From positions 310,001 through 374,000 of the IMG/VR virus record IMGVR_UViG_3300024239_000011: a stretch of 64,000 bases of DNA; one strand, 5' to 3'. This document shows positions 1 through 64,000 of this stretch, piece after piece. A program made the position numbers and the translations under genes. The notes under the pieces were generated by a model. The model had not been told where the DNA came from. It did no database searches and saw nothing but the letters and a program-made list of their open reading frames with translations. Within the stretch, counting starts at the first letter, position 1. Each line of letters opens with the position of its first letter.

Positions 1-2
1 CA

Positions 3-1874
3 GCGGACTACTATGGCTATAATACTTTATATGCGTCATCTGCTGCTAGTGGATATCAGGAAAGCTCAAAGGTCACCTTGCACTTGTACGAGGACATGAC
101 GACTGGAAAATTGAGCTTGCACGTCATAAACGACATGTCCCAGGGATTGGGTGATACCGGTGGTGGTGCTAACTATGTTGTGGTGGATAATCTTCCGACA
201 GGACATCAAGTAATTGCAGCGGATGATCCTGGCGAGGCATGGTCTAATAGTACGACACAGGCTATTGGTAATTTTGGATGGGGTGATTGCTGCACTGATG
301 GTATGGTAATCGATAATATTCAAGATATGACTGCAATTATGATTACCTGTTCTGGGTATAGCGGCGTTGATCAATTCAAGCTTGCGAGCTATGATGGACG
401 CATTCAATATCTCCCTCTGACAACAACACTAACAATCGAGAAGATTGTCGAAGAGATAGACGAAACATTGTTTTTACAAGAAAACCCGGTCGCAGGGCAA
501 TACACAGGTTCTCAAGTTGTATCTTTTACTAAGGCGGCGAATGTTACTGCTAAAATCGCGCTCAATGCCACCCCATCCAATTCAAAAATTATCGCATATG
601 ACGCCAATGAAAATCCATTCATTGCGGTCGTTGATGACGGGCGTGGACGTGTAGTCTTTGATGGCGGGTTCCCTAGATACTACAACTCAAATTGGAACGG
701 GGTTGGGTATTACACTCTGCTCAAAGCAGAGCATATGTTTCTCTATCAATGCATGAACTGGATTGTCAATCCGGTAAAGGTTCGTAATGGTAATAAGTCA
801 ATACTAATATTCAATGACAGCATCACTGGTGAGAATTACCCACTCAGTTCGTTTAATACAACATTGGATGGGGTTGCCGCGATTGCCGGTTATACTCTTG
901 TACACAAGGATCGGTCAAGCTTTGGGGCAGGAGATCAAGTAACAATCCCATTTGTTGAACTTGATCAGTATGCAGCGGTTATTGTGTTTTCAACAAGATA
1001 CTGGGGTTCGCCCAGTATTACGGCAGAAACCGGGGCAAATTTCAAGATATACCGGGAAGCCGGAAACGGTATTATGGTGATCACGGACCATTCCGATGGC
1101 ACAACGTCATTTCAGCATACCGCGAACGTTATTGCAAACCAGTTTGGGGCTAATTTTTACGGGTCTGTGGATAGAACCCCCGTCGCAGTTTCGACGTTGA
1201 AGCAAAATTATGGCGTCCATCCTCTTTGGAATAATATCCCTGGAAGTATTGTTGGGGGAGGTAGTGAAGGTAATATATCCGTCACCAATTTCCCTGATTA
1301 TAATGACACGTCGTGGGTAATTGATCCGGCAGACATTTACACCTTTAATGCTCTTGTCCAAGACGAGATTGGGTTCTTCTATCATTTCTCATTTGGATAT
1401 GCAATTGGCGTTGATGAACCGATACAATTGAATTTTTCACCGGAGACATTGAAGGATGTGGTGAACGTTGATTTCTACGTCGCTCAATATGCCGGTACTA
1501 CGAGTGGGTTTGTGATTGATGCCATCGGAAATGTCCTCGGGTCATTTCGTAATGATGGGACGTTCTCAATGACGTGGTACGATCCAGATTTCGCGACCGT
1601 ACAATTGACGAAAGGTGATGCGCCAATTGTAATCAATATTCGTGTTACGCATCCCTTCTCGTATACCAAGAAAGTTTCTCTGATACGCTATGTGAAGGCG
1701 TGCAATCCTTTAAGTTCATCTTCAATTCTTGATGCACTTCATGGTGCTGAGTTGCGGGATCATCTTGGATCACCAGCAAGGATTATTCGTGACTTCCGCG
1801 ATATTACCAATAATGATCCAAACAAGAAACCATCATTTGCGCTGTCATATCTGTACTACTATTTGCTTCCGTGA
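3..1874 (+). CDS. Virion structural / tail-associated protein, 5'-truncated by window edge
   Basis: Frame is open from base 3 to the stop at 1874. Gly/Thr/Asn/Tyr-rich, with a VVFDGGFPRYYN motif I recall from jumbo-phage virion proteins. Lies upstream of a tail-fibre gene. Confidence 0.6.
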   Translation, partial: ADYYGYNTLYASSAASGYQESSKVTLHLYEDMTTGKLSLHVINDMSQGLGDTGGGANYVVVDNLPTGHQVIAADDPGEAWSNSTTQAIGNFGWGDCCTDGMVIDNIQDMTAIMITCSGYSGVDQFKLASYDGRIQYLPLTTTLTIEKIVEEIDETLFLQENPVAGQYTGSQVVSFTKAANVTAKIALNATPSNSKIIAYDANENPFIAVVDDGRGRVVFDGGFPRYYNSNWNGVGYYTLLKAEHMFLYQCMNWIVNPVKVRNGNKSILIFNDSITGENYPLSSFNTTLDGVAAIAGYTLVHKDRSSFGAGDQVTIPFVELDQYAAVIVFSTRYWGSPSITAETGANFKIYREAGNGIMVITDHSDGTTSFQHTANVIANQFGANFYGSVDRTPVAVSTLKQNYGVHPLWNNIPGSIVGGGSEGNISVTNFPDYNDTSWVIDPADIYTFNALVQDEIGFFYHFSFGYAIGVDEPIQLNFSPETLKDVVNVDFYVAQYAGTTSGFVIDAIGNVLGSFRNDGTFSMTWYDPDFATVQLTKGDAPIVINIRVTHPFSYTKKVSLIRYVKACNPLSSSSILDALHGAELRDHLGSPARIIRDFRDITNNDPNKKPSFALSYLYYYLLP

Positions 1875-1913
1875 TTGTGGTTTGTGGGCGCACGCATTCA
1901 CCATACTCGAAGA

Positions 1914-1920
1914 ATAAATA
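1914..1920 (+). promoter_or_regulatory. Putative T4-like late promoter (ATAAATA)
   Basis: Intergenic ATAAATA about 30 nt before the fibre gene. The same (A/C/G)TAAATA core recurs before many structural and endonuclease genes. Confidence 0.55.
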
Positions 1921-1949
1921 CCAGGAATGTTTGAGTAGAGGGGTTGCGG

Positions 1950-3284
1950 ATGGTCTATTTTATTAACAAATACGATGGCACACAGGTAGCGGCAATTGCC
2001 GAAGGTGCAATGGACACCACCAGCACTTCATTGAAGTTGCTTGGGAGAAATTTTATCAACTATGGTGAGATCATCTCCGAGAACTTCGTTCATCTGATGG
2101 AGAATTTTGCCAGCCCAAACCCGCCTGCTGGGGTGCCATTATCTGGGCAGTTGTGGTTCAACACTACCGACAACAAAATGTATTTGTTTAATGGTACGAC
2201 TTGGGTTGTCGCCACCGCGATCAACGTGGGTAACACCGATGGTGATCCGAATAATAACGGGGATGGACCAAATGCATTACCACCGTCTGGTACAGCGGAA
2301 GGCGACCTCTATTGGGATGCCGATACGCAGCAGCTTTGGGGTTGGACCGAGATTGGCACCCCGCATTGGGTGTTGATTGGTCCGCCCGCACCGGACAGCG
2401 CAAATTCCAAGCTGGAATATCAGCAGATTGATGGTCATGATTGCCTTGTGATTACCATTGGTGGTCAATACATCGCCATCTGGTCAGCGGTATCGTTCAC
2501 TCCAACCACTGCTCCGTGGAATAGCATTTTCCCGGCTGCCGCTACCGGCGTTGAAGGTATTGTTGCCGGATTAACATTCCGCCGCGATGATATGAATAGT
2601 ATCAGAAGTGGTTCGCATTATCCGAGCAAGAACAATAGTTTCAACCTTGGTTCCGCGTCGTTGCGGTGGGATACACTGCATGCGCGTGTTGTAGTTGCTG
2701 ATAATATCCAGCAAACTGGTCAAGGAAGCATTGCTTTTAATAAATTCATGCGTACCGACCAAACCAATGTCCCCGATGTTAATGTGGCTTACGACCTTGG
2801 AAGCACAACGAATCGGTATTCAAAAGTTTACGCAACCGATTTCATGGGTACTTCCACCGCAACGCGCCTTGCCGACTTGGCAGAACGTTTTGCTGCGGAT
2901 GAGCCGATGGACGAAGGTACCGTTGTCAAGCTCGGGGGTTCCGCTGAAATTACCAAGACGACCGAAGCGGCAGATATCGATGTCCTCGGGGTGGTGTCCA
3001 CTCGTGCGGCATTCAAAATGAATGCCGAAGCTGGTGATGATAACTCCCATCCGTTCGTTGCTTTTGCTGGTCGAGTGCCATGCAAAGTTGTTGGTAAGGT
3101 CGAAAAGGGTGAACGTTTGATTACCTCCAATATTCCTGGGGTTGCTATTGGATTCAAAACAGCGTATCCGGAGATTGCTGGTTTTGGTACAAACCGCCAT
3201 GCGCTGGAAATTATTGGCCGTGCGCTTGAATGCAAAAACACTGACGAGGTGGGTTTGGTTATGATCGTGGTTGGTACGAAATAA
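1950..3284 (+). CDS. Tail fibre / baseplate-associated protein with C-terminal intramolecular-chaperone-like domain
   Basis: N-terminal LLGRNFINYGE..ENFVHLMENFA, repeats GQLWFNT..MYLFNGTTW and GDLYWD..LWGW, C-terminal ADLAERF..GTVV..VLGVVST..AGRVPCKV. Confidence 0.75.
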   Translation: MVYFINKYDGTQVAAIAEGAMDTTSTSLKLLGRNFINYGEIISENFVHLMENFASPNPPAGVPLSGQLWFNTTDNKMYLFNGTTWVVATAINVGNTDGDPNNNGDGPNALPPSGTAEGDLYWDADTQQLWGWTEIGTPHWVLIGPPAPDSANSKLEYQQIDGHDCLVITIGGQYIAIWSAVSFTPTTAPWNSIFPAAATGVEGIVAGLTFRRDDMNSIRSGSHYPSKNNSFNLGSASLRWDTLHARVVVADNIQQTGQGSIAFNKFMRTDQTNVPDVNVAYDLGSTTNRYSKVYATDFMGTSTATRLADLAERFAADEPMDEGTVVKLGGSAEITKTTEAADIDVLGVVSTRAAFKMNAEAGDDNSHPFVAFAGRVPCKVVGKVEKGERLITSNIPGVAIGFKTAYPEIAGFGTNRHALEIIGRALECKNTDEVGLVMIVVGTK

Positions 3285-3288
3285 TAAT

Positions 3289-3317
3289 TTGACGCATTCT
3301 AAATTTCACCCCATGAT
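3289..3317 (+). promoter_or_regulatory. Putative sigma70-type promoter of the radical SAM operon
   Basis: TTGACG-17 nt-CATGAT, followed by an AAGGAG RBS before the TTG at 3341. Confidence 0.5.
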
Positions 3318-3340
3318 CATCCACGCAAAGGAGCGAAGCG

Positions 3341-4483
3341 TTGAAGGAAATTGATCTCTATCTCGGTGGCTATTTGCTGTGCTGTGGCGACGTATTCGTT
3401 GACCTCGGTGATAAGCGATATGCTGATGCCGTATCGATACAGCCGCTTGCCGGGCGGTATGGCATCTACAACGTTCATCTGGATTCGAACCAGTTGAGCC
3501 TTATCCCCGAGCTTGAGCAGACCTTCCAGGGCGCTACGGTTCGGTTCTACGTCCGCCTGATTGATGGGAACGTCAATTACGCCCCGGCGCCGAACGTCAC
3601 GTTCTTCACCGATGATCAAGCGATCCTTGAACAGATGAATGCCGCAAACAGTGGACTTAATGTGACGTTCTTGCTCACCCCGGATGTTGCAATACAGCCA
3701 GTTGTTTCCCTGATTGAAACTTCGCAAAACACGATTCGCCTCCAACTGCTAGTGGTGAAGAATGGTACGGCTGTGAAGTGGAACCCAGGTACCCTGGATG
3801 AGGTGTTCTTTCACGTCTTTGATCATGTGGTTCGCACGGGTAATCCGCGTATCGTATTCGATTATCCGAGTATGCGTGGCGCAGAATACCATTGCTGGTT
3901 GGATCAGTATTATTTTGTCAATGGTGATACTGAGATTCAATGTCCACTAGTTGGGCATCTTCGCCCCTATGATTTAAATTATGAGCCACTAACCACCGAA
4001 TGCGCGTTATGTGCATTTAATAGTAAGTGCTTCAACTGTCGATGGGCGAACTATCATAATACCGCATCTTTTGTGAATACTGGATGTCGTGATGTGTCTG
4101 AGTTTTACGACAAATCATTGACTACCGTACACAACGTGCAATTATTTCAAGTGTTCAGTCAGATGTATGATAAATTCCGCGAGCAACCGGAAGAAATGCT
4201 CAAGGTTTATACGTTTCTGATATCGGAGAACCGCCCTGATCAATGGATTTCGGTGCGGGAGGTATTTGGTGAATTGCTCAAGGAAGCAACCACCAAGGAT
4301 TATGCATTTGATTTTATGGTTTCTGTGATCTCGGCATATACCGATCCGCTTGCGGTATTTTCCACGGAAACTGTGCATACCATTGGGCGAAATATGTTTG
4401 AGATTGCCGAACCAAATCTCAATCAGCTTTTAGGATACCTATTCCTTATCGAATACGCGAAGATTTACCACGGGGAAGGTTAA
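3341..4483 (+). CDS. Degenerate radical SAM/SPASM-like protein (no CxxxCxxC)
   Basis: Has a SPASM-like CALCAFNSKCFNC..GC cluster but no N-terminal CxxxCxxC. First gene of the translationally coupled rSAM run. Confidence 0.5.
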   Translation: MKEIDLYLGGYLLCCGDVFVDLGDKRYADAVSIQPLAGRYGIYNVHLDSNQLSLIPELEQTFQGATVRFYVRLIDGNVNYAPAPNVTFFTDDQAILEQMNAANSGLNVTFLLTPDVAIQPVVSLIETSQNTIRLQLLVVKNGTAVKWNPGTLDEVFFHVFDHVVRTGNPRIVFDYPSMRGAEYHCWLDQYYFVNGDTEIQCPLVGHLRPYDLNYEPLTTECALCAFNSKCFNCRWANYHNTASFVNTGCRDVSEFYDKSLTTVHNVQLFQVFSQMYDKFREQPEEMLKVYTFLISENRPDQWISVREVFGELLKEATTKDYAFDFMVSVISAYTDPLAVFSTETVHTIGRNMFEIAEPNLNQLLGYLFLIEYAKIYHGEG

Positions 4484-5703
4484 TGCATAAGATCACCGGG
4501 AAGGTTAAGGGGACGGTCCTGTTCTATGATGAAAGGACCGCGATTCTCTACGACCATGACATGGTTCCGATCACCCAGACCCGTGACTATCAACGGTCTA
4601 AGTTTGGTGGTGCTATTGGTTTGTATAACATCGCCAGCGTGCAGTTTGGGCAATTCTGTAATCTCCGATGCACATACTGCCTGCAACGCACTATAGGAAG
4701 TGTTGATAGCGTTCATACCCCGGAGCGTGGTACGAAAATCCAACAGACGGTTGAGTATATTAGACGTACACTTGATCCGTGTATTCCAACCAAGGTTGAT
4801 TTGTGGGGCGGCGAACCGCTGTTCTATTGGGATGATCTGAAGGAGGTTGTCACCAGCCTGGAACCGCATGGGCAGATGCACTTCACGGTGTTTACCAATG
4901 GTATGGCACTCAAGGAAGAACATCTGGCGTGGTTCGCCAGCCGTCCATCCAAATTCACGGTGTCATTAAGCCATGATGGGTTTGGACAAGCCGCGCGTGG
5001 TAAAGACGTTCTGGACAAAGTGCTTGATTTGTTTGCTCACATAATTGCACCGAATATTGATTATTCAATTGCAACTACTGTGTCAAATACCAACCACGAC
5101 CTTCTTGCGCTGAATGATTTGTTCATGGTAGCACTGGATCGTCATGGGCTGCGGGATAGGGCGAAGTGGATCATTGAAATCCCACTGGTGTTCAGCGCAA
5201 AGGATGCTTTTGACCCCAAGCAGTTGCATAAGTTTACCGAGAACCTTAGGGCGTTCTTAACAGAAAATGAGCGCGGAAACCCACGCATTCTTAACAACAC
5301 CTTATGGTCTACTTTCGATCTGTTCGGTATATTTGCCCTGCTGAATCGTTTCAACAGCAAACATATACCAGGGTTCTACCGGTGCCATTTGTCCTATGAT
5401 AATGCCGTGGTTGTCAACACCAATGGTGAAGTGCTTCTCTGTCCTCATTCAACTTCTCCGACGCATGTGTTGGGGTCGGTTGACGGCGGTCAGGTCAAAC
5501 ACAAATCCGAGGTGATTCGCACCGGATATGATCCGCGTTGCGACGGTTGCCTCGTTCGTGATTTTTGTCGAAGCAGTTGCCCAATCATTGGTGGTACTTT
5601 TGAAGATAATCACAAAGTAATGTGGGCGTACTTCTCGACGTTGTACGAGTTCGCCTTTAAGCGTCTTCTTATGGAAGATGAAGTCGTAATCGAGCGAGTG
5701 TGA
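4483..5703 (+). CDS. Radical SAM / SPASM-domain protein
   Basis: CNLRCTYC, WGGEP, FTNG, SHDG, and C-terminal CDGCLVRDFCRSSCP. Confidence 0.92.
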   Translation: MHKITGKVKGTVLFYDERTAILYDHDMVPITQTRDYQRSKFGGAIGLYNIASVQFGQFCNLRCTYCLQRTIGSVDSVHTPERGTKIQQTVEYIRRTLDPCIPTKVDLWGGEPLFYWDDLKEVVTSLEPHGQMHFTVFTNGMALKEEHLAWFASRPSKFTVSLSHDGFGQAARGKDVLDKVLDLFAHIIAPNIDYSIATTVSNTNHDLLALNDLFMVALDRHGLRDRAKWIIEIPLVFSAKDAFDPKQLHKFTENLRAFLTENERGNPRILNNTLWSTFDLFGIFALLNRFNSKHIPGFYRCHLSYDNAVVVNTNGEVLLCPHSTSPTHVLGSVDGGQVKHKSEVIRTGYDPRCDGCLVRDFCRSSCPIIGGTFEDNHKVMWAYFSTLYEFAFKRLLMEDEVVIERV

Positions 5704-5704
5704 T

Positions 5705-6976
5705 ATGAAATTCAAGATCAGCGCCTTGGATACCCAAGCAACCATCATCTATGACAACGAAGCTAACATCTTTTTTGACGACACGGGAGTGCCGCTCACA
5801 CAAACCGCGAATTACATTCGTAGACGCGCGGCCAATTGGGACAAAACGCCGACGTGGCAAACATCCACTAATATTCGGCAAATCAAAATTTCTCTTGGGC
5901 AGTTCTGCAACTATTCCTGTACCTACTGTATGCAGAGCCAAATCGGTGAAGTGGGTAAGGAAGGTTTTGCGAAGAACGTCAACACCGACCGCATCATCGA
6001 AATCCTCAAGACCAATTACACGGTCCCCGACAACGTTCGCATCGAACTGTGGGGTGGTGAACCATTCTTCTATTGGGAAGATATGGTCAAGCTCATGGAG
6101 GCGTTCGATCATGAAACTGCTGAATTCCAGATTTTCACCAACGGATCAACTTTGCGACGCAAGCACCTTGATTTTTTCAAGGGTTTGAAGAGCCGTAAGA
6201 TCGATCTGGGGCTGTCGCACGACGCAGCCAAACAGGAAACCACCCGTGGTAAAAACTATCTCGCTGAAAACCTTGAACTGCTTCGCGAGTATCGTGAATT
6301 TACGAATATCCAACCTTTCTTGAGTGCCACGTTGACCAACGTGAATTATGATTTGTTGGAAATCAATGACTACTTTCGTGCTATGTTGGAGGCGCACTAC
6401 GGGGATACGAACCTGTGGATCAACTTCGACGTGCCGATGATTCACGAAAAGCAGAGTCTCAAGTTCTCACAAGACCAGCTTGATGGTTATAGCGCCAACT
6501 TGCGCAAGTACCTTCAAGCGTGTTGGGAGGATAAGAATCACGAGCGTATGATCCGTGGTTCGTTTTTTGAAGGCGGACAGCCAAGCTTCAAGCGCATCAT
6601 GGAATCCTTCCATTCCAAGGATATTGAGTCATTCATCAAATGTGCAGTGGGTTCGCCTAATTCGTTGACCCTCGATCTGGAAGGCAATGTTAAAACCTGC
6701 CCACACGCCGGGGATGCACATATATTTGGGAACGTCCTTGAGAGCGAAGACCACATTTTCAAGAATGATCCCACCTATGTGCGCACGGTAGAATACGACC
6801 AGTGTCAAAAGTGCTTGGTGCGCCGCTTCTGCCAAGGCGGTTGCCCTATCGTGATTGATAAAAACACGTGGTACTCGTATCACCATGTTTTGTGGACCCA
6901 CTACAGCACCATGTTCCAACTGGCTATGGAATTGTTGCTAGGTAGCAAAAAAGTGATGATCACAAATGTTGACTGA
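5705..6976 (+). CDS. Radical SAM / SPASM-domain protein
   Basis: CNYSCTYC, WGGEP, FTNG, CQKCLVRRFCQGGCP. Paralog of the preceding gene (shared N-terminal YD..I.D..VP.TQT). Confidence 0.92.
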   Translation: MKFKISALDTQATIIYDNEANIFFDDTGVPLTQTANYIRRRAANWDKTPTWQTSTNIRQIKISLGQFCNYSCTYCMQSQIGEVGKEGFAKNVNTDRIIEILKTNYTVPDNVRIELWGGEPFFYWEDMVKLMEAFDHETAEFQIFTNGSTLRRKHLDFFKGLKSRKIDLGLSHDAAKQETTRGKNYLAENLELLREYREFTNIQPFLSATLTNVNYDLLEINDYFRAMLEAHYGDTNLWINFDVPMIHEKQSLKFSQDQLDGYSANLRKYLQACWEDKNHERMIRGSFFEGGQPSFKRIMESFHSKDIESFIKCAVGSPNSLTLDLEGNVKTCPHAGDAHIFGNVLESEDHIFKNDPTYVRTVEYDQCQKCLVRRFCQGGCPIVIDKNTWYSYHHVLWTHYSTMFQLAMELLLGSKKVMITNVD

Positions 6977-8009
6977 TCTGTGCCGCAACGTCTCTATCAT
7001 CAATTTGTTGCTGACCAAAAAGTGCAACTACTCTTGCTCATATTGTCACCAGCTTCACAAAGACGATGTGCGACTTGCGGTATCACCACCCGAGCGTATC
7101 CACGAAATTGTGGAAAAGCTTGCTACGATCAATGATATCCCGAAGAACGTGCGATTTTTCGGCGGGGAAACGCTACTGCGTTTCCCCGATATCAAAGCCT
7201 ATTTTGAGGCATACCAACCGAACTATCCGGCACTGGGGTTTAGTGTTTATTCGAACGGATCACTCCTAACTCCTGACATGGGCGAATTCCTCGCCAAGAA
7301 CGGCGTAGACCTCACATTATCCATCGATGGGTATACAGAGGACGGTCAGCTTGAAAAGGACTATAAACGCCTAGAAACCGTCTTCCCGGCGATCTATCGC
7401 ATCTACGCCACTCACGGACGTATGATATCGGTGTCGGTGACCATCGACATTGCCAAAGTTCAGGCAGCGAAGAACCTGATGGTGTTGTTTACTCGGCGTT
7501 TTCCACGCACCAAACTTTTCATTTCTCCCGTTTTCCATTCGAAGGGTGATGGGAATACCCCATGGAGCATGGATGCGATTGATGACCTTCTGGGGTTTGT
7601 GGAGACCATCAACCAACAACGGGCAACACCGATCCTACAGGGATTGAATGTGATCTCATCGCCTCAGAAATGTATTAGCGTGGATTGGACATTGGCAGTG
7701 GACCTGTCGGGCGATCTGTCCAGTTGCTTCTTCACGATCACCGACAAGCTGACCTTCCCCGAGTACGTCTATGGGAACCTGTTGGACGACCGATTTGACG
7801 CGCCCCAATATGCTGCGATCTTGGAGCGGAAGCGTCAGATGTTCGACAACCCGTATTGCGCGGCATGCAGGTTCAAAGAAACCTGCATATCTTGCTCGAC
7901 GTGCGGGATGCTGTTCAACGAGAACCGGTGGTTCGAAAACGGCGAATGCAAGCCCTTGGTACATTTCTTGTCTGGGATGCATCACATGACCAGGGATGAA
8001 CCACTATGA
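6966..8009 (+). CDS. Radical SAM / SPASM-domain protein
   Basis: CNYSCSYC, FGGET, SNG, SIDG, CAACRFKETCISCSTC. Confidence 0.9.
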   Translation: MLTDLCRNVSIINLLLTKKCNYSCSYCHQLHKDDVRLAVSPPERIHEIVEKLATINDIPKNVRFFGGETLLRFPDIKAYFEAYQPNYPALGFSVYSNGSLLTPDMGEFLAKNGVDLTLSIDGYTEDGQLEKDYKRLETVFPAIYRIYATHGRMISVSVTIDIAKVQAAKNLMVLFTRRFPRTKLFISPVFHSKGDGNTPWSMDAIDDLLGFVETINQQRATPILQGLNVISSPQKCISVDWTLAVDLSGDLSSCFFTITDKLTFPEYVYGNLLDDRFDAPQYAAILERKRQMFDNPYCAACRFKETCISCSTCGMLFNENRWFENGECKPLVHFLSGMHHMTRDEPL

Positions 8010-9511
8010 ATGAAATTACCACTCTGCTGCGTAGCCGTGGGGTCTTTCAAGTGGTACTCACCAATCGCTGCAACTACAATTGCAACTACTGCTATCAGGA
8101 ACGCAATTTTAAGAAGTTCCCGAACGAGTTCGATAGCGCCGAGCAACTTGATCGTGTTTGCGGTAAATTGGTCGAACACCGCAAGGACGACACCCACTTC
8201 GAGTTCCAATTTCTCGGCGGCGAACCGCTGTTGAAGAAAAATGTTTTAATGAATTTTATGCGGGATTATGCATGGAAATATCCCAAGGTAGTATTCAACG
8301 TAATCACCAATGGTAAACTTCTCGATCACGAAACGGCAGTAGAGTATATCACGAGTCACCCTCTGGCGAAAATCTATTTTTCCTGTGACGGTATTGACCT
8401 GAATACCAATACGCATCCCAAGACCTGGGAACGTATTGCGATACTGTATGACCGGCTCTATCAACGCTTCCCAGAGCGCATTGGCATCATCCCGGTACTA
8501 ACCAGCAGTACCATCCCTAATTACGTTGCCCTATTGGATTTGATGGCGGAAAAATATCCACTCAGTCATGTTCATGCATTGGCCGCAATCAGCGACCATT
8601 TCGATACCAACTTCGAATGGTCGCCCGAGCATATTCGCAGCGTCGGGGAACAAATCCGTCCGTTCTTCCTGAAACACCCAGGTTGGACCATTGACTATTA
8701 CATGTGGGATTATCCGCTCGATTCCTTCCTCGATTCGGCGGACGACCCGGCGGTGATGCCAAACGGTGACATACATCTGATGCCATCGTATTTTATGGGT
8801 GAAGCAGCAGACCTAAGCAATAAACCAGACTTCAATGTAATCACCGGGGAAGTATACCCGTACCTTGCCCAGAAACAGATCAAAGAGCGGTTGATTCAAG
8901 CGGCGAAAACTGCCAACTCGCGCTGTCAGACATGCCCGATTTCGGGGCATTGTCTTCCGATGAAATTCTTCACATTGGTACACTTACCGGACGAGCAAAT
9001 TACCGCAGAGACCGTGGTTGATGCAGAATGTAACACCATGCTTGATTTCTTCTGGAATATGCCGGTGTTCGCACATTTTCCCACCGGCATATTTCAGAAC
9101 CTTCAACAGCAAGTCCAACTGTTCCAGAAGTATCGGACACGATATGTTCGGGCGCTTTATGTTTTAGACCGTTTGGCTATTCCAGTTCTGCAACTTCTAA
9201 ATGACGATTTTGTTGAGAATATCGAAAAACTTGGCGTTGGAAAATATTTCTATCTAGATATGTATGGGGTTTCCCGCCATACCGAAGAAGTGCGCTCCGC
9301 ATATAATACTCCATTGCGGGATATTTTTTGTCATTTCAAGCATCATCCGAAACGTCGTCCACTTCACCCGGCATTGGTATGTAAAGTTGTTCGTGAATTG
9401 TTGGATAAACCGACCGACCATTTGTTTGAGTTAATTATTCCGAACCTTTACCACAAGGTCTATTATGGTCCAACGTGGCATTGGTCGTTTGACGACACTT
9501 ATAGGTGGTAA
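8006..9511 (+). CDS. Radical SAM protein with partial SPASM and C-terminal extension
   Basis: CNYNCNYC, LGGEP, ITNG, SCDG, CQTCPISGHC. Confidence 0.9.
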   Translation: MNEITTLLRSRGVFQVVLTNRCNYNCNYCYQERNFKKFPNEFDSAEQLDRVCGKLVEHRKDDTHFEFQFLGGEPLLKKNVLMNFMRDYAWKYPKVVFNVITNGKLLDHETAVEYITSHPLAKIYFSCDGIDLNTNTHPKTWERIAILYDRLYQRFPERIGIIPVLTSSTIPNYVALLDLMAEKYPLSHVHALAAISDHFDTNFEWSPEHIRSVGEQIRPFFLKHPGWTIDYYMWDYPLDSFLDSADDPAVMPNGDIHLMPSYFMGEAADLSNKPDFNVITGEVYPYLAQKQIKERLIQAAKTANSRCQTCPISGHCLPMKFFTLVHLPDEQITAETVVDAECNTMLDFFWNMPVFAHFPTGIFQNLQQQVQLFQKYRTRYVRALYVLDRLAIPVLQLLNDDFVENIEKLGVGKYFYLDMYGVSRHTEEVRSAYNTPLRDIFCHFKHHPKRRPLHPALVCKVVRELLDKPTDHLFELIIPNLYHKVYYGPTWHWSFDDTYRW

Positions 9512-10890
9512 TCATGGACAACCCTTTCAGTCAGGTCTATTGGATCAATCTGCTCCTGACTAATAAATGTAACAAGCAGTGTTCGTACTGCTATGAGCAG
9601 CATAAAGCCGAGTTTGAACGGTCGTACATCAATGCACATCGTGTGGATGAAATCTGCGCGAAGATGGACACCATGAACTCGCTTCAGAAAACCCTCCATT
9701 TTTTTGGCGGCGAACCCATGCTGAAGTTCGACACCATCATGGAGTACATGCGGGCATCGTCCCATAAATACCCCACATTGTCTTACGTGATTATCACCAA
9801 CGGCACGCTACTGACTCCTCAGAAATTCGAGGATTTCGTTTCGCACGGCGGCTCATTCTACATTTCCTGCGACGGCTGGGGGATCGATAACACTGACATC
9901 ACAACCAAGGATTTCAGTGCTATCAAGGATGTGGTTGAGGCATGCTTCCCGGTGGTCGCAGCCTATGATAAACGCATTACGTTCGACGTAGTTGTGCATC
10001 CCCGTGAGGTCGCGTCGTTCGGGCGGTTTATGCAGTACCTCGCCGGAAGTCCGCATTTCGAGCAAATCAATATCCACATCAAGCCATTGCTATACAGCAT
10101 GACCGATGGGTTGGTGCGCTGGGATGACGCAGCGATTAATCAATTCTTACAGGAATGTATGAATGCCATTGTGAAATCAAAGGGCATCAATTTCGAGATA
10201 GAAGGGTTCTACGAGAAGTCATGGGGCACGTGCATGACCATGGCAAACAACCTGAATGTTGATGTTGAGGGTAATTTTTCAGGGTGTTATTTTCTACTGA
10301 ACCAACATAAAGCCACCTCGGCATTCGATGATGCCATTTTTGGCAACATTCTAACCGGCGAGATTGATACTGCCAAAATCGCCAACTTTAAACGCCTGGA
10401 ACAGGAACTCTACCAGTCCTCTAAATGCCAATCTTGCGTATTGAACCCAAAATGCTTCCAGTGCAGTGCTGGACTGTACACAACCCTTGGAAAGTGGTAC
10501 GACAACGACAAGCATTGCGAAATCGTTATCCCATTCATCCAACGGTTGAATTCCTTCCAAGCCATGAAAGAGGATGCATATATCATTGGCTGCCTGAAGG
10601 AGAAAATCCAGGAACATGGGTCTGAGTGGTTTGTGACTCGCCTTAAGTATTGGACGACAGTTCACATGCAAGCGACGTTGCTGGAAATTTGTAATGCACA
10701 TATCCCAGCACAAAACATTATGGCGGGAAATGCGCCACTTGATTTGGGTCAGTGGCTCAGTGATGCGGGGGCAAAGCAAGTAGCAGAGCTTCATCACATT
10801 TTCACGCCTGCATTGGCTGATCTTTCTGCTCAAGATCAGTTTACGCTTTGCGTTGCGCGTGTGATTGAGAAAGAACATCCCAAAACCTAA
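9505..10890 (+). CDS. Radical SAM / SPASM-domain protein with C-terminal extension
   Basis: CNKQCSYC, FGGEP, ITNG, SCDG, CQSCVLNPKCFQC. Confidence 0.92.
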   Translation: MVIMDNPFSQVYWINLLLTNKCNKQCSYCYEQHKAEFERSYINAHRVDEICAKMDTMNSLQKTLHFFGGEPMLKFDTIMEYMRASSHKYPTLSYVIITNGTLLTPQKFEDFVSHGGSFYISCDGWGIDNTDITTKDFSAIKDVVEACFPVVAAYDKRITFDVVVHPREVASFGRFMQYLAGSPHFEQINIHIKPLLYSMTDGLVRWDDAAINQFLQECMNAIVKSKGINFEIEGFYEKSWGTCMTMANNLNVDVEGNFSGCYFLLNQHKATSAFDDAIFGNILTGEIDTAKIANFKRLEQELYQSSKCQSCVLNPKCFQCSAGLYTTLGKWYDNDKHCEIVIPFIQRLNSFQAMKEDAYIIGCLKEKIQEHGSEWFVTRLKYWTTVHMQATLLEICNAHIPAQNIMAGNAPLDLGQWLSDAGAKQVAELHHIFTPALADLSAQDQFTLCVARVIEKEHPKT

Positions 10891-10898
10891 TAGAAAAC

Positions 10899-10935
10899 CC
10901 TCCATGGACTGCTAAATACGTGCAGTCCATGGAGG
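10899..10935 (+). promoter_or_regulatory. Late promoter inside an RBS-sequestering hairpin
   Basis: Perfect 14-bp inverted repeat cctccatggactgc / gcagtccatggagg. TAAATA is in the loop and the GGAGG RBS is in the 3' arm. Confidence 0.75.
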
Positions 10936-10941
10936 TGCTTG

Positions 10942-11805
10942 ATGGTGGTAACGGTAATCAGCGGCGGTGATAATTCATCCAGCTATGCAAAAGACAAAGC
11001 TTTTGATAATTCGATAACGACATCCTGGCGAAGCTTACAGACCGGCGTTGATGTTGTAAATGCCGCATGGCTCGGTCAAGATTTCGGTATTCCAGTTTAC
11101 GTGATTTCTGCGAGCTACCGTAAAGGGTCATACGATCCGGCATCGGTTGCGATACAGTACAGTGATGATGGATTGTCATGGACGAATACTGGTGTAACGT
11201 TTACCAGTTTTAGCAACGCGGTGGAAAAGAAAAGTATAGCAGTGGGTACACCGCATCGTTACTGGCGTGCAATTGCCACAGGTGCCACGGCAGGTACCAA
11301 CCCATGGGAAATTGTAGAATTGACTTTCGGCATCGCCACAACAGGATTACCCAAGTACATAACGAAGGTAGTGTCTCTTGGCGCAATAACCAATTTGAAC
11401 GCAACGGCATTGAAGGCACGGGTGAATACGTTGAAGACAAAGTTTGTTCAGAACGGCATTCTCACGGCAGTAGATATGCAGGAATTTTGGAGCATTCTTC
11501 GGGATTTCAGCCAACACTACCACCCATACACGGAAACGAAGCAGGCGATTGATAATATTCAGGCTGGTATTGATGCTATTACCGATTCAACAACAAAGAC
11601 CAATGCCCAGAACGCCGCAAACCCTCATAAGGTAACCGTTTTGAGTAACACCGGTCCTATATTATTTGACAATCCGATCACATCTGGGTTTTCTGTGGGG
11701 TTTGTATTGGATAAAGTGACAATGAATACGTTTATTGAAATGATAAATGCATCCCAACGTCATAAACATAGTGTAACTGATCGTTTTTTTGACACAGCAG
11801 TCTAA
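10942..11805 (+). CDS. Discoidin (F5/8 type C)-like domain protein with two HxH fibre-like modules; probable virion protein
   Basis: KAFD..TSW..WLGQDFG..IQYSDDG..W..HRYWR..WEIVEL, then QHYHPYTE and RHKHSVTD. Preceded by a late promoter. Confidence 0.65.
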   Translation: MVVTVISGGDNSSSYAKDKAFDNSITTSWRSLQTGVDVVNAAWLGQDFGIPVYVISASYRKGSYDPASVAIQYSDDGLSWTNTGVTFTSFSNAVEKKSIAVGTPHRYWRAIATGATAGTNPWEIVELTFGIATTGLPKYITKVVSLGAITNLNATALKARVNTLKTKFVQNGILTAVDMQEFWSILRDFSQHYHPYTETKQAIDNIQAGIDAITDSTTKTNAQNAANPHKVTVLSNTGPILFDNPITSGFSVGFVLDKVTMNTFIEMINASQRHKHSVTDRFFDTAV

Positions 11806-11816
11806 GGAAGTCCGAT

Positions 11817-12200
11817 ATGGCTGAACAAAATGTTCCTTCGAATACCGATGCAGCAACGTATTCGACCACAGCAGCGGAAACCCCGCAAATCACCGCACCG
11901 CAAATACTGACGGCCAACATGTTCCAAAACATGTTGAATGTGCTGGAAAATGCTCTCGGTAGCCATACCCATACGCATCAAGATACCGCATTGAATGCGT
12001 GTACGTGTTGGAACTATACACCGTGTGACCGTTTAGTGACCAACCTTACCTGTGTTGATTGTTCGCCTGGAAATTGTGCTGGGCAGTGCCGCACGTGTGG
12101 TACCGCGCAATGTGGGACTTATGAGTGTGCCTGTGCTGATGTTCAGGGATGGGTTGATAATACTCCTGGGGGTAACGGGACACCCTGCACACTGCCTTGA
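11817..12200 (+). CDS. Cys-rich protein, putative radical SAM substrate (HxH leader plus 12-Cys core)
   Basis: Cys-free N-terminal half ending SHTHTHQD, then 12 Cys in about 66 aa. Adjacent to six rSAM-like genes. Confidence 0.65.
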   Translation: MAEQNVPSNTDAATYSTTAAETPQITAPQILTANMFQNMLNVLENALGSHTHTHQDTALNACTCWNYTPCDRLVTNLTCVDCSPGNCAGQCRTCGTAQCGTYECACADVQGWVDNTPGGNGTPCTLP

Positions 12201-12278
12201 ATAATTACCTAAACAAATTGACCAGAAACCTCGAACCATGCGATTTTGGACGAGGTTCTGGTTAATGAAGGTATTAGG

Positions 12279-12749
12279 ATGATCGAGTGTAAATCGGGTG
12301 AGAGCAATCCACGTTTTCAATTTGATATTACTCGCGGTGAGCGCGAGTATTTTGATGCTTTTGCTGCGGAATGCGAACTGTTGTTCAACTTTGAGCGACA
12401 ACTTGCCCTTGTAATGCAAACACCCGTACCCGACCCCGCCTTGCATTACCACGATACATTGTCGGTGCTGTTTCGGGTTGATAAAGCACCGACGCTTGAT
12501 CTTGACCATGCACGCGCATGGCTCGAAGAAAACAAACCTGATTTGCCGCCACAACTTATTTTTCGCCGAGTGTTCCCTGATGATGCGGAGGGTGAAGCGT
12601 GGTTGGCGGAATTGACAATCCCCGAAACGGTGTCGGTGTCGAAGCTTGGGTATGTTGATCCCATGACGTTTGATATTTGGACCATGTACCAGTTCGAATG
12701 CCCCACGGTTGATGATGCCGCTGTGGTTGGTCCACTGGTGGAGGTTTAA
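12279..12749 (+). CDS. Hypothetical protein
   Basis: ORF tiling at the start of the accessory run. Confidence 0.6.
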   Translation: MIECKSGESNPRFQFDITRGEREYFDAFAAECELLFNFERQLALVMQTPVPDPALHYHDTLSVLFRVDKAPTLDLDHARAWLEENKPDLPPQLIFRRVFPDDAEGEAWLAELTIPETVSVSKLGYVDPMTFDIWTMYQFECPTVDDAAVVGPLVEV

Positions 12750-12752
12750 TCC

Positions 12753-13037
12753 ATGACGGCAGTATCGCAAAGAGAATTCGAGCGTATGGCGCAAGCAGTT
12801 TACCAACAGGAATTGAAAACTCCATGGTTTGCGCCAGTGGGGTTGATGCGCAGCATCAACCCCACGGACTACAATCCGTGTGCGGAGATTGCGTCGGTAC
12901 CTTATATAAGCCTTCAAACCCGACTGAAGATGGCGGGGCTTGATACGTTCGAGGTCGTATGTGACGAGCGGAACAACACCACCGAAACAAAGTCCAAGGT
13001 TGATTACTTGGCAGCTATTCGAGAGGTAGTGGGATAA
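12753..13037 (+). CDS. Mini-protein of tail-sheath-like motifs with C-terminal DYL tag
   Basis: PWFAPVGLMR and FEVVCDERNNT resemble conserved T4 gp18-family motifs. Ends KVDYLAAIREVVG. Confidence 0.6.
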   Translation: MTAVSQREFERMAQAVYQQELKTPWFAPVGLMRSINPTDYNPCAEIASVPYISLQTRLKMAGLDTFEVVCDERNNTTETKSKVDYLAAIREVVG

Positions 13038-13351
13038 TGACGACCGTAGGCGCACTTATCACGGAGAAGGCATACTTGATTCTGTCCGAGCATCATAAGG
13101 ATTTATGGGATCGGCTTGGTATCGAGGTTATTGGGATTGAAGAACTTGACGGCGATGAAGTAGGTGACGAGGGTCCAAACCTACTTCTTGATTTGAAGGT
13201 AAAACGCGATCTCCCGGATGGCACTTTACTGTTCGTGCGGGTCGGGCGTGTGGTTGAAGGTGAAAACGGTCCCGTAATGGACAAGAGTGCCTATGGGGCA
13301 ACGCCACTCATTGATGGGGAGCGTCGGGACGATCTGACGTGGTGGGGATGA
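13037..13351 (+). CDS. Hypothetical protein
   Basis: TAATG-coupled ORF. Confidence 0.6.
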   Translation: MTTVGALITEKAYLILSEHHKDLWDRLGIEVIGIEELDGDEVGDEGPNLLLDLKVKRDLPDGTLLFVRVGRVVEGENGPVMDKSAYGATPLIDGERRDDLTWWG

Positions 13352-13560
13352 GTTGGACGAAGCATGTTGTTTTCTTCACGCCATTGTATCCAGCACTTCC
13401 TTGTGTTCCGGTGAACCAAACAAAAATTCTCCTTACCCAGGAAATAATTGACCGGATGCGTCAGGCATATATACAACACAAAAAACAAGAACTACTAGAC
13501 GATTCTATCGTCTACCAGCACTCATCCCCACGAGGAAAGATCGAATATTATGAGCAATAA
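13348..13560 (+). CDS. Hypothetical protein, weak resemblance to a portal (gp20-family) segment
   Basis: ATGA-coupled ORF. KKQELLDDSIVY recalls the portal ELLEDxxxIYR motif. Confidence 0.45.
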   Translation: MSWTKHVVFFTPLYPALPCVPVNQTKILLTQEIIDRMRQAYIQHKKQELLDDSIVYQHSSPRGKIEYYEQ

Positions 13561-13762
13561 AATAATATGCCTGGAAATCCAGGCAGTGGGGCGTGGACTT
13601 CGTGAGGTTTCAGGGTATATCGAATTCGTTAATTTTACACCGTCATGTGACGACGATGTGGAACTGGAACGTCTCGCAAACGATATTGAATCCTTGGAAA
13701 CCATTGAAACCGAACAGGTTGATTATCTTGGTATTATCCGACAAGTCATTGGGTCTAAATAA
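13550..13762 (+). CDS. Small protein with C-terminal DYL tag
   Basis: Ends QVDYLGIIRQVIGSK. Confidence 0.6.
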   Translation: MSNKIICLEIQAVGRGLREVSGYIEFVNFTPSCDDDVELERLANDIESLETIETEQVDYLGIIRQVIGSK

Positions 13763-13788
13763 GTCAAACTGTCAATCAGAGGTGGTAA

Positions 13789-14172
13789 ATGGTCAATTTT
13801 GATATGCGCATTCTGGTAGTCGATGACTATGCTACGATGCAGAAGATTGAGCGCAATTTGCTCAAGCAGATTGGTTTCGGGAATGTTGATACCGCAAATG
13901 ACGGCTCCCAGGCACTTCAAATGCTTCGGTTGCAGCACTATGATCTTATCCTGTCCGATTGGAACATGGAGCCGATGACCGGTCTGATGTTGTTGCGCGA
14001 AGTGCGCAATGACCCTGCCCTGAAGCATATCCCATTCATCATGGTAACTGCGGAAACTAAACAGGAAAATGTGATCGCTGCTCGGGAAGCAGGGGTGTCC
14101 AACTATATAATTAAACCCTTTACGGCGGATACATTAAAGAAGAAACTACAGTCGGTTATCGGGGATTTCTAA
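13789..14172 (+). CDS. cheY: Chemotaxis response regulator CheY
   Basis: Single receiver domain: ILVVDD, phosphoacceptor in SDWNMEPM, MVTAE, YIIKPF. GAGG RBS. Confidence 0.92.
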   Translation: MVNFDMRILVVDDYATMQKIERNLLKQIGFGNVDTANDGSQALQMLRLQHYDLILSDWNMEPMTGLMLLREVRNDPALKHIPFIMVTAETKQENVIAAREAGVSNYIIKPFTADTLKKKLQSVIGDF

Positions 14173-14624
14173 TGTTCTCTCGAAAGCGCGATGCGCTTGA
14201 ACTCCTATGCACGTTGTACGTCATTTTTAAACTGGCAAAAACCAAAGGCGACCTCGCCCTTGAGTCGCATTGCGAGCAACCAGAACACAGCCCGATATTT
14301 GTTAATTCCAGCTTGTCAAAAGCAGAAAAGGTCGTACTTGCGGATTCGATGCGACTCTTAACACTCGGGTTAGATAGTCCTGATGATGTGGAACGTTTTA
14401 TGGTCGGTATGTTTGTCATATCCGTCAAACATACCGACAGGATGGATGTGATTATTGAAGCATTTGTGGCACATTGCAAAGGCTATGCACCGCAAATTTC
14501 CATTGAATTTGCTCGTGCCGCGTTCGGTATTAAAAACCGCCCGACTTTTCAGGAAACTGAGGAAGCAATCACTAACCTCCTTCTTGATGATTATCAGTAT
14601 AAATGGCAACATCACGGGAAATAA
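14172..14624 (+). CDS. Soluble MotA-like protein (two cytoplasmic segments fused, no TM helices)
   Basis: LELLCTLY..LALESHCEQPEHSPIF..DSMRLLTLG and GYAPQISIEFAR..RPTFQETEE match the MotA cytoplasmic loop and C-tail. Coupled to cheY. Confidence 0.75.
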   Translation: MFSRKRDALELLCTLYVIFKLAKTKGDLALESHCEQPEHSPIFVNSSLSKAEKVVLADSMRLLTLGLDSPDDVERFMVGMFVISVKHTDRMDVIIEAFVAHCKGYAPQISIEFARAAFGIKNRPTFQETEEAITNLLLDDYQYKWQHHGK

Positions 14625-14701
14625 TCACGCGCATATGTTTCGTCTTTGCGATCTTCACAAACCCGTGCTAAAAATGGCCAAAATGGTTTTGTGAGGTCGA
14701 A

Positions 14702-15268
14702 ATGTTTAAGTGGCTGGGTAGACTGCGATGTGATGTTTCGGCTCAAGAGATTGAGCCGCCCTCGGTGGTAGTATCACCAACCCCAGAGGAATACCTGAAT
14801 CGGGATTTCCCGCCATTGTGTTCGGAATTCAATTCCAGTGGGGAAGTTGAGACGGCACGCACTGCGTGGGTACAATACCAGAATGAAAAACGGCGATCCG
14901 AGCAGCAGCCCGAATTAGACAAACTGATTACTCAAGACAATATCGACCGGGAAGCGGCACAAACCTTCAAACCGAACGTGAAGATCGTTCGGTACGCGGC
15001 TGGTGATTTTCTAGTTTACGAAGGGCAGGAATACCCTCGTAATTTCATTGAGTCCATTGTTATTACCAATCCTGGCGTCGAACCGCAAGTGGTGCAACTT
15101 CACTGGACGATGCGTTTTCCGGGAACATTTGCCGCTGTATTAGTTCCGGCATCAATAACGATGCGTTTGTGTTCGGGGACGGAAATCGTCATTACCTGTA
15201 ACCGGTGGAACGTGGATATTCTTCATAAAGCATTGATTCATGCATGGAAACATGGAGAGCCGGATTGA
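14702..15268 (+). CDS. Hypothetical protein
   Basis: GAGG RBS, ORF tiling. Confidence 0.6.
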   Translation: MFKWLGRLRCDVSAQEIEPPSVVVSPTPEEYLNRDFPPLCSEFNSSGEVETARTAWVQYQNEKRRSEQQPELDKLITQDNIDREAAQTFKPNVKIVRYAAGDFLVYEGQEYPRNFIESIVITNPGVEPQVVQLHWTMRFPGTFAAVLVPASITMRLCSGTEIVITCNRWNVDILHKALIHAWKHGEPD

Positions 15269-15570
15269 ACATTGTGCTGGTTTCATCGGATATGTGGGCA
15301 CGACTGCATGAGGTATTACCATCTCGCGATGCCATCATTATGATAGTGCGCGAGACAATGCAAACTGTTATGAATACCTATTTGTTCGAAATGGTTGATG
15401 AAAACACTCGGCAATCCCTTTCCTTACATATGAGGCGTCAATTGTCCGTTTTACCACTCGAAGATTTCGCAGTGTTTGCTAAATTTCAGGGCAATGGTAT
15501 TACGGTTGATGTCATGGTCAAACACAATGGGGAATGGATTTCGTTCCCCGGTAAGATGGGTACTTGCTGA
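15244..15570 (+). CDS. Small protein resembling the tail sheath C-terminal domain
   Basis: YLFEMVDENTRQSL..LEDFAV..ITVDVMVK resembles gp18-family LFExNDxxTR..DF.V..D(I/V)YVK. Confidence 0.5.
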   Translation: METWRAGLNIVLVSSDMWARLHEVLPSRDAIIMIVRETMQTVMNTYLFEMVDENTRQSLSLHMRRQLSVLPLEDFAVFAKFQGNGITVDVMVKHNGEWISFPGKMGTC

Positions 15571-16013
15571 TGTTTCTTGACCCAACCCCTGAAATTCGGA
15601 AGAAGCATCGATTTGCTTCAAACGAATATTTGTACGATGACAATGTTGTCGTGATTCATGCGGATTGGTTTGGGAACCGTACCATCGAGGTTGTGCGTCC
15701 ACATCACATTCCGACCAGCGATCTTACCGGCTCTGTTGTCGGTTTGTATCAGTGTTTTGCTGTATTACCACCCACCACGGCAACCATTATCGACACGCCA
15801 TTTGGGTTCTGTGTCGAAGACGGGAATCGGTACTACGCATCGGATTTTTACGACAGCAAAACTGATCCCTTGCTGGTGGTCGAGCAAGTTGCCGTGCATG
15901 TGATGGATCAAGCTCGTTGGCACATTACCGAGCGAATTCACGAGGCAGTCCAGTGTATCCTTGCGTTGGTTCCGGAACAATGCGATACTCGGCCAACCGA
16001 ATCTTCCATATGA
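15564..16013 (+). CDS. Hypothetical protein
   Basis: ORF tiling. Confidence 0.55.
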   Translation: MLMFLDPTPEIRKKHRFASNEYLYDDNVVVIHADWFGNRTIEVVRPHHIPTSDLTGSVVGLYQCFAVLPPTTATIIDTPFGFCVEDGNRYYASDFYDSKTDPLLVVEQVAVHVMDQARWHITERIHEAVQCILALVPEQCDTRPTESSI

Positions 16014-16192
16014 GTTTTGGTCAATGACTGAAATATGGGACTACAAACAACCAGAACCGTTTCGGTGTCCCCTCAATAGTAGCTGCCAAAGCTGTGACGA
16101 GGCATGTGTACCGTTAGTTCCGGAGGATTTTGAACAACAAATCAAGGCTTACAAAGACTTGATGGACGGCAGCAGCAACGATTGAGGCGAAC

Positions 16193-16366
16193 ATGACGAT
16201 AAGCGGTGGGTTGATGATTTTTGTGGCGGCTATGGCTATTGCCATTGTGATGTTTGGGCTGAAAGCGGCGGTGTTCTTGGCAATCGGTGCAACCGTCGTC
16301 TTGGTATTCTTGCGTCCAGAGGTGGGACGGACATGTATTACCAAGATTCGTGAGCATTTGAAATGA
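16193..16366 (+). CDS. Small membrane protein (57 aa, below ORF-track cutoff)
   Basis: GAGG RBS; translation MTISGGLMIFVAAMAIAIVMFGLKAAVFLAIGATVVLVFLRP...; stop overlaps the next ATG. Confidence 0.55.
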   Translation: MTISGGLMIFVAAMAIAIVMFGLKAAVFLAIGATVVLVFLRPEVGRTCITKIREHLK

Positions 16367-16632
16367 AGAAACTCACGTTCCTACTGGTGCTAATAGCACC
16401 GACCATCGCTCACGCCGATTACGCTTTGCTATACCCTGCGGGGCACTCTCGACCTGGGGTGCAATTGGAAACGATTGAGGCATGTCGTCGTGGCGCAGCA
16501 GAGATATACCATTTCTGGGATACGTCCGGTAGATATAGCTTCCTCTGCATGAACACTAAAACCGGGGTGATTGAGGAAGAAGTAAAATGCGACGACCGCA
16601 AATGCACCGCGTATCAGAAAGCCGACAAATGA
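16363..16632 (+). CDS. Secreted 4-Cys small protein (paralog 1)
   Basis: Signal peptide ending IAHA; pattern EAC..C..TG..C...C. Confidence 0.65.
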   Translation: MKKLTFLLVLIAPTIAHADYALLYPAGHSRPGVQLETIEACRRGAAEIYHFWDTSGRYSFLCMNTKTGVIEEEVKCDDRKCTAYQKADK

Positions 16633-16967
16633 TTCGATCCCTGCTTGCGCTTATGCTTATCAGTGTGCCGTCACTGGTGCATGCCGGTGAATACATACTG
16701 ACGATGGGTATTGGGTACAACACTGCAACAACAGCAACACTCAATAATATCGAAGCCTGCATCACAATGGCGGCTGAGTTACACGGGCGATGGCGCGGTG
16801 GTGAACGGTATCAGTGCTTCGACAAGGATACCGGGAAAATGGTTGTAAAAATCGGATGTAACGACAATCGCGAGTGTAAAGCCTGGGATCGCACCGAGCG
16901 GTTGGTTGCCATTGTAGATATCACCAACGATGGTAAGGAAACCTCATTGCGGGCGGTGATGCCGTAA
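16629..16967 (+). CDS. Secreted 4-Cys small protein (paralog 2)
   Basis: Signal peptide MIRSLLAL..VHA; same Cys pattern. Confidence 0.65.
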   Translation: MIRSLLALMLISVPSLVHAGEYILTMGIGYNTATTATLNNIEACITMAAELHGRWRGGERYQCFDKDTGKMVVKIGCNDNRECKAWDRTERLVAIVDITNDGKETSLRAVMP

Positions 16968-16988
16968 CTGTTTCAACAGGAGAAGATT

Positions 16989-17210
16989 GTGATCTATCCG
17001 ATTACCAAAGAACTGGAAGCGCAATTGAATAGCGACCAGCTTCATGCTTTGCGCGAGAAAATCGCTTCGACCAAAGTCCTTGCTCATTCGAGTAAAATGG
17101 ATATTTGGTTGAGTGACCCGCGCCCGTGTTATGCAAGCAAGCACATTGCCTATTTCACCATGGCGGTGATCGTGTCTGCATTCGCTGTATTCATTATCAG
17201 CTTCGCCTAA
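16989..17210 (+). CDS. Small protein with C-terminal TM helix
   Basis: GGAG RBS; hydrophobic C-terminus. Confidence 0.55.
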   Translation: MIYPITKELEAQLNSDQLHALREKIASTKVLAHSSKMDIWLSDPRPCYASKHIAYFTMAVIVSAFAVFIISFA

Positions 17211-17219
17211 GAGGGTGCT

Positions 17220-17579
17220 ATGAAGAAATTCTTGCTCGCAACCGTTTTGTTCTTCCCGTTGTTTGCCAACGCGGCAGATTTGGAACATACGCTGATTGTT
17301 GAAATGGGCTTTCAACATGCGGTCTCGGTGCCTGTTAGCGGATCGGAGGCGTGCAAGAATTTGGCGTTCGACATCTACGCGAAGAAGAATGGTAATAATG
17401 GCGCACCACGCGGGGCACAAACTCTTCGGGTTGGGTCTGCTAATGTTGATATTGGACAGCGTATCATCGACCCTTGGTTCTTCGATTGCGTCAACTCAAA
17501 ACTCGGTAAAATCACGCATAGCATTATGTGTGAAAAAGGCGAGTGCAGCGTCATTGAGTACAAGGGAGACATAAAATGA
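17220..17579 (+). CDS. Secreted 4-Cys small protein (paralog 3)
   Basis: Signal peptide ending FANA; EAC..DCVNSKLG..C...C. Confidence 0.65.
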   Translation: MKKFLLATVLFFPLFANAADLEHTLIVEMGFQHAVSVPVSGSEACKNLAFDIYAKKNGNNGAPRGAQTLRVGSANVDIGQRIIDPWFFDCVNSKLGKITHSIMCEKGECSVIEYKGDIK

Positions 17580-18169
17580 ACATTACCGGAGACACATTCA
17601 CTGCCGACGCCGAAGTTATCGAGTACGATTGTTTTCAAATTCCGATTTTCATTCATACCATCAAATCAGTGGCAGACCTTCGTGGTGGTTGGATGTTCGA
17701 AGATGGTATTCATTATGCGGTCAACGAGGTTCGGGATGAGAAGGCGCTTCGCAGCGTCCTCATTGAGAAACTGCACGAATCCTTGAATGATTTCAATGCT
17801 CCACCGGCTGGACATGTGCGGGGTGTGATTAACTCGGCGTTGTGCCATAGTAATCGGCTGACCCCGCATGATATTGACGAAATCTACGCCATGGGAATCA
17901 ATCCCATTCGATTTATCAATGGGGCATTGGTGATCTGGGGACAACGCATCGTCAACCGGGGTAGCCCCCAGAACATGTATTGGGACCGGGGTAGGGGGAA
18001 ATTTGACCTCAATCCATGGTTTGAGCAGTTCAGCACGACCACAAAGATACGTTGGGAGTTTCCCATGATTTGGGATATGTCGAAACTTTTGGCGTCCGCA
18101 CCCGCACCAGAAGCCCTGAAAACCGATTACCTTGCCGCCATCCATGACATCTGCAAGGCGGAACAATGA
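17576..18169 (+). CDS. Tail-sheath-fragment protein with C-terminal DYL tag
   Basis: PPAGHVRGVI..DEIYAMGINPIRFING..VIWGQR matches gp18-family PAG..RG..LY..GINP..V(I/L)WG. Ends KTDYLAAIHDICKAEQ. Confidence 0.7.
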   Translation: MNITGDTFTADAEVIEYDCFQIPIFIHTIKSVADLRGGWMFEDGIHYAVNEVRDEKALRSVLIEKLHESLNDFNAPPAGHVRGVINSALCHSNRLTPHDIDEIYAMGINPIRFINGALVIWGQRIVNRGSPQNMYWDRGRGKFDLNPWFEQFSTTTKIRWEFPMIWDMSKLLASAPAPEALKTDYLAAIHDICKAEQ

Positions 18170-18348
18170 GCCAGTATGGTTTTTATACGGCGATCACCTC
18201 GTCAGTAGTTGCATTGGTCAACACCGTGATCATGCAATTACTGCGACTGTGGTACGGGTTCGAAGCCATGATCGCTTACGGTGCAATTATCTTGCTGATC
18301 TGTATGACAATCATTTGGCAGATGTTCCGTAAAAAGGACAAGTCATGA
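18166..18348 (+). CDS. Small two-TM membrane protein
   Basis: Two hydrophobic segments and a basic tail. Confidence 0.55.
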   Translation: MSQYGFYTAITSSVVALVNTVIMQLLRLWYGFEAMIAYGAIILLICMTIIWQMFRKKDKS

Positions 18349-18707
18349 CCGAGAAACCGTTAGAAGTCCGGTTCACGGATTGGAGAGGGCATTACCGGGG
18401 CAACCCCGGTGATATCGCGATCACGGTGACGTATCCACGTTCTTTTACCAAACGACGCCAGAAAAACCTTATTAAGTTCTTTACGTTCATTGGACCATTG
18501 GCTGAATTTACCGAACCATATGTTGCTGATGGGCGCGTCGAGGTGTTCTTTTTGGACCAAAATCAATGGCAAAACCGGTTGGCGACTTTGACCTTTGTAT
18601 TCAAGGAACATCAACTGGCGACGTTGTTCCGGCTAAAATTTGACGGCGCGCTGGGTATCACGTTCAAAAACATTGAGAATCTGTCTCAAATTGTCCGGGT
18701 GGCATAG
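18345..18707 (+). CDS. Hypothetical protein (F..A..F.L.F/W family)
   Basis: FVFKEHQLATLFRLKF; motif shared with 19414 and 43848. Confidence 0.6.
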   Translation: MTEKPLEVRFTDWRGHYRGNPGDIAITVTYPRSFTKRRQKNLIKFFTFIGPLAEFTEPYVADGRVEVFFLDQNQWQNRLATLTFVFKEHQLATLFRLKFDGALGITFKNIENLSQIVRVA

Positions 18708-18715
18708 GAAATACC

Positions 18716-19063
18716 ATGACGTATCTCGGTGAAATCTTCGAACTACGCGAAGAGCATTTTGCTCTTCTTGCCGGGATGGCGGGCGCGTTGGAGTGGTGTG
18801 AGGAACCCTACGAAGGTATTCCTCTGTTCGACATCAAACGCCCCTACGGTAATTCCGGTCGTGTGGCTATTGCCGCAGATGTAGCGGTACAAGTCGGACA
18901 CGACCGGGAATACGTTGAGGATAACGAAGAGCGCATTGAAGAAATGTTGGCACTGCATCGGGAAACCGCCGATGCACTTCACATCATCCTCACGGTGCGC
19001 AACGCAACCCCCGGAAAATATCGGCGGATATTCCGGAATGAATGGCTACGGGTGGAAGGGTAA
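18716..19063 (+). CDS. Hypothetical protein
   Basis: ORF tiling; DIKRPYGNS motif. Confidence 0.6.
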   Translation: MTYLGEIFELREEHFALLAGMAGALEWCEEPYEGIPLFDIKRPYGNSGRVAIAADVAVQVGHDREYVEDNEERIEEMLALHRETADALHIILTVRNATPGKYRRIFRNEWLRVEG

Positions 19064-19069
19064 TTGGCG

Positions 19070-19417
19070 ATGAGTGACCAGTTCGAGAAGAAAGCCAGTG
19101 ATGTCCTGGCACGGTTCCCCGCTCCGTCCAATTGGGCGGCTGGCGTCAAAGCCCAGCGTCTTGAACTGGCGTTGACCAATGCTCTGCGTGAAACATTTGA
19201 GCAAGGTCGCGCCTCGGTCGGCGGAAACACGGACGGGCTGGTGGCAATTGCCAAAGCAACGAAAAAATTCTTGTTGGCGTTGCATGACTATCGCGAGCGC
19301 CCGCTTGATGAATACAATGTGGCAACCGATGACCGTATTTCCTGTGTTGAAGACCTCGAAGACGAACTGATCGATGTTGTGAATGCCAATAAGCATGTGT
19401 TCGGGGATCACCAATGA
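19070..19417 (+). CDS. Hypothetical protein
   Basis: ORF tiling. Confidence 0.6.
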   Translation: MSDQFEKKASDVLARFPAPSNWAAGVKAQRLELALTNALRETFEQGRASVGGNTDGLVAIAKATKKFLLALHDYRERPLDEYNVATDDRISCVEDLEDELIDVVNANKHVFGDHQ

Positions 19418-19962
19418 TTACGTTCTATACCTCCAAGCCTATTGGAATCTTGAAAAAAGAACGTCCATGGGTACGTTTGACGGTTGATCCTGATCTGGTT
19501 AGTAATCTCGCGACAACATTGAATAACGAGCGAAATATTTCGGCGGATGATCTTATTGCGCGTGCCCGGACATGGCAACGTGACCGCAACTGGGATACTT
19601 TCTTTACTGCGTTTGAATGGCTTGCTTCGTGTGGTGATGATGTTGCTGTTAAACGCGGCGGGTTTCCCAAAAGCTCTCTGTTGTTTTTCTTTCAAGACCC
19701 AAATATCGCCATCAAATTTCGTTTTAAATTTCAAAGCGAATTTGCGGTCGATGGTATTAGTGTGTTGGGCACGGGTAAATTGCGTATCCATGATACCAGC
19801 GAACTAAATTGGGAGCAAACCCAACAGTTTTTTGAGCGTTTTGCGCAAATGTATCCGCAGATGCTTGAACAATGTATTATCGAAGCTATGGGGTCGTCCC
19901 CAAATGATGCCGGTGGGATGAACCCATACGACGCAATCCATGCTGTGGTAGGGGCACGTTAA
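19414..19962 (+). CDS. Hypothetical protein (F..A..F.F family) with degenerate C-terminal tag
   Basis: FFFQDPNIAIKFRFKF; ends NPYDAIHAVVGAR. Confidence 0.6.
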   Translation: MITFYTSKPIGILKKERPWVRLTVDPDLVSNLATTLNNERNISADDLIARARTWQRDRNWDTFFTAFEWLASCGDDVAVKRGGFPKSSLLFFFQDPNIAIKFRFKFQSEFAVDGISVLGTGKLRIHDTSELNWEQTQQFFERFAQMYPQMLEQCIIEAMGSSPNDAGGMNPYDAIHAVVGAR

Positions 19963-19963
19963 T

Positions 19964-20791
19964 ATGAAGTTCAGTTTTAAATGGGAAATGGAGTACCAAG
20001 CCTATAATAGCTGGGCTGGTGGTAACGTGACCTACAACCGGTGGTATGACAAGGACATTGACGCTGAGAATATTACCGAAGCCTATGATATGTTTATGGA
20101 AAAGCGCACCCGCGCTGTCTCTGCCTGGATTTCAATTAAGGATGAAAATGGCATAGAATACTACAACTGCACGGTGAAGGTTATCCGGGGTTACCTGCGC
20201 CCGCGAATTACCGACATGATGGTGATGACCAAGCGTGCCGGGTTTGATGTTCAGCACAGCCCTGATGGGCTTTATAACGCCCTTTCGGGGCGCAAGATTA
20301 AACGGTACGTGGACATTGGCAACGGCTATGTCGTGTCTCCCGCTGACATGAAAGACGTAGTGTTGGAGCGGGTGGCTGCGTATCGGTACGGTAAGGACCG
20401 GGGTACGACAATTCCCTACATGACGTTCGAAGAGATTGTCGCGTATTTCCGCAGCAACCCCAAGGCTGGTATTTGGCGGTCGTCGCGTGATTACACGGTG
20501 ATCTCGGATCAATCCAATGGTCAGTCGGAGATTGGTTTTACCGACCGCACAACCAAGACCGCGTTGCAAGAACTTGGTCATTTGAGCGCCAACACTTACG
20601 GCGGTTTCAAAAATTATTATTCGTGCTACCACTGCATTCCTGAAGGTGAAACGGCGCCCGATGAAGTCGTACCGATGTGGTTGCAGTGCAATCGGGTCGC
20701 ACATAGCATGGCAGCGGCGACGGGGTTGCCCGCCGATATGTTCTCGTCTGAGGCGCTTACGGTAGTCCAGCATCAGAATGGGATGAAGTAA
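19964..20791 (+). CDS. Hypothetical protein
   Basis: 275-aa ORF in the operon direction. Confidence 0.65.
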   Translation: MKFSFKWEMEYQAYNSWAGGNVTYNRWYDKDIDAENITEAYDMFMEKRTRAVSAWISIKDENGIEYYNCTVKVIRGYLRPRITDMMVMTKRAGFDVQHSPDGLYNALSGRKIKRYVDIGNGYVVSPADMKDVVLERVAAYRYGKDRGTTIPYMTFEEIVAYFRSNPKAGIWRSSRDYTVISDQSNGQSEIGFTDRTTKTALQELGHLSANTYGGFKNYYSCYHCIPEGETAPDEVVPMWLQCNRVAHSMAAATGLPADMFSSEALTVVQHQNGMK

Positions 20792-20935
20792 TGACCGATA
20801 AACCCGCCACACAAGCTGCCCATGAGGCGGGAAGTTCGCAATCGGTGGTGACCATTGACAACTTGATGAGGGTCGGGACTTCGGTTCCTGGGTGGTCACC
20901 ATCGAGCGCCGAACACGAACCCAATAGAGGAACAT

Positions 20936-21286
20936 ATGTCTGAAAAACGCAACGTAACGGTGACCGTTTCATCTCAAGCGGGATGTGGCAAGACTGAGGT
21001 CATTTTTCGCATTGCCGATGCATTGCATCACCTCGGCTACGAAGTCGATATGGGCAATGCGCTGGATGAATTGTGCCCGGTTGGGGTCTACGAGCGCATG
21101 CGATATCCACGTGATCTTTCGGAGAAAATTCGGATCATCATGCGTGAGCAGTATAATCGTATTCCCTCGGATAATGCTCGTCTTCAAGCGGAAATCGCGA
21201 CGTTGACCGCGCAACTTCGCGTTGCCAAAGAAGAAGCGGATCATTGGCGATCCAAATACTACGAACCCAATCCCTGCCATTTGTGA
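20936..21286 (+). CDS. Hypothetical protein with P-loop-like N-terminus and coiled coil
   Basis: SQAGCGKT; GAGGA RBS. Confidence 0.55.
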   Translation: MSEKRNVTVTVSSQAGCGKTEVIFRIADALHHLGYEVDMGNALDELCPVGVYERMRYPRDLSEKIRIIMREQYNRIPSDNARLQAEIATLTAQLRVAKEEADHWRSKYYEPNPCHL

Positions 21287-21293
21287 GGGCATC

Positions 21294-21503
21294 ATGGACA
21301 ACAAAACACGACACAGCTTCAAGAAAGCCGAAGAGGGTATGGACCTCACGGAAGATGAGTTGACCAATTTGTATTGTGAGGCACCGATAGTGCTGCGCGA
21401 GCGTGACGGACTGGAAGAAATGCTGTGGAAGATCGCCACCATGCCCGAGCATATCGGCGCTGCCGAACTTCGTCACCTCGCTGGTCGGGCTATCGGTCTG
21501 TAG
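21294..21503 (+). CDS. Hypothetical protein
   Basis: GAGGG RBS before MDNKT. Confidence 0.55.
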   Translation: MDNKTRHSFKKAEEGMDLTEDELTNLYCEAPIVLRERDGLEEMLWKIATMPEHIGAAELRHLAGRAIGL

Positions 21504-21596
21504 TTTTGTGGCAAGAAATACTACGACCATCCACCTGTTATTGGCGCCCTATGGCTGACGAAATGTGATGGTCTGTTGGTAAAATTGTGAGGAACC

Positions 21597-21884
21597 ATGG
21601 GTGTGATTAAAGAAGTAATTATGTATGAAGTTGCAGGCGAAACATTTGCGGATAAAAAACAAGCACTGCGTCATGCTGCTGAATTAAAAATAGCTATTAT
21701 GATACATGACCATACTTTTGGGAATGATCCTTTATTTCGTGGTCGGATCAGCACTGCGGCGCGTGAAATCGCGTCCCATATTGTAGAGATATTCAACTTT
21801 TACAGTGAATCGGGCGAAGCCCTGCCGTTAGTTTCTGATGCATGGGTGATCTGGCAGAAAATTCACAAGGAGTCAAACCAATGA
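21597..21884 (+). CDS. Hypothetical protein
   Basis: GAGGA RBS. Confidence 0.55.
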   Translation: MGVIKEVIMYEVAGETFADKKQALRHAAELKIAIMIHDHTFGNDPLFRGRISTAAREIASHIVEIFNFYSESGEALPLVSDAWVIWQKIHKESNQ

Positions 21885-22123
21885 GCGACAATGTTTCTAC
21901 CGTCCTGGCGCGTGGATATTATCACGTTTGTAATGGCGGGGTAATGGTTGATGTGACTTTGGAGAATGGCATGGTTTCGGTGAATATTGACACCAGCACT
22001 CACGGGTTTGGTGGTCAGTTTAGTTTCAATCTTCCGAACCCCACGGAAGGGCTTGCTATGCTCGCGAAGGTATTCACTGACGCAGCAACAAATTATGAAA
22101 CTCGGAAACCTGACGATGAATAA
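21881..22123 (+). CDS. Hypothetical protein
   Basis: AAGGAG RBS, ATGA overlap. Confidence 0.55.
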   Translation: MSDNVSTVLARGYYHVCNGGVMVDVTLENGMVSVNIDTSTHGFGGQFSFNLPNPTEGLAMLAKVFTDAATNYETRKPDDE

Positions 22124-22328
22124 TTATCAGCGATACGTTATTGTACAACAAGGAGACGCATACCAGTTCTTTTACAATGCAAAAACGTTTCGTTGGACTA
22201 AAGGGATTGACAATGCGTCGTTCCACTCGTTGGAAGCTGCTAAAAAACAGGTAGATTTCTGGAAAGAGCATCGTATTGCTGATCTTTGTGACGCGGTGGT
22301 GATGAAGGTTGAATGCCATGACTTATAA
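22116..22328 (+). CDS. Hypothetical protein
   Basis: Overlap-coupled ORF. Confidence 0.5.
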   Translation: MNNYQRYVIVQQGDAYQFFYNAKTFRWTKGIDNASFHSLEAAKKQVDFWKEHRIADLCDAVVMKVECHDL

Positions 22329-22542
22329 GATCGACGGTGAACGCCCCAAATGGGGAACTCACCCTATCCGGTGTGGAAAACCCCGTTGCACATGGCGTGG
22401 TCATGAAACCGATCTTCTGTTGGTTACCGATGACGAAATCGGTGGCGAAGTGTATACGTGTCCAAAGTGCGGCAACAACGATTACATGTTCATGACCGAG
22501 CGCGAAATTGCCGCGTGGAACCGTAAAAAGGGTACAGTATGA
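22318..22542 (+). CDS. Small zinc-ribbon protein
   Basis: CGKPRC and CPKCG. Confidence 0.6.
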   Translation: MTYKIDGERPKWGTHPIRCGKPRCTWRGHETDLLLVTDDEIGGEVYTCPKCGNNDYMFMTEREIAAWNRKKGTV

Positions 22543-22919
22543 GCGGGCATCTTCTTGAAATCCAGGCGCGTCGTCTCTTAAAAATGCCGGAAGATTGGCT
22601 GGCGCACAAATGGGAGAAGGTCGGGAACGGCTTTCTGGTGTCCGGGTGCGTATGCACCGAGGTATACAAGCGCGGTCCCCGTAAAGGACAGCCGAACTTC
22701 TCAAAGCGCGACAAGACCACCGACATGGTGGCGGTAATCTCGTATGAGGCTGCTGATGCGTTCAGGCTCGAATGGGAACAGGAAACCGAGCTGTGCAGCC
22801 GGTGCATGGGTAAGAAGCAAATCGTCAACGCATGGCATCATATCAACGGCACAACCTATCGCGATTGCCCGCGTTGCAAAGGCACCGGACAGGCGCCCGT
22901 ATCGGAGGAAGCGGCATAA
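22539..22919 (+). CDS. Hypothetical protein with DnaJ-type CxxCxGxG zinc finger
   Basis: CSRCMGKK..CPRCKGTG. Confidence 0.65.
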   Translation: MSGHLLEIQARRLLKMPEDWLAHKWEKVGNGFLVSGCVCTEVYKRGPRKGQPNFSKRDKTTDMVAVISYEAADAFRLEWEQETELCSRCMGKKQIVNAWHHINGTTYRDCPRCKGTGQAPVSEEAA

Positions 22920-23119
22920 TGGTTGAAGTCGTAGGTAAAGATACGCGGAACATGAAGGAGATTACCTGCTCCCATTGTTCCTCCGTCCTCCGCTATAACC
23001 CGGTTGATATCAAGACCGGGAAAGTATCCGATCCGTGGGATCATCGGATGTGTGCTGAAACCGTTGAATATCGGTTCATCATCTGCCCATCTTGTACAAA
23101 TCAAGTTGGTATCAAATGA
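22919..23119 (+). CDS. Small zinc-ribbon protein
   Basis: CSHC..CPSC. Confidence 0.6.
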   Translation: MVEVVGKDTRNMKEITCSHCSSVLRYNPVDIKTGKVSDPWDHRMCAETVEYRFIICPSCTNQVGIK

Positions 23120-23349
23120 CCAATGATATATGGCAATCCATGGATACCGCCCCGAAAACCCTTCATGGGTTTCGGGCGCTGATGGCAGATGACACGATTC
23201 ACGAGGACGTGCATTGGGCAGAAGACATGAGCGGATCGGATCAGCCGCCGTTTCGGGGATGGTTTATTCCCGTGGTTCAGGACGGGAAGGTGGTTCGCTT
23301 TCAAGAGATTGAAACCCCGGCTAAGTGGATGCCCCGGAAGGATACGTAA
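23116..23349 (+). CDS. Hypothetical phage protein (WQSMDTAPK..WMP type)
   Basis: Common phage WQxxxTAPK start and WMP end. Confidence 0.6.
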   Translation: MTNDIWQSMDTAPKTLHGFRALMADDTIHEDVHWAEDMSGSDQPPFRGWFIPVVQDGKVVRFQEIETPAKWMPRKDT

Positions 23350-23685
23350 ATGTACACGGTCACCATCAAGGTAAAACACCGGGAAATCATTGGTCGGGAA
23401 TACTTCTTCGCGTCTCGGACCACGGTGATTCAAACCGAGGTTCCGATTATTAAGGGGTCAACGATTCTGTATCAGGGCAACCGTTACCGGATACCAGAGG
23501 ACGCCAATATAGAAATTGATGGGTCTGCTTACTTGGTTGAGTATGACCTGTACAAATTGGAAATGTCCGGGTGGTCCGCCGAGATGATCGCATCCAACTT
23601 CCCGGAACCCCAGTGGGTAGTTGCTCGATCCAAAATCTGCGATGTCCCGGACAAAAAACCAAAAAAAAGCTGGCTATTCTTCTAG
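23350..23685 (+). CDS. Hypothetical protein
   Basis: ORF tiling. Confidence 0.55.
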   Translation: MYTVTIKVKHREIIGREYFFASRTTVIQTEVPIIKGSTILYQGNRYRIPEDANIEIDGSAYLVEYDLYKLEMSGWSAEMIASNFPEPQWVVARSKICDVPDKKPKKSWLFF

Positions 23686-23695
23686 GAGATTACGG

Positions 23696-24010
23696 ATGTT
23701 TTCTAAAGCCCAAATCCAAGCCCTCGAAGATTTCATTGAGGCGAAAATCCGCGATCAAAATTCTCGTGATGTGGAAGATTCCATCTATCTGTCACGGTGC
23801 CGCGATGACCTCATGGAAGCCCTTGGGATTACGGAACCTGATATAACGCTCGAACAGATTGAACGGATTGACGAACTACGGCGTATTGTGTCAGGTATGG
23901 AAATCCCCATCAAGGTACCGACCGAACATGCTGCTGCCGGGGCTTATCTGATGGCATTGGTGTCCGCCGCGCCGGAACTGTTGAGCGCGGCCAAACGCGG
24001 TCTTTCGTAA
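23696..24010 (+). CDS. Hypothetical protein
   Basis: AGGAG RBS; C-terminal SAAPELL motif common in phage proteins. Confidence 0.55.
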   Translation: MFSKAQIQALEDFIEAKIRDQNSRDVEDSIYLSRCRDDLMEALGITEPDITLEQIERIDELRRIVSGMEIPIKVPTEHAAAGAYLMALVSAAPELLSAAKRGLS

Positions 24011-24035
24011 TGTTCATTCAGAAGGAAAGTTACAA

Positions 24036-24875
24036 ATGACCTCAATTTTTACCATTGATGTTGAGCGCATACAAATACAAAAGTACAGATTAACACAACA
24101 TCCGTTACTCCATGGTAATTATTACCTACGGACGATTGATGATTTGCGACTGTTCATGGAACACCATGTATGGTGTGTGTGGGACTTTATGAGCTTGTTA
24201 AAGACATTACAGGTAAATGTTGCACCTTCCTGTAATATATGGACACCAAAACGCAATATACCAAGTGAAGCTGTTCGGTTAATAAACGAAATCGTTTTGT
24301 GTGAAGAAAGTGACATTACTCCGGTTGAAAACCAGTACATGAGCCATTTCGATTTGTATTTGACTGCCATGCGTGAAATTGGTGCTAATTATACTCACGT
24401 ATTGACTTTTACTAAACGGCTCCACGAGCATCTGGAAAATAATAATTTTGATGAAAATACATGGAAGACTTTTCACGAATCTAATCCAGATATAATTTCA
24501 ACAATCCCGCCTGCTGCGTTGCGCTTTGTGACAAATACCATGAAGTGGTGTTTAGTGCCACATCACGCAGCCGCAGCTTTTTGCTATGGACGCGAAACAA
24601 TTATTCCAGCCATGTTTCAGAATTTGCTTCGGCAATTGAATATTGGGAGTCACAAGGCTCCATTTTTTCATTTTTATCTTGAGCGTCATATTCAAGTAGA
24701 TGGTGAAGAACACGGAAATGCCGCCGAACGACTTATTACAATTTTGTGCGGTAATGATCCTCACAAAATACTTGAAGCAGAGAAAATTGCATTAGATGCA
24801 ATAGAAACTCGTTTTCAATTATGGTCAGATGTAGAAAAATTATTGATAAAAAATATTCGTCAAACCGTACTATGA
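24036..24875 (+). CDS. DUF3050-family heme-oxygenase-like protein
   Basis: FMEHHVWCVWDFMSLLK, INEIVLCEESD, SHFDLY, GRETIIP, YLERHIQVDGEEHG. Confidence 0.85.
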   Translation: MTSIFTIDVERIQIQKYRLTQHPLLHGNYYLRTIDDLRLFMEHHVWCVWDFMSLLKTLQVNVAPSCNIWTPKRNIPSEAVRLINEIVLCEESDITPVENQYMSHFDLYLTAMREIGANYTHVLTFTKRLHEHLENNNFDENTWKTFHESNPDIISTIPPAALRFVTNTMKWCLVPHHAAAAFCYGRETIIPAMFQNLLRQLNIGSHKAPFFHFYLERHIQVDGEEHGNAAERLITILCGNDPHKILEAEKIALDAIETRFQLWSDVEKLLIKNIRQTVL

Positions 24876-24882
24876 GGTTCCT

Positions 24883-25197
24883 ATGATAACAGTTCGCATT
24901 CCCGGTGTAAGAACCGAGGAAGAATGGCGTACAGTTGCCATTTCCGATAATATTGAAATATTGTCGAATGTTTCGTGGGAGCAAGAAGAAGGGCGACGCC
25001 AATTTTTGCGTCTTTGGCAGTATCTTCTAAAAGGATGCCTCTTTGACTTTTATAGCATTACATCTTCAAGTGGTAAAGTAATTATTACTGCCATCAATCC
25101 TAATTGGTTTGATTTTGTAATTGAGACTGTACCGGATAAACATATGGTTGATTTTTTTGAAGATCAACGCGAAGCAGCAAATCGCTGTCTCGATTAA
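24883..25197 (+). CDS. Hypothetical protein (paralog of next gene)
   Basis: Shared ILSN..W..G..FV..PD..MVDFFE.QR. Confidence 0.6.
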   Translation: MITVRIPGVRTEEEWRTVAISDNIEILSNVSWEQEEGRRQFLRLWQYLLKGCLFDFYSITSSSGKVIITAINPNWFDFVIETVPDKHMVDFFEDQREAANRCLD

Positions 25198-25215
25198 TAT
25201 CAAACGGTTGGTGCT

Positions 25216-25497
25216 ATGGAAAATGATCTAAATTCCTATGAGGGGAAGGTAGACTTCCTTTCTAACGACCCCGATGAGCTTGCTTGTGCAAAGAAAGAAT
25301 GGGACATCTTCTGGCAATCTCTGATTGCTGGAACGGTACATGATAACTATAATTTTCATAATGATGCCCATGGACGTATTCTGATAATCCCGCGTAACGG
25401 CGACTTGATGACGTTCGTGGTCGATAAACGCCCAGACGAAAACATGGTTGATTTCTTTGAAGCGCAACGCCAAGAGGCGATCCGCGATCTCGACTAA
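25216..25497 (+). CDS. Hypothetical protein (paralog of previous gene)
   Basis: Same motifs as the previous gene. Confidence 0.6.
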   Translation: MENDLNSYEGKVDFLSNDPDELACAKKEWDIFWQSLIAGTVHDNYNFHNDAHGRILIIPRNGDLMTFVVDKRPDENMVDFFEAQRQEAIRDLD

Positions 25498-25503
25498 AGG
25501 CAT

Positions 25504-25531
25504 CCTTCGCTAAATATTCGGTTAGCGAGGG
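25504..25531 (+). promoter_or_regulatory. Late promoter with RBS-sequestering hairpin
   Basis: ccttcgctaa / ttagcgaggg inverted repeat overlapping CTAAATA and the RBS. Confidence 0.6.
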
Positions 25532-25539
25532 AAATTGTC

Positions 25540-26079
25540 ATGTCAAATGATTTTCGTAAATGGATGAGCATTATTTCCGAGGGTGAGGTCGTCCCATTCG
25601 GGAAGAAACCCCCATTATCACCCCTCATGCAGGCGATGCGAGAAGACCCGCCTATCGAACATGAGAGTATTGAGGTTGTTGAGCGCCATTGGCATCAACC
25701 GACCATCCAAATTGTATGGAACGATCATGGGTTTGTCGCCAACATCACCAAAGAAACCGTGCTTGCACTGATGCGGTTGGCTGATAACCAGTCGGTTGTA
25801 GTAGAAGACTTACTCACTACGTCATACAAACGCGAAAAGAAAACCCACAACGACTACAAATACAAAATTACGCGCAAGGGTGCGACGTTCGTATTTCAGC
25901 CAAGCTATTGGTCAACCGAAATGGGTGGAGAACGCACGCAGAAATTCGTAGCAAGTGAATATTCGGTTCCGCGCTACGACTTGGCCACTAGTACACAAAA
26001 ACTAAAAACGTACAGGTCTAGCTACAAAATTAAGGATTTACCACTTAAGCAACCAGTTATACCATTTACATCAGAATAA
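25540..26079 (+). CDS. Late protein, possible internal head protein
   Basis: Late promoter; N-terminus MSNDFRKWMSIISE resembles capsid-targeting leaders ending in E. Confidence 0.5.
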   Translation: MSNDFRKWMSIISEGEVVPFGKKPPLSPLMQAMREDPPIEHESIEVVERHWHQPTIQIVWNDHGFVANITKETVLALMRLADNQSVVVEDLLTTSYKREKKTHNDYKYKITRKGATFVFQPSYWSTEMGGERTQKFVASEYSVPRYDLATSTQKLKTYRSSYKIKDLPLKQPVIPFTSE

Positions 26080-26168
26080 AGAAAGGGGGCATTAAGCCCC
26101 CTTTCGTGTAGATGCGGCGCAAATGTTTATCACCTCCTAAAGGAATTATCCGGCACCGCCATCTGAGG
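26075..26168 (-). ncRNA. Candidate sRNA displaying a perfect Shine-Dalgarno sequence
   Basis: Minus-strand TTGACC-17-TAACTT promoter (26202-26174); stem 26153-26164 with 26110-26120 enclosing AGGAGGTGAT; terminator 26081-26105 with U tail. Confidence 0.5.
26081..26105. terminator. Bidirectional intrinsic terminator
   Basis: gaaagggggc-attaa-gccccctttc. Confidence 0.8.
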
Positions 26169-26290
26169 ATTCAAAGTTACTGTACCATTACTATCCGGTC
26201 AATTTAAAAGTATTTTACGTCGAAACTAAATACATTAAGCACGACCATCCACGTAGTGGGGCGTGCTTTTGTTTTTTTTGGGGAAGTGTT

Positions 26291-26632
26291 ATGTACGATC
26301 AGAACGAAGTAAATCATCAGCAGGTTCTTGATGACCTCACGGTACTCTCTCAAATCAGCGGTAATATTCGACCGGAAATACGCCTACATGCGATAAGCCA
26401 TATCGATTACGATTCCAATGTATATGCGAATATGGGTAATGTTCACCTAGGTTCCCAAATGGAAACAGAAAGCAACCACAATTGGCATAATTGGGTTGAC
26501 CATCTTGATGGGAAAAATGACACCCATCGTAGTATGGAAGGTTGGATTGCGAGTGATCTTACGGGCGCGTCCACCCATCGAATTGATTTCGATGATTCTG
26601 ACGCGGGACGTGTTGAGAAATTGACGTGGTAA
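26291..26632 (+). CDS. Hypothetical protein
   Basis: ORF after CTAAATA and a hairpin/poly-T leader. Confidence 0.45.
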   Translation: MYDQNEVNHQQVLDDLTVLSQISGNIRPEIRLHAISHIDYDSNVYANMGNVHLGSQMETESNHNWHNWVDHLDGKNDTHRSMEGWIASDLTGASTHRIDFDDSDAGRVEKLTW

Positions 26633-26655
26633 TAGGAATAAAACGCCCACTACTC

Positions 26656-26684
26656 TTGACAATTTAGACATGTATTGGTACATT
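26656..26684 (+). promoter_or_regulatory. Sigma70-type promoter
   Basis: TTGACA-17-TACATT. Confidence 0.65.
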
Positions 26685-26709
26685 GGGCATCGCAGCAAGG
26701 AAACCAACC

Positions 26710-26964
26710 ATGTTCACGACCAGCATGTTCCACTACGATGCCAATCGCAAAGTTCTGTCGTGCTATGCGAGCGAACTGGGCATGATCCGGTTCCCGGAAA
26801 CGATCACCATTACCAGCGACCAAACCGGTCAGAAGGTGACGTTCACTGCGGACAAGGAAGCTGCTATCGCCGCCGAGTTCTGGGATGGCGAGTTGATGGA
26901 GTACGTGCCGGTTCAGGACGGTACTCCGATCAACGCCGAACGTCTGGTGATTATGGCGGGGTAA
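26710..26964 (+). CDS. Hypothetical protein
   Basis: AAGGA RBS downstream of the promoter. Confidence 0.6.
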   Translation: MFTTSMFHYDANRKVLSCYASELGMIRFPETITITSDQTGQKVTFTADKEAAIAAEFWDGELMEYVPVQDGTPINAERLVIMAG

Positions 26965-26967
26965 CGC

Positions 26968-27732
26968 TCACCATTGAAAATGGTATGTTTTGAAAAACGC
27001 CCGCCAATGTGTGCATTCATTGGCGGCGAAAGTTTCGCGCATGAACAAGTAGTTTCCGGTGGATGTTGATAGGTAATGCGCCGGGGCGTCGAACTGGATG
27101 CCCATGGCGATATCCTCCATTCCTTTGTACAAGACTGAGACGATATTCGTGGGTACACGCTCGTCTTCAATGACATACATACTGTCGTTGATGATAAAGG
27201 AAACCGGTTTCCCACCGAACGAGACATCAGACACGGCACACATAGCACTCGTGGTTCTGCGTTCGAATAAGTCGAGTGCGGTAGCATGATTCATCATGAC
27301 CACATTACCACGACCTCGGCGCGTTTTTGCGGCGCACAAGTTTCCGCCTCGATTTATGATGATGAACGGTGAAACACCATCGCCCCCGCAAAAGGTAAAT
27401 TTTCGCGGTGAATAATAGGCTGTCAGGTCAACTGCCTCTGGGTCAGCCGTGATAAGGCTGATAAAGTATTTCTCTGCTTCAGCTAGATCGGTTACTTTGA
27501 CCCACGTGCCTTTTCCATCAAACGGGCGACACACATCCATGCGCAGTTTGATCGTTGGGCGAGGCGCATCCGGTGCATATGCTTTGGTAATGAACCAAGC
27601 TGTATACTGACGCTCGAATTCGGTTGTCGGATTTGTTGGTGGTTGTGGGTATTCCCGTGGCGTTTGATCTACCATGGTCACCAATGCCGATACCGTGTCT
27701 CCGGTATGGATACCAAGAAATGGATGCTGCAT
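26968..27732 (-). CDS. Truncated, divergent major-capsid (gp23-family)-like protein
   Basis: INRGGNLCAAKTRRGRGNVVMM and VSVLYKG..DA resemble gp23 ANxIAxxTRRGKGN and VGYKG..DAG. Confidence 0.6.
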   Translation of the reverse strand: MQHPFLGIHTGDTVSALVTMVDQTPREYPQPPTNPTTEFERQYTAWFITKAYAPDAPRPTIKLRMDVCRPFDGKGTWVKVTDLAEAEKYFISLITADPEAVDLTAYYSPRKFTFCGGDGVSPFIIINRGGNLCAAKTRRGRGNVVMMNHATALDLFERRTTSAMCAVSDVSFGGKPVSFIINDSMYVIEDERVPTNIVSVLYKGMEDIAMGIQFDAPAHYLSTSTGNYLFMRETFAANECTHWRAFFKTYHFQW

Positions 27733-28628
27733 TAGAACTTTCCCACTATTTCTTTGATCTGGTCGATGGCTGACGCAAAGCGGGTTTTCTGCTTATAATG
27801 CGATGAATGATGCGGTAGATCGTACTCTGGTCGATCCAAGCGAAACCGCAATGCGCGTGTCATGTTATGCCAATATGGACGCTCGTTTTTGTACAACAGG
27901 TTCTCCACGGGCAAGCAAAGCCACAGATCGTTGTCATGCCCCGTACAGACGTATCCGACCGCATCAATCTCGCCCGGTCCCTTATAGAATTGATGAACCA
28001 CGTCAGGCTTAACGTCGTCGGAGGTAACAAAATGACATCCACCTACCTGTCCTATAACCGGGTATCCTGCCATTTCATCAAGCCATGGATATCCCTTGTA
28101 GTCGGCAAGAGAACTCACATCCGGTTTGGTAAACAGAGACTTGACCATATGCGGTCGCGGATCACCGCCCAGAACCCGATGGTACGTCTCAGCCTGGGCG
28201 AACCATGTCCCGGCGAACCCGCGTCGGTTTTCTTGCCCCAGAGTGTTGGCCCGGCTAATCATCCAATGAATATGGGCTTCGGTGGGGTTACGCCGTTCAT
28301 ATCGGAACGCAAAATCAGCGAGACTATCCCAGTCCTGTAGCCGTTCTTCTGCGCTCCGCTGAAGAACGATTTGTTCGGCATGCTTAATCGAATTGACCTT
28401 GTGCCATTCTGCACGCGGATCGCCAATCTCAAGTGTTACGACTTTGATATTGAGGCGGGGATCAGGGCTAAGATACCCCTTGGCAATAGACCATGGATTG
28501 ATGGGATCGGTCGGTGGTTCTATTTCAGGATAAATCAATTCCATTATCAACGCATGTACTTTACCCACACTTCCTTTTGTGGTCTGTATACCCAAAAATG
28601 GGTGTAGAAATTCTGATCGGTTGGTCAT
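27732..28628 (-). CDS. Truncated, divergent major-capsid (gp23-family)-like protein
   Basis: GIQTTKGSVGKVHAL (cf. GVQPMTGPTGxxFAL), ANTLGQENRRG, FYKGPGEIDAVGYVC. Ends AIDQIKEIVGKF. Confidence 0.6.
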   Translation of the reverse strand: MTNRSEFLHPFLGIQTTKGSVGKVHALIMELIYPEIEPPTDPINPWSIAKGYLSPDPRLNIKVVTLEIGDPRAEWHKVNSIKHAEQIVLQRSAEERLQDWDSLADFAFRYERRNPTEAHIHWMISRANTLGQENRRGFAGTWFAQAETYHRVLGGDPRPHMVKSLFTKPDVSSLADYKGYPWLDEMAGYPVIGQVGGCHFVTSDDVKPDVVHQFYKGPGEIDAVGYVCTGHDNDLWLCLPVENLLYKNERPYWHNMTRALRFRLDRPEYDLPHHSSHYKQKTRFASAIDQIKEIVGKF

Positions 28629-29350
28629 GATATCATCCCCTGGAACATGCTAATGTCTACAGCACAGGCATAGTTGCGCCAATCATCGCGAATGTATAAC
28701 GCGAGATCATCGTTTTTCCGAAATATATTGGTAACCAAAAATGCGGGAGCAATATGTTGACCGGTGCCGCGCCATAATACAATGCAACGATCAGGTGGTA
28801 TTCGTTCATCCAGATACCCGAAGAAATAAGAGCGGAAAAAATCGCCGCCATGCCCGCGTTCTTCGTTCCAGCAAACGTTCTCGATTTTCTCTCGCCAAAC
28901 CGGATTCAACATACGTGTATTGGCGCCTTGCCGATTTAGCCGTATTAGATAATTCGCAGCACGATTCCACGTTTTTTCGATGTGGTCGCTGGTCGTGTCA
29001 GGTTCGAGAACGTTTGTAAGCACTTTCTCAATAAAAATGCTTTCCGCTTCATCAATACTTGAAACTCGTACCCATTCGCCTTTCTGATCCCACCATGCTT
29101 TATCCATGATTGGAGCATAGTCACATGTCGTTTGACACCGCTCAACGACCCCATTCTGTTGCTTGTCCCATTCCATGGCGCGTTCGTAGGGCACGATCTT
29201 CAATACATGTACCGAACCAGTCTGAATACCGAACAGGTGGTGTTGTTGCTTAATTGTCCCTGATCGGTCTGCCACAAGATTGGAGATAGTCAAACTGTCT
29301 CGGAGGACATCAATCCATGCACGGAACCCATTGTCGTTTTCGGAAGTCAT
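28625..29350 (-). CDS. Third gp23-like paralog
   Basis: FGIQTGSVHVL, RAANYLIRLNRQGAN, DERIPP..VLWRG align with the two downstream paralogs. Confidence 0.5.
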   Translation of the reverse strand: MTSENDNGFRAWIDVLRDSLTISNLVADRSGTIKQQHHLFGIQTGSVHVLKIVPYERAMEWDKQQNGVVERCQTTCDYAPIMDKAWWDQKGEWVRVSSIDEAESIFIEKVLTNVLEPDTTSDHIEKTWNRAANYLIRLNRQGANTRMLNPVWREKIENVCWNEERGHGGDFFRSYFFGYLDERIPPDRCIVLWRGTGQHIAPAFLVTNIFRKNDDLALYIRDDWRNYACAVDISMFQGMIS

Positions 29351-29359
29351 GATTGATCC

Positions 29360-29405
29360 TATGTTAAACGGAAATCCCACAATGATAAATATTGAAGGGA
29401 AGTCC
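29360..29405 (+). promoter_or_regulatory. Late promoter flanked by two thyA-like 18-mers
   Basis: ATAAATA at 29385-29391. 29360-29377 and 29388-29405 each match thyA 30644-30661 at 15/18 positions. Confidence 0.6.
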
Positions 29406-29422
29406 AACGATTAGGTGAAGCA

Positions 29423-30364
29423 ATGTCTAGTGGTATATATCGTATTCGCAATGTAATCAATAATAAATCTTACTACGGTAGTTCGAAAGATATCGAAAAA
29501 AGATGGTGTCAGCATCAAAGTAATCTCAATTGCGAACGACATATCAACCCACATCTACAACGTGCTTGGAAAAAATACGGAGCAGACAATTTCGTGTTCG
29601 AGATAGTTGAACTCGTGGAGGTCGATTTATTACTTGATGTTGAGCAGCAATACTTGGATGAAAACGTAGGTGGGTATAACATCGCACCGGCTGGTGGTGG
29701 CGATACAACCTCTAAACATCCAGATCGTGAGGCGATTATTGCTAAGCGCGTTGAAAGTGTTATCAATCGAAATGCTAAGTTATGCCCCGAGGAATATGCA
29801 AGGATTTATTGTGGGAAAATTGGTGAAAAGAACGGGATGTATGGAAAAACACACACGGAAGATGTAATAAGAAAAATCAAAGAAAAACTTCACAGTTGGT
29901 ATTCAGAAAATGATGGATACCGTAAAGGTAAGACGTTCGAAGAAGTGCATGGTGCCGAGATTGCTGAACACTTAAAACGAAAATTAAGTGAGTTTGCGTC
30001 TACCAGAACCGGTGCCAAAAATCCATTCTACGGTAAACATCATTCGGACGAAGCCAAACAAAAAATACGAGAAAAACACCTTGGCAAACCGCTATCTCAA
30101 TCAGCTAAACTGGCTATTACCGGAGAAAATTCTGCAAAATTTCAAGGATACTACCACACCCCATGGGGTGTGTTTCCTTCCACCCCACAAGCACAAAAGG
30201 CTCACCCATATCTATTATCCAACACCATTAACACTTGGTGCAAGAAATGTGATGTGGTAATTTCAAGAACTGGAAGATCGCGATACCTTCAGGAAATCGG
30301 GGAAAGTGTCGTGGGAAAAACCTACCGCGAAATTGGGTTTTGGTTTGAAGAAAAGGGCGCGTGA
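29423..30364 (+). mobile_element. Free-standing GIY-YIG homing endonuclease with NUMOD3 repeats
   Basis: SGIYRIRN..SYYGSS..RWCQH; repeats KNGMYGKTHT and KNPFYGKHHS. Convergent on thyA. Confidence 0.9.
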
Positions 30365-30385
30365 TGTACGCGCCCTTTCTTTTTA
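30351..30385. terminator. Bidirectional terminator
   Basis: aaagggcgcgt-gatgt-acgcgcccttt. Confidence 0.75.
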
Positions 30386-31216
30386 TACCGAAATCGGCAT
30401 GTCAATTTTGGGGTAACATTGGTAATTTTCGAGTTTGAAATCTTCGTATTTGAAATCGAAGATGTTCTTGACCTCGGGATTAATCCACATACGCGGCAAC
30501 GGATATGGTTCTCGGGTTAATTGAAGGTCGATCTGCTCGATGTGGTTGGTGTAGATATGTGCATTCATAATCGAGTGTACAAATTCACCCGGTTCAAGGT
30601 CGCATACTTGCGCCACCATCATGGTCAATAATGCATAGCTGGCTATATTAAAGGGAATTCCGAGTCCTACGTCCCCTGAACGTTGAAACAGTTGGCATGA
30701 CAATCTACCATTAGTTACAGCAAACCCAAAAGTTGTATGGCACGGGGGGAGCGCCTGAAGCCCGACAGCAGCGTTCTCATGTGGTTTCTTCTTGGGATCG
30801 GGTAGCAGAGCCGGATTCCACCCAGACACAATCAGACGGCGGCTGTCGGGGTTGCTCTTGATCTCTTTGATCAGGTCCGCGATCTGGTCGATGGTCTGTC
30901 CACAATTTCCGGGCCAAGACCGCCACATCTTGCCATAGACGGGACCAAGGTCACCCTCGGGTGTTGCCCATTCGTTCCATATATTAACGCCGTTGTCGGT
31001 CAGGTATTTGATGTTCGTGTCGCCCGCCAGGAACCACAGCAGTTCATGGATGATCCCCTTGGTGAAGACCTTTTTGGTTGTCACCAGCGGGAAACCCTCG
31101 GACAGATCAAAGCGCATCTGGTACCCGAACACCGAATAGGTACCGGTACCGGTGCGGTCCTGCTTGTACACGCCGTTTTCACGGATGTGTTTCAAAAGTT
31201 GAAGATACTGTTTCAT
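30383..31216 (-). CDS. thyA: Thymidylate synthase
   Basis: [37 protein letters not shown]. Confidence 0.97.
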
Positions 31217-31458
31217 TATAGCATATCCTCGATAATCTGCGATAACACGGTTTCATAATCCATTGCTGGCTGTCCAACCAACGCAAGTTGACGATTCAAC
31301 TCATCGAGGTTACGCCCAACCAATGACGCAAGAAAACGTGCGTAAAGATCACGTTCGTCGTCGGTGAATTTGGTGGGGTTGTCACGGCAATCTTTGATAA
31401 ACATTCTAACAAGAACGCGCATCATATCAGCACGGGTATGCACTACATTAGTCGTCAT
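31216..31458 (-). CDS. Hypothetical protein
   Basis: Fills the dhfr-thyA gap, coupled to thyA. Confidence 0.5.
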
Positions 31459-31462
31459 ATTT

Positions 31463-31948
31463 TCACACTCGCACCATTTTGTTGAATACAAATGCCGGGT
31501 GGGTGTCGGTGGCTTGGTAATAGCCAGCATCGACGGTGCGCCATACGGCTTTGTCTATTTCAGGGAAGAACGCATCTGCATCGGGAACGTCTACTTCGAC
31601 TTGTGTGACGTAGAGTTTGTTCGCACGATGTATGGACTGTGCGTAAATCTGGGCACCACCAATGACCATAATCTCGTCGCTGGTAGCCGCCTCAAACGCA
31701 GAGTCAAGGGACCGGACGACGGTTGCACCGGGGATCGCCAATTCTGGATTGGTAGAAACCACGATGTTGTGCCTATTGGGAAGAACTCGCCCGATTGATT
31801 CGAACGTCTTCCGACCCATGATGATCGACTTGTTCTGGGTGACTTGCTTGAAGTACCGAAGATCGGTGGGGATATGCCAAAGAAGCTTGTTATCCTTGCC
31901 GATTGCCATGTTGCGAGACACCGCAACTATCAGAGATACCGTTCCCAC
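31463..31948 (-). CDS. folA: Dihydrofolate reductase
   Basis: AIGKDNKLLWHIPTDL..IMGRKTFESI..LPNR..VIGGAQIY..DAFFP. Confidence 0.96.
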   Translation of the reverse strand: MGTVSLIVAVSRNMAIGKDNKLLWHIPTDLRYFKQVTQNKSIIMGRKTFESIGRVLPNRHNIVVSTNPELAIPGATVVRSLDSAFEAATSDEIMVIGGAQIYAQSIHRANKLYVTQVEVDVPDADAFFPEIDKAVWRTVDAGYYQATDTHPAFVFNKMVRV

Positions 31949-32225
31949 TTACCACGTCCCTATGCAGATTTTTCAACGTCCTAACAAGTATCTTTTCAAT
32001 CAATGTGTAATCCAGATCGGCAGTGATCCCGACCAACATTTCTGCGTTGTCCACCCCCGGCTCTTCTAACAACTCCAAGAAACCCGAGAGGTTATGATTT
32101 ACGACCTTACCTGATTCGTAAGTGATCTGTACATTTTTAACGAAACGTGGATTTACTTTTGCAAAATCGATAACAATCCCAGTAAACGCATAGTCTAAAT
32201 GTGATGGGGGCTTCATGATAACCAC
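31890..32225 (-). CDS. Hypothetical protein
   Basis: ORF upstream of dhfr. Confidence 0.5.
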   Translation of the reverse strand: MVIMKPPSHLDYAFTGIVIDFAKVNPRFVKNVQITYESGKVVNHNLSGFLELLEEPGVDNAEMLVGITADLDYTLIEKILVRTLKNLHRDVVSGNGISDSCGVSQHGNRQG

Positions 32226-32300
32226 TCATAAAATACACACATAATAATTGGGAATATACCAGTAAATATTACCGGTCGCATTCCAATCAGTAGGTCTAAT

Positions 32301-33242
32301 ATGGCTAAACTAACGAGAGAAGAATTCATTGATCGTAGCATTGCAATTCATGGCGACAAATATGATTATTCACTGTGTGAATATCATAACTGTGATACCC
32401 CTGTCATTATTTTGTGCAGGGAGCATGGTACGTTTTCACAAACTCCATACCTTCATATGAAAGGGAGGGGCTGCCGCAAATGTGGTTATTTGAAAGTATC
32501 CAAATTTACATCAGAGAATAATAAGAAGAGGATAGTTCCGATTGAGCAAATTAGACTGCGACTTGCTGAAAAATACCCGTTATATAATTACGATAAAGCT
32601 GAACTATTCGGGAATACGCTTCAAGATATTTGGTGCCCAAAACACGGTTATTTTGAATTAAACTATCGATTACATGCTCATACCAATCGCCAATCAAAAT
32701 GCCCGAAATGCGCCCTCGAAATCAGAACTGGTAAACTCCGTCATACCCTTGATGATTTTATTCGCAAATCACAAGATGTGCATGGTAACAAGTATAATTA
32801 TTCAGCATCAACATATCTGGGGGATAGTTATAAAATTGAGATTGAATGCCCAGAACATGGTGTGTTTGCTCAAAAAGCAAATAACCATTTAAACGGGCAT
32901 GGGTGTCCAAAATGCGCCAACCGCTGGAAAATGCAAGATTTGTGGCTTGACCATCTTGGTCTTCCGCGATCATCCACACACCGACAAATACATCTTACAA
33001 TCGGTGATTATAAATTCATAGCAGATGGGTTTGATCCGGTTCAAAACACCGTCTATGAATTTTGGGGTGATTATTGGCACGGCAATCCAAGAAAATATAA
33101 TGCAGCAGCGACAAATCACTTCGGTAAAACCTTTGGAGATTTGTACACTGCTACATTAGAAAAACGCCGTGTCATCTTGACCAAATTTCAGTTGATTGAA
33201 ATTTGGGAGGATGAATACTTACTTCAACAACCCACGCTCTGA
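32301..33242 (+). mobile_element. Putative homing endonuclease (DUF723-like zinc repeats plus C-terminal nuclease)
   Basis: Repeats HGxKYxYS..CxxHGxF..GCxxC; C-terminal ADGF..YEFWGDYWHG. Opposite strand to its neighbours. Confidence 0.8.
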
Positions 33243-33488
33243 CATCATATCAAGATGTTCGTATGCTGCCAGTAAAATTGCAGAAGATTTTGTAATAATC
33301 TCTGCAAATTCGTCAGCATCTAATGGAACCGCATGATTGGCGTTTGATGCCAGTTGAAAAAGGTATTTCCCAACAATAGCACACCAATCATTTGGGGTAT
33401 TTGTGCGGTCCCACTCGCTCCCAAAACGATCAAGCTGATGCTCACGCTCAAGCAAAACCCGATCCAAGAATTCAGTTCGCTTGCTCAT
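33219..33488 (-). CDS. MazG-like small helical protein
   Basis: ERxxQ..WD..NTPNDW..AILLAA pattern. Confidence 0.45.
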   Translation of the reverse strand: MSKRTEFLDRVLLEREHQLDRFGSEWDRTNTPNDWCAIVGKYLFQLASNANHAVPLDADEFAEIITKSSAILLAAYEHLDMMSERGLLK

Positions 33489-33498
33489 GGTTTGACCT

Positions 33499-34287
33499 TT
33501 ACGCAGCAGCCTGCTTACGAGCAGGTTTCTTTGCAACGGTCTTCTTAGCCGTAGTGGGCTTCCGCGCTGGTTTTGTCACCGTAGCAGTATCCGAACTAAC
33601 CGACTGAGCAGCAGGGGCGGATACCGGGGCAGCAACCTGGGCAACAACTTCACGCGGACGAAGGCTAGGGGCGATCTTGTACGCCTGCTCGCGCTTACGA
33701 GCAGCTTCACCTTCGAGCATTTCGGCTTCAAGGATGATGTTGTGTGCAATCGCAATGTTCTCTTCAACACGACCGGCCACGGTGTTGTGGGCATGGGGGT
33801 TGAAGGTGTCAATAACCGCATTGCTCATCGGCTCCGGGGCTTCCATCGGCGGGCGGATGCTCTGGTTTGACTGTGCCTGAACGAGGTTCTGTTCATGCTG
33901 AGCAGCTTCCATCATCTGTTGGATGGTAGGCTGTGCTGAAGACCGACCCAAGGCAACTGCCAGCGGGATCGGCATATTCGGACGTGGGAACAGGGTGACG
34001 TTCTCAATCGGCTGTGCCTGAAGCGCACTAATGGCGAACAGGGTATTCATCAGGTCTACACCGGTATCGGTGAATACACGACGCTGAAGTACATTCGCGA
34101 GAACGTTGGTAGTCTGCCCTTCCTTCTGAACTACGTCCATCAGGGCGTCATGCAAACGGGGCGGAAGGGCATCGGTATCAACCACCAAAGCCATATTCGG
34201 GTTATGGGGATTGGTCGGGTAGACAACCACGCAGCGCCGATCAGTGTTATTCAGCTTACCAACGTGGTGGACAATATCGTTACTCAT
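33499..34287 (-). CDS. Conserved-looking jumbo-phage hypothetical protein with basic tail
   Basis: Strong coding bias; HVGKL..CVVV..LVVDTDALP; K/A-rich C-terminus. Confidence 0.7.
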   Translation of the reverse strand: MSNDIVHHVGKLNNTDRRCVVVYPTNPHNPNMALVVDTDALPPRLHDALMDVVQKEGQTTNVLANVLQRRVFTDTGVDLMNTLFAISALQAQPIENVTLFPRPNMPIPLAVALGRSSAQPTIQQMMEAAQHEQNLVQAQSNQSIRPPMEAPEPMSNAVIDTFNPHAHNTVAGRVEENIAIAHNIILEAEMLEGEAARKREQAYKIAPSLRPREVVAQVAAPVSAPAAQSVSSDTATVTKPARKPTTAKKTVAKKPARKQAAA

Positions 34288-34576
34288 GTTCGTTCCTCTC
34301 AAATACCTTGGTGTTATCTACTGCGAGAGTTAATATACGCTGTGCAACTTCAAGTTCATCCGGTTCGACTAACGCAAGATCAGTAACGTGGGGGCATATT
34401 GCCCCCACGTTTTCGATAACATCAACAGATGCGTTGATCAAATAAAGGGGACCACCCTCTACATCGTGCTTACCCAGCACCGTGCAGAAGCCCCGAACCG
34501 AACGACCCTCGGCGTCAATGTAATTAACCAACGCTTTATCACCGGGAGAGAAGTGGGGGTCGTATATGGCGTTCAT
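34280..34576 (-). CDS. Hypothetical protein
   Basis: ORF tiling. Confidence 0.55.
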   Translation of the reverse strand: MNAIYDPHFSPGDKALVNYIDAEGRSVRGFCTVLGKHDVEGGPLYLINASVDVIENVGAICPHVTDLALVEPDELEVAQRILTLAVDNTKVFERNEHE

Positions 34577-34585
34577 GGGACGCCT

Positions 34586-34885
34586 TTACTTCTTTGCCGA
34601 CTTCTTGGCAGGAGCCTTCTTCTTCGGCTCTTCGGCTGCTGCGGGAACTTCATCAGTACCAGCCGCAACCGCTTCGCCCTCAACCTGCGTATCATAATGT
34701 GCGACAAAAGCCCGCAGACGGTCATAAACATAACCAATACTGGACAGTTCAGCCGCCTTCACAGTGGAGCGTTCCGTAAGAAACTCGATCACCTTGATTG
34801 CGTTCTTGATATCGACAAGTTTCAAATCAGGTCCAGCAGCCTGCTCGACGGGGTTTTCACCTTCAACAACAGTAGTCTCAGTCAT
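34586..34885 (-). CDS. Hypothetical protein
   Basis: GAGGG RBS; CTAAATA upstream on the minus strand. Confidence 0.65.
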   Translation of the reverse strand: MTETTVVEGENPVEQAAGPDLKLVDIKNAIKVIEFLTERSTVKAAELSSIGYVYDRLRAFVAHYDTQVEGEAVAAGTDEVPAAAEEPKKKAPAKKSAKK

Positions 34886-35010
34886 CTGTTTTCCCTCAAA
34901 AAATCACAGATCGTGATTGAAATTATGAGCGCATTTTATCCGCGCTATCCAATGCTCCGCAATATTTTTGTTCACGGTGCATTCCCGGTATGTTCCTATT
35001 TAGGAAAAAT

Positions 35011-35041
35011 AAAAACCGGCTATTTGAAATAGCCGGTTTTT
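35011..35041. terminator. Intrinsic terminator
   Basis: aaaaaccggctatt-tga-aatagccggttttt. Confidence 0.8.
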
Positions 35042-35054
35042 AACGGTCTGGTGA

Positions 35055-35630
35055 TCATATTATACGCTGAAACTCGCGACGAGCTTCTTCATATCGGGGT
35101 ATGATCAAGCTCGGTTCCCAACCCAGGTATTCGTTCCACGAGGGGTGAAACGAAATGATGGGCAGTTTCTTCCGCTTGTTAACCATTTCCCAATAGTCCG
35201 GACGGCGCGGCTTGGAACGTGGTAGGCGATCAAGAAAGTGTGCCTTATCGCGATTGCATTCCATACAACACGCCACGACGTTCGACCAATTGGTTTTGCC
35301 GCCGTGGTATCGGGGCTTAACGTGGTCGAGGGTCAGTTCATCCTTTGGAAATTTCTTCCGACAATACTGGCACGTAAACTCGTCACGCAGATACACATTG
35401 TACCTGCTGAACTTCACATGTAGTTCTGGCTTAATAAATTTGCGCAGCATCACGACCGCCGGTACGGTAATCGTCATCCGGGGTGAGTGAACCTGCCAAT
35501 CGTCATAGAACGCCAAAGCATCAGCCCGTTCTTCGAAAACGGAAATAATAGCTTCTTTCCATGTCGTTACCGACAGGGGCATGATCTTTAGAGGGCTGGC
35601 ATCAGCGTTAAGAACGAGGCAGGCACACAT
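35055..35630 (-). CDS. HNH endonuclease (McrA-like)
   Basis: LVLNAD..NVYLRDEFTCQYC..LTLDHVKPRYHGG..WSNVVACCMECNRDK. Confidence 0.9.
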   Translation of the reverse strand: MCACLVLNADASPLKIMPLSVTTWKEAIISVFEERADALAFYDDWQVHSPRMTITVPAVVMLRKFIKPELHVKFSRYNVYLRDEFTCQYCRKKFPKDELTLDHVKPRYHGGKTNWSNVVACCMECNRDKAHFLDRLPRSKPRRPDYWEMVNKRKKLPIISFHPSWNEYLGWEPSLIIPRYEEARREFQRII

Positions 35631-35800
35631 TTACTAAACCTTTACAAAAGCATTTCCATGAGGTTTGAGGTTTGAGGTTGTCGTGGATAACAAGATACTT
35701 TGTCATAATCACCCGCGCAATGACAAGAAAATTTAATAGCCGTTTCATCAGATGACACATTCCGTCACACCTAGGGGGTGATTTGTCACCAATGTATTTC

Positions 35801-35829
35801 TTGACCTTGTACTCTAAATACGGTACGTT
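35801..35829 (+). promoter_or_regulatory. Overlapping sigma70-type and late promoters of the diguanylate cyclase
   Basis: TTGACC-17-TACGTT with CTAAATA (35814-35820) inside the spacer. Confidence 0.5.
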
Positions 35830-35849
35830 GCACAATAATTTTTACCCTG

Positions 35850-37175
35850 GTGTGTAATGTGAATACGCCCGAACTTCTAGCCAAAGCACTTGAATCGCTA
35901 CAGGATGGTGTGATCGTCACCGACGCTTCGCAAACCATAGTGTTCGTCAACGATTCGGTGTTGGCACAGACTGGGTACACCAGGGAGGAAGTGGTTGGAC
36001 AAACCCCCAAACTCTTCCAGTGTCATCAAACAACGGATACCTTTAAAAATTCAATACGCGCTACCCTTGCGCGTGGCGATTCCTTTATTGGGACGACGGT
36101 GAACCGTCGTAAAGACGGTACCACGTATCATGTTGAATTATATGTTGCTCCGATCCACGGGGAGGGTGGGATAACTCATTACGTTGGTACTCAACGCGAT
36201 ATTATCCGCCGAGGCGGAAGACATTTTGAATCATTTTTTGATGTATCCACCCACCTTCTAATTATCCTTGATGTGGATGGTACTCGTATCCGCATAAACA
36301 CCATTAATGCATTGGCAGAGAAATACCTTAATCCAGAATGGTGTACCTGCCGTGGTTTGGATATTTCGTTTCAATGCGCTGGGTTGGAGGAATTCGTCAT
36401 CCATGCCAAATTATGCACGGAGACGTGTGAGGTAACTCGCTTTGAGCAGGTTATCAATACCAATCAGGGTGAGCGCGTTGTTGAGTTCACGTTAGTCCCG
36501 GTAGTTGATGGTAATGGTGTATGTGTCGGTTTGAATTGCGTTGGTGAGGATATCACCAGCGAAAAAGAGGCTTTGGAACATATTCATTTCTTGGCCTACC
36601 ATGACAGCCTTACCGAACTTCCAAACCGCGTCCTCATGACGCAACGCATGAATGCTGAGATTGAACGTTCTCGGCGTTTTGGGCACCCGTTTGCGTTGCT
36701 GTTTCTTGATCTTGATAATTTCAAACAGGTCAACGACACGATGGGTCATGGGGTTGGTGATAAACTTCTCAAAAAGGTTGCGAAGCGTCTTTCTAGTGCT
36801 GTACGCAAGAATGATCTGGTGGCACGATTAGGTGGTGATGAATTCGCTGTCATCATGACAACGGACGGAGATGCTTTAGCTGATGCGGAAACGTTGGCGA
36901 CCCGAATCATTGCCGCATTATCACTACCGTTCGAGGTTGATGAACACCGGATCGATAATATCGGCGTGAGTGTTGGGGTTGCACTATTCCCCAATCATGC
37001 AACTTCGAGAGACGAGTTATTTCGCAACGCCGACATAGCGATGTATCACGCTAAACGCACACACGGAAATTGTCATACCGTTTTTGTAGATGTATTTGGT
37101 GGGTGTAAAAAAGATTGCGAACACTGTGATCTAAAAGTTCGATGCTTCGGAGATAGCTTCGTTCTCACCCCGTAA
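35850..37175 (+). CDS. PAS-PAS-GGDEF diguanylate cyclase
   Basis: PAS motifs (TGYTREEVVGQTP, NRRKDG); HDSLTELPNR, DLDNFKQVNDTMGH, RKND I-site, RLGGDEF. Confidence 0.95.
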   Translation: MCNVNTPELLAKALESLQDGVIVTDASQTIVFVNDSVLAQTGYTREEVVGQTPKLFQCHQTTDTFKNSIRATLARGDSFIGTTVNRRKDGTTYHVELYVAPIHGEGGITHYVGTQRDIIRRGGRHFESFFDVSTHLLIILDVDGTRIRINTINALAEKYLNPEWCTCRGLDISFQCAGLEEFVIHAKLCTETCEVTRFEQVINTNQGERVVEFTLVPVVDGNGVCVGLNCVGEDITSEKEALEHIHFLAYHDSLTELPNRVLMTQRMNAEIERSRRFGHPFALLFLDLDNFKQVNDTMGHGVGDKLLKKVAKRLSSAVRKNDLVARLGGDEFAVIMTTDGDALADAETLATRIIAALSLPFEVDEHRIDNIGVSVGVALFPNHATSRDELFRNADIAMYHAKRTHGNCHTVFVDVFGGCKKDCEHCDLKVRCFGDSFVLTP

Positions 37176-37221
37176 AAGCGGTGATATGGAAACTGGTGGG
37201 AGTTACCTCCCACCAGCAACT

Positions 37222-38559
37222 TTAGAACCGCATGATCTCATTCATTTTAAGAAGATCGTTACCGGTGAACTTCACCGTTACCATGGTCAGTGGTCCACCC
37301 TTCCCGCATCCAGTATCCGCGAACACAACCTTCCCGCCATTGGGGTTGGTGTAGATGTCCGGGTTTCCATCCACCGCACGGCTGTAATCGTGCCCGACAA
37401 TGGCGATCTGGTGTGCCGGAATGTTGTCCATCCAGTCATAAAGACGGGTAGGAAACTCTTTACCGGTCGCCGGATCGACAGTCTTGGTCCCATCCGTTTG
37501 ACCAAACATTGCCATGTTTTCCAACATGCCGTGTAACCGATGGGCATAACTGTTCAACATACCGGGATGAATGGCACCGTGGACGAAAGTCAGGTTACCG
37601 ATCCGCAGATGATGGCGTGCAAGACTGTACAACGCCATGAACTTACGTTCCCAGGATTGGCGCTGTTCCATCGGCAAAGCTTCGATCACGTTGAAAGTTT
37701 CACGGGTACCATGGGTGAACATGACCGTGATGTTGTCTTCAGTGCGCTCGTAACCTTCGACTTCGGCTTTCCCAAGCTGCTCGATGACCTTCTTGTATTT
37801 CCGCTCGTGATTACCCAGGATCATCATGCCGCGTCCGGTAGTCACCAAATCGTACATAAAGTCAACGGTACCCACCGGGTCGGGTCCATAGTCCACCACA
37901 TCACCCAACTGAACCACGAACAGGTTGTTCTCCTTGGCGTATTCCAAGGCATCCATCAACTGCTCAGACATATTGTGGACATCACCGATCACCGCGATAC
38001 CGGCAAACCCCTTCTCCTTGATCCACGTCAGTAAATCATAGTGATTGGGCTTTTGTACGACCACGAATTCATCGGTGCGCGCATCAACGACCAAGCGGTT
38101 CGGGGCATTATCGCCTCGAAGGATCGCCTGCTCATTTGCCTTGAATGTCTCGTGATGTGCTTCCACGAGCGTCTTGTCCTTGATAATCACACCATGACGC
38201 CACCCTTGTGTCTTCATTTTCTCGGGCAACGGGCGGTCATATACCAGATAAACCACAGGTACACCAGCATCAACGCCAATTTTAGCCGAGGATTCGCGGT
38301 CGCGCGTCTTCAGGTGCGTTGCATCAATAACGACACGTTCACCAACAGAAAGTTTCAACGCGGCACGGTGGCGCACTTCGTCAAAGACGATTTCGTTGAT
38401 ATCCTGGCGCATGTGGTCATTGACCAATTCGGCACGGATTGCGTCAGTCGAGATTACTTCATATGGACGAAAATGCTGCTCACAAAGGGTGGATTTCCCC
38501 GCACCTGATGGACCTACTAACAATACAAGTGCGTGAAGTGGAATAGATTTTACAGACAC
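37222..38559 (-). CDS. Polynucleotide kinase-phosphatase (P-loop kinase plus metallophosphoesterase)
   Basis: GPSGAGKS, STDAIR; GDVH, GDVVDYGP, GNHE, VHG, DTGCGKGG. The GTG start is a judgement call. Confidence 0.88.
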   Translation of the reverse strand: MSVKSIPLHALVLLVGPSGAGKSTLCEQHFRPYEVISTDAIRAELVNDHMRQDINEIVFDEVRHRAALKLSVGERVVIDATHLKTRDRESSAKIGVDAGVPVVYLVYDRPLPEKMKTQGWRHGVIIKDKTLVEAHHETFKANEQAILRGDNAPNRLVVDARTDEFVVVQKPNHYDLLTWIKEKGFAGIAVIGDVHNMSEQLMDALEYAKENNLFVVQLGDVVDYGPDPVGTVDFMYDLVTTGRGMMILGNHERKYKKVIEQLGKAEVEGYERTEDNITVMFTHGTRETFNVIEALPMEQRQSWERKFMALYSLARHHLRIGNLTFVHGAIHPGMLNSYAHRLHGMLENMAMFGQTDGTKTVDPATGKEFPTRLYDWMDNIPAHQIAIVGHDYSRAVDGNPDIYTNPNGGKVVFADTGCGKGGPLTMVTVKFTGNDLLKMNEIMRF

Positions 38560-38622
38560 GATACAAAACCTTTTTCTTTTCTTGGCCCTCCTTATACCGT
38601 GAACAATTTTCAAAGATCAATT

Positions 38623-38874
38623 TTAAAACTTTGTCTCATTAGCAACCCGTAGTCCCGTAGCAAGATGTTCGACTACACCGATTACCTGTCCTTTACGCAA
38701 AATTTTGTATTTTTTTTGTGCAGACATGATATTATCTAAAGTAATCCGATCACCGTTGGTGAGATAATAAACTCGTCCACCATCAGGCAATTGATCAACT
38801 TTCTCAATACCGTTAGGATACAACTTGGGCATGCATCTCGTCCGTTCTTGGTTAAGTTGATCGTACAATAACAC
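38623..38874 (-). CDS. Hypothetical protein
   Basis: ORF with RBS. Confidence 0.5.
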   Translation of the reverse strand: MLLYDQLNQERTRCMPKLYPNGIEKVDQLPDGGRVYYLTNGDRITLDNIMSAQKKYKILRKGQVIGVVEHLATGLRVANETKF

Positions 38875-38923
38875 ATTTATTCCCCTTCATAAATACTGTC
38901 GTTCTACGACAATTGAGCCGCAC

Positions 38924-39370
38924 ATGTCGAAATTCATTCCATCATTGATTGTTACGTTGTTAGTGTCGTCACCGTCCTACGGTCTGGACATTTCGGGGAA
39001 AATTACAGTTTTGGGGGAATGCCAAGCGACATATGCGCAATTGGTCATGATTTCCAATCTAACTGCCGGTTTCTTAACCATGTCTAATGCACCATCCGAA
39101 CAGGTACTCGGTTTTGCGCGTATTGGGCAGCACGCATTGGATGGGTTTGATCAAGCCGACGCAGAAGCCGAACGAATCATTGGAAATGCATCACCAAAGG
39201 ATCGAATTCGGCTTGATGTGATTAATAATCAAACTTTTCAAGAAACCACCAAGACGTGGGAAGAATTAAAAGTGTCGCTTACCACCGGGGCGTCCACCGC
39301 AACAATGTTCATGAAAAATTTGGTGGAAAAATCAAATCAGTGTGATGGTATATTGTCACAGATCGACTAA
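38924..39370 (+). CDS. Putative secreted protein
   Basis: Signal-peptide-like N-terminus; ATAAATA upstream. Confidence 0.55.
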   Translation: MSKFIPSLIVTLLVSSPSYGLDISGKITVLGECQATYAQLVMISNLTAGFLTMSNAPSEQVLGFARIGQHALDGFDQADAEAERIIGNASPKDRIRLDVINNQTFQETTKTWEELKVSLTTGASTATMFMKNLVEKSNQCDGILSQID

Positions 39371-40308
39371 GCGATATTCGCTCTGAGGCAATCATGAATA
39401 TGAATTACACCCATCACCTGATCGGCATCTACCACAATCAAGCTCGTAATGGTACGATCTGTCATCAGCTTCAGAGCATCCACCGCAAATGTATCAGGGG
39501 ACACCGTTTTAGGGTTCCGGGTCATGAAAACATCCACAGGCGTAGTCAACGGAACATGATCGATATTTCGACGGATATCCCCATCCGTGACTAGCCCTAA
39601 TAGCGTATTATCGTCATCCACCACAACCGCACACCCAAGTGCTTTTTTTCCAATGACGAGAATGGCGTCCTTCATCGTCGCGTGAATACACACTAAAGGC
39701 ATTGCTGGTCCTTGATGCATGATCTGCTTGACCAACAGCAATTCCCGCCCAAGCTTTCCACCGGGATGATAATGACCAAATTCTCGTTCGGTCAGTGTCT
39801 CGCTGTAAAGTGCCACTGCCAGCGCATCACCCAATGCTAACGACATCGTGGTTGAGGTCGTTGGTACCAATCCAAGTGGACATGCTTCGCGTTTTGGGAG
39901 GGTTAAAACGACCGTAGCTGCTGCGCCGATGGTGCTACTGGGGTTGGAAGTGATTACTACCACGGGTATCGCCCGGCGCCGACAGTAGTGCATTAGGTTG
40001 AACATTTCCCCGGTTTCGCCGGAATTCGAAATCCCAATGACCGCATCGCCCGGTTGGATCATCCCCATATCACCGTGGTTCGCCTCGGCGGGATGAACGA
40101 AGACCGCCGGTTTCCCTACTGATGATAATGTGGCCGCAATCTTACGGGCAATATGCCCGCTTTTGCCCATACCGGTAACGATTATTCGCCCACTCACTCC
40201 GGTAAGAACTTCACAGGCAGAAGTAAACCTTCCATCAAGGGTATTCGCCAGTTCTTGAATACCATCAGCTTCTTCTTTTAGTGTACGCTTTGCAATGTCG
40301 ATATACAT
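39367..40308 (-). CDS. kpsF: KpsF/GutQ arabinose-5-phosphate isomerase (SIS plus 2 CBS)
   Basis: VTGMGKSGHIARK, HPAEANHGDMG, SNSGET, PTTSTT, HPGGKLG, CBS pair. GAGGTG RBS before MYIDI. Confidence 0.93.
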   Translation of the reverse strand: MYIDIAKRTLKEEADGIQELANTLDGRFTSACEVLTGVSGRIIVTGMGKSGHIARKIAATLSSVGKPAVFVHPAEANHGDMGMIQPGDAVIGISNSGETGEMFNLMHYCRRRAIPVVVITSNPSSTIGAAATVVLTLPKREACPLGLVPTTSTTMSLALGDALAVALYSETLTEREFGHYHPGGKLGRELLLVKQIMHQGPAMPLVCIHATMKDAILVIGKKALGCAVVVDDDNTLLGLVTDGDIRRNIDHVPLTTPVDVFMTRNPKTVSPDTFAVDALKLMTDRTITSLIVVDADQVMGVIHIHDCLRANIA

Positions 40309-40348
40309 ATATTTCACCTCAATACATGAACATATACATACTGCTGAC

Positions 40349-40377
40349 TTGACATGCGGACAATTATTTTCTATACT
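40349..40377 (+). promoter_or_regulatory. Sigma70-type promoter
   Basis: TTGACA-17-TATACT. Confidence 0.7.
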
Positions 40378-40402
40378 GGTTAAAGTCAAGGAGAAAATCC
40401 CC

Positions 40403-40621
40403 ATGCGTTCAATTACCAAAGCCGACGTGGAACACTATTACGGCGGGATGGTTATGACGATGGCACGTTCGTTGGCAACCAAACCGTGGGATGATTTGAC
40501 TTTTAGATCGCGTCAGCGGCTTTTGAACAAAGCAGTAAAAGCACTTCATGCCATGCTCAATAACAAAGAGTGCGTGAGTGCATTGTTCACGTTTACCAGG
40601 GATCGTCTTACCAATAAGTAG
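40403..40621 (+). CDS. Hypothetical protein
   Basis: Has a promoter, AAGGAG RBS and downstream hairpin. Confidence 0.6.
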   Translation: MRSITKADVEHYYGGMVMTMARSLATKPWDDLTFRSRQRLLNKAVKALHAMLNNKECVSALFTFTRDRLTNK

Positions 40622-40661
40622 AAGGGAGCTTACGCCCCCTTCTGCCTACGGAAACCCTAGT

Positions 40662-41057
40662 TTATTCAGCAGCCGCCCCAAGGCGAGCCGCCTCCCGTTG
40701 TTCGTGTGCCATTTCCTTAGCGAAGAAGCGCAGGAACATCAGGTTGCGGGCACGATCCCGAAGGTTCTGACGTTCGATAGCAGCCCAAGAATCGTAGTCC
40801 GGATTAATCCCGATGTTCTTCTTGGTGGTCTGCGCCCGTTCACCCATGATAGTCTTGATCACTTCCCACAGGCACTTCTTGCGCTTACCCTTACAGGCGC
40901 GGATTTCCTGATTGATCTCAGCCAAATCCGCCTTCCAAGCCTTCAGCCACGCAAGGTACTGATCCTTGTTGGTAAAATCGAGCGCCTTACGTGCAGCTTC
41001 ACGCTCATAGGTTTCGTTGAAAGCGGTACCGAAAATCTGAGTGAAAGTCTTTAACAT
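40662..41057 (-). CDS. Hypothetical protein
   Basis: GGAG RBS; FTNKDQYLAW..WK motif. Confidence 0.65.
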   Translation of the reverse strand: MLKTFTQIFGTAFNETYEREAARKALDFTNKDQYLAWLKAWKADLAEINQEIRACKGKRKKCLWEVIKTIMGERAQTTKKNIGINPDYDSWAAIERQNLRDRARNLMFLRFFAKEMAHEQREAARLGAAAE

Positions 41058-41114
41058 GATACTTCTCCATTCTGTGCGGCATCTTGCCGCGATTGATTAA
41101 CCCACCATTGGGTT

Positions 41115-41495
41115 TTACTGGGTGAACTCTTTCGTGAGTTCTTCAAACTGACGACGGCGCTCTTCTTTTTTACGAGCTTCTTCCGCCGACCGCTTGTTTT
41201 CTTCTTCAAGTTGAAGCTGGAATTCAGCTTCTTCGCACTCTCCGAAGTATTCCTTCCGGGCATCCTCATTCCATAACAGGTCAGCATTGATGTATTCGTA
41301 GTCAATGTCGTTGCAGCATCCGCACCGCGCACTGTTGTAACTGAATTCAATCATCCCATTGTTGAATTTGATGCCTTCAAGCTTCCATTTGTGGTAGCCC
41401 ATGGCTGCAAGACGACGTTCCGCAAGTTGTTCGGCCAACATGTAGATGTCGTCCAGAATTTCAGCCGCAGCCTTAATCTGTTCATTAGTCGCCAT
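41115..41495 (-). CDS. Hypothetical protein
   Basis: CGCC motif and coiled-coil tail. Confidence 0.6.
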   Translation of the reverse strand: MATNEQIKAAAEILDDIYMLAEQLAERRLAAMGYHKWKLEGIKFNNGMIEFSYNSARCGCCNDIDYEYINADLLWNEDARKEYFGECEEAEFQLQLEEENKRSAEEARKKEERRRQFEELTKEFTQ

Positions 41496-41496
41496 G

Positions 41497-42021
41497 TTAG
41501 ATGCTCCCCGCCAGACGCGCCGCGTCTTCCAACCGACGCGCCACTTCATCGTTGATGTACTGGTTGATCCCACTAACCATTTTCTTGTCGATAATGTCCT
41601 TGATCTGCGATTCAATGTGACGTTGAACCATGCTGGCACGCTCTTCGATCTTACCAGCCGCCTCATTCACATTCCGGTGGACTTCCTGGCGGGCGAGGTT
41701 GATCAGGTCGTGTTCATCAACCGCCGCTTTCGCCATCGCTTTGATCTCAGCCTGAATTTCCGGGTTGAGGACAAACTTCTTCTGGTTCGAATATCCACCC
41801 TTGATCTGTTCCCAACGACCGAACAACCCGAGGACTTCTTCTTCGAACTGCTTGCGAACGGTTTCATCAATCAGACGCTTGGTATCGTCATTGAGGAAAA
41901 TCTTATGGCTCGCAGCAGCAGCCGAGATTACGGCTCGGCGCATTTCCAGCTTGAATTCCTCGCCTTCAGAAGCGATGAAGTGGTTGAGAGCTTTGGTATC
42001 CAGAGTGATTTGAATGGTCAT
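41497..42021 (-). CDS. Hypothetical helical protein
   Basis: GAGGA RBS, coding bias. Confidence 0.65.
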   Translation of the reverse strand: MTIQITLDTKALNHFIASEGEEFKLEMRRAVISAAAASHKIFLNDDTKRLIDETVRKQFEEEVLGLFGRWEQIKGGYSNQKKFVLNPEIQAEIKAMAKAAVDEHDLINLARQEVHRNVNEAAGKIEERASMVQRHIESQIKDIIDKKMVSGINQYINDEVARRLEDAARLAGSI

Positions 42022-42036
42022 GATGCGATCCTCTTT

Positions 42037-42480
42037 TTACTTGGCAGTGAAACGGATGTTGCGAGAGCGATACTTGTCAACGACGCCGCTAAGGCTGTTC
42101 GGGTTCGGTTGGTTGGCATCGAGCCACCCGTCCCAATCGAGAACCACCGGCAGAGCCTCGGCGTTGCGAGCGTCGTAGATGCGGAAGGCGAGGTCGGGGC
42201 GGGATTTCGACCAGCTTTCCAAGTCGCGCTGCGCCATCGCCAAACCGTCCACCTTAAACTTGCCACCGAAATTCGACGTGGCATTGTCGGACGACCAGTT
42301 GAACTGGACGAACGCGGGGGACAGACCGAGCGAGAACGAGTTCTCAACCGTACCGTAGAACCGCTGTTCTTCCGCCGACCACCCGAGAACGACGTAGCCG
42401 GGCAGTGCCATCAGGCGTTCGTCACGCTCATTGAACGAGCGAAGCGGGGGAAGACCCTTGATGGTGATGTGTTCGGACAT
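42037..42480 (-). CDS. Hypothetical protein
   Basis: GGAGG RBS. Confidence 0.65.
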   Translation of the reverse strand: MSEHITIKGLPPLRSFNERDERLMALPGYVVLGWSAEEQRFYGTVENSFSLGLSPAFVQFNWSSDNATSNFGGKFKVDGLAMAQRDLESWSKSRPDLAFRIYDARNAEALPVVLDWDGWLDANQPNPNSLSGVVDKYRSRNIRFTAK

Positions 42481-42497
42481 GACTGATCCTCCCCGGC

Positions 42498-42884
42498 TTA
42501 CAGCGAGCTAAAACGCTTGGTGATGTGATGTATGTCAGACCGGCGTGCGGGACCGATACCCAGCGCGGTGATGATGGGGTTGCCATCAAAATGCGGGGGT
42601 AGGATATGACCGCTATCGGTGATGAGGGCGCAGGGCAGCCCAGCCCGTTCCGCTTCTTCCTTGGCGCGGAGAAGCTGGTTCAGGTTCTTGGCTTTCAAAA
42701 CACATTTCGTTCCGTGCCGATCCCCCAAATATTCAGTCGCATGACTTGGGGTTTCCGCGTGGGCTTTGAGGAACGTATCAAGAAAAGCATGTCCGCATTG
42801 CGCAGCAGCTTTGCCCGGCGGCATATCAAGATCGCCGCGAATAATGGCATACAATCGAAGGGTGGGATCAGGAATCTACGACAT
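42498..42884 (-). CDS. Peptidyl-tRNA hydrolase, PTH2 type, with in-frame TAG at codon 3
   Basis: LYAIIRGDLDMPPGKAAAQCGHA..KCVLKA..ITDSG..TALGIGP. GGAG RBS then ATG TCG TAG ATT CCT GAT. Confidence 0.85.
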
Positions 42885-42965
42885 GGTACATACTCCAAGT
42901 TCTTAGGGTTTAGACATAAGTTCTTTGCTTTTAGATAAATAATTTATCAGGCAAGGAACTACTCA

Positions 42966-43646
42966 ATGTACGATACGTCAGAACACTATTTTGTGTATAT
43001 TTTGCTTAATCCGTTAAAAGACTATCTTCCATTTTACGTTGGTAAAGGGTCGCGGAACCGCATAAAAGAACATCTTTGGGAGACAGCAGAAACAACGTCG
43101 AATCGCCACAAATTCAATACTGTAAAGAAAATCCTCGCTTCCGGATTTGATGAAATACCATTCGTTAAATGGATCGACGGTATTGACGAAGAAACTGCAT
43201 ATAGAATTGAAGAAGTTTTAATTCGATGGTATGGGCGACGGGTAGACGGGGGGATTTTAACGAACTTGTCATTATCGCAACGCCCGCCGTCACGTTTTGG
43301 TATGACACACTCAGATGAAACTAAATGTCTTATATCCAAAAACCGCAAGGGGAAAGGACGAGGTTCCCCGTCAGCAGAACACCGTCGTAAAATTGCAGTC
43401 GCTTTGAAGGGGAAACCTAAATCGCCCGAAACAATCGAAAAACGACGCGAGACGATGAAGGCAAAATCAGAGGAAGAGATTGAAAACATGCGCACCAAAA
43501 TGCGACATGCTCGTTCCGAACAAATTTTCACAGCCGAATCCAACCGCAAACGCGCATTGGCGAATACGGGGAAAAAACGGTCTGAAGAAACAAAACGGAA
43601 AATTTCGGAAGCACTAAAACGGCGACATGCGGAAATGCCAACCTGA
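42966..43646 (+). mobile_element. Free-standing GIY-YIG-like homing endonuclease with NUMOD3 repeats
   Basis: YFVYILL..PFYVGKG..RIKEH; repeats HSDETK, KSPET, RSEETKRKISEAL. Preceded by late promoter ATAAATA in hairpin 42919-42960. Confidence 0.85.
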
Positions 43647-43654
43647 ATTGTGCA

Positions 43655-43795
43655 GTGCCCGGCTTGTGATGCTGTCTTTCCACTACTCATGTCAAGGTCG
43701 CCACGAGCAATGGCGTAGAGACGCAGGGTGGGATCGCCACCCAGATTAGGGATCGAAGTAGAAATCTACGTGTCAGCGGCACTGATATGGGTCAT
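43655..43795 (-). pseudogene. Orphaned 5' fragment of pth
   Basis: GGAGG RBS, then MTHISAADT*ISTSIPNLGGDPTLRLYAIARGDLDMSSGKTASQAGH, which breaks off at the endonuclease 3' end. Confidence 0.8.
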
Positions 43796-43847
43796 AGGAA
43801 CCTCCGGTTTTCGATAATCCTATTTATAAACACCTGAGTTATGGGTG

Positions 43848-44213
43848 TCAATAGATTTTTTCTTCTTTCCGGTACCATTCCAGTTTAAAGCGGGCAGCCT
43901 CAAGTTTTTTCTCGAAACGAAAAGTCAATGTAATGCTTCGGTCCTTGTTTTCATCGACCGACACATAGGACCGCCCTCGGGTGTTCTTCCGCAGCCAGTC
44001 CTTCATGATTGAAATGTCTTCGCGGTAGCCAATTCCGGCTTTAATTCGGACGACGTACTTGCACGTCTTGTATATTTCTTCCGTTATCTCGTGTGGAGTT
44101 TTCTGTTCCGCAAGGATATTCCCTTTGGTTTTGACAACCAACACGATGAAAGAGAACAGAATAATCACATAACCAATTGCGAACAAAGGTCCGGTAAACG
44201 AATCCAGCCACAT
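43848..44213 (-). CDS. Membrane-anchored hypothetical protein (F..A..FKL.W family)
   Basis: N-terminal TM helix; FRFEKKLEAARFKLEW. Confidence 0.6.
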   Translation of the reverse strand: MWLDSFTGPLFAIGYVIILFSFIVLVVKTKGNILAEQKTPHEITEEIYKTCKYVVRIKAGIGYREDISIMKDWLRKNTRGRSYVSVDENKDRSITLTFRFEKKLEAARFKLEWYRKEEKIY

Positions 44214-44263
44214 ATGTAGTTCTCACAAAGGGTTGGGGTGGGCGAACCCACCCCGTCCCGTAT

Positions 44264-46681
44264 TTACGCCTCTGCCATCTTCTGGATGGTCGCATAGTCG
44301 GTCTTGCCGGTGCCCAGCAACGGGATGGCATCGACCACCTTGATCACCGCCGGAACCGACAGGGCACTGATGCCCTTACTCTTGGCATCTTCCGCCAAGG
44401 CAGCGCGGTTCGCATCCGGATTGGTCGTGAAGAGGACCAACTGTTCGCCCTTCTTCTCGTCCTTGATAGCGACCACGGCGTGCTGGTGTTGTACCCACAG
44501 CGCCGATACCTGGGTTTCGACGGCGGTCAACGACACCATTTCGCCCGCGATCTTGGCGAACCGCTTGGCACGCCCGCGAATGGTGATGAAACCCTGATCG
44601 TCCAGGCTCACCATGTCGCCGGTATCATACCAGCCATCCTCGGGCTGCTGGATGACGCCGGGGTTGTCCGCCTTGAGATAACCCAGCATGACGTTCGGAC
44701 CCCGGACGATCAGGCGGAAAGCATCCTCGACGCCGGGCACCGTGACCAACTTGTAGTCGATCAGGGGCATCAGGCGCCCAACAGTCCCGGAGCGATAGTG
44801 CATCGGGGTGTTGGTGGCGATGACAGGGGCGCATTCGGTCGCGCCGTAGCCCTCGTAGATCGCCCGCTGGAACTTCTCCATGTAGAGCGCGCGAGTGCTG
44901 TCCTTGACCTTCTCAGCGCCCGCAAAGATGTAGCGGATGCTGCGGAAATCATAGGGGTGCGCTTGCTTGGCGTAGCCGTTCAGGAACGTGTCCGTACCAA
45001 ACATGATGGTCACGTTGCGGTCATAGACCAGTTCCGGGATGACTTTGTAGTTCAAAGGGTTCGGGAACAGGAACACCTTGATGCCATTCAGGAACGGCAA
45101 TAGCGTGCCCGCCGTCAGACCAAAGCTGTGGAACATGGGCAGAGCGTTCAGTACGATGTCCTGCGGCGAGAAATCGACCGAGGCAGCCAACTGGTACATG
45201 TTGGATAGCAGGTTCTTGTGCGACAGTACGACGCCCTTCGGGACGCCCTCCGACCCACTGGTGAAAATCACAACCGCCGGGGTATGCGCGGTCAGGTCTT
45301 CGCTGTCATGCAGACTATACGGGGGACGTGTTGCATCATAGTGAATCGCACGGGCATCGGTATAGTCCAAGAATTTACCACGCAACTTGGCGATCAGCCC
45401 GATATTAGCACCGATATCTTCGAGGTAGACCACGTTGACGCCATTCAGTGAATCGTTCTCACCGTTTTCCAACCCCTTGATCACGTCCTGAAGCTTCGCC
45501 TGTTCAACGAAGAACCGGCTGGTGATCACGGTCTTGATCTCCGCTGCTCGGATTGACGCCTGAATATTGCGCAACCCGGTACTGAAATTCAACATGGCGG
45601 GCACACGACCGAACGCCTGAAGGGCAAAGAACGTTACGGCAGTCTTGATGCTGTTGGGCAGCAAAACACCGATAAATTCACCCTGGTTGGTAAACTGGCT
45701 CAATTGACGACCTAGAACCAGTGTCCCCACAATGAAATTCTTGTAGGTTATCGCGGTGATTTCCTTGGTCGTAGGGTCGATGTTTTCCGCAATCACGGTC
45801 TTTTCGCCGTAGGATGCCGATGCATCAAGCAAACCTTCATACAACGTTTGATCAGCACGATCAGTGGCAGCCATCATGGCAACCATTTCATCGTACAGCC
45901 AATTACCAATGGCAATGCGGCGGGTTTTGCCACGCATCGGTACATGACCCGTACCATCACACCGCTCGCATAGGCGACGGTTGTCACCCGGATACAAACC
46001 AGATGCAAAAATGATATCACCGTCGCCATCGCATACAGGGCATTGCTGCTGCCCGATATTGACCTTACGGGGCGGAAGCATGGTCATTTCGAACGGATGC
46101 CCATAATGTACTGGGTTCCGCCCGCGCAGCCGCGACAATGGCGTGAAATGGACACCTTCCAGACGGATGGGGACAATGTTGGCATCCGCTTTATCCGCGA
46201 TCATACCGGGACCGTCGTAAACCTTCATCAGACCATTGGTGACAGTCAATCGTCCCTCTGGAAAAATCACAACCGGCTTGCCGTCCTTAACCAGATTGAC
46301 GAGCGCCTTGATCGCCATTGGGTTGCGTGTGTCGAGGGTCACACAGTTGAAAAACGGCATAACCAATTGCATCCACCACCACTTCGACGCACCAAGATTA
46401 ACGGCGAACGTCGGGTTCCCCGGAATGTAGGTGGCGAGGATGGCAGCATCCACGAAGCTGACATGATTGGCGATATAGATGACGCGATCCCCGGCGAGTT
46501 TGGCGTTTTCCAGCCCCTTCACCGTGATGTTGTTGTGCAGAGCAAAGACAATACGCAAACCCAGACGAACAAAAGGACCGCCGATTTTCTTCAGCACGGC
46601 AAACCACATGTCGATCATACACCGCAACATGTGGTCGATCATCCAGTTATAGACAGTGTTTTTAATCTCACGATCAGTCAT
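44264..46681 (-). CDS. aas: Bifunctional acyltransferase / acyl-ACP synthetase (Aas-like)
   Basis: PlsC motifs ANHVSFVD and IFPEGR; AMP-binding FTSGSEGVPKG, YEGYGATE, WYDTGD, GKTDY. Confidence 0.92.
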   Translation of the reverse strand: MTDREIKNTVYNWMIDHMLRCMIDMWFAVLKKIGGPFVRLGLRIVFALHNNITVKGLENAKLAGDRVIYIANHVSFVDAAILATYIPGNPTFAVNLGASKWWWMQLVMPFFNCVTLDTRNPMAIKALVNLVKDGKPVVIFPEGRLTVTNGLMKVYDGPGMIADKADANIVPIRLEGVHFTPLSRLRGRNPVHYGHPFEMTMLPPRKVNIGQQQCPVCDGDGDIIFASGLYPGDNRRLCERCDGTGHVPMRGKTRRIAIGNWLYDEMVAMMAATDRADQTLYEGLLDASASYGEKTVIAENIDPTTKEITAITYKNFIVGTLVLGRQLSQFTNQGEFIGVLLPNSIKTAVTFFALQAFGRVPAMLNFSTGLRNIQASIRAAEIKTVITSRFFVEQAKLQDVIKGLENGENDSLNGVNVVYLEDIGANIGLIAKLRGKFLDYTDARAIHYDATRPPYSLHDSEDLTAHTPAVVIFTSGSEGVPKGVVLSHKNLLSNMYQLAASVDFSPQDIVLNALPMFHSFGLTAGTLLPFLNGIKVFLFPNPLNYKVIPELVYDRNVTIMFGTDTFLNGYAKQAHPYDFRSIRYIFAGAEKVKDSTRALYMEKFQRAIYEGYGATECAPVIATNTPMHYRSGTVGRLMPLIDYKLVTVPGVEDAFRLIVRGPNVMLGYLKADNPGVIQQPEDGWYDTGDMVSLDDQGFITIRGRAKRFAKIAGEMVSLTAVETQVSALWVQHQHAVVAIKDEKKGEQLVLFTTNPDANRAALAEDAKSKGISALSVPAVIKVVDAIPLLGTGKTDYATIQKMAEA

Positions 46682-46871
46682 GAAGGCAATCCTGCGGCAG
46701 GTTAAGAGGTGAGTTTTAACGAACACCATCCCAACTAGCAAGACCTTAAATATGGCTTTTGCACTTGTTCCTATGGTAAATAAGGTTCGCCGCTGATGCT
46801 CAAACCACACCATAGGCAGGGCATGGTGGCACCCTCACAACCTCCAAACTACACCAAGCAGGAGAGAGTTT

Positions 46872-47948
46872 ATGTCTGATTTGTTTACAGCGGAAACGCT
46901 GGCAAAATTTGTCAGCAATCAATCGTTTCTCATCATGCTCATTTCGATCATGGTGATTTCCGGGATCATGAAGACCAAGGGTATTCTTGAACCCATCTAT
47001 AGCATTCTCGTGAAGTACATACCGAATCGTCGCGTGCTGTTGAGCATCCTCACGACGATCTATGGTGTCCTTCCGGTCCCGTCCCGTGTTACTGTCACAG
47101 CCGCGTTGCTAGACACCATGGTGGACAAAACCAAGGACAACCGCAAAATGGGTCTGCTGTCGTACATCGCGACCCACCATTACTATCTGTGGAGTCCGCT
47201 TGAAAAAAGCGTGCTGATCTGTATGGCGGGTCTCGGTCTGACATATTCGGCGTTTATCGGCTACATGATCATACCGGTTATCCTTAGCTTCGCAGTCATC
47301 TTTGGCTATATTTTCTGGTGCATCAAGGATGAGGATATCATTGGTTTTCACGTCGATGAAAATGCTCAGATGTCATGGAGCAAGCGCGTCGATTTTCTGC
47401 TATTGACGTTTTTCCTCATTCTTAACGCATGTAGCGTTTTCGCTGATATCAAGCTAGGATCGATAAAAATTAGCGGAATGGCGTGGAGCGCCGCTTTCTT
47501 TGCGATCTATCTGGTGTTCAAACATATCCCGTCGCGTGCTGAACTGGCGTCGTTTGTAAATTGGAAATTGGTCAGCTTCACTGCCCTCGTAATCACAGCC
47601 GGTTGGTTGGTTGGGTTCTATGCCAATTCAATTCAAGATTTTATCAAAGCAAATGCCCAAGGTTATGGGGTATTTGGCGCGTTGATTATCGGCTTTGCTG
47701 CTGCCTTCGCGTTGGGGTCGAGCAGCCGCTATGCCGCGATTGCGGTCATCCTGACCAAGATATTCGGGATGCCTTTCTTCCTGCTGTTCTTCATCGTTGA
47801 ATATGCGGGATACCTACTTAGCCCCACCCATAAGTGCATGGCAATCGGGCAGTTGTACTTCAATACCCGCCTGCGGGATACCTATGCGGTTGTCGGATTT
47901 CTTGTGGTGGTTCTCATCACGTTTGCCACCGTATACACGCTCGTCTAA
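46872..47948 (+). CDS. Multi-TM membrane protein (DUF401 / ion-transporter superfamily-like)
   Basis: About 10 hydrophobic segments; GYLLSPTHKC motif. Confidence 0.65.
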   Translation: MSDLFTAETLAKFVSNQSFLIMLISIMVISGIMKTKGILEPIYSILVKYIPNRRVLLSILTTIYGVLPVPSRVTVTAALLDTMVDKTKDNRKMGLLSYIATHHYYLWSPLEKSVLICMAGLGLTYSAFIGYMIIPVILSFAVIFGYIFWCIKDEDIIGFHVDENAQMSWSKRVDFLLLTFFLILNACSVFADIKLGSIKISGMAWSAAFFAIYLVFKHIPSRAELASFVNWKLVSFTALVITAGWLVGFYANSIQDFIKANAQGYGVFGALIIGFAAAFALGSSSRYAAIAVILTKIFGMPFFLLFFIVEYAGYLLSPTHKCMAIGQLYFNTRLRDTYAVVGFLVVVLITFATVYTLV

Positions 47949-47954
47949 ACGCGA

Positions 47955-47983
47955 AAATGGGTGGGGTTATCCCCACCCATTTT
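47955..47983 (+). terminator. Intrinsic terminator
   Basis: aaaatgggtgggg-ttat-ccccacccatttt. Confidence 0.75.
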
Positions 47984-48032
47984 CCATTGCAACCCACTAT
48001 AGCAAACCCTATAATAGGGTACGAGGTGGGTG

Positions 48033-48464
48033 ATGAAATACGTAGATTGTCATTTAGCTGATCAAATTTACACACATATCGATCCAACTGATGGAACGGT
48101 ACGTCATTTCAATGCGTCCGCAATGATTGATGCATGCAAAACCGGTCACTGTCCGTTCAAACGTCTAATAATTCCCATTGAACCATTATTTGTCCAACTT
48201 TGTCTTGAACAGCGCGGAATTGAACCACATCGGTTGGTTCGACTTACTACAGAACAACTTGATGACCCAATTCTTGGCGCACGGTTTCCCGATGGAACAA
48301 CGCTGACAGTTGATGGTCATCATCGTTATGTTCGGCGGTACCAACTAAATCATAAAACCATCACCATGTGGGTCATGTTTCCACTTCATTGGAAACGATT
48401 TTTGATTGATGATTTACCAACGACCAATAGTGCCGATCTTCTTTCTGAATACTCGGGGTTGTAA
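48033..48464 (+). CDS. ParB/Srx-like domain protein
   Basis: PIL..TLTVDGHHR. Confidence 0.55.
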   Translation: MKYVDCHLADQIYTHIDPTDGTVRHFNASAMIDACKTGHCPFKRLIIPIEPLFVQLCLEQRGIEPHRLVRLTTEQLDDPILGARFPDGTTLTVDGHHRYVRRYQLNHKTITMWVMFPLHWKRFLIDDLPTTNSADLLSEYSGL

Positions 48465-48465
48465 A

Positions 48466-48891
48466 ATGTCCATACTTGAAATCAATGACGTTGTTCGGGT
48501 GCAAATGCGCGAGATCATCACCCGTGCGTCAGTGAACCCATATACACAGGCGCAAATTGAGGCATTGATGCGCCTCGGGTCGGCTTCCGGTACTGCCGCC
48601 GACCCTGCGGAAAGAAACAAACTTTTCACTATGACGGTTCCTCACGGGTTTAATGTAACATACACCCATGAGCATCAACCATTTGGTCTTGCACGGCATT
48701 TGTCAGTGAGCGTGCTACGCAAAGGTCGTGTGCCGAATGTTCCCGCTATGGAAATGATCATGCAGGAATTCGGTTTCACATCCGATTTTCAATTGTGTAT
48801 AAACAACGGAACTGTATGGAACGAGAAAATTCCCAACGGAAATTATGCTATCAATGTCATCGAACCAGTTGAAGGATGGGGTGCGGTTTAG
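48466..48891 (+). CDS. Hypothetical protein
   Basis: RHLSVS..GRVP motif; ORF tiling. Confidence 0.6.
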   Translation: MSILEINDVVRVQMREIITRASVNPYTQAQIEALMRLGSASGTAADPAERNKLFTMTVPHGFNVTYTHEHQPFGLARHLSVSVLRKGRVPNVPAMEMIMQEFGFTSDFQLCINNGTVWNEKIPNGNYAINVIEPVEGWGAV

Positions 48892-49241
48892 CTTTCTAGC
48901 CCTTCGGCACATGAAATATTGATCGCGATGAGCGTATCGAGTTTTTCTGGTGTTGGGTTCTCGTAGATTTCCAAGGTTCTACGATCCACGAATGCCGATA
49001 ACCGCAGCAAGTTGGTTCGAAGGTCCGCCGGAAGTGGGCAGTCGTCGGACATCGCATCAGCCTGTACAACCGTCCAGAAACGCTGATTGTACTTTAACGC
49101 ATCGTTGAGGTTGTCGGGGTTCCAGTTATTACGAAGGTCTTGTAATCGCCCAATAGCCGTGCGCAATACACGTGCTTGCACTAGGCGATCACTAGCAAGT
49201 ACCCGATTTGCTTTTTGATATGCGCCGATCCCATTAGACAT
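48888..49241 (-). CDS. flaF: Flagellar biosynthesis regulator FlaF
   Basis: AYQ..ALKYNQRFWT..PLPADLRTNLLRLSAFV..LIAINISCAEGL. Confidence 0.9.
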   Translation of the reverse strand: MSNGIGAYQKANRVLASDRLVQARVLRTAIGRLQDLRNNWNPDNLNDALKYNQRFWTVVQADAMSDDCPLPADLRTNLLRLSAFVDRRTLEIYENPTPEKLDTLIAINISCAEGLES

Positions 49242-49617
49242 TTAGAAGCTCTCCTTCGTACTCGATCAGTTTTTGGCATTCGCGTAGGGCTTTGTAATAC
49301 TGCCCAGCAACAAGATGTTGTTGGATTGCGATAATGAAGGGGTACATAGATGGTGCCGCTTTCATGAGTTCGCCAACGTGATCAAAGAAATCTGTTTGGT
49401 ATTTTTCGATATTGTCCGTGTCTACGTACATCATCTGAATGAACAGGTACGCGACTTTCGATGGGGTGTCGGCGGTTTCAACCGTCAGCACATCTTTCTG
49501 ACGAAGAATTGGCACATCATTGTGGATAGTAATTTCCGTTTTACCGGTTTCAGCACCGGTAATCACGGCGGTACCGACAATGATTTTCTCATTGGGTTTG
49601 AGAACAAGTTTTAGCAT
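49234..49617 (-). CDS. flbT: Flagellin translational regulator FlbT
   Basis: LKLVLKPNEKIIVG..ILRQKDVL..ADTP..YLFIQMMY..YYKALRECQKLIEYE. Confidence 0.92.
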   Translation of the reverse strand: MLKLVLKPNEKIIVGTAVITGAETGKTEITIHNDVPILRQKDVLTVETADTPSKVAYLFIQMMYVDTDNIEKYQTDFFDHVGELMKAAPSMYPFIIAIQQHLVAGQYYKALRECQKLIEYEGELLNV

Positions 49618-49664
49618 TTCATTTGCTCCGCAAGGTCGGGGGTGCCAAAGCACCCCCTATCCTA

Positions 49665-50504
49665 TTAACCGAAAAGACGCAGAACGCCTTGAGCGGACTG
49701 ATTCGCCATGCTCAGCGAGTTAAGAGCAAGCTGGCTACGGGTCTGAAGGGCGAGCAGCTTGGCGCTTTCGTCATTCATGTCCGCATTGGTCAGATCATCG
49801 GCACCAGCACGGTGAGTGGTGATCATGTTCTTGGTGAAATCCGAGCGAATCTTCAGCAAGCTATTGGAGCTACCCAGTGTTGCTGCCGTTGAACGGACGG
49901 TGGACATCGCAGTAGACAAAAGCGCAATGTCGGCATCGATTGCAGCAGTACCAGTTGCCAGGGTCGCATTACCCCAGTCCCCAGCCGCAGTCACCGCCAA
50001 TCCGGTTGCATCACTAGCCGTACCGGTGACAGACATTGATGCGGAACCATCACGATTGAAAGTGACCGTGAGACTGTCCGGGGTACCCTTGATGAGGTTC
50101 ACACCGTCATAGGTAGAGTCCGATGCAATCTTGTCCAACTGAGTACGAAGTGCATCGTACTGAGTTTTGAAAGCAGTGCGGTCAGCCGCAACCGAAGATG
50201 CCTTAGCTTGCTCAGCAAGACCCTTCATTTGTTTCAAAACACCTTCAATGGCGGTTAGACCATCGGTTGCAGTCTTAACGGTATTCATGGCATTGGTAAT
50301 GCCATCCTTTAGAGAAAACAAGTCGTCGGCAGTATCATAGAGATTTTTGGCCCGGAAATAGTTCACCGGGTCATCAATTGCACTGGCAACTCGCTTACCA
50401 GATGCTAAGCGTCCTTGTACGACGCTCATATCACTGTCCGTCCGTTGAAGAGACAGCAGAACATTGCGAACACTTGCATTGAGGGAAATGTTGTCCGTAG
50501 ACAT
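49665..50504 (-). CDS. Flagellin (short alphaproteobacterial type)
   Basis: SVRNVLLSLQ..RLASGKRVASAIDDP, YDGVNL, ADMNDESAKLLALQTRSQL..SMANQSAQGVLRLF. Confidence 0.95.
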   Translation of the reverse strand: MSTDNISLNASVRNVLLSLQRTDSDMSVVQGRLASGKRVASAIDDPVNYFRAKNLYDTADDLFSLKDGITNAMNTVKTATDGLTAIEGVLKQMKGLAEQAKASSVAADRTAFKTQYDALRTQLDKIASDSTYDGVNLIKGTPDSLTVTFNRDGSASMSVTGTASDATGLAVTAAGDWGNATLATGTAAIDADIALLSTAMSTVRSTAATLGSSNSLLKIRSDFTKNMITTHRAGADDLTNADMNDESAKLLALQTRSQLALNSLSMANQSAQGVLRLFG

Positions 50505-50513
50505 GATAGACCT

Positions 50514-50565
50514 CCTCCTGAGGGTATGTTAGTGGATTACTTCCACCACAAATATTTACAGGAGG
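50514..50565 (-). promoter_or_regulatory. Late promoter with RBS-sequestering inverted repeat upstream of flagellin
   Basis: Minus strand reads cctcctG-TAAATA ... caggagg (RBS). Confidence 0.6.
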
Positions 50566-50609
50566 GGGTACTACTTTTACGTAGGTTTTAATTATTCCAT
50601 ACACGCCAC

Positions 50610-50840
50610 GTGATGTTGACCGTCGAACGACTCACCAACCCACGGTTCCCCAGTAAAATTACGGACGAGTACGGGTTTGACCCAACAATCTGGTACCACG
50701 GCACGCGGAGACGATTTGAACAATTCCGTGATCCCGAGAAAGAAACTCACAAATCACAAATTGAGGAACTTGGACCGGTACCAGACCAACTGGTGGTGTT
50801 CAAACCCGAGGATGTTCGAATCCTCGCACGCCACAAATGA
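50610..50840 (+). CDS. Internally deleted ADP-ribosyltransferase-like mini-protein or relic
   Basis: WYHGT..FEQF and VVFKPEDVR, the two ends of an ART-like domain, within 76 aa. Confidence 0.4.
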   Translation: MMLTVERLTNPRFPSKITDEYGFDPTIWYHGTRRRFEQFRDPEKETHKSQIEELGPVPDQLVVFKPEDVRILARHK

Positions 50841-50851
50841 AAAAGGGAGGC

Positions 50852-51211
50852 TTAAGCCTCCCCGTCCTCTTCAAGGTCTGACAACTGAGTATTGGCGCTA
50901 TCAAGAGCGCGAAGTTCCTGCATGGTCAGGATATTATATCCACCCGCACCAAGACGGTTGCGCGGATTACCGCACATATAACAGGAACAAACCTTCAGGT
51001 GATCGTGATTACGCCGAGCGAAGTAATCGCGCTTTTCGAAAACCTCATCCCAGGTTTCCTGACGCACGATAAAGCGGCGTTTAACACGATCAATCCAATC
51101 ATAATGATGCTCTGGCTGACGATGCCAACGAGAGGCAACACGGCGCCCACGAGCAATCATACGTTCGCGGTCGCGAATACGACGTGCGCGTTTTGGTTCT
51201 TTAAAAGACAT
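50852..51211 (-). CDS. Small basic protein with CSCxMCGNPR motif
   Basis: Arg-rich; GGAGG RBS inside a long hairpin; downstream terminator. Confidence 0.7.
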   Translation of the reverse strand: MSFKEPKRARRIRDRERMIARGRRVASRWHRQPEHHYDWIDRVKRRFIVRQETWDEVFEKRDYFARRNHDHLKVCSCYMCGNPRNRLGAGGYNILTMQELRALDSANTQLSDLEEDGEA

Positions 51212-51366
51212 TCTTCTTCCTCCGAGTTCGCTCTAGAGCGAGCCGCCGGAAGAAATAACCGACCGCCCTAGAGCATGTTTCGGAGGAAGAAGGGATTTTG
51301 TATGTTCTGATCCATGCTGCTATTTACGCTAAATAGGTCTAGAATGTCAACCGGGAGATTTGATAA

Positions 51367-53349
51367 ATGGGAATTTCTTTTGGCGGTGGGGTGAACCCAT
51401 TTGGTACGTTTAAAATACGCACTAACATCCCACCTTCATGGGGCACCAATAGTGGTACAATTGGTTCGGCTAATGGTGGAATTCCCTACAATTTCACATT
51501 TGTTGCCACTGACATCGATCACGGACCTATTCCTCTATCGATTCACTTGGCTTCTGGAACGCTTCCTGCTGGGTTGAATATATCGGATATGAGCATAGTC
51601 GGAACACCAGTTAATATCCCAGGAACCTATGTGTTTACCTTACGGCTGACCGATGGATTGGCGGAAGCATTTCGAACTTTTAGTCTTGATGTCACCAACC
51701 AGAATCCAATATGGCAAACCAACGCCGGTTCTCTCGGGACGTTTTATACAAATACTGCGGTAAACCAAACATTATTGGCAACCGACCCTAATAACGATTC
51801 GATCACGTTTGGTGTTGTTGAGGGGGCACTCCCGCCAGGAATTACATTATCAAGTGCAGGAAACCTTAGCGGTACTCCAACCATGACTGGTATTACCAAT
51901 TTCACAGTACGCGCGTCCGATAATCACGGCGGTGCCGTTGATCGTGTTTTTACAATGACCGTTTCCGAAAACATCCCAATGACTGGTTTGGTTGGTTGGT
52001 GGGACACATCTACGGTGACGGCATCTACGGGACAAACTGTCACAACCCTGACCGATCTCAGCGGTGCTGGTAATCACATGACCGGTAATGGAACATGCTC
52101 CATCGGACCAAATAGTATGAAAGTCGCAAGTGGGTCATTTACGGCTCCACATAGTACGACATTTAATCATAATGGCGAATACACCACGTTTACGGTATAC
52201 AAATCCACCGTTCCGAATAACACATGGAGTTCTATTGGGTTTAACAAAGACGCTTATCCATCTGGGGCAACTCAATACCAGAACTATGTTTACACCAATG
52301 GCAGTGTTCCAACGGTATATGCATCTATAGCAACAGTCCCCGGCACTGCAAGTTACGCACAGAATTATGCCCATACAAATAATGAATGGACTATTGGGTG
52401 TTTCCGTGTGAACTACAATGGAACCCAGTCATGGTTGAATTATTACAAAAATGGTATTAATCATGGTGATGGTGCTAAAATTACCGGGAAGACGGAAAAC
52501 AATACTTCGAACGCAGTATTGAATATTGGTTCTGGCACCCTTGCCGAATGCTTGGTGTACACTCGTAAACTTACAGATACCGAACGAATTCAGGTCGAGA
52601 ACTACCTATCATCAAAATGGGGATTGTGGGTTGCTTCGAACAACACCATGATGAAAACAGATGGTCTACTCTTTGATTTTGATGCCACCGCCATTTCCGC
52701 GACAGATGGGCAAACAATTACTGCATGGAATGATCGGTCTCAGTACGGGCATCATTTGACCGGAAGCGGAAAATATTTAACCAATCAAGTTGGCGGCAAA
52801 CCGGTGCTGGAAATCAGCAGTGGTCAAAGTTTTTATCGCGCCAATCAAGCAACTCTTCACCACAACGGTGAATACTCCGGATTTTATGTATATAAACAGA
52901 ATGGCTGGGATCAATATACCCCTCTCATCATAAAATCGGATTGGAGTAATAACGGACCAACCGAATTTCAATTTGCGCAGACCCAAAATGACAATTCAAC
53001 ATGGTACGGGTACTGCGGTGGAAATGGTGGTCGTGGCGGGAATGTTATTTCGGTAAGCACTCTTCAGCCTCAAAATACGTTTAGCATCGTTGCACAAACG
53101 GTCACCTACAATGGTTCTACCAGCTTGATGTCGTTCTTTCGTAATGGCGTTTCTAAAGGGTCCGGGTCACAAACAGGTAAAACAAATCAAGCAGCAGCAG
53201 GGCTATCAGTTGGTGGTGTAAATGCGACCACCACAAAACAATACATTGCTCAAATTATTATGTTTACTCGTCGCCTATCTAATGCGGAGCAGAATTGGGT
53301 TCAAGGCTATTTGTCCTCCAAATACGATATCGCAGTGACACAATCATAA
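51367..53349 (+). CDS. Virion fibre/decoration protein: two Ig-like repeats plus two LamG/concanavalin-like domains
   Basis: SGTLPAGL..GTP and GALPPGITLS..GTP; duplicated (G/F)WD..W.D.S..G.H..VE.YLSSK(W/Y). CTAAATA at 51329-51335. Confidence 0.75.
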   Translation: MGISFGGGVNPFGTFKIRTNIPPSWGTNSGTIGSANGGIPYNFTFVATDIDHGPIPLSIHLASGTLPAGLNISDMSIVGTPVNIPGTYVFTLRLTDGLAEAFRTFSLDVTNQNPIWQTNAGSLGTFYTNTAVNQTLLATDPNNDSITFGVVEGALPPGITLSSAGNLSGTPTMTGITNFTVRASDNHGGAVDRVFTMTVSENIPMTGLVGWWDTSTVTASTGQTVTTLTDLSGAGNHMTGNGTCSIGPNSMKVASGSFTAPHSTTFNHNGEYTTFTVYKSTVPNNTWSSIGFNKDAYPSGATQYQNYVYTNGSVPTVYASIATVPGTASYAQNYAHTNNEWTIGCFRVNYNGTQSWLNYYKNGINHGDGAKITGKTENNTSNAVLNIGSGTLAECLVYTRKLTDTERIQVENYLSSKWGLWVASNNTMMKTDGLLFDFDATAISATDGQTITAWNDRSQYGHHLTGSGKYLTNQVGGKPVLEISSGQSFYRANQATLHHNGEYSGFYVYKQNGWDQYTPLIIKSDWSNNGPTEFQFAQTQNDNSTWYGYCGGNGGRGGNVISVSTLQPQNTFSIVAQTVTYNGSTSLMSFFRNGVSKGSGSQTGKTNQAAAGLSVGGVNATTTKQYIAQIIMFTRRLSNAEQNWVQGYLSSKYDIAVTQS

Positions 53350-53378
53350 GAAAAGGGCGGGATTTCTCCCGCCCTTTT
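53350..53378. terminator. Bidirectional terminator
   Basis: aaaagggcggga-tttc-tcccgccctttt. Confidence 0.8.
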
Positions 53379-53790
53379 ACACTACGTCCCGAATGCATTG
53401 GAGGTAATCAACCGGTGCAAATACCGCATCAGATTCAATCTCGGTCGCCGCCAGTTTCATAAACTGACCATGGCGATCCTTGAGAACCTTGTAGCCATCA
53501 GGGCAGTCTTCGAGAATAAGATCGGGAATTGCAGACATTTCCCGTGGACCACGAATGGTACGTACTTCTTTGTCAGCGTGTCGTAAGAAATCAGTGGAAC
53601 GCACCATCAAGCACAGAGATTTCCGGTCTATTTGTGATTGAGTATGTGCGTTAAGAATGGTTTCCGCCATAGTATTGAAGGAGCGAACCCCAAAAAATCC
53701 AGCCGCACGAATTTCCCCTGCGGTAATCACCCTATAACGATCACCAAGCAGCCCCGTAACTTCTATTTGAGACAATAACCGCTGTGTCAT
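53377..53790 (-). CDS. Small protein with C-terminal DYL tag (paralog of 54097)
   Basis: Ends PVDYLQCIRDVV; IPDLIL..YKVLKDRHG. Confidence 0.6.
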   Translation of the reverse strand: MTQRLLSQIEVTGLLGDRYRVITAGEIRAAGFFGVRSFNTMAETILNAHTQSQIDRKSLCLMVRSTDFLRHADKEVRTIRGPREMSAIPDLILEDCPDGYKVLKDRHGQFMKLAATEIESDAVFAPVDYLQCIRDVV

Positions 53791-54113
53791 TCTACAACTT
53801 CCTTCGTGATTTGTAAAAAATCAACCCCATCCGCGATGGCTTCGTTAACCAGCTTTGCCCAGCGGTCGTCGTAATCGTGATCCGACCACCCGGCACACTC
53901 AGGCTGCCCACGGAGCCAATTCCGAACCTGCATACCTTCCCGGAAATGAACCGGGTGTGGAATGTAGGGACCGGACGGATTCATGGGATGGGTGGTCGAA
54001 ATGACCGGTGAAACCGTACCAAATTCCTTCTTGTAATCGCGGAAGAGGGAAATCCCATCATTCCCCAACCATTCTTTCAAACGTTGAATAAGCATCTTAG
54101 CCACCTTGTACAC
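53787..54113 (-). CDS. Small protein with C-terminal DFL tag
   Basis: HFREGMQVRNWLR; ends GVDFLQITKEVVE. Confidence 0.6.
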   Translation of the reverse strand: MYKVAKMLIQRLKEWLGNDGISLFRDYKKEFGTVSPVISTTHPMNPSGPYIPHPVHFREGMQVRNWLRGQPECAGWSDHDYDDRWAKLVNEAIADGVDFLQITKEVVE

Positions 54114-54480
54114 ATTGTTTGATACAATCTAAGTAGTCAACCGGAGGACGTAGGGCGGATTCCCATAATGTCCCCTCAACATCTCTCAATATTTTGTATC
54201 CAGTATATCCCCGCTGGATGACCAAATCCGGAATTTTTAATAATGGGACTATGAAAACCGGCACCACAAAGAGATCATCCGGGGCGCCGAAGTATGGGAT
54301 ATGAAGGCACAGTTTCTTACCCGATGTATGAGCCTCGTCATAATGCTCTTCAAGTGCCGGAACGGTATCGTGAGCCGTATGAATAAGTTCTCGGTATGAT
54401 ACCGTCAGGTACCGTTTCCCCATTAGACGATCTAATTCTGGTTGCGTTAGTATCCGGCGCATAACGTAGAATTCAAGCAT
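54097..54480 (-). CDS. Small protein with C-terminal DYL tag (paralog of 53377)
   Basis: Ends PVDYLDCIKQCVQGG; IPDLVI..YKILRD. Confidence 0.6.
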   Translation of the reverse strand: MLEFYVMRRILTQPELDRLMGKRYLTVSYRELIHTAHDTVPALEEHYDEAHTSGKKLCLHIPYFGAPDDLFVVPVFIVPLLKIPDLVIQRGYTGYKILRDVEGTLWESALRPPVDYLDCIKQCVQGG

Positions 54481-55438
54481 GAACGTTCTCGAACAGAGGG
54501 TTGAGATACCGTGCCACCTTGTCCTCATGCATGAACATGAGATCATATTCTTCGACCGGCTTCCCAAAGTAATATTTGATCACCTGAGGAAGGACGAAGA
54601 CTGGCACGTTACGGAATTTCGGGGTGGCACCATCCCATTCCTTGACGAAGAAATCATGGTCGGGATGGATACGACGCAACCAGAACGGCTCCACCCGTAA
54701 ATTGAATGCCCCCTCAACTTTATCACGGTACCGGCGGAACAACGATCCAGTGTGATTAGTGGAAGTAAGCTCCCAATCGCTGACAAAATCCTTCTCGCTG
54801 GACACAACAATCAGTTCATCAGACCCTAGCAGGCGTAAACGCTCTTCGGGGATTCCGGCTTCGATGACCGACTGCAACACATGGTTCAGCATCCACCGAT
54901 TGATGTGCTGCTGACGGGTAGGTGATAGTTTCCCGAAGATGGACTGCCGCAGGTTCTTTGACTTCGCGAAGTACGCCGGGTGGTCGGTGAATCTGCCTAC
55001 AAAATCCTCGTATGACGCACACCCATCCACAAAATCCGCATCAAAATACCGAAGCGACTGGAAATTTGCGGTTTTGATGTCGATGCTGATAAACAGCGTG
55101 TCCGCGTTCCCGGCATGATAAATGCCTTCCTGGCGCACCCCGAGGTCACGGACCTTCATCTTACCAATGAAGTCATCTTCATTCTTCGCGAAGGCTTGGT
55201 ACCGAGGCTTGTTTTCGACGTGGCTGATGATGCGATCTCGAAGATCAGCACCAGCCACGAAGAATTGTTCCTCACCGCCGTAGTGGTTCACCGCATCCAC
55301 CAGCAACTTGTAATACCCCTCCGTCGAATACAAGGGGTCATACAGTTCTAGATAGTATTCAAAGTACGGGTCGGTAAGAACCGGGATTTGAAGCGAAAAA
55401 TCCTTAACGAATCTACGCCGAGTCTGATCGGTTAGCAC
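54473..55438 (-). CDS. Hypothetical protein with polymerase-palm-like motifs
   Basis: FISIDIKTANF, SKNLRQSIFGKL, LGSDELIV. Confidence 0.55.
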   Translation of the reverse strand: MLTDQTRRRFVKDFSLQIPVLTDPYFEYYLELYDPLYSTEGYYKLLVDAVNHYGGEEQFFVAGADLRDRIISHVENKPRYQAFAKNEDDFIGKMKVRDLGVRQEGIYHAGNADTLFISIDIKTANFQSLRYFDADFVDGCASYEDFVGRFTDHPAYFAKSKNLRQSIFGKLSPTRQQHINRWMLNHVLQSVIEAGIPEERLRLLGSDELIVVSSEKDFVSDWELTSTNHTGSLFRRYRDKVEGAFNLRVEPFWLRRIHPDHDFFVKEWDGATPKFRNVPVFVLPQVIKYYFGKPVEEYDLMFMHEDKVARYLNPLFENVHA

Positions 55439-55528
55439 GACTTTGGTCCTTTTGCCTTTTCGGTCTTATATGACAGAGGGGGCCAAACTGCAAGGAAAAT
55501 GCGCCCCTCCGAAGAAGGGCGCCCTCAG

Positions 55529-56743
55529 TTAGAAAGTATACCAATTCAACGGAATCAGATCGCGGATGCTCTCGATCTTGGTTGAGGTGCCTGTGTTCTT
55601 CAGCACGAAGTCACGGACCATAGCGAAGGCGTTCTTGCCATCCCAAACTTGGAACGACAACGGACGAAGGCGGCTGTCCAACTTCTGCGAAGCCCCCAGT
55701 GCGTATTCCTTCTTCGCCTGCTTTTCATCGCCGCCCACTGCCTTCAGAATCTCTTCTTTGGCGGTCGCGACGTAGGTTTCCAACTGCTTGGCTTGTTTGG
55801 CGATTTCATGGTTCAACGCATCGGTGAATGCACTCAGTCGGTTGCGATCAGCTTCCTCCATGAATGCCATGGCGTCATCCATACTCTCGCTGAGAACGAG
55901 TTCCCACACGTTCTTCTCAATGGCGATAAGTTCTTTCGCCTTGTGAATACGGCAGTAATGTTCGTTCTTGACCTTGTACATCCGCCCATCAGCAAAGCGG
56001 ATCACATAACCTTCGCCTTCAGTTTCCCCCTTTGTTCTCTCCAAGAAAGCCTGGATATCTGCAATACTCGACCCGAACACCTCGACTACCGGAATACCAA
56101 ACGGCTGTGCCATCTGCACCATGTCTTCATAGGGCACGTAGTAGCCCTTGATCATATGTCGAATAGCGGTCAACACCAGCATGTCTTCCGGGTAATCTAC
56201 GACAATTCTTTGTTTACGCGAACACCACTCAAAGATAGGGGTAAAGCCGTTCTCCAACATGGATGCCATGAAATTTACGTAGCCAATTTCATCATGCCCG
56301 AACGCAAATTCCTGCGCAGGGATAGCAACGTCAGTCGGACCCATCTTGGTGCAGAGGATCATCTTTCCGCCCAGAATCATGGGATGGATCATGCTGCCAT
56401 CCATCTTCGCCATGATGCGGAGATCAGACGACCAATTGACCTGATGCGGTTGAGTTTCCTCGCGTTCACCCACATTGAAGAATTTGTGATAAACACGTGC
56501 CAAAATCTTCCCCGTGGCAGAGCAGAACTTGATGCCACGAGCTTCCCGACGAACAATCGCCTTTAGACGATCACGGGGATCATCTATAGAAATCAAATCA
56601 GGGAAAGTATGGGCGAAGTTGACCGCGTAATTCACAACGGTAAAGCCGTCGCGCTCGCCTACAATCCACTCTTCACCACGGACGCCATTCTCGTCGGTCA
56701 ACGCCCACAACAGGTCGTCTATATGCTGTATTTGCGGAAACAC
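55529..56743 (-). CDS. T4 Rnl1-type RNA ligase
   Basis: REARGIKF, YHKFFNVGE, KMDGSMI, TPIFEW, EGYVI, YKVK. Confidence 0.9.
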   Translation of the reverse strand: MFPQIQHIDDLLWALTDENGVRGEEWIVGERDGFTVVNYAVNFAHTFPDLISIDDPRDRLKAIVRREARGIKFCSATGKILARVYHKFFNVGEREETQPHQVNWSSDLRIMAKMDGSMIHPMILGGKMILCTKMGPTDVAIPAQEFAFGHDEIGYVNFMASMLENGFTPIFEWCSRKQRIVVDYPEDMLVLTAIRHMIKGYYVPYEDMVQMAQPFGIPVVEVFGSSIADIQAFLERTKGETEGEGYVIRFADGRMYKVKNEHYCRIHKAKELIAIEKNVWELVLSESMDDAMAFMEEADRNRLSAFTDALNHEIAKQAKQLETYVATAKEEILKAVGGDEKQAKKEYALGASQKLDSRLRPLSFQVWDGKNAFAMVRDFVLKNTGTSTKIESIRDLIPLNWYTF

Positions 56744-56835
56744 CGAATCTCTCCTTATCAGATTCGGACAAATATATTGGAGAGCGTTCTTTGACTGTTA
56801 TTTCTTTCTTACGAAGTCAAAGTACCGGGTTTGGG

Positions 56836-56864
56836 TTGACCAAAATGCGTTCGATTGATATAAA
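56836..56864 (+). promoter_or_regulatory. Sigma70-type promoter
   Basis: TTGACC-17-TATAAA. Confidence 0.6.
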
Positions 56865-56893
56865 GACCCAAATTCTCACAATGGGCATGGACG

Positions 56894-58156
56894 ATGGAAT
56901 TCACCCCTCTTGAAATTCTCACCATTCTGCTTGGTATTTCGACCGCTTGTTATTCTGCGGTTCGAAAATTCACCAAGCTACCGCTGACCATCGGTATGGT
57001 CATGGCGTCGCTGGCTGCGTCTTACGGGATGATTGGGCTGGAAATGCTATTCCCCGGCTCGGGTATTCGCGCCATGGTCGAGGGCATCATCGGCAGCGGG
57101 AACTTCTCGAAGATCGTACTGGAATTCGCGCTGACCCCGTTGGTCTTTGCTACCGCGATGGAAGTGGACATCGACCAACTCAAGAGCCGGTGGAAATCCG
57201 TGCTGGTGCTTTCCACGGTCAGCGTGCTGATTTCCACCGCACTGTTCGGGATGCTGTTGCCTTCGGCTGCACTGATCGTGGGTAGCTCGATGACCGTGAT
57301 GGGCGCCTTGCTGCTTGGGTCGATGCAGTCGGCAACCGACCCGGTGGCGGTCAACGCGCTGCTGAAGGAACTCCCGTTCGTCCCCGACAGCCTCAAGATC
57401 AAAATTTCTGGTGAAAGCTTGGTCAATGATGGCGTTGCCGTTGTGGTCTACCTCGTCATGCTCTCGATGGCACAAGCTGCGGGAAATGCCGATCTGAGCT
57501 ACAGCCAAGCCGGGTGGTTGTTTGTTCAAGAAGCTGGCGGGGGGCTGGTCATCGGTGGGTTGGTCGCCGCCTTTATTTACCGTTGGACAAAAGCGCATGA
57601 CGAAGGTGAACTGGAATTCCTAATCACGCTGTTCGGTGTTCTGATCCTGATCGTGGTCGGTATCCGTTTGCACGTCAGCGCGCCGCTTGCTGCCCTGGTG
57701 GTGGGGATCGTGATTGGAAATTGGGGTGTTCGTTTCGCCATGAGCGATACCACTCATCAAGTCGTCCACACAGTCTGGCGGGTGATTGACGTAACTCTGA
57801 ATGCGATCCTGTTCACGCTGATCGGCACCGTCGTGATCATCATCAACCATGACGCCAAACATGTGTTGTTCTCAGTTGCCGCAATCGCCGTGTCGCTGGT
57901 GGCGCGGTTTGTATCGGTGGCAATACCGCTCAAACTGCTTGGATGGTTTACCAATGAAAAACCCACCAAAGGTGCGACCCGTGTGTTGACTTGGGGCGGT
58001 TTACGAGGTGGTATTCTGGTGGCGTTGGCGCTGTCATTACCCGACACCATCCCCGGCAAGAGCTACATTCTCGCGGGTGCTTACGGTATCGTTCTATGGA
58101 CCATCATCGTCCAAGGGCTAACCGTGAAATGGCTAATCCTGCGAGTGGTCAAGTAG
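56894..58156 (+). CDS. CPA1-family Na+/H+ antiporter (NhaP-like)
   Basis: SATDPVAV, GESLVNDG, WGGLRG; about 12 TM segments. Confidence 0.92.
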   Translation: MEFTPLEILTILLGISTACYSAVRKFTKLPLTIGMVMASLAASYGMIGLEMLFPGSGIRAMVEGIIGSGNFSKIVLEFALTPLVFATAMEVDIDQLKSRWKSVLVLSTVSVLISTALFGMLLPSAALIVGSSMTVMGALLLGSMQSATDPVAVNALLKELPFVPDSLKIKISGESLVNDGVAVVVYLVMLSMAQAAGNADLSYSQAGWLFVQEAGGGLVIGGLVAAFIYRWTKAHDEGELEFLITLFGVLILIVVGIRLHVSAPLAALVVGIVIGNWGVRFAMSDTTHQVVHTVWRVIDVTLNAILFTLIGTVVIIINHDAKHVLFSVAAIAVSLVARFVSVAIPLKLLGWFTNEKPTKGATRVLTWGGLRGGILVALALSLPDTIPGKSYILAGAYGIVLWTIIVQGLTVKWLILRVVK

Positions 58157-58307
58157 AATCGTCCAACGTTTCCTTGACCTTGGCAAGCTCGTCAGGTGCC
58201 ACCCAGCTTTCAAACAGGCGGGGTGGCGTTTCTTTTGCGGTTTTAAGCTTGCCTGGGCACCCGGAAGACCATCCAGTACAACATCAGCGGGAAAACTGGG
58301 CACAGGG

Positions 58308-58667
58308 TCATAAAATCGGGTACAGGATGGGTATATCAGGGAAGAGTTCCATCTGACGGTCATCGGGGATCACCCCGGTATACGGGTGGATGGAATCGCC
58401 GTATCCCCACCGCGCCCGATGCCGAACGACATCGGGCGCGGTGGACATCACATAGACCAAGAATTCGCTTTTGTTGTCCTCACACACCTCGTCCCAATGG
58501 ACTTCGGTGATGGGGTCGCGCTCTTCCTCGGTTACACCGGTACTGACCACATAGACGTAGGCGACCTTCTCGATACCAGTCAAGACAGCGGGAACCCAAC
58601 GTTCCCGCTCCGTGATATCGGGGTGCTTAAACAGCACCCAATCACCTATGCGAAGGTAGTCAGACAT
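58308..58667 (-). CDS. Hypothetical protein
   Basis: Follows clpP closely. Confidence 0.55.
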   Translation of the reverse strand: MSDYLRIGDWVLFKHPDITERERWVPAVLTGIEKVAYVYVVSTGVTEEERDPITEVHWDEVCEDNKSEFLVYVMSTAPDVVRHRARWGYGDSIHPYTGVIPDDRQMELFPDIPILYPIL

Positions 58668-58670
58668 TGG

Positions 58671-59258
58671 TTACGGACGCTTCGAGATCACGTCGTCAAC
58701 CAGACCCAGCGCCTTCGCCTCTTCGGCTGACAGAAACGTATCGCGGTCCAACTTGTCTTCCCATACCTCAAGGGCAACGCCGGTATGTTCGGCATACTTC
58801 TTGGTCAGCTTGTCCTTGATGTTCTGAATTTCCTTCGCCTGGATTTGGATGTCACTACACATACCACCAGCACCACCGGACGGCTGGTGTACCATGACGC
58901 GAGCATTTGGCAGGATGAAACGCTTACCCTTAGCACCAGCCATGAGTAAGAACGAACCCATCGATGCTGCCTGACCAATACACACAGTTGAGACATCCGG
59001 CTTGATGAACTGCATCGTGTCGTAAATGGCAAGACCGGAGGTTACTACACCGCCCGGTGAATTGATGTACATATGAATGTCCGCGTTCGGATCATCACTC
59101 TCCAAGAAAAGAAGCTGGGCACAAACCAGTTCAGCAGTGTGGTCATCAATAGCACCATTGATGAACAGCACTCGTTCTTTCATCAATCTGCTGAAAAGAT
59201 CGTAGCTGCGTTCACCGCGACCACTCTGTTCAACAACAATCGGAACAAGATTCGACAT
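58671..59258 (-). CDS. clpP: ATP-dependent Clp protease proteolytic subunit
   Basis: YDLFSRL, YINSPGG, AASMGS, MVHQP, DRD. Confidence 0.97.
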
Positions 59259-59363
59259 TAGACCCTCTCAGGATTATGAATGCCCTGACCGTATCAGAGC
59301 ATGGAAGTTTCGGCCAATTTGTTTTATGGATAGAGCGGTAATCAAGTTGATCTGATCCATGGG

Positions 59364-60656
59364 TTAAGACCCACCGTTCGACGGGATATATGGCACAGTA
59401 GTCCCAAACGGAGCTTCAATCTTGCTTCCCTTGTTATTAATAATGAACAAGGTGTCGCAGAAATAAGGATCACCCCATCCTTTATTTGGCAATCCATCAG
59501 TAAACATGACGAACTGCTCTGGTACCATATCCATTCGACGCATAAATTCCCAATTTGCCTCGAATCGGGTACCACCACCACCTTTCACCCATTGATAATC
59601 GAACATCGTGTCAGCGTTGTCCGGGGTGAAAATGTGATAGCTGTCCTTGTAGACTTTGGTGTCAAACGACCAGATATGGATTTTGTAGTCCGGGAACTGA
59701 TCCATAATTCCTTTCGTTTCCGTCAGAAAATCACGAATCATTTCCTCGGTAATACTAGCAGATGCATCAATACCAACGTGGATTTCAATAGTGTCCTCGT
59801 AGATCATACCGGGAAGAATGATTCCGAGGTGAGCGCACTTACGGCTTGGCTTGGTGTAGCTGTAATCCTCTTTGACAAGGCTCTGTACTGTGCGATTGAG
59901 CATTTGGCGCCAGTCAAGCTGCGGATCAGCGATATCCGCAATTAGGCGTCGTAAAGACGCCGGGACAGCACCAGCCCCGACCACCTGAGCCGCATTGATC
60001 ATGGCGTTCCGTATTTCGTTGCGGACTTGCTGCAACTCTTCCTCGGACATTTCCGGCGGACCATTACCGTCGCCTTGGATACGAACCTTGACTTTCTTCT
60101 GCCCACTTCCGGTATCGGCGCCTAGGTCAAGATGCATGTCCATCGTCATTTCGACTTCAACGCCACGCTTCTTCAGGTCTTCATAAACCTGCTCGGACGA
60201 CCACGGCTCGGGGAACATGAACCGTTCATCGTACAGCCCGACGCGCTGGACCTTACCATCCTTGTCCTTGCTGTCCTTGTCCTTGACCCGCAATTTCTCG
60301 CGAACCGGCATGCTTCCGATGTCTTCCTTCATCAGCATGCCGTTCACAACGTAATCGTTGGCGTTGTTCCACAGCCCCGGATCACGTTCGCCCCGCCGCC
60401 CGAAGTGGTCGAGAATGCAATGCCCGACCTCATGTACCAATACGAACACAAGTTCAGGCTTGGTCAGTGACGCCACAAATTCCGGATTGTAATAGAGTTT
60501 GCGGAAATCGGTTGCCATGGTGGGGCACCAATCACTCGCTTCCTCAAGCTCCATATGGGAAATGATGTTCCCAAAGAACGTGTGCTTGAAAAGCAGATGC
60601 GTCTTGGCAAACACAATCTGTTTTTCAATCTCATCCTTGAACAAATTCGAAGTCAT
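59364..60656 (-). CDS. DUF2201-type metallopeptidase plus VWA-like protein
   Basis: TMATD, HEVGH, WNNANDYVVN; VWA IDASAS, FDT, GGGTRF, FTDG. Confidence 0.88.
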   Translation of the reverse strand: MTSNLFKDEIEKQIVFAKTHLLFKHTFFGNIISHMELEEASDWCPTMATDFRKLYYNPEFVASLTKPELVFVLVHEVGHCILDHFGRRGERDPGLWNNANDYVVNGMLMKEDIGSMPVREKLRVKDKDSKDKDGKVQRVGLYDERFMFPEPWSSEQVYEDLKKRGVEVEMTMDMHLDLGADTGSGQKKVKVRIQGDGNGPPEMSEEELQQVRNEIRNAMINAAQVVGAGAVPASLRRLIADIADPQLDWRQMLNRTVQSLVKEDYSYTKPSRKCAHLGIILPGMIYEDTIEIHVGIDASASITEEMIRDFLTETKGIMDQFPDYKIHIWSFDTKVYKDSYHIFTPDNADTMFDYQWVKGGGGTRFEANWEFMRRMDMVPEQFVMFTDGLPNKGWGDPYFCDTLFIINNKGSKIEAPFGTTVPYIPSNGGS

Positions 60657-60657
60657 A

Positions 60658-60861
60658 TTACCAACCTTCGGAAATTACATCTCTGATCAACGTTAGATAA
60701 TTGATACTGTCGTTTTTAGGCGACGCAAACACTACCCATTTACACCCATCAAACAAATAAAGGTTTCCATCTATTGTGTTGAGGTAAACGTCATTGCGGG
60801 TAGGTGATGGCAAGTGTTCAGCAGACGGCGTGTGATAAGTAATTGTTTCAATGATCATCAA
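60658..60861 (-). CDS. Mini-protein: one tail-fibre repeat plus C-terminal NYL tag
   Basis: NDVYLNTIDGNLYLFDGCKWVV matches GQLWFNTTDNKMYLFNGTTWVV of the fibre at 1950. Ends INYLTLIRDVISEGW. Confidence 0.65.
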   Translation of the reverse strand: MMIIETITYHTPSAEHLPSPTRNDVYLNTIDGNLYLFDGCKWVVFASPKNDSINYLTLIRDVISEGW

Positions 60862-62192
60862 GTTGCTTTCGTGGCTTTGTACCGATTGTACTCTATATGT
60901 GCTTCGTCTTCAGTAAATCTATGCTTATTACTATCATAGATCATGTATTGAAATGCATATCCATTTCCTATAACCGCCTCTCGTTTGGCGTTATTTCGAG
61001 GAAAACTATCCCCAAACGTGAACACACTTTTCACTTCAATGATCAGCTTTTCGGATGGTACATAAATGTCAGGATGATACAAACGTTCACGACCCATATA
61101 ATTGTAGCGGAAAGATGGTACATCTTTTCCAAAATAAAGGAGTTGTTCTTGGTAATGCATTAAGAGATCGTCACATGCCCAATCTTCATACCCCTGAACC
61201 TTGATAACCTTTCCTGAGGGCAACACGTAGTCTTTGTTACGATAGCAACCCTTCCTCGTTGCGTCCCACCATGCATCACTTCGGATCATGGTTCGAAAAG
61301 CATCAGTATGAGCGAAATGTTCGACCCCATAACGGTCGAGCATCGTGCGGCGTGCTTTGATGAATACACTACCACCCGTCCGCATGCAATTTTCACCATA
61401 TACTTGACGCCGAGTTGCCATCATTTTCGTTGAGAATTGTTGCCGAACTCCATCATCCTTGTATTTCTCAATCATTATTTCAGAACGATGTGTTTTTGCA
61501 CTGGGGCATTCTTGGTAATATGGCGAACAACACCATTTCGAGTTGTCGTACCCAGATGTCATGAGTTCATAATGCGCTGCCTGCCCACAGCCGTAATCAC
61601 AAACATGATTGCTATTCTCATGAAATACCCCTTCGCGTTTTTTACCACGTAATGCTTCGCTGATTTTGCGTCCGTAGCCGGGGCAATCCGATATTTGTTC
61701 TACACATCGCCATTGCCACGTTACTTCACTGAAATGCGTCCCGGTTGCCCCACAGTGCGCGCAAATCGGCGGTGGGATTTCACGAGCATTCAACTGTCCA
61801 GGGTTGGTTACGCCATATCGTTCGACCAGCGTCTTTTCAATTTTGTCCCGAACCTCCGGGGTGCGTTGGGCAAATTCATCACCGTACCGATCCCGGTTGG
61901 TTGCTTTTCGCTTCTCAAGAGTTTGTGTATTCGTAGCCGCGCATTTCTCCGAACAATACCGGGAGTACCCTTTATCTCGACCCGGCACTTTCCACTGCGT
62001 GGCGCTTCCACACGTCGGGCAACACGGAATGTCATCACCATGGATCACGTGCCAACATTTTCGCTGCAAACACCAATCATCGGGATACATCACCAAATAG
62101 GTCGCAAGTTCTTCCCAGTGATCCCACTTAGGAAGGTTGTACCATTTCATACGATTTGACGTATTAAGGTAATCAATAAGACGCGATTTCAT
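60858..62192 (-). mobile_element. Putative homing endonuclease (zinc fingers, RYG repeats, PD-(D/E)XK nuclease)
   Basis: Repeats ERYGV/DRYG; VQGYE, YHPDIY..IIEVKS. TATAAATA at 62236-62243 overlaps a 14-bp hairpin at 62203-62238. Confidence 0.75.
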
Positions 62193-62252
62193 GGTGTTCT
62201 CCATAGTCAGGTGGACTTTTAGTTGTCCACCTGACTATTTATACAACTTCCG

Positions 62253-63362
62253 TCAAGCTTCTAATATAAGTTCTTCGTATTTATCAGAAAACCACTCCCA
62301 GTTGCGCATCAAATCCGGCATAAACGGTAGGTTCTCTGACTTCAACGCGATACGTACAGCCAGGATGATCATTTCGCGCTGGAAGTTCTTGTCCACGAAA
62401 GCGAGGAAGTTGTCAGCCATTTCGAACCACGGCGTCAAATCGCTGCGGTCCTGGGCAAGCTTCAACTGCTTCTTCAACTCGTAGCACAGCGAAGTGGTCA
62501 GCGAATACTTCACATCAAGACGGAGATCGGAGGGGATCGTCTTACGTTCACCAGTAAGAATGGTGATGGCGCGCGGTAGCTTGACCGTGTGACGCAGAAC
62601 CGCCATGAAACGCAGGGCGGCGGCATCACCGACGCAACCAGCGATCCACTTCAGAAGGTCTTCGTCCTGCTGGGGCGACATTTCTTCCGTGAATTCTTCG
62701 TCCCACAGCGCCTCGGACACGAACGACCATGTGCGAGGGGTCTGGAAACCACGGCTGGCAGAGCGAGGATTGAACTGGAAAAGATCGTCTTCTTTGGCGC
62801 TCAAATAACCAACCACGTCCGGATGGATGCCGTTTTCATATGCCCACTTCTGCCAATCCGGGAACCAACGCATAAGCTCAAAATGTACCAGACGGTTGGC
62901 AAGGGCGCTCGGCATGCTAACCGCAACAGCGCGGTCAGATTCGCGGTTACCAGCGGCTAGGAGGGCGCAATTCGGCGGGAGGTGGTATTCACCGATCTTG
63001 CGATCCAACACCCACTGTAGCGCCGCGCCCATGACCATCTTCGGGGCAGCGTTGATTTCGTCCAAGAAAATGATTGCGGAGCTATCGGGATCATCCGGCA
63101 ATTCGCTCGGATGTGCGTATTCCATCTTGTTGGTTTTTGGGTTGTAGAACGGAATGCCGCGAAGGTCGCTGGCTTCCTTGAGCAGCAAACGAATATCAAT
63201 GACCGGACGGTTCTGTTCTATTGCAATCTGCTTAACGATATCAGATTTGCCTAGACCCGGCGGACCCCAGATCATAGCAGGACGCTTGAGGCGAATCGAC
63301 TTGCGTAGCTGGCGCTTCAACGCGCTGGGGATAACGCGAAGAGGTTCGTGCGACGTACTCAT
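62253..63362 (-). CDS. MoxR-like AAA+ ATPase
   Basis: WGPPGLGKS, DLRGIP, FLDEIN, AAGNR, ALANR, TPRTW. Typical partner of DUF2201/VWA proteins. Confidence 0.9.
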   Translation of the reverse strand: MSTSHEPLRVIPSALKRQLRKSIRLKRPAMIWGPPGLGKSDIVKQIAIEQNRPVIDIRLLLKEASDLRGIPFYNPKTNKMEYAHPSELPDDPDSSAIIFLDEINAAPKMVMGAALQWVLDRKIGEYHLPPNCALLAAGNRESDRAVAVSMPSALANRLVHFELMRWFPDWQKWAYENGIHPDVVGYLSAKEDDLFQFNPRSASRGFQTPRTWSFVSEALWDEEFTEEMSPQQDEDLLKWIAGCVGDAAALRFMAVLRHTVKLPRAITILTGERKTIPSDLRLDVKYSLTTSLCYELKKQLKLAQDRSDLTPWFEMADNFLAFVDKNFQREMIILAVRIALKSENLPFMPDLMRNWEWFSDKYEELILEA

Positions 63363-63455
63363 TAAAAATCCTTCCACCAAATGCCATGCGGTAAACCCGC
63401 GCAAACAGTTGATGGAGGATCACATAGCCGGTAATCCGGTGTCACTAAACTTTTT

Positions 63456-64000
63456 TTACTTGAATTCGCGCACAAATTCTAAGAAATCATCAGCGGGCAT
63501 CGGGCGTGCAAAGTAATATCCTTGAACAATGCGGACGTTATGCTGACGCATAAAATCAATTTGTGCTTCTGTTTCCACACCTTCTGCAACCATTTCGAGA
63601 TCAAGACTTTTGGCAATGGAAATAATCGCCTCGACTAACTTGGTATTTCCAGAAAGCACTTTATCAACAAACGATTTATCAATCTTCAAAACGTCTAGTG
63701 GAAATTCTGATAGATAGGCAAGGCTAGACCACCCAGTACCAAAATCGTCAATCGCGATGGTAACACCCAACTTACGCAGATGACGCAATACCGTAATGGC
63801 ATTGTGCTGGTTGCTCATAAAACTACTTTCGGTAATTTCCAGTTCAAGATTGGCTGGTGAAATTCCAGTTTCCAACAAGACATCACGAACATTACGTTCA
63901 AGTGAATTATGGACAAACTGTTGCGGTGCAACGTTCACTGCTAATTTAAGATCGATGCCATGTCCAGATAATACTTTGGCAAACTCACACGCTTTCCGCA
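63456..64000 (-). CDS. EAL-domain c-di-GMP phosphodiesterase (5' part outside window)
   Basis: AVNV, LELEITES, IAIDDFGTG, LKIDKSFV, VAEGVET, QGYYFARP. Frame open to the window edge. Confidence 0.93.
   Translation of the reverse strand, partial: RKACEFAKVLSGHGIDLKLAVNVAPQQFVHNSLERNVRDVLLETGISPANLELEITESSFMSNQHNAITVLRHLRKLGVTIAIDDFGTGWSSLAYLSEFPLDVLKIDKSFVDKVLSGNTKLVEAIISIAKSLDLEMVAEGVETEAQIDFMRQHNVRIVQGYYFARPMPADDFLEFVREFK

What the first reader, a model, noticed from the sequence alone, without database searches (positions are those of the whole stretch)
3341..12200. Six-gene radical SAM/SPASM array beside tail-fibre genes with a 12-Cys candidate substrate: RiPP-like modification of a virion part
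Seen: five genes with CxxxCxxC, GGE(P/T) and C-terminal Cys clusters plus one degenerate copy, all overlapping or abutting. They are followed by a discoidin-like protein and a 127-aa protein whose C-terminal half has 12 Cys (CTC..C..CVDC...C...C..C....C....CAC..C). No protease or exporter gene is adjacent, and the flanks are fibre genes. The enzymes follow a sigma70-type promoter, while the two small genes follow a late promoter with an RBS-occluding hairpin, so the enzymes would be made before the substrate. Established: SPASM rSAM enzymes install thioether and other crosslinks in Cys-rich peptides (sacti- and ranthipeptides). Inference: a multiply crosslinked peptide displayed on the virion, for example a fibre tip or adhesin, rather than a secreted RiPP.
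Basis: partly seen in the sequence, partly recalled or inferred. Interest (0 to 1): 0.87.

Follow-up and report, generated by a model that had tools for sequence, protein, structure and literature searches.

The report
Radical-SAM maturases for phage fibre tips
A giant phage carries five radical-SAM enzymes next to two small proteins, one cysteine-rich, and the same enzyme-plus-cysteine-repeat pairing recurs beside or inside tail-fibre genes of many unrelated phages, which suggests that phages chemically cross-link the tips they use to grip their hosts.

Summary
The core observation holds. Five abutting radical SAM/SPASM genes (4483-10890) are followed by a 287-aa CBM32/discoidin-like protein and a 127-aa protein with 12 Cys. 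The sixth gene (3341-4483) shares only a 4-Cys motif, the sigma-70 match is at chance level, and only the upstream flank is fibre-like.

Comparative genomics supports the reading. The two small proteins belong to two conserved families, which I call T1 and T2:
- T1 is a 63-89 aa peptide with a helix-HxH module and a C-terminal CxCxC run.
- T2 has two such modules and almost no Cys.

T1 and T2 co-occur with orthologous rSAM clades r1, r2 and r3 in about 20 phage loci, flanked by tail-fibre genes. The window has r1 x3 and r3 x2.

More broadly, 64 of 89 loci with this rSAM family hold a co-directional (N/D)CxCxC protein within 6 kb. The run lies at the C-terminus, or directly before a self-cleaving Hint or S74 chaperone domain of proteins that match tail-fibre families.

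The likely function is rSAM cross-linking of fibre-tip or adhesin proteins, probably Cys-Asn/Asp thioethers. Neither the chemistry nor virion location is shown. Enzyme number does not track Cys number. I found no paper describing this.

The parts
78..1874 (+). 598-aa virion structural protein (context, upstream flank)
   Evidence: phrog_11065 'virion structural protein', E 4.9e-76. Relatives occur in phiKZ-like jumbo phages and Salicola phage SCTP-2.
1944..3284 (+). 446-aa tail-fibre-like protein (context, upstream flank)
   Evidence: Matches tail-fibre PHROGs (phrog_19602 and others). It clusters with the 'fam1' fibre proteins that flank the T1/T2 cassette in 12 loci, and fam1 members match many tail-fibre PHROGs.
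3341..4483 (+). 380-aa protein of unknown role with a SPASM-like CxxCx5CxxC motif (residues 221-233). It abuts the first rSAM gene. It is not shown to be a degenerate rSAM.
   Evidence: No Pfam, NCBIfam or PHROG family. hhalign finds only a 25-column motif match. The family HMM does not hit it.
4483..5703 (+). Radical SAM/SPASM enzyme, clade r3 (the T2-adjacent clade)
   Evidence: CNLRCTYC and GGEP motifs; PF04055 E 7.5e-11. Falls in a supported clade with the r3 orthologues (99/96).
5705..6976 (+). Radical SAM/SPASM enzyme, clade r3
   Evidence: CNYSCTYC and GGEP motifs; PF04055; SPASM TIGR04085 at 40 bits against a cut-off of 27. Orthologue of RP12 ORF079 (E 1e-59). Tree.
6966..8009 (+). Radical SAM/SPASM enzyme, clade r1 (the T1-adjacent clade), with the full 7-Cys SPASM pattern
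   Evidence: CNYSCSYC and GGET motifs. Best NCBIfam match is PapB (E 1e-22, far below its cut-off). r1 clade support 100/95.
8006..9511 (+). Radical SAM enzyme, divergent member of clade r1, with only part of the auxiliary-cluster Cys set
   Evidence: CNYNCNYC and GGEP motifs; PF04055. Very long branch in the tree (4.04), so its placement is unsure.
9505..10890 (+). Radical SAM/SPASM enzyme, clade r1, with the 7-Cys SPASM pattern (an alternative ATG start at 9514 is used by another gene caller)
   Evidence: CNKQCSYC and GGEP motifs; PapB-like E 1e-18. Closest to RP12 ORF076 (E 2e-35).
10899..10935 (+). Perfect 14-bp stem-loop between the enzyme genes and the T2 gene. Its 3' arm contains the GGAGG ribosome-binding site of the ATG at 10942.
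   Evidence: Sequence. Fold -31.1 kcal/mol, z -5.85, with 0 of 200 shuffles folding as well.
10942..11805 (+). T2-family protein. The N-terminal half is CBM32/discoidin-like. The C-terminal half (about residues 145-287) carries two helix-HxH modules (H192/H194 and H274/H276, plus D280). It is a candidate second substrate or partner.
   Evidence: Pfam F5_F8_type_C E 7.6e-6 and CBM32 E 0.013. Module HMM hits of 34.6 and 33.7 bits (these were training instances). Alignment with 17 T2 proteins shows the invariant His/Asp. AF2 pLDDT is 80-90 for the T2 half.
11817..12200 (+). T1-family protein with an expanded Cys region. It has a T1 N-terminus, a helix (residues 33-47), HTH (H50/H52), then a 12-Cys C-terminal region (residues 62-124). 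It is the candidate Cys substrate of the r1-clade enzymes.
   Evidence: Alignment with 18-19 T1 peptides: invariant M1, H, H, D and the first CxC. Purifying selection with all Cys kept. AF2 is confident only for the helix.
12217..12265 (+). Second strong stem-loop just after the T1 stop codon. Together with the first hairpin it brackets the T2-T1 gene pair.
   Evidence: Sequence. Fold -28.8 kcal/mol, z -6.30.

Best explanation
The region is an enlarged, rearranged version of a conserved phage cassette. In it, radical SAM/SPASM enzymes post-translationally modify two small partner proteins encoded next to tail-fibre genes.

Shown:
- T1 is a short protein with a conserved N-terminus, an amphipathic helix, an HxH-x-(Y/F)-x-(D/E) motif and a C-terminal CxCxC run. 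It sits directly in front of the r1-clade enzyme.
- T2 has two helix-HxH modules and almost no Cys. Where it lies next to an rSAM gene (L010, L018, L019, L026, L046), that gene is r3.
- The window has three r1-clade and two r3-clade enzymes, a T1 whose Cys region has grown to 12 Cys, and a T2 fused to a carbohydrate-binding-like domain.

Inferred:
- The r1 enzymes use SAM-derived radicals to cross-link the T1 Cys residues to neighbouring residues. Cys-to-Asn/Asp/Gln/Glu thioethers of the ranthipeptide kind are the most likely products.
- The r3 enzymes modify T2 near its His/Tyr/Asp motifs.
- The products are not exported peptides. They stay as a rigid, protease-resistant piece of the virion's host-recognition apparatus, such as a fibre tip or adhesin.
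- The two hairpins around the T2-T1 pair probably set the amount or timing of substrate relative to enzyme.
For: 1. Five genuine rSAM/SPASM genes.
2. A 25-residue module HMM built from 8 instances found, in 241,000 residues of six-frame translation, only the rSAM-adjacent small ORFs plus one untrained hit. That hit is an unannotated T1 ORF in Ralstonia phage RP12 (25 bits; the reversed-sequence maximum was 9.4).
3. In 80 further IMG/VR loci, 34 hits scored at least 12 bits against none in the reversed control. After one iteration, 41 ORFs in 22 loci were found, with T1 and T2 nearly always together.
4. Gene order is conserved: T2, fam7, fam4, T1, r1, r2, fam2, r3, DUF3050, a tail-fibre assembly protein, then tail fibres.
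5. The tree has three supported orthologue clades. The window's enzymes fall in r1 (x3) and r3 (x2).
6. In 64 of 89 loci of the wider rSAM family, a co-directional ORF with [ND]CxCxC or CxCxCxC lies within 6 kb. There are 69 such ORFs on the + strand against 12 on the - strand.
7. The repeat is 0-12 residues from the C-terminus, or ends exactly where a Hint domain (JWF gp28, L060, L054, L063) or a Peptidase_S74 chaperone (L090) begins. The carrier proteins hit tail-fibre PHROGs.
8. T4-like relatives place the rSAM between gp38 adhesin and tail-fibre chaperone genes.
9. Residues between the Cys are N 40%, D 12%, Q 10%, E 4% and A 26%. The residue before the first Cys is N in 65% of runs. These are the acceptor types of known Cys-thioether rSAM enzymes (from my own knowledge of PapB, NxxcB and QhpD).
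10. The best NCBIfam match of the r1-clade enzymes at 6966 and 9505 is PapB.
11. No T1 relative was found in 185,579 cellular genomes with the pattern used, and no protease or exporter is present.
Against: - No chemistry is shown. Every match to a characterised maturase family is far below its cut-off.
- Virion location is not shown. The RP31 virion proteome did not list the T2 homologue or the adjacent fibre-like proteins, although only 32 proteins were detected.
- Accessory genes often gather near fibre genes in phages, so adjacency alone is weak.
- The window lacks four members of the canonical cassette (r2, fam2, fam4, DUF3050) and its T1 Cys region is irregular. It has only two CxC pairs, and its similarity to another Cys-rich family is weak (E 0.001).
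- rSAM number does not follow Cys number.
- The AF2 model of the T2 half has no fold match in the PDB (E >= 0.95), so a fibre-like structure is not demonstrated.
- Many loci are related by descent, so the 64/89 count overstates the number of independent observations. I count at least five separate contexts: the window, RP12, the uncultured T1/T2 phages, JWF-type siphophages, and the T4-like gp38 loci (in these the rSAM sits among adhesin and fibre-chaperone genes, but no CxCxC run was found).
Confidence: 0.6

Rival explanations
1. The cassette makes a free RiPP-type natural product that is not part of the virion. Examples would be an antimicrobial, a metal-binding or signalling peptide released at lysis, or an intracellular inhibitor of a host function. 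It would sit near fibre genes only because that region collects accessory genes.
For: - The architecture looks like a RiPP cluster: a short precursor with a conserved N-terminal part and a Cys-rich C-terminal part, encoded next to SPASM maturases.
- AF2 sees only a helix and an unstructured Cys region in T1.
- T2 and the neighbouring proteins are absent from the RP31 virion proteome.
- Pelagimyophage host-recognition clusters hold many unrelated accessory genes, including rSAM cassettes (PMC7029224).
Against: - No leader protease, exporter or immunity gene appears in the window or in the conserved cassette.
- In other branches of the same rSAM family, the CxC repeat is covalently part of tail-fibre proteins, just before self-cleaving Hint or S74 domains.
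- The window's T2 is fused to a CBM32-like binding domain.
- A tail-fibre assembly protein and fibre genes are conserved neighbours.
Confidence: 0.2
2. The HxH and CxC motifs are metal-binding structural elements of small trimeric or hetero-oligomeric fibre pieces, like the HxH metal sites of T4 fibres. The Cys residues are not cross-linked. The rSAM enzymes would carry out a different reaction, such as epimerisation, C-C or C-O cross-links on Tyr/His, Cys-to-formylglycine oxidation, or methylation, or they would act on another substrate.
For: - Invariant HxH follows an amphipathic helix in every T1 and T2.
- Alternating Cys in a strand would all face one side, as alternating His do in T4 fibre tips (my own knowledge).
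- T2 lacks a CxC run and has almost no Cys, yet has its own conserved rSAM clade, r3, so at least one enzyme must do non-thioether chemistry.
- An anSME-type full-length match exists for the enzyme at 4483 (E 3e-14).
- A B12-binding rSAM occurs in locus L010.
Against: - The tight, family-wide pairing of CxC runs with SPASM enzymes, together with the N/D/Q/E bias between the Cys, is what thioether maturases would need.
- Metal binding alone does not explain why an rSAM gene accompanies the repeat in so many lineages.
- The two ideas are not exclusive.
Confidence: 0.15
3. The array is a set of decaying or neutral duplicates with no current common function, and the 127-aa protein is an unrelated orphan.
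For: The window's enzymes sit on long branches (1.0-4.0 changes per site). The enzyme at 8006 has lost some auxiliary-cluster Cys. The 127-aa protein has only one near-identical relative in 1.8 billion representative proteins.
Against: - All five keep CxxxCxxC and GGE and have intact reading frames.
- Synonymous changes far outnumber non-synonymous ones in the two genes compared, 11817-12200 and 5705-6976.
- The whole array is identical in gene order on independent assemblies.
- T1 and T2 membership is clear in the alignments.
Confidence: 0.03

Closest known systems
PapB / freyrasin-type ranthipeptide maturation (radical SAM/SPASM, Cys-to-Asp beta-thioethers), and NxxcB (Cys-to-Asn)
   Same: Both involve SPASM rSAM enzymes next to a short Cys-rich substrate. 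One enzyme can make many links iteratively. The acceptor residues (Asp, Asn) are the ones enriched between the Cys here. PapB is the best NCBIfam match for two of the window's enzymes.
   Different: Scores are 49-81 bits against a cut-off of 340, so these are not family members. No RRE domain was detected. There is no protease or exporter. The Cys spacing is CxC rather than Cx3D. The substrates are fibre-associated proteins or fibre C-termini in phages, not secreted bacterial peptides.
QhpD / QhpC (quinohemoprotein amine dehydrogenase gamma-subunit cross-linking)
   Same: A SPASM rSAM enzyme installs several Cys-to-Asp/Glu thioethers in a small protein that stays as a structural subunit of a larger complex rather than being released. 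This is the nearest precedent for modifying a structural part.
   Different: The match to TIGR03906 is weak (up to 55.7 bits against a cut-off of 453). QhpC is a periplasmic enzyme subunit, not a virion part, and has no helix-HxH module or CxC run.
Metal-binding HxH sites of trimeric phage fibres (T4 gp12 and gp37 tips; from my own knowledge)
   Same: HxH follows a helical or extended segment in receptor-binding fibre pieces. T2 (two modules) plus T1 (one module) would supply three HxH pairs, the number that forms one octahedral site in a trimer.
   Different: No sequence or fold relationship was detected. The stoichiometry idea is untested. Those fibres are not known to need rSAM enzymes.
Self-cleaving C-terminal domains of tail fibres and spikes (Peptidase_S74 intramolecular chaperone; Hint domains)
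   Same: In relatives (L090, L060, JWF gp28, L054, L063), the CxC run ends exactly where the S74 or Hint domain starts. Cleavage would therefore leave the repeat as the mature fibre C-terminus.
   Different: The window's T1 and T2 are free-standing small proteins without such a domain.
Radical SAM gene cassettes noted in the host recognition cluster of pelagimyophages (PMC7029224) and in marine T4-like genomes (PMC5332604)
   Same: Both papers record rSAM genes among tail-fibre genes of large marine myophages. These are probably the same or a related family.
   Different: Both papers only note their presence. Neither proposes a substrate, a CxC repeat or a function.

Membership tests
Radical SAM superfamily (PF04055) | CxxxCxxC cluster motif, a GGE SAM-binding motif, and a Pfam score above the gathering threshold | tested here: met
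   Met for the five ORFs from 4483 to 10890 (40-52 bits against 29.5; motifs listed). Not met for 3341-4483, which has no motif and no hit.
SPASM subgroup of radical SAM enzymes | C-terminal 7-Cys pattern (Cx9-15Gx4C ... Cx2Cx5Cx3C ... C) for two auxiliary 4Fe-4S clusters | tested here: inconclusive
   The full 7-Cys set is present in the enzymes at 6966 and 9505. Six Cys are present in those at 4483 and 5705 (TIGR04085 scores 26.9 and 40.0 bits against a cut-off of 27). Only a partial set is present in the enzyme at 8006. Cluster binding cannot be tested here.
PapB-family ranthipeptide maturase (NF047865) | Score at or above the curated equivalog cut-off (340 bits) | tested here: not met
   The best score is 80.7 bits. 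The relationship is resemblance only.
Anaerobic sulfatase maturase (TIGR03942) | Score at or above the cut-off (349 bits) and a sulfatase substrate with a C/SxPxR motif nearby | tested here: not met
   The best score is 52.8 bits. No sulfatase gene lies in the region.
Canonical RiPP biosynthetic cluster | A precursor peptide with a leader and a core, encoded next to the maturase | tested here: met
   T1 has a conserved N-terminal part and helix, followed by a Cys-rich core, directly adjacent to the rSAM genes.
Canonical RiPP biosynthetic cluster | A leader protease and an exporter (or another release route) in the cluster | tested here: not met
   None is found in the window or in the conserved cassette of L019 and L017.
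Canonical RiPP biosynthetic cluster | A peptide-recognition (RRE) domain on the maturase or a partner | not tested
   The Pfam runs returned no RRE-type family. The r3 enzymes have a conserved extension of about 55 aa at the N-terminus whose role is unknown.
Phage T1/T2/rSAM cassette (defined here) | A T1 peptide with helix-HxH-x-(Y/F)-x-(D/E) followed by a C-terminal CxC run | tested here: met
   The window's 127-aa protein aligns with 19 T1 sequences, with invariant M1, H50, H52, D56, C62 and C64. It differs in having a Cys region about 60 aa long instead of 5-9 aa.
Phage T1/T2/rSAM cassette (defined here) | A T2 protein with two helix-HxH modules | tested here: met
   Residues 145-287 of the 287-aa protein align with 17 T2 proteins. 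H192, H194, H274, H276 and D280 are invariant.
Phage T1/T2/rSAM cassette (defined here) | The full enzyme set: r1, r2, fam2 (a divergent CxxGCxxC protein), r3, plus fam4 and DUF3050 | tested here: not met
   The window has r1 x3 and r3 x2 only. It has no r2, fam2, fam4 or DUF3050. It is a variant of the cassette, not the canonical form.
Discoidin / CBM32 (F5/8 type C) domain | A Pfam score above the gathering threshold (28.2 bits) | tested here: inconclusive
   The score is 26.5 bits, E 7.6e-6. The match to the CBM32 of an alginate lyase has E 0.013. The AF2 model of this half has low confidence because the alignment has no depth there.
Virion structural protein / fibre tip | Detection in purified virions or attachment to a fibre | not testable with these tools
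   The evidence is indirect only: neighbourhoods and CxC runs inside fibre proteins of relatives. The RP31 proteome is negative but shallow.

The most novel reading that the evidence does not exclude
A widespread and so far undescribed class of phage host-recognition parts. The C-terminal tips of tail fibres, or small tip proteins, carry (N/D)CxCxC runs that dedicated phage radical SAM/SPASM enzymes convert into multiply cross-linked knots. This would be enzymatic, RiPP-style chemistry built into a virion. In the T1/T2 branch, which includes this giant phage, a 1:1 T1:T2 complex would form a three-helix module capped by three HxH pairs around a metal, with the cross-linked Cys tail and (here) a carbohydrate-binding domain as the exposed adhesin.
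Probability: 0.4. Interest if true: 0.9.

Novelty: new variant of a known kind. Interest (0 to 1): 0.82.

Why it matters
Post-translational cross-linking by radical SAM enzymes is known for secreted bacterial peptides and for one enzyme subunit, but not for virus particles. If phage fibre tips or adhesins are matured this way, several things follow:
- It would explain the unexplained radical SAM cassettes seen in the host-recognition regions of marine and jumbo phages.
- It would add a new kind of chemistry to receptor-binding proteins, giving rigid, protease- and redox-resistant tips.
- It would reveal a large reservoir of maturase-substrate pairs. I found at least 571 enzyme relatives in IMG/VR and at least 319 T2 clusters.
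- It would mean that such fibres cannot be produced in functional form without their enzymes and anaerobic Fe-S chemistry.
- It would make testable the question of why some phages carry many Fe-S enzymes.

Tried and rejected
- DNA search of the region against 50,697 phage records gave no match.
- tblastn of the 127-aa protein against phages gave nothing.
- A word-indexed search of 5.8 billion proteins and a full phmmer search of 1.8 billion representatives found only a 98% identical twin, plus one weak repetitive 1576-aa protein that matches the helix-HxH stretch.
- Pattern scans with small T1 alignments found only RP12 itself in IMG/VR and nothing in cellular genomes. One alignment was too diverse to use.
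- I tested 3341-4483 as a degenerate rSAM by BLAST, hhalign and the family HMM. Only a Cys-motif match appeared, so the claim is not upheld.
- I tested the homology of RP12 ORF075 to the discoidin-like protein, and of RP12 ORF078 to 3341-4483. Neither was supported.
- The promoter scan found no enrichment over shuffles.
- The co-variation of rSAM number with Cys number was rejected (rho -0.35).
- Profile searches of T1 and T2 against PDB sequences found nothing.
- The AF2 model of T2 has no PDB fold match. The AF2 model of T1 is uninformative beyond one helix.
- A gp38-like N-terminus of the 'T3' Cys-rich proteins is only weakly suggested (E 0.017), so I make no claim.
- Nine literature searches found no description of the system.

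Full report
WHAT IS IN THE WINDOW. The window is part of IMG/VR contig IMGVR_UViG_3300024239_000011 (543 kb). On the + strand, the region reads in this order:
- a 598-aa virion structural protein (phrog_11065);
- a 446-aa tail-fibre-like protein;
- a 380-aa protein of unknown family (3341-4483);
- five radical SAM genes that overlap or abut (4483-5703, 5705-6976, 6966-8009, 8006-9511, 9505-10890);
- a 287-aa protein (ATG at 10942, ending at 11805);
- a 127-aa protein (11817-12200).

All five enzymes have CxxxCxxC and GGE(P/T), and all pass the Pfam Radical_SAM threshold. All belong to phrog_1802. Two have the full 7-Cys SPASM pattern, two have six of the seven Cys, and one (8006) has only a partial set. 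Their best NCBIfam matches are peptide maturases, with PapB first for two of them, but every score is far below the family cut-off.

The 380-aa protein is not detectably a radical SAM protein. It shares only a CxxCx5CxxC stretch with the SPASM region.

The 127-aa protein has 12 Cys, all between residues 62 and 124. A 96% identical twin contig shows 9 synonymous against 3 non-synonymous codon changes with every Cys kept. The enzyme gene at 5705 shows 38 against 6. These are therefore genes under selection.

SIGNALS AROUND THE GENES. The sigma-70-like site before 3341 matches 9 of 12 positions, and such sites are no more common here than in shuffles. The hairpin before the 287-aa gene is real. 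It has a 14-bp perfect stem (-31.1 kcal/mol, z -5.85), and its 3' arm holds the GGAGG in front of the ATG. A second strong hairpin (-28.8 kcal/mol, z -6.3) follows the stop codon of the 127-aa gene. The two small genes are thus bracketed by stem-loops. I could not test a 'late promoter'. Downstream of the region there are only unknown small ORFs and a CheY-like receiver, so only the upstream flank is fibre-like.

THE TWO SMALL PROTEINS BELONG TO CONSERVED FAMILIES. The nearest cultured relatives of the enzymes are in Ralstonia jumbo phages RP12 and RP31 and in Achromobacter siphophage JWF.

While reading the small genes beside those enzymes, I noticed a repeated stretch of about 25 residues: an amphipathic helix followed by H-x-H-x-(Y/F)-x-(D/E). 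It occurs:
- once in the 127-aa protein;
- twice in the 287-aa protein;
- twice in RP12 ORF074;
- in two small ORFs of metagenome locus L010.

I built an HMM from these eight instances and searched 241,000 residues of six-frame translation. It found only those instances and one untrained hit, at 25 bits against a reversed-sequence maximum of 9.4. The hit is an unannotated 65-aa ORF in RP12 whose module is followed by an NCNCNCAC tail.

A scan of IMG/VR with an alignment of the enzymes returned 80 loci, out of at least 571 relatives. In these loci the HMM gave 34 hits of at least 12 bits, against none in the reversed control. After one iteration it found 41 ORFs in 22 loci. They fall into two families, which I call T1 and T2:
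- T1 (63-89 aa) has a conserved start, the module, then ..YDDYxT(V/N)CxCxC(xCxC)xRGT-hydrophobic at the C-terminus, with 3-5 Cys in the run.
- T2 (113-154 aa) has two modules, the second at the C-terminus. It has no CxC run and almost no Cys.

The window's 127-aa protein aligns as a T1 whose Cys region is about 60 residues long. Residues 145-287 of the 287-aa protein align as a T2, with invariant H192, H194, H274, H276 and D280. Its N-terminal half is weakly CBM32/discoidin-like. T2 is common in metagenomes, with at least 319 clusters.

THE CASSETTE AND THE ENZYME CLADES. In about 17 loci the gene order is: T2, fam7, fam4, T1, rSAM r1 (about 580 aa), rSAM r2 (about 370 aa), fam2, rSAM r3 (about 440 aa), DUF3050. 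A small protein that matches 'L-shaped tail fibre assembly' and tail-fibre proteins then follow. Fam2 is about 356 aa, has an invariant CxxGCxxC motif, and is probably a fourth, divergent radical SAM enzyme. RP12 has the same set, and its ORF080 is the DUF3050 protein.

A maximum-likelihood tree of 58 enzymes gives three well-supported orthologue clades. The window's enzymes at 6966, 8006 and 9505 fall in r1 (100/95). Those at 4483 and 5705 fall in r3 (99/96). None falls in r2. All five sit on long branches, so details are unsure.

T1 lies directly before r1 in most loci. T2 lies directly before r3 in five loci (L010, L018, L019, L026, L046). This suggests that r1 acts on T1 and r3 acts on T2. 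The window lacks r2, fam2, fam4 and DUF3050. Its 446-aa fibre protein clusters with the fibre family (fam1) that flanks the cassette in 12 loci.

THE WIDER PATTERN LINKS THE Cys REPEAT TO FIBRES. In 64 of 89 loci holding this enzyme family, an ORF co-directional with the enzyme contains [ND]CxCxC or CxCxCxC within 6 kb. There are 69 such ORFs on the enzyme's strand against 12 on the other. The run lies in one of three places:
- 0-12 residues from the C-terminus;
- ending exactly at the first Cys of a Hint domain of about 175 aa (JWF gp28, L060, L067, L069, L054, L063);
- immediately before a Peptidase_S74 intramolecular chaperone (L090).

Both kinds of domain remove themselves, so the repeat would become the mature C-terminus. 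The carrier proteins in L060, L090 and L073 match tail-fibre PHROGs.

T4-like relatives place the enzyme between gp38 adhesin genes and the tail-fibre assembly chaperone.

Among 74 distinct runs, the residues between the Cys are N 40%, A 26%, D 12%, Q 10% and E 4%. The residue before the first Cys is N in 65% of runs.

MECHANISM PROPOSED. What is shown is the gene content, the family relationships, the neighbourhoods and the motif statistics. The rest is inferred.

- The r1-clade SPASM enzymes cross-link the Cys of T1. From my own knowledge of PapB (Cys-Asp), NxxcB (Cys-Asn) and QhpD (Cys-Asp/Glu), the acceptor bias points to non-alpha thioethers. One enzyme can make many links.
- The r3 clade must do something else, because T2 has almost no Cys. 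Its conserved His, Tyr and Asp are candidate sites.
- The products stay with the virion's host-recognition apparatus. The grounds are that no protease or exporter is present, that the repeat is part of real fibres in other branches, that fibre and fibre-assembly genes are conserved neighbours, and that the window's T2 carries a binding-type domain.
- One further idea is untested. T2 (two modules) plus T1 (one module) could form a three-helix unit whose three HxH pairs bind one metal, as in trimeric T4 fibre tips.

WHAT WEAKENS THE CASE.
- No chemistry or location is shown.
- The RP31 virion proteome (32 proteins) lists neither the T2 homologue nor the neighbouring fibre-like proteins.
- Accessory genes often gather near fibre genes (PMC7029224).
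- The number of enzymes does not follow the number of Cys (rho -0.35). Single-enzyme loci have partners with up to 20 Cys. The window's five enzymes are therefore not explained by its 12 Cys.
- AF2 gives a confident model only for the T2 half (pLDDT 80-90), and that model has no PDB fold match. For T1, only the helix is confident.
- Many of the loci are related by descent. I count at least five independent contexts.

NOVELTY. The enzyme type and the enzyme-plus-Cys-rich-substrate logic are known, so this is a new variant of a known kind. The target (phage fibre tips or adhesins), the T1 and T2 families, the helix-HxH module and the CxC-run rule appear undescribed in the literature I could search. 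Two papers note radical SAM cassettes among fibre genes or in marine T4-like genomes without explanation (PMC7029224, PMC5332604). Other searches found nothing relevant.

Noticed in passing
L101 (ENA ERZ27245855 k141_178484), the whole array; window 3341-12200: The same gene array, with an identical 287-aa protein, lies on an 869,618-bp contig in another assembly. The IMG/VR contig is 543 kb. Either this phage genome is much larger than recorded, or that assembly is concatenated or chimeric.
   Followed up: partly
L001:6948-7145 (Ralstonia phage RP12, record about 82888-83085, between ORF074 and ORF075): An unannotated 65-aa T1 gene ending in NCNCNCAC-TRGSL. The public annotation misses it. 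RP12 ORF074 is the T2 partner.
   Followed up: yes
L006, L008, L012, L013 (T4-like contigs): A gp38-adhesin N-terminal ORF ends in a poly-Gly run. A fatty-acid-desaturase-like gene and the rSAM gene follow. Then comes a Gly-rich small ORF starting ..RLVACGAC... It looks like a gp38 adhesin split around two enzyme genes.
   Followed up: no
L052, L062, L085, L086, L088, L089, L094 (ORF ending about 60-130 bp before the rSAM start): A third family of 132-143-aa proteins with 18-20 Cys (many NC dipeptides, ending ..CACACW) lies directly upstream of a single rSAM. The N-terminus is weakly gp38-like (E 0.017). The Cys half is weakly similar to the window's 127-aa protein (E 0.001).
   Followed up: partly
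L072:4628-5508: Three tandem small ORFs (93-98 aa) each end in NCNCNC(NC), upstream of one rSAM gene. These would be multiple substrates for one enzyme.
   Followed up: no
L017:5922-6989, L019:5465-6610, RP12 ORF078 (phrog_36229): A conserved cassette protein of about 356 aa has an invariant CxxGCxxC near its N-terminus in all 17 loci. Pfam does not recognise it. It is probably a divergent radical SAM enzyme.
   Followed up: partly
window 13789-14172 (+): A stand-alone CheY-like response-regulator receiver domain (PF00072, E 4e-28) is encoded by the phage, 1.6 kb downstream of the array.
   Followed up: no
window 55529-56743 (-), 37222-38613 (-), 59364-62204 (-): An RNA ligase of the 'tail fibre attachment catalyst' PHROG, a polynucleotide kinase/phosphatase-like protein, and two HNH/homing-endonuclease-like genes lie elsewhere in the window.
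   Followed up: no
L092:11444-12718: A 425-aa protein has a C-terminus that looks like a T1 fused onto a larger protein (helix, HSH, ..DY.., then NCKCDCNCDCNC). It lies 4.4 kb downstream of the rSAM.
   Followed up: no

What the first reader, a model, noticed from the sequence alone, without database searches (positions are those of the whole stretch)
11450..11990. A helix-HxH module repeated three times links the discoidin protein to the leader of the Cys-rich protein
Seen: GILTAVDMQEFWSILRDFSQHYHPYTE and FVLDKVTMNTFIEMINASQRHKHSVTD in 10942-11805, and QILTANMFQNMLNVLENALGSHTHTHQD in 11817-12200, give a consensus (I/V)L..(M/F)...(L/I)....HxH...(D/E). Established: HxH motifs coordinate metal at the three-fold axis of trimeric T4 fibres (gp12, gp37). 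Inference: the precursor 'leader' is a fibre trimerisation or attachment module that is retained rather than cleaved, and it may also be the rSAM recognition site.
Basis: partly seen in the sequence, partly recalled or inferred. Interest (0 to 1): 0.62.

Follow-up and report, generated by a model that had tools for sequence, protein, structure and literature searches.

The report
Conserved jumbo-phage His-clasp module beside rSAMs
The three helix-HxH stretches are real copies of a conserved module that defines two uncharacterised jumbo-phage protein families, always encoded together next to tail-fibre genes and radical-SAM peptide maturases, so the 'leader' of the Cys-rich protein is most likely a retained assembly piece rather than a throw-away leader.

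Summary
The window lies in a 543-kb virus genome. The discoidin protein (10942-11805) ends in a two-module 'family A' domain. The Cys-rich protein (11817-12200) is a 'family B' protein: one module followed by a Cys ladder, here lengthened by 53 residues.

Profiles built only from other phages recover both proteins (E 1e-13 and 3e-9) and nothing else in the genome. The two His and an Asp/Glu four residues later are invariant or nearly so across 129 A and 102 B members.

- In all 46 loci found through B alone, and in 14 found through the rSAMs, A, B and rSAM/SPASM genes occur together.
- In 34 of the 46 loci they lie near homologues of the window's fibre-like gene.
- Single chains with three modules exist in nature.
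- A carries variable extra domains: discoidin, beta-propeller, Hint.
- An A+B complex prediction gave weak support only (0.38 against 0.01 for the best control).

Best reading, which is inference: two modules from A and one from B form a pseudo-threefold core. Its six His form a fibre-like metal site, and this core tethers the lectin-like domain to a Cys tail that the rSAMs cross-link. Homotrimer formation, metal binding and the chemistry are untested. No relative in Pfam, NCBIfam or the PDB, and no paper describing such a system, was found.

The parts
1944..3284 (+). Tail-fibre-like protein (446 aa) upstream of the cassette
   Evidence: PHROG tail fiber and virion structural hits. Homologues lie within 10 kb of the A/B/rSAM cassette in 34 of 46 loci, often directly upstream of A.
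4483..6976 (+). Two rSAM/SPASM genes (4483-5703 and 5705-6976), paralogues of the RP12 gp079 type
   Evidence: Pfam and PHROG radical SAM hits. Best blastp match is RP12 gp079 (3e-34 and 1e-59). NCBIfam hits to peptide maturases are all far below cut-off.
6966..10890 (+). Three rSAM/SPASM genes (6966-8009, 8006-9511, 9505-10890), paralogues of the RP12 gp076 type
   Evidence: Pfam Radical_SAM, Fer4_12 and SPASM. Best blastp match is RP12 gp076. PapB-like is the best NCBIfam match, at 49-81 bits against a cut-off of 340.
10942..11805 (+). Discoidin-family A fusion protein (287 aa from the ATG; P0001 is numbered from the TTG at 10939)
10972..11319 (+). F5/8 type C (discoidin)-like domain, residues 12-127
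   Evidence: PF00754, E 7.6e-6, 26.5 bits, just under the gathering score of 28.2. Homologues that cover only this part carry PF00754.
11401..11442 (+). N-terminal helix of the family A part (residues 155-168)
   Evidence: AF2 model helix 6-19 of P0001:150-288, block pLDDT 87-97. It aligns with the conserved first helix of family A.
11449..11541 (+). Module 1: helix + HYH + E at +4 (residues 171-201)
   Evidence: AF2 helix 28-42.
11695..11787 (+). Module 2: helix + HKH + D at +4 (residues 253-283)
   Evidence: AF2 helix 110-124.
11817..12200 (+). Family B protein with a long Cys-rich tail (127 aa, 12 Cys; P0002)
   Evidence: AAGGAAG lies 8 nt before the ATG.
11898..11990 (+). Module 3: helix + HTHTH + D at +4 (residues 28-58)
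   Evidence: 27.9 bits to the B-type module profile.
12000..12032 (+). Stretch equivalent to the family B Cys ladder (C62, C64, C70, R72)
   Evidence: Aligns with the CxCxCxCxCxR ladder. The invariant columns C62, C64 and R72 are kept. The closest variant is the B protein of locus L005.
12039..12197 (+). Extra 53-residue Cys-rich extension, absent from canonical family B (9 more Cys)
   Evidence: Only one near-identical relative was found (98% identical).
24036..24875 (+). DUF3050 protein, homologue of RP12 gp080, which flanks the cassette in 19 of 46 loci
   Evidence: Family profile E 2.9e-89. PF11251 E 1.9e-69. Count.

Best explanation
The helix-HxH stretch is a conserved unit of about 31 residues, roughly ITAxDxNxL(x9-10)HxHxxxD. 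It defines two uncharacterised protein families, seen almost only in phage and metagenome contigs up to about 380 kb. Family A has an N-terminal helix and two modules and mostly no Cys. Family B has one module followed by an alternating Cys ladder ending in RG.

The window's discoidin protein is a discoidin domain fused to a family A domain. The Cys-rich protein is a family B member with a longer Cys tail.

A and B are always encoded together, beside three or more SPASM-type radical-SAM enzymes and usually beside fibre-like genes.

Proposed mechanism (inference):
- The modules are retained structural parts.
- The two modules of A and the one of B pack into a pseudo-threefold alpha/beta core.
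- At the helix ends, six His (and three Asp/Glu) line the axis and probably hold a metal ion, as HxH sites do in homotrimeric phage fibres.
- This clasp joins the sugar-binding discoidin domain to the Cys tail of B.
- The rSAMs cross-link that tail, most plausibly by Cys thioethers. The module may also present B to them.

Shown: homology, conservation, gene linkage, fusions. Inferred: the heteromer, the metal, the chemistry, a place in the virion.
For: Family membership:
- P0001:150-288 aligns end to end with family A, and P0002:1-74 with family B.
- Profiles built without window sequences give E 1.1e-13 and 3.3e-9.

Conservation:
- Both HxH and the Asp at +4 of the second module are invariant in 129 family A members; the Asp after the first is nearly so.
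- H, H, D, two Cys and R are invariant in 102 family B members.
- 125 of 128 short A proteins have exactly two HxH.

Linkage:
- All 14 loci found through the rSAMs that carry A or B carry both. 66 loci with more distant rSAMs carry neither.
- All 46 loci found through B alone carry A and rSAMs.
- Fibre-like homologues lie nearby in 34 of the 46 loci.

Retained structural role:
- A is fused to a discoidin domain (this window), a beta-domain (P0256) and Hint domains, and can hold a beta-propeller inserted between its two modules.
- Module 2 of A is followed by only about 5 residues.
- Natural single chains carry three modules (P0261, P0281). P0281 has no Cys ladder (one stray Cys at its N-terminus) and no rSAM gene on record in 10 kb upstream.

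Models:
- AF2 of P0281: pTM 0.70, four confident helices, a short strand after each HxH.
- Its best natural fold matches are BARA domains, which I recall (not checked here) as a pseudo-threefold beta-alpha repeat fold: Z 7.3 (rmsd 4.1, 125 aligned) and Z 6.9 (rmsd 3.9, 122 aligned). This is within the tool's noise range.
- Complex prediction of the A part with the B leader plus Zn gave weak support: score 0.38 against a best control of 0.01. The mark was reached by 58 of 80 solved complexes and 2 of 110 mismatched pairs, but at 0.60 or under by only 7 of those 80 and by both mismatches. Runs agree in at least 22% of contacts, and the partner's pLDDT is at least 43.

Other:
- HxH at the threefold axis binds Fe in gp37, the R-pyocin fibres and P2 gpV, with Zn seen in gp12 (PMC6116203).
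- The rSAMs resemble peptide-modifying SPASM enzymes: PapB, anSME, QhpD, HxsB.
Against: - The complex prediction is only weak support. By the tool's own calibration, a pass at this level is more often wrong than right unless the pairing was already likely. The partner's fold was uncertain.
- I could not see model coordinates, so clustering of the His residues was not checked.
- No fold or sequence link to real fibre HxH domains was found.
- One locus (L132) has two A genes and one B, so the 2+1 count is not universal.
- The monomer model of A already has three helices, so B's helix could be a fourth rather than a third.
- Family A and the neighbouring fibre-like proteins were not among the 32 virion proteins detected in phage RP31, though that survey was shallow.
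- The window's cassette lacks the gp075-, gp077- and gp078-type genes of the canonical cassette, so it may work differently.
Confidence: 0.45

Rival explanations
1. Homotrimeric fibre module. Each protein forms its own homotrimer. Each module helix makes a short three-stranded coiled coil capped by a His6 metal site on the true threefold axis, as in gp37, gp12 and the R-pyocin fibres. A would then have two such sites in series and B one.
For: - HxH sites in known fibres are built this way (PMC6116203).
- The cassette sits among fibre-like genes.
- The fibre-like RP12 gp073 has a helix-like stretch ending in HTH next to NPH repeats.
- The module's hydrophobic positions follow a 3-4 spacing.
- Locus L132, with two A genes and one B, fits independent homotrimers.
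Against: - AF2 gives compact monomer models (pTM 0.65 and 0.70), not extended ones.
- Three-module single chains exist.
- Domains of up to about 270 residues inserted between modules 1 and 2 (P0199, P0262) suggest the two modules meet in space.
- A and B co-occur without exception.
- There is no sequence or fold match to fibre HxH domains.
- The module profile does not hit the long fibre ORFs of the loci.
- Homotrimers were not modelled.
Confidence: 0.2
2. RiPP-type leader. The module is mainly the recognition sequence for the rSAM enzymes. A and B are both substrates, or A is a decoy or chaperone. The modifications fall in or just after the HxH and aromatic stretch and on the Cys ladder, and the leader part is later removed.
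For: - The link to rSAM/SPASM enzymes of the peptide-maturase kind is strict.
- B is short (64-79 aa), with a variable N-terminus, a conserved helix and a Cys-rich C-terminus, like many precursors.
- Several paralogous rSAMs suggest several modification steps.
- The invariant HxH and conserved aromatic residues after it (FYDDY in B, Y.D.Y in A) could be cross-link sites.
Against: - No PqqD/RRE domain was found in the five rSAMs at E up to 0.1.
- No protease or exporter was recognised in the cassette.
- Module 2 of A has almost no sequence after it.
- The module sits C-terminal to a folded discoidin domain in this window, and N-terminal to Hint and beta-sandwich domains elsewhere.
- The three-module protein P0281 has no Cys ladder and no rSAM gene on record nearby.
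Confidence: 0.22
3. Chance resemblance of three amphipathic helices that happen to end in HxH.
For: Within the window alone the pairwise similarity is modest (p about 0.001-0.014).
Against: Profiles built from other phages only give E 1e-13 and 3e-9. The key columns are invariant across more than 200 relatives.
Confidence: 0.01

Closest known systems
HxH metal sites of homotrimeric phage fibres and spikes (T4 gp37, T4 gp12, R1/R2 pyocin fibres, P2 gpV)
   Same: An HxH motif in a phage gene set that lies among fibre genes. There are three copies per presumed unit, which would give six His as in the octahedral Fe/Zn sites (PMC6116203).
   Different: There is no sequence or fold similarity. Here the three copies are spread over two different chains (2+1), or sit in one chain, instead of three identical chains. 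Each HxH follows an alpha-helix and is followed by an invariant Asp/Glu at +4. Metal binding is untested.
Ralstonia phage RP12 gp074 (UniProt A0A1L7N0Q6) and the unannotated small ORF after it (NC_041911.1, about 82888-83082); the same pair is in RP31
   Same: These are the only copies of families A and B found in deposited phage records. The neighbourhood is the same: fibre-like genes and rSAMs gp076-gp079.
   Different: In RP12, A stands alone (125 aa) and B is 65 aa with a five-Cys ladder. The window's A is fused to a discoidin domain. Its B has 12 Cys and a 53-residue extension. The window also has five rSAMs of two types and lacks gp075-, gp077- and gp078-like genes.
Ranthipeptide/SCIFF-type systems and QhpC/QhpD (SPASM rSAM enzymes that make Cys thioether cross-links; in QhpC the product stays a protein subunit)
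   Same: SPASM-type rSAMs lie next to a small Cys-rich substrate in which Cys alternates with Asp, Glu, Asn or Gln. The best NCBIfam similarities are to PapB, QhpD, anSME and HxsB.
   Different: All scores are far below the family cut-offs. No RRE domain was found. The alternating CxCxC ladder is not a described target. The system is in phages and has a second, Cys-free partner protein that shares the leader-like module.
BARA domain of Beclin 1 / Vps30 (by my recollection, a pseudo-threefold beta-alpha repeat fold)
   Same: These are the best natural fold matches of the AF2 model of a three-module chain: Z 7.3 (rmsd 4.1, 125 aligned) and Z 6.9 (rmsd 3.9, 122 aligned). The shared feature would be three helix-plus-strand repeats around a pseudo-threefold axis.
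   Different: The Z values lie within the range the tool calls common for unrelated models. There is no sequence similarity or functional link. This is a hint about shape only.

Membership tests
Family A (defined here: jumbo-phage two-module protein, RP12 gp074-like) | An N-terminal helix, then two helix-HxHxxxD modules separated by a variable linker | tested here: met
   P0001:150-288 aligns over its full length. H44, H46, H126, H128 and D132 are invariant in 129 members. The outside-only profile gives E 1.1e-13.
Family B (defined here: one module plus Cys ladder) | One helix-HxHxxxD module followed by a CxCxCxCxCxRG ladder at the C-terminus, about 65-80 aa in all | tested here: inconclusive
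   The module, D56, C62, C64 and R72 are kept, and the outside-only profile gives E 3.3e-9. However, FYDDY is replaced, two ladder Cys and the Gly are missing, and a 53-residue Cys-rich extension follows. I rate it a divergent member.
Family A/B cassette | A and B are encoded together next to SPASM-type rSAM genes | tested here: met
   The window has five rSAM genes, then A, then B. The same linkage holds in 46 of 46 loci found through B.
Family A/B cassette | The canonical accessory genes are present (gp075-like, gp077-type, gp078-type) | tested here: not met
   Family profiles find no gp075-like or gp078-like gene in the 543-kb genome. The five window rSAMs match gp076 or gp079 best, not gp077.
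Trimeric fibre HxH metal site (gp37, gp12, R-pyocin type) | An HxH motif is present | tested here: met
Trimeric fibre HxH metal site (gp37, gp12, R-pyocin type) | Sequence or fold homology to the fibre domains that carry the site | tested here: not met
   No fibre family among the Pfam hits at E up to 10. No solved relative by sequence or profile. No fold match by Foldseek or VIA-align.
Trimeric fibre HxH metal site (gp37, gp12, R-pyocin type) | A homotrimer with the six His on the threefold axis holding Fe or Zn | not testable with these tools
RiPP precursor with rSAM maturase | A small precursor gene next to rSAM/SPASM maturases | tested here: met
RiPP precursor with rSAM maturase | A leader-binding RRE (PqqD-like) domain in a maturase or partner | tested here: not met
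   The five rSAMs hit only Radical_SAM and Fer4_12, with one also hitting SPASM, at E up to 0.1.
RiPP precursor with rSAM maturase | Leader removal by a protease and export of the product | tested here: inconclusive
   No peptidase or transporter was recognised among the cassette genes. Several neighbours have no known family.
PapB-family ranthipeptide maturases | A score above the NCBIfam cut-off (340 bits) | tested here: not met
   Best scores are 49-81 bits.
F5/8 type C (discoidin) domain | A score above the Pfam gathering threshold (28.2 bits) | tested here: inconclusive
   26.5 bits, E 7.6e-6, covering 119 of 127 profile positions. Three homologues of this part carry PF00754.

The most novel reading that the evidence does not exclude
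Jumbo phages build a fibre-associated adaptor from two different small proteins. Their three shared helix-HxHxxxD modules form a heteromeric pseudo-trimeric His6 metal clasp. The same module serves as a retained 'leader' that delivers the Cys ladder of one partner to a set of radical-SAM enzymes. If so, a virion or host-recognition component would be matured by RiPP-type cross-linking, which no paper I found describes.
Probability: 0.25. Interest if true: 0.85.

Novelty: new variant of a known kind. Interest (0 to 1): 0.68.

Why it matters
The module turns out to mark a widespread but unnamed cassette. There are at least 434 family B clusters at 90% identity and 276 family A clusters at 50% identity, nearly all from phage or metagenome contigs. 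In RP12 and RP31, the only deposited phages found to carry it, the B gene is not even annotated.

The cassette ties peptide-modifying radical-SAM enzymes to genes that sit among tail-fibre genes and carry lectin-like domains. If the model holds, it would show three things:
- how a trimer-type metal site can be rebuilt from unlike chains;
- that a RiPP-style leader can be a permanent structural part;
- that phages use radical chemistry to harden or tune a host-recognition part.

RP12 and RP31 are cultured phages that infect Ralstonia, so the question is directly testable.

Tried and rejected
- Word-index protein searches with the whole proteins found only the discoidin part and one near-identical copy of the Cys-rich protein. 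The families appeared only after the RP12 locus was read.
- blastn and tblastn of the region or the C-terminal half against deposited phages gave nothing useful.
- Searches of Pfam, PHROGs and NCBIfam, and of PDB sequences and profiles, with the A part and the B leader gave no family.
- Fold searches of both AF2 models gave no clear match. Only RP12 gp074 itself matched in BFVD, plus weak BARA-like rows.
- The ESM Atlas search returned only unnamed viral clusters for A, with a weak lead to a Cxxx-repeat rSAM target family, and nothing for P0002.
- Alignment A7 put the B sequences on module 1 of the three-module protein instead of module 3, so I did not use it for folding.
- A -1 frameshift that would fuse the two window genes is ruled out. 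The T7 run at 11784-11790 is followed at once by TGA in the downstream frame.
- The RP31 virion proteome lists no cassette protein, but it holds only 32 proteins from gel bands, so it does not decide the matter.
- Complex prediction gave only weak support (0.38 against a best control of 0.01). I cite it as weak, not as proof.
- I found no paper on such a system in four literature searches.
- Sequencing runs: only DNA runs of one subsurface/soil study hold the region, so there is no expression evidence.
Full report
**What is in the window**

The window is part of a 543-kb single-contig virus record (48.7% GC, 66 tRNA genes) from a subsurface metagenome. Between 1 and 12200 the + strand carries, in order:
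- a virion structural protein and a tail-fibre-like protein (1944-3284);
- a 380-aa protein of unknown family;
- five radical-SAM/SPASM genes (4483-10890);
- the discoidin protein (10942-11805);
- 12 nt further on, behind a good ribosome-binding site, the 127-aa Cys-rich protein (11817-12200).

**The observation**

The three stretches are present as described. Anchored on the first His, they share:
- hydrophobic positions with a helical spacing;
- an Ala or Thr near -16;
- HxH;
- an acidic residue four places after the second His.

A loose pattern scan of all ORFs of the 543-kb genome finds the motif as a family only in these two genes. Within the window alone the pairwise similarity is modest: 5, 5 and 70 of 5000 shuffles reach the observed scores. 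The window by itself therefore gives a hint, not a proof.

**Relatives**

Whole-protein word searches found relatives only for the discoidin half, plus one 98%-identical copy of the Cys-rich protein.

The break came from the nearest phage relatives of the rSAMs, Ralstonia phages RP12 and RP31. In RP12, just upstream of the rSAM genes gp076-gp079, two genes stand out:
- gp074 (125 aa, no Cys) has two helix-HxH modules;
- an unannotated ORF after it has one module followed by a CxCxCxC tail.

A small profile of five modules then found the same pair in every one of 13 metagenomic loci whose rSAMs are close to the window's. It found none in 66 loci with more distant rSAMs.

I call the two-module protein family A and the one-module protein family B.

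**The window proteins belong to these families**

- P0001:150-288 aligns end to end with family A: an N-terminal helix, module 1, a variable linker, module 2, then the chain ends.
- P0002:1-74 aligns with family B. Its ACTCW...C.R stretch matches the Cys ladder, most like the variant in locus L005. A further 53 Cys-rich residues follow.
- Profiles built without any window sequence give E 1.1e-13 and 3.3e-9 among 7034 ORFs, and nothing else in the genome scores.
- Position-specific module profiles place module 1 with A-position 1 and module 3 with the B type. Module 2 scores about equally with both A positions.

**Size and conservation of the families**

- The word search with a B alignment returned 434 clusters. 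All are 'hypothetical', none has a Pfam domain, and some lie on contigs up to 312 kb.
- The exhaustive profile search with A returned 276 representatives at 50% identity among 1.84 billion proteins.
- In 129 A members both HxH, one Gly and the Asp at +4 of module 2 are invariant, and the Asp after module 1 nearly so.
- In 102 B members H, H, D, two Cys and Arg are invariant. The canonical tail reads HxHIFYDDYxT(V/A)CxCxCxCxCxRG and ends two residues later.
- Among deposited phage genomes only RP12 and RP31 carry B. Among 185,579 species genomes only one MAG contig does.

**Linkage**

To avoid bias from having found loci through the rSAMs, I searched IMG/VR with B alone. All 46 loci have A, B and rSAMs. 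38 have three rSAMs, and nearly all the rest (one locus has four) are cut short by contig ends.

The canonical cassette also holds:
- a gp075-like protein of about 300 aa (about 44 of 46 loci);
- gp077-type, gp078-type and gp079-type genes (39-42 loci);
- often a DUF3050 protein (19 loci).

Homologues of the window's fibre-like protein lie within 10 kb in 34 of 46 loci, commonly right before A or after the rSAMs.

The window's version is a variant:
- two gp079-type and three gp076-type rSAMs;
- no gp075-like or gp078-like gene, and none of its five rSAMs is of the gp077 type;
- a DUF3050 gene 12 kb downstream, at 24036-24875.

**What the module is likely to be**

Several facts argue that it is a retained structural element and not just a disposable leader.
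- In A, the second module ends the protein, with about five residues after the HxH.
- A is fused to folded domains in many ways:
  - N-terminal discoidin (this window) or a beta-domain (P0256);
  - C-terminal Hint domains or beta-rich domains;
  - a beta-propeller or Gly-rich domain inserted between modules 1 and 2.
- Two natural proteins (P0261, P0281) carry three modules in one chain, the third being of the B type but with no Cys ladder. P0281 has no rSAM gene on record in 10 kb upstream.
- The usual count of two modules in A and one in B, together with these fusions, suggests that three modules make one unit.

AlphaFold2 models point the same way.
- The A part of the window protein: pLDDT 74.7, pTM 0.65.
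- P0281: pLDDT 73.6, pTM 0.70.
- Both give confident helices for each module. In P0281 a short strand follows each HxH.
- The P0281 model's best natural fold matches are BARA domains, which I recall (not checked here) as a pseudo-threefold beta-alpha repeat fold. The Z values (7.3 with rmsd 4.1 over 125 residues; 6.9 with rmsd 3.9 over 122) are within the tool's stated noise range. Foldseek finds nothing.

The one complex job (A part plus B leader plus Zn) gave weak support:
- score 0.38 against 0.01 for the best control;
- the mark was reached by 58 of 80 solved complexes and 2 of 110 mismatched pairs;
- at 0.60 or under, only 7 of those 80 solved complexes passed, as did both mismatches;
- the runs agree in at least 22% of contacts, and the partner's pLDDT is at least 43.

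**Metal**

Three HxH on a threefold axis bind Fe in T4 gp37, the R-pyocin fibres and P2 gpV, with Zn seen in gp12. This is stated in PMC6116203.

The invariant His pairs and the acidic residue here fit a metal site. There is, however, no homology to those fibre domains, and no test of metal binding was possible.

**The rSAMs**

All five resemble peptide-modifying SPASM enzymes over most of their length: PapB ranthipeptide maturase, anaerobic sulfatase maturase, QhpD and HxsB. None reaches a family cut-off.

Cys alternating with Glu, Gln, Asn or Asp in B is a plausible thioether substrate. This is inference by analogy with ranthipeptides and QhpC. The window's B has 12 Cys and the window has five rSAMs, against five Cys and three or four rSAMs in the canonical cassette. 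That fits the idea but proves nothing.

**Verdict**

- The specific picture of a T4-like homotrimeric fibre module is not supported by any test here. A heteromeric 2+1 arrangement fits the data better.
- Metal binding, stoichiometry, the chemistry and a place in the virion remain open. RP31 virion proteomics did not list these proteins, but it was shallow.
- I found no paper describing this cassette.

Noticed in passing
window 10899-10935: A perfect 14-bp hairpin lies between the last rSAM gene and the discoidin gene (-28.8 kcal/mol, z -5.3 against shuffles). Its 3' arm contains the GGAGG ribosome-binding site (10931-10935) of the discoidin gene, whose ATG is at 10942. No T-run follows. It may control translation of the A/B pair or stabilise the RNA.
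   Followed up: partly
L001:7760-7954 (NC_041911.1, about 82888-83082); the same place in RP31 (AP017925.1 79693-79821): The family B gene of Ralstonia phages RP12 and RP31 is not annotated in the deposited records. tblastn reports no feature under the match.
   Followed up: yes
window 24036-24875: A DUF3050 protein is a strong homologue of RP12 gp080, which the RP12 paper calls MgoB-like. gp080 flanks the cassette in 19 of 46 loci, but here its homologue sits 12 kb away.
   Followed up: partly
proteins P0176, P0218, P0225, P0243 (family A with C-terminal extensions): Several family A proteins end in a Hint (intein/hedgehog-type) autoprocessing domain that begins with Cys-Phe-Pro/Arg. This suggests that some A proteins cleave themselves or ligate to something at their C-terminus.
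   Followed up: partly
L132:113-6752: One metagenomic locus has two A genes (one with an N-terminal beta-domain, as in the window's layout), then B, a gp075-like gene and an rSAM. All of these are preceded by three fatty-acid-desaturase-like genes and an Asp/Arg hydroxylase-like gene.
   Followed up: no
window 3341-4483: A 380-aa protein of no known family lies between the fibre-like gene and the first rSAM. It has a Cys cluster (CxxC...CxxC) near residue 220. It is not related to the gp075- or gp078-type genes of the canonical cassette.
   Followed up: partly
window 13789-14172, 35850-37175, 44264-46813 (-), 56894-58156: The virus genome carries bacterial-type signalling and membrane genes: a CheY-like receiver, a PAS-GGDEF diguanylate cyclase, an acyltransferase/AMP-binding fusion and a Na+/H+ exchanger.
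   Followed up: no
G000:C1:77583-159462 (outside the window): ARAGORN finds 66 tRNA genes in the genome; the 55 printed all lie on the - strand within about 80 kb. One call has a four-base anticodon (ctta) at 96422-96505.
   Followed up: no
PDB 9k09 chain D (a portal protein), residues about 404-479: The family A profile's best PDB hit is weak and non-significant (E 0.13). It is a stretch reading VTAAEIQAVRDA...NRLSNIHRHIED, which looks like the module. This is probably chance.
   Followed up: no

What the first reader, a model, noticed from the sequence alone, without database searches (positions are those of the whole stretch)
12753..60861. Shared C-terminal helix tag (D-Y-L-x-x-I-R/K-x-V-V) on at least seven unrelated small proteins
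Seen: the extreme C-termini are KVDYLAAIREVVG* (12753-13037), QVDYLGIIRQVIGSK* (13550-13762), KTDYLAAIHDICKAEQ* (17576-18169), PVDYLQCIRDVV* (53377-53790), GVDFLQITKEVVE* (53787-54113), PVDYLDCIKQCVQGG* (54097-54480) and SINYLTLIRDVISEGW* (60658-60861). Weaker versions are NPYDAIHAVVGAR* (19414) and SAIDQIKEIVGKF* (27732). The bodies are unrelated except for one paralog pair, the genes lie on both strands over 48 kb, and codons differ, so this is conserved as peptide rather than as a DNA repeat. None of the recognisable enzymes carries it. I know of no described signal with this consensus. Inference: a portable amphipathic docking helix that sends diverse cargo to one hub. Candidate hubs are the phage ClpP or the MoxR-VWA/metallopeptidase machinery (one tagged gene sits inside that gene run), a scaffold, or the virion.
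Basis: partly seen in the sequence, partly recalled or inferred. Interest (0 to 1): 0.9.

Follow-up and report, generated by a model that had tools for sequence, protein, structure and literature searches.

The report
Shared C-terminal peptide on phage ORFans
At least eleven otherwise unrelated small proteins of one uncultivated giant phage (over 540 kb) end in the same 10-residue helical peptide, most likely an address label that docks them to one common partner, possibly the assembling phage head; the partner is not identified.

Summary
All seven ORFs end in [VTI]-D-[YF]-L-x-x-I-[RKH]-x-[VIC]-[VI], 0-4 residues before the stop. A loose regex finds 6 hits in the ~20,500-residue proteome, all C-terminal (shuffles: 0.48 hits anywhere, 0.011 C-terminal). 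Codons differ, so selection acts on the peptide.

Bodies are unrelated except one paralogue pair. The residues after the tag encode the next gene's ribosome-binding site.

The window is positions 310,001-374,000 of a 543-kb IMG/VR phage contig; the phage also occurs on an 870-kb ENA contig. Walking and pattern scans found four more tagged ORFs outside the window and none in other genomes.

One new member is a catalytically dead homologue of the T4 gp21 prohead protease. Other recognisable bodies are a tail-sheath-like piece and a fibre-like hairpin.

The phage's DNA polymerase carries a different tail (D-L-F-S-F), so the tag is not the clamp-binding motif.

Best reading (about 0.3): a C-terminal prohead-core targeting and possibly processing peptide, comparable to the N-terminal capsid targeting sequence of T4 internal proteins. 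Rivals: docking to the adjacent phage CheY, to the MoxR/VWA-peptidase/ClpP block, or to a host hub. The motif is new; the principle is known.

The parts
12753..13037 (+). Tagged ORF, 94 aa, ORFan. Tag VDYLAAIREVVG at 12999-13034.
   Evidence: No homologue among 5.8 billion proteins except itself. Its stop overlaps the next gene's ATG, and GAGGT inside the tag codons acts as that gene's SD.
13550..13762 (+). Tagged ORF, 70 aa. Tag VDYLGIIRQVIGSK at 13718-13759. The CheY gene starts 27 nt downstream.
17576..18169 (+). Tagged ORF, 197 aa. Residues 76-138 resemble the conserved C-terminal domain of phage tail sheaths. Tag TDYLAAIHDICKAEQ at 18122-18166.
   Evidence: tblastn to sheath genes of Vibrio, Pseudomonas and Rhizobium phages, E 5e-6 to 5e-3.
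53377..53790 (-). Tagged ORF, 137 aa, last gene of the Rnl1 operon, followed by an intrinsic terminator. Tag VDYLQCIRDVV at 53380-53412.
   Evidence: AlphaFold model: body 1-111, residues 112-128 with pLDDT below 50, helix 129-136.
53787..54113 (-). Tagged ORF, 102-108 aa. Variant tag VDFLQITKEVVE at 53790-53825.
   Evidence: No body similarity to its two neighbours.
54097..54480 (-). Tagged ORF, 127 aa, paralogue of 53377-53790 (27% identity). Tag VDYLDCIKQCVQGG at 54100-54141.
60658..60861 (-). Tagged ORF, 66-67 aa. It is translationally coupled between the DUF7487 (homing-endonuclease-like) gene and the DUF2201 peptidase-VWA gene. Residues 20-44 resemble the DUF7360-like hairpin of the protein at 1944-3284. 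Tag INYLTLIRDVISEGW at 60661-60705.
19414..19962 (+). Probable weak member, 182 aa, ends ...NPYDAIHAVVGAR*.
   Evidence: PWM only 6.7 bits. Shares the C-terminus-specific half-motif I-[RKH]-x-V-V-G-x-x*.
27732..28628 (-). Probable weak member, 298 aa, ends ...SAIDQIKEIVGKF*.
   Evidence: Half-motif. Its second half nearly matches the out-of-window member ...IRAIVGKY*. No family or PDB match.
24883..25497 (+). Paralogue pair (24883-25197 and 25216-25497) ending ...MVDFFEDQREAANRCLD* and ...MVDFFEAQRQEAIRDLD*. Possible divergent relatives of the tag (V-D-F-F...R-E in register).
   Evidence: Not separable from background by PWM (0.8 bits). Listed as uncertain.
13789..14172 (+). Candidate hub, not a tag carrier: a single-domain CheY, 50% identical to E. 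coli CheY, with D12, D13, D57, T87, Y106 and K109 kept.
58308..63404 (-). Candidate hub block: MoxR AAA+ (62253-63404), DUF7487 (60858-62204), tagged ORF, DUF2201 metallopeptidase-VWA (59364-60656), ClpP (58671-59258) and a 119-aa ORF.

Best explanation
The peptide [VTI]-D-[YFH]-L-x-x-I-[RKH]-[EDQ]-[VI]-[VI] is a portable C-terminal docking helix. It is amphipathic, capped by Asp at its N-terminal end, and joined to each body by a flexible linker. It ties a set of at least eleven small, otherwise unrelated proteins of this giant phage to one common partner.

My most likely specific mechanism is that it is a prohead-core (capsid) targeting peptide, possibly also a processing site. It would then be the C-terminal counterpart of the N-terminal capsid targeting sequence that T4 uses to load internal proteins IPII and IPIII into the head. 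It would also correspond to the C-terminal propeptide that brings gp21-family prohead proteases into the core. Tagged proteins would be carried into the assembling head and either delivered to the next host with the DNA or removed during maturation.

The I-x-[E/D] inside the tag resembles the gp21 cleavage motif L/I-x-E. The protease could therefore cut the helix and free the cargo.

Shown: the tag exists, is selected as a peptide, is C-terminus-specific, sits on unrelated bodies, is confined to this phage, and is carried by a dead gp21 homologue.

Inferred: that it docks to a partner, that the partner is the prohead core, and that it is cleaved.
For: (1) Statistics and peptide-level conservation.

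(2) Modularity. Bodies are unrelated. Three have separate ancestries, all from virion morphogenesis:
- tail-sheath C-domain-like;
- a fibre-like DUF7360 hairpin;
- L195:10001-10435, a Peptidase_S77/gp21 homologue. Pfam gives E 4.6e-6, 26.7 bits, just below the 27-bit cut-off. An HMM I built from 7 gp21 homologues gives 68 bits, E 1.8e-20. It lacks the catalytic His and Ser.

(3) In that protein the tag follows the protease domain. This is where all 7 sampled gp21 homologues carry a junction motif, a linker and a terminal amphipathic helix.

(4) Literature.
- The C-terminal propeptide of the gp21-related protease of giant phage SPN3US is needed for its incorporation into proheads.
- T4 internal proteins and Alt carry a short terminal targeting sequence that binds the core and is cleaved by gp21 (PMC7411985).
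- The T4 sequence fused to GFP localises it to the core (PMC9958956).

(5) T4 IPII and IPIII start MKTYQEFIAE. The spacing Y-x3-I-x-E matches the tag's Y-x3-I-x-[E/D]. Position 8 is acidic in 8 of 11 tags.

(6) Linker plus terminal helix in the AlphaFold model (low confidence).

(7) The clamp-binding alternative is weakened. The phage's own polymerase ends ...DLFSF*, not with the tag.
Against: - No head gene module, true protease, scaffold or major capsid protein of this phage was found, so the proposed receptor is unseen.
- The gp21-like carrier is catalytically dead and sits among HNH endonucleases and small ORFans, not in a head operon.
- Tagged genes lie in arrays of accessory genes of the type usually expressed early.
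- The tag adds only 3.8 bits to the gp21-HMM score of its carrier. Shuffled tails reach that value (mean 65.1, max 69.4, against 68.4 observed). Homology of the tag to the gp21 junction is therefore not demonstrated.
- The likeness to the T4 targeting sequence is three residues.
- An HMM of the gp21 junction segment does not pick up the other tags.
- A sheath-like fragment is an odd cargo for a capsid.
- Cleavage after position 8 would remove only 2-7 residues.
- The hub assignment rests on analogy plus one informative member.
Confidence: 0.3

Rival explanations
1. CheY-docking peptide. The tags tether their bodies to the phage-encoded CheY, or to host CheY-P. The known models are the C-terminal helix of CheZ and the N-terminal peptide of FliM, which bind the alpha4-beta5-alpha5 face of CheY.
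For: - A bona fide CheY (50% identical to E. coli CheY, all phospho-signalling residues kept) starts 27 nt downstream of tagged gene 13550-13762. It lies 750 nt from 12753-13037, on the same strand.
- A second receiver gene lies 6 kb from the out-of-window tag cluster.
- The phage also carries FliG, flagellin, FlaF, FlbT and GGDEF/EAL genes.
- E. coli CheZ ends ...SQDQVDDLLDSLGF* and FliM starts MGDSILSQAEIDALLN. Both share the core [IV]-D-x-L with the tag. CheZ's QVDDLL scores in the top 0.12% of proteome positions on the first-half PWM.
- CheZ has the same architecture: body, flexible linker, extreme C-terminal helix ending in Gly plus an aromatic residue.
Against: - The full-length PWM does not recognise the CheZ or FliM peptides.
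- The register of hydrophobic residues differs after the Leu.
- Only 2-3 of 11 tagged genes are near CheY.
- I compared the tag with about five known docking peptides, so one four-residue match is expected by chance.
- Nothing explains why a dead prohead protease or a sheath fragment should bind CheY.
Confidence: 0.12
2. Recognition tag for the phage's own proteolysis or remodelling block (MoxR AAA+, DUF2201 metallopeptidase-VWA, ClpP). The VWA domain or an adaptor binds the tag. The tagged proteins are then remodelled or degraded on schedule.
For: - Tagged gene 60658-60861 is translationally coupled between the DUF7487 gene and the DUF2201 gene, inside the MoxR...ClpP operon.
- Three more tagged genes end the next operon on the same strand, 4.5 kb downstream.
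- The phage also encodes an ATE_N/ATE_C aminoacyl-tRNA-protein transferase, which makes N-degrons. It therefore invests in controlled proteolysis.
- The invariant Asp could be a ligand for the metal site (MIDAS) of the VWA domain (inference only).
Against: - Known ClpX C-degrons depend on the terminal residues. Here the last 0-6 residues vary and are dictated by the next gene's SD.
- MoxR ATPases are not known partners of ClpP (my knowledge).
- The member next to the VWA gene has Asn in place of the Asp.
- The DUF7487 gene looks like an inserted homing endonuclease, so the small ORF may have arrived with it.
- Seven of the 11 tagged genes are 40 kb or more away, or elsewhere in the genome.
Confidence: 0.12
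3. Docking to an unidentified host hub (for example RNA polymerase, ribosome, divisome or a chaperone), or mutual association of the tagged proteins through their helices into hetero-oligomers.
For: - The generic properties of the tag fit a short linear motif: amphipathic face Y2, L3, I6, V9, V10; conserved D1 and R7; a linker before it.
- No partner encoded in the ~150 kb examined is compelling.
- Three tagged genes are adjacent in each of two clusters, which would suit co-assembly.
Against: - Nothing positive; this is the default.
- The tag is absent from every other genome searched. A conserved host hub would more likely have been exploited by related phages too, but no related phages are available to check.
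Confidence: 0.2
4. Recognition or modification site for the five tandem radical-SAM/SPASM peptide-maturase-like enzymes (4483-10890). The tagged proteins would be post-translationally modified at the conserved Tyr, Arg or Asp.
For: - All five enzymes match peptide- and protein-modifying rSAM/SPASM families best (PapB, anaerobic sulfatase maturase, nif11-type, HxsB and others). All score far below the family cut-offs, so they form new subfamilies.
- The first tagged gene lies four genes downstream in the same co-directional array.
Against: - The other tagged genes are 40 kb or more away, on the other strand, or elsewhere in the genome.
- Carriers are up to 197 aa.
- No Cys is conserved.
- The candidate reactive residues vary (Y/F/H; R/K/H).
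- One motif for five diverged enzymes is unexpected.
- The pattern of conserved residues is that of an amphipathic helix face, not of a cross-link motif.
Confidence: 0.05
5. Sliding-clamp-binding tail, like the S-L-D-F-L-[FYL] C-termini of T4 gp43, gp55 and gp33.
For: - T4 tails read from NC_000866...KASLDFLFG*...SPSLDFLYEAND*...KTNTLDFLL*. They share a hydrophobic-D-[FY]-L core and the extreme C-terminal position with the tag.
- These tails are interchangeable and preceded by a variable linker (PMC2988020).
Against: - The phage's own family-B polymerase (C-terminal half) ends ...ELDTDLFSF*. A neighbouring ROS/MucR-like protein ends ...ELASDLFSW*. That is the likely clamp tail, and it is a different motif.
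- gp55 tails of distant T4-like phages do not keep L-D-F-L, so the resemblance to T4 is not ancestral.
Confidence: 0.03
6. No shared function. The tag would be the only surviving trace of common descent in a fast-evolving paralogue family, a structural last helix.
For: - Members cluster in tandem. One pair is still recognisably paralogous.
- The same sequence occurs as an internal helix in ordinary proteins elsewhere.
Against: - Three bodies have independent homology to different untagged protein families.
- Sizes range from 46 to 197 aa.
- The tag is separated from the body by Pro- or polar-rich linkers and by a low-confidence segment in the model.
- Conservation is sharply confined to 10-11 residues.
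Confidence: 0.08

Closest known systems
T4 capsid targeting sequence (N-terminal MKTYQEFIAE of IPII and IPIII, cleaved by gp21)
   Same: - A peptide of about 10 residues shared by small proteins and sufficient to address cargo to one assembly (PMC9958956, PMC7411985).
- The spacing aromatic-x3-I-x-E is the same.
- The phage shows T4-type genes: gp21-like, Rnl1 and a sheath-like domain.
   Different: - The tag is C-terminal, not N-terminal.
- Only three residues match.
- Cleavage and encapsidation are untested here.
- Position 8 is Glu in only 3 of 11 tags (Asp in 5).
C-terminal targeting propeptide of gp21-family prohead proteases (SPN3US gp245; T4 gp21 tail ...DDAYMALAEAMKKAL*)
   Same: - A tagged protein is a gp21 homologue. 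Its tag follows the protease domain, where homologues have a junction, a linker and a terminal amphipathic helix.
- In SPN3US that C-terminal part is needed for incorporation into proheads (PMC7411985).
   Different: - In known phages the tail belongs to the protease alone and is not reported on other proteins.
- The carrier here lacks the catalytic His and Ser.
- Sequence homology of the tag to the family's tail is not significant.
T4 sliding-clamp-binding C-termini of gp43, gp55 and gp33
   Same: - The logic is the same: unrelated proteins, flexible linker, interchangeable hydrophobic-acidic extreme C-terminus, one hub (PMC2988020).
- The hydrophobic-D-[FY]-L core is shared.
   Different: - This phage's polymerase uses another tail (DLFSF).
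- The tag is longer, with seven more constrained positions.
- Its carriers are ORFans, not replication or transcription proteins.
CheY-binding peptides (CheZ C-terminus, FliM N-terminus)
   Same: - A terminal amphipathic helix on a flexible linker that binds a small hub protein.
- The core [IV]-D-x-L is shared.
- A true CheY is encoded next to two tagged genes.
   Different: - The rest of the motif and the hydrophobic register differ.
- Binding has not been tested.
Cargo-loading peptides of encapsulins and encapsulation peptides of bacterial microcompartments (from my knowledge; not tested here)
   Same: Short terminal helical or extended peptides that load diverse cargo into a protein shell. 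Encapsulin shells have the HK97 phage-capsid fold.
   Different: - Their cargo is enzymes.
- No shell gene of those types appeared among the roughly 90 window and flank proteins I scanned against Pfam, nor in the precomputed Pfam labels of the flanking loci (about 150 kb examined in all).
- The consensus sequences differ.

Membership tests
T4-type capsid targeting sequence | Short peptide shared by several otherwise unrelated small proteins of one phage | tested here: met
   Eleven strong carriers; bodies unrelated.
T4-type capsid targeting sequence | N-terminal position, removed by the prohead protease | tested here: not met
   The tag is always 0-6 residues from the C-terminus. Removal is not testable here.
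T4-type capsid targeting sequence | Ends in the gp21 cleavage motif L/I-x-E | tested here: inconclusive
   I-x-E in 3, I-x-D in 5, T-x-E in 1, I-x-Q in 2 and I-x-A in 1 of 11 tags. The specificity of this phage's protease is unknown.
T4-type capsid targeting sequence | Directs cargo into the prohead core | not testable with these tools
   Needs virion proteomics or reporter fusions.
Peptidase_S77 (gp21 prohead protease), for carrier L195:10001-10435 | Sequence match to the family profile | tested here: met
   Pfam E 4.6e-6, 26.7 bits against a cut-off of 27. An HMM of 7 gp21 homologues gives 68.4 bits, E 1.8e-20.
Peptidase_S77 (gp21 prohead protease), for carrier L195:10001-10435 | Catalytic His (GELNHP) and Ser (GVSSRG) | tested here: not met
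   His is replaced by Phe. The Ser-Ser pair is replaced by Ala-Ala. It is a pseudo-protease.
Clamp-binding C-terminal tail (T4 gp43/gp55/gp33 type) | Present on the phage's own DNA polymerase | tested here: not met
   The polymerase C-terminal half ends ...ELDTDLFSF*. Only it and a ROS/MucR-like protein carry that tail.
Clamp-binding C-terminal tail (T4 gp43/gp55/gp33 type) | Hydrophobic and acidic extreme C-terminus after a variable linker | tested here: met
   This is a generic feature and not diagnostic.
CheY-binding peptide (CheZ-C / FliM-N) | Consensus S-Q-x-x-[IV]-D-x-L-L | tested here: inconclusive
   Only [VI]-D-x-L is shared. The full PWM fails on CheZ and FliM.
CheY-binding peptide (CheZ-C / FliM-N) | Binds the alpha4-beta5-alpha5 face of CheY | not testable with these tools
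   No multimer modelling is available. The candidate CheY exists and is intact.
ClpXP C-terminal degron (ssrA-like or MuA-like) | Conserved last 3-6 residues with a free carboxylate | tested here: not met
   The last residues are none, G, E, GSK, QGG, GKY, GGL, KAEQ, SEGW, GCAV or GAGL. They overlap the next gene's SD.
RiPP or protein substrate of rSAM/SPASM maturases | Precursor genes adjacent to the maturase; conserved reactive residues (Cys or a fixed aromatic/basic pair) | tested here: not met
   No tagged gene adjoins the maturases: the nearest lies four genes downstream, two more 3-7 kb downstream, and the rest are distant. Cys is not conserved. Y/F/H and R/K/H vary.

The most novel reading that the evidence does not exclude
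A giant phage uses a C-terminal address peptide to load a varied set of small proteins into its head for delivery into the next host. The peptide may derive from the tail of its prohead protease. The set includes disabled copies of virion parts (a dead protease and a sheath fragment). This would be the first C-terminal, multi-cargo capsid-loading signal in a tailed phage, mirroring encapsulin cargo loading.

An equally new alternative is that a phage-encoded CheY serves as a docking hub for a family of phage effectors.
Probability: 0.3. Interest if true: 0.8.

Novelty: new variant of a known kind. Interest (0 to 1): 0.62.

Why it matters
Most genes of giant phages are ORFans with no handle for function. 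A shared address peptide groups at least eleven of them into one functional class. It also gives a direct experimental handle: fuse the 12-residue tag to a reporter, find the partner, and ask where the cargo goes.

If the partner is the prohead core, the tag would define the set of proteins this phage injects. It would also offer a compact C-terminal loading signal for phage-capsid engineering, complementing the N-terminal T4 sequence.

If the partner is CheY or the MoxR/ClpP block, it would reveal a phage-built signalling or proteolysis hub.

The side finding has its own value. The polymerase and a ROS/MucR-like protein share a different tail, so this phage uses at least two separate C-terminal address codes.

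Tried and rejected
- DNA repeat or mobile-element origin: rejected. Codons differ and no repeat family covers the tags.
- Artefact of the next gene's ribosome-binding site: this explains only the variable residues after the tag.
- Homologues of tagged proteins: none for 53377-53790 or 12753-13037. The neighbouring 321-aa and DUF7487 proteins have no informative relative in IMG/VR: the former finds only itself, the latter only itself and one 27%-identity partial match.
- A profile of the seven tails against 1.84 billion representatives returned only five of the seeds.
- Pfam and PHROGs on tagged proteins: nothing except a weak PHROG for the hairpin. PDB sequence search: nothing. Foldseek with the one model: nothing.
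- Pattern scans of IMG/VR and JGI metagenomes (cut at 120 rows): no other genome has several C-terminal copies. Other hits are internal helices or non-coding frames. L073 was a chance hit in a high-GC bacterium.
- Clamp-binding idea: tested by walking to the polymerase and disfavoured. gp55 tails of distant T4-like phages differ.
- The search for diverse CheZ tails returned only enterobacterial sequences and was not useful.
- Likeness of FliF's FliG-binding tail (...VVALVIRQWI...) to the tag: PWM negative.
- Homology of the tag to the gp21 junction motif: not significant.
- The idea that 28625-29407, 27732-28628 and 26968-27732 are a degenerate gp21-gp22-gp23 trio: no support.
- Looking for a repeated promoter to sample the genome: none found.

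Full report
**1. What the window is**

The window matches nothing in the phage or plasmid collections at DNA level. It is positions 310,001-374,000 of IMGVR_UViG_3300024239_000011 (= Ga0247724_1000001, 543,035 bp). Near-identical sequence (99.3-100%) occurs in several other samples, including an 869,618-bp ENA contig.

Gene content is that of a giant phage with many auxiliary genes:
- T4-type RNA ligase 1
- GIY-YIG, HNH and DUF7487 homing-endonuclease-like genes
- thymidylate synthase
- ClpP
- MoxR AAA+ with a DUF2201 metallopeptidase-VWA protein
- five tandem radical-SAM/SPASM genes
- CheY, flagellin, FlbT, FlaF and GGDEF/EAL proteins
- an Aas-like acyltransferase/ligase
- long arrays of small ORFans

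Yes. All seven termini translate as reported.

- A loose regex has six hits in 20,544 residues, all 0-4 residues from a stop. Shuffles give 0.48 hits overall and 0.011 at C-termini.
- A leave-one-out PWM puts the seven at the top of all positions.
- Among the C-termini of all 746 six-frame ORFs the scores are bimodal: 27-38 bits for the seven, at most 6.7 for the rest.
- A motif-free comparison of C-terminal 16-mers with internal 16-mers gives 14 high-scoring pairs, against a mean of 1.0 and a maximum of 6 in 500 controls.
- Synonymous codons differ throughout and only 11-24 of 33 nt are shared. The peptide is conserved, not the DNA.
- The 0-4 residues after the tag overlap the Shine-Dalgarno sequence or start codon of the next gene. 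This explains why they vary.

**3. Are the bodies unrelated?**

Only 53377-53790 and 54097-54480 are paralogues (27% identity). BLASTP and hhalign find nothing else.

Three bodies have independent ancestry:
- 17576-18169 contains a stretch like the conserved C-terminal domain of tail sheaths.
- 60658-60861 shares a DUF7360-like hairpin with the untagged protein at 1944-3284.
- An out-of-window member is a gp21 homologue (see section 4).

The peptide is therefore modular. An AlphaFold model of 53377-53790 has mean pLDDT 62, so it is only indicative. It shows a body (residues 1-111), a segment with pLDDT below 50 (112-128), and a terminal helix (129-136).

**4. How far does the tag reach?**

Beyond the right end of the window lies an eighth member, a 76-aa ORF ending ...SDYLGAIRAIVGKY* (L159:4270-4500). 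It sits between the two halves of a split family-B DNA polymerase gene.

A further 23 kb to the right and 26 kb to the left hold no tag.

Three degenerate DNA patterns were scanned over IMG/VR.
- They gave 21, 31 and 13 hits in the whole collection, of which 2, 3 and 3 lie in this one contig.
- One hit revealed a new cluster elsewhere in the genome (L174 = L195) with three more tagged ORFs:
  - ...EQVDYLAAIHEIVGCAV* (144 aa)
  - ...KPVDHLQAIRDIVGAGL* (162-175 aa)
  - ...KPDYLQAIRDIVGGL* (46 aa)
- A divergent fourth ends ...TDALAAKIKEIYKLRG*.

This gives eleven strong members. The consensus is [VTISP]-D10N1-Y9F1H1-L11-x-x-I10T1-R7H2K2-(D5E3Q2A1)-[VIC]-[VIC]-(G in 6 of the 10 tags that extend to that position).

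No other genome in IMG/VR, or in the first 120 metagenome hits, carries several C-terminal copies. Elsewhere the same sequence occurs as an ordinary internal helix.

A profile of the seven tails against 1.84 billion protein representatives returned only five of the seeds. The tagged proteins have no homologues.

**5. Which hub? Tests made**

*(a) Sliding clamp.* T4 gp43, gp55 and gp33 end ...SLDFLFG*...SLDFLYEAND* and ...TLDFLL*. These are interchangeable clamp-binding tails that follow variable linkers (PMC2988020). They are a close logical analogue and share a hydrophobic-D-[FY]-L core with the tag.

Two results argue against a clamp role for the tag.
- gp55 tails of distant T4-like phages do not keep that core.
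- This phage's own polymerase ends ...ELDTDLFSF*. A neighbouring ROS/MucR-like protein ends ...ELASDLFSW*. They are the only two ORFs with that tail in about 520 scanned. That is the likely clamp tail.

The D-Y-L tag is therefore a second, separate address code.

*(b) Prohead core.* The 144-aa tagged protein is a Peptidase_S77 (T4 gp21) homologue.
- Pfam gives E 4.6e-6, at the cut-off. An HMM of seven gp21 homologues gives 68 bits, E 1.8e-20.
- It lacks the catalytic His and Ser.
- Its tag follows the protease domain. This is where all seven sampled homologues have a conserved [YFWH]-x3-[IVL]-x-E-[SG] junction, a polar linker and a terminal amphipathic helix.

Published work supports a targeting role for such tails.
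- In giant phage SPN3US the C-terminal propeptide of the gp21-related protease is needed for its incorporation into proheads.
- T4 internal proteins and Alt use a short terminal targeting sequence that binds the core and is then cleaved by gp21 (PMC7411985).
- The T4 sequence also targets GFP to the core (PMC9958956).

T4 IPII and IPIII begin MKTYQEFIAE. The spacing Y-x3-I-x-E matches the tag's Y-x3-I-x-[E/D].

Caveats:
- The tag adds only 3.8 bits to the gp21-HMM score, and shuffled tails reach that value.
- The junction-segment HMM does not find the other tags.
- The true head genes were not located.

*(c) CheY.* The gene 27 nt downstream of tagged 13550-13762 encodes a CheY. It is 50% identical to E. 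coli CheY and keeps all key residues.

E. coli CheZ ends ...SQDQVDDLLDSLGF* and FliM begins MGDSILSQAEIDALLN. Both share [IV]-D-x-L with the tag. The full PWM does not recognise either peptide.

*(d) MoxR/VWA-peptidase/ClpP.* One tagged gene lies inside this operon and three lie just downstream. The variable last residues argue against a ClpX-type degron.

*(e) Radical-SAM/SPASM enzymes.* They resemble peptide maturases and lie upstream of the first tag cluster. The tag lacks a conserved reactive pair, and most carriers are distant.

**6. Conclusion**

The finding is a genuine, strongly non-random, phage-specific C-terminal peptide module on unrelated small proteins.

That it is a docking or address peptide is the natural reading. 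I put the sum of all single-partner models at about 0.8.

The partner is not established. The prohead-core reading is the best supported single model (0.3). It is the only one for which a carrier's identity is informative. All recognisable bodies are pieces of virion proteins. Terminal targeting peptides are documented in this protease family and in T4.

The principle is known (T4 capsid targeting sequence, clamp tails, encapsulin cargo peptides). The motif, its C-terminal position on many ORFans and its restriction to one giant phage are new. I therefore file it as a new variant of a known kind.

Noticed in passing
L159:7795-9489 (+) and L159:6753-7739 (-), 7-10 kb beyond the right end of the window: A second shared C-terminal tail exists in the same phage. 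The C-terminal half of the family-B DNA polymerase ends ...ELDTDLFSF*. The divergently transcribed 328-aa ROS/MucR-like protein ends ...ELASDLFSW*. No other ORF of about 520 scanned has it. It is probably the clamp-binding tail, which would make the MucR-like protein a clamp-tethered regulator in the style of T4 gp33/gp55.
   Followed up: partly
L161:7866-9497 and L161:16414-18108: The family-B DNA polymerase gene is split into two ORFs (543 and 564 aa). About 6.9 kb with some 15 small genes lies between them, including a glycine-cleavage H protein, an acetyltransferase and one tagged ORF.
   Followed up: no
window 4483-10890: Five tandem radical-SAM/SPASM paralogues (347-501 aa). Their best matches are peptide- and protein-modifying maturases, all far below family cut-offs. 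Neither substrate nor product is known.
   Followed up: partly
window 13789-14172, 48888-50504, 35850-37175, 63456-63938; L160:2242-3258; L195:16404-16796: The phage carries a flagellar, chemotaxis and c-di-GMP gene set: a true CheY, a second receiver, FliG, flagellin with FlbT and FlaF, a PAS-GGDEF protein and a GGDEF-EAL protein. FlaF/FlbT and ROS/MucR suggest an alphaproteobacterial host (my knowledge; not tested).
   Followed up: partly
window 58671-59258; L160:3603-4325: A bona fide ClpP (268 bits to Pfam CLP_protease) together with an ATE_N/ATE_C aminoacyl-tRNA-protein transferase, the enzyme type that creates N-degrons. The phage may reprogramme host Clp proteolysis.
   Followed up: no
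window 60858-62204; L161:1797-2945: The DUF7487 protein matches homing-endonuclease PHROGs (E 6e-16) and is present in two copies. In the window it sits between the MoxR and DUF2201 genes, which suggests an insertion into that operon.
   Followed up: partly
window 55529-56743 and 37222-38613: RNA-repair pair: T4-type RNA ligase 1 and a P-loop kinase plus metallophosphoesterase protein (Pnkp-like).
   Followed up: no
L195:10001-10435: A gp21 prohead-protease homologue with both catalytic residues replaced (His to Phe, Ser-Ser to Ala-Ala). It is encoded away from any head gene.
   Followed up: yes
L196-L202 (T4 and six distant T4-like phages): All sampled gp21 homologues keep [YFWH]-x3-[IVL]-x-E-[SG] right after the protease domain, followed by a polar linker and a lineage-specific terminal amphipathic helix. 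The spacing equals that of the T4 capsid targeting sequence Y-QEF-I-A-E. It may be a general self-processing site.
   Followed up: partly
window 24883-25197 and 25216-25497: A tandem paralogue pair with a highly conserved C-terminal 22 residues (...MVDFFE.QR..A.R.LD*), 74% identical over the last 66 nt.
   Followed up: no
L161:3047-4567, L161:51-1574, L162:1-5580; ENA record k141_178484: A PARP-like protein, a class-I aminoacyl-tRNA synthetase and a 4988-aa protein. The same phage occurs on an 869,618-bp contig, longer than the 543-kb IMG/VR version. I did not check whether that reflects the true genome size or an assembly artefact.
   Followed up: no
L010, L013, L017, L028 and several metagenome loci: A protein family of about 1240 aa in marine phages carries ...VDYLTAIRDVVNNN... 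as an internal segment at residue ~178. A soil-bacterial family has ...PKVDYLATIRHVVRRAL.... The tag sequence is therefore an ordinary helix elsewhere.
   Followed up: partly
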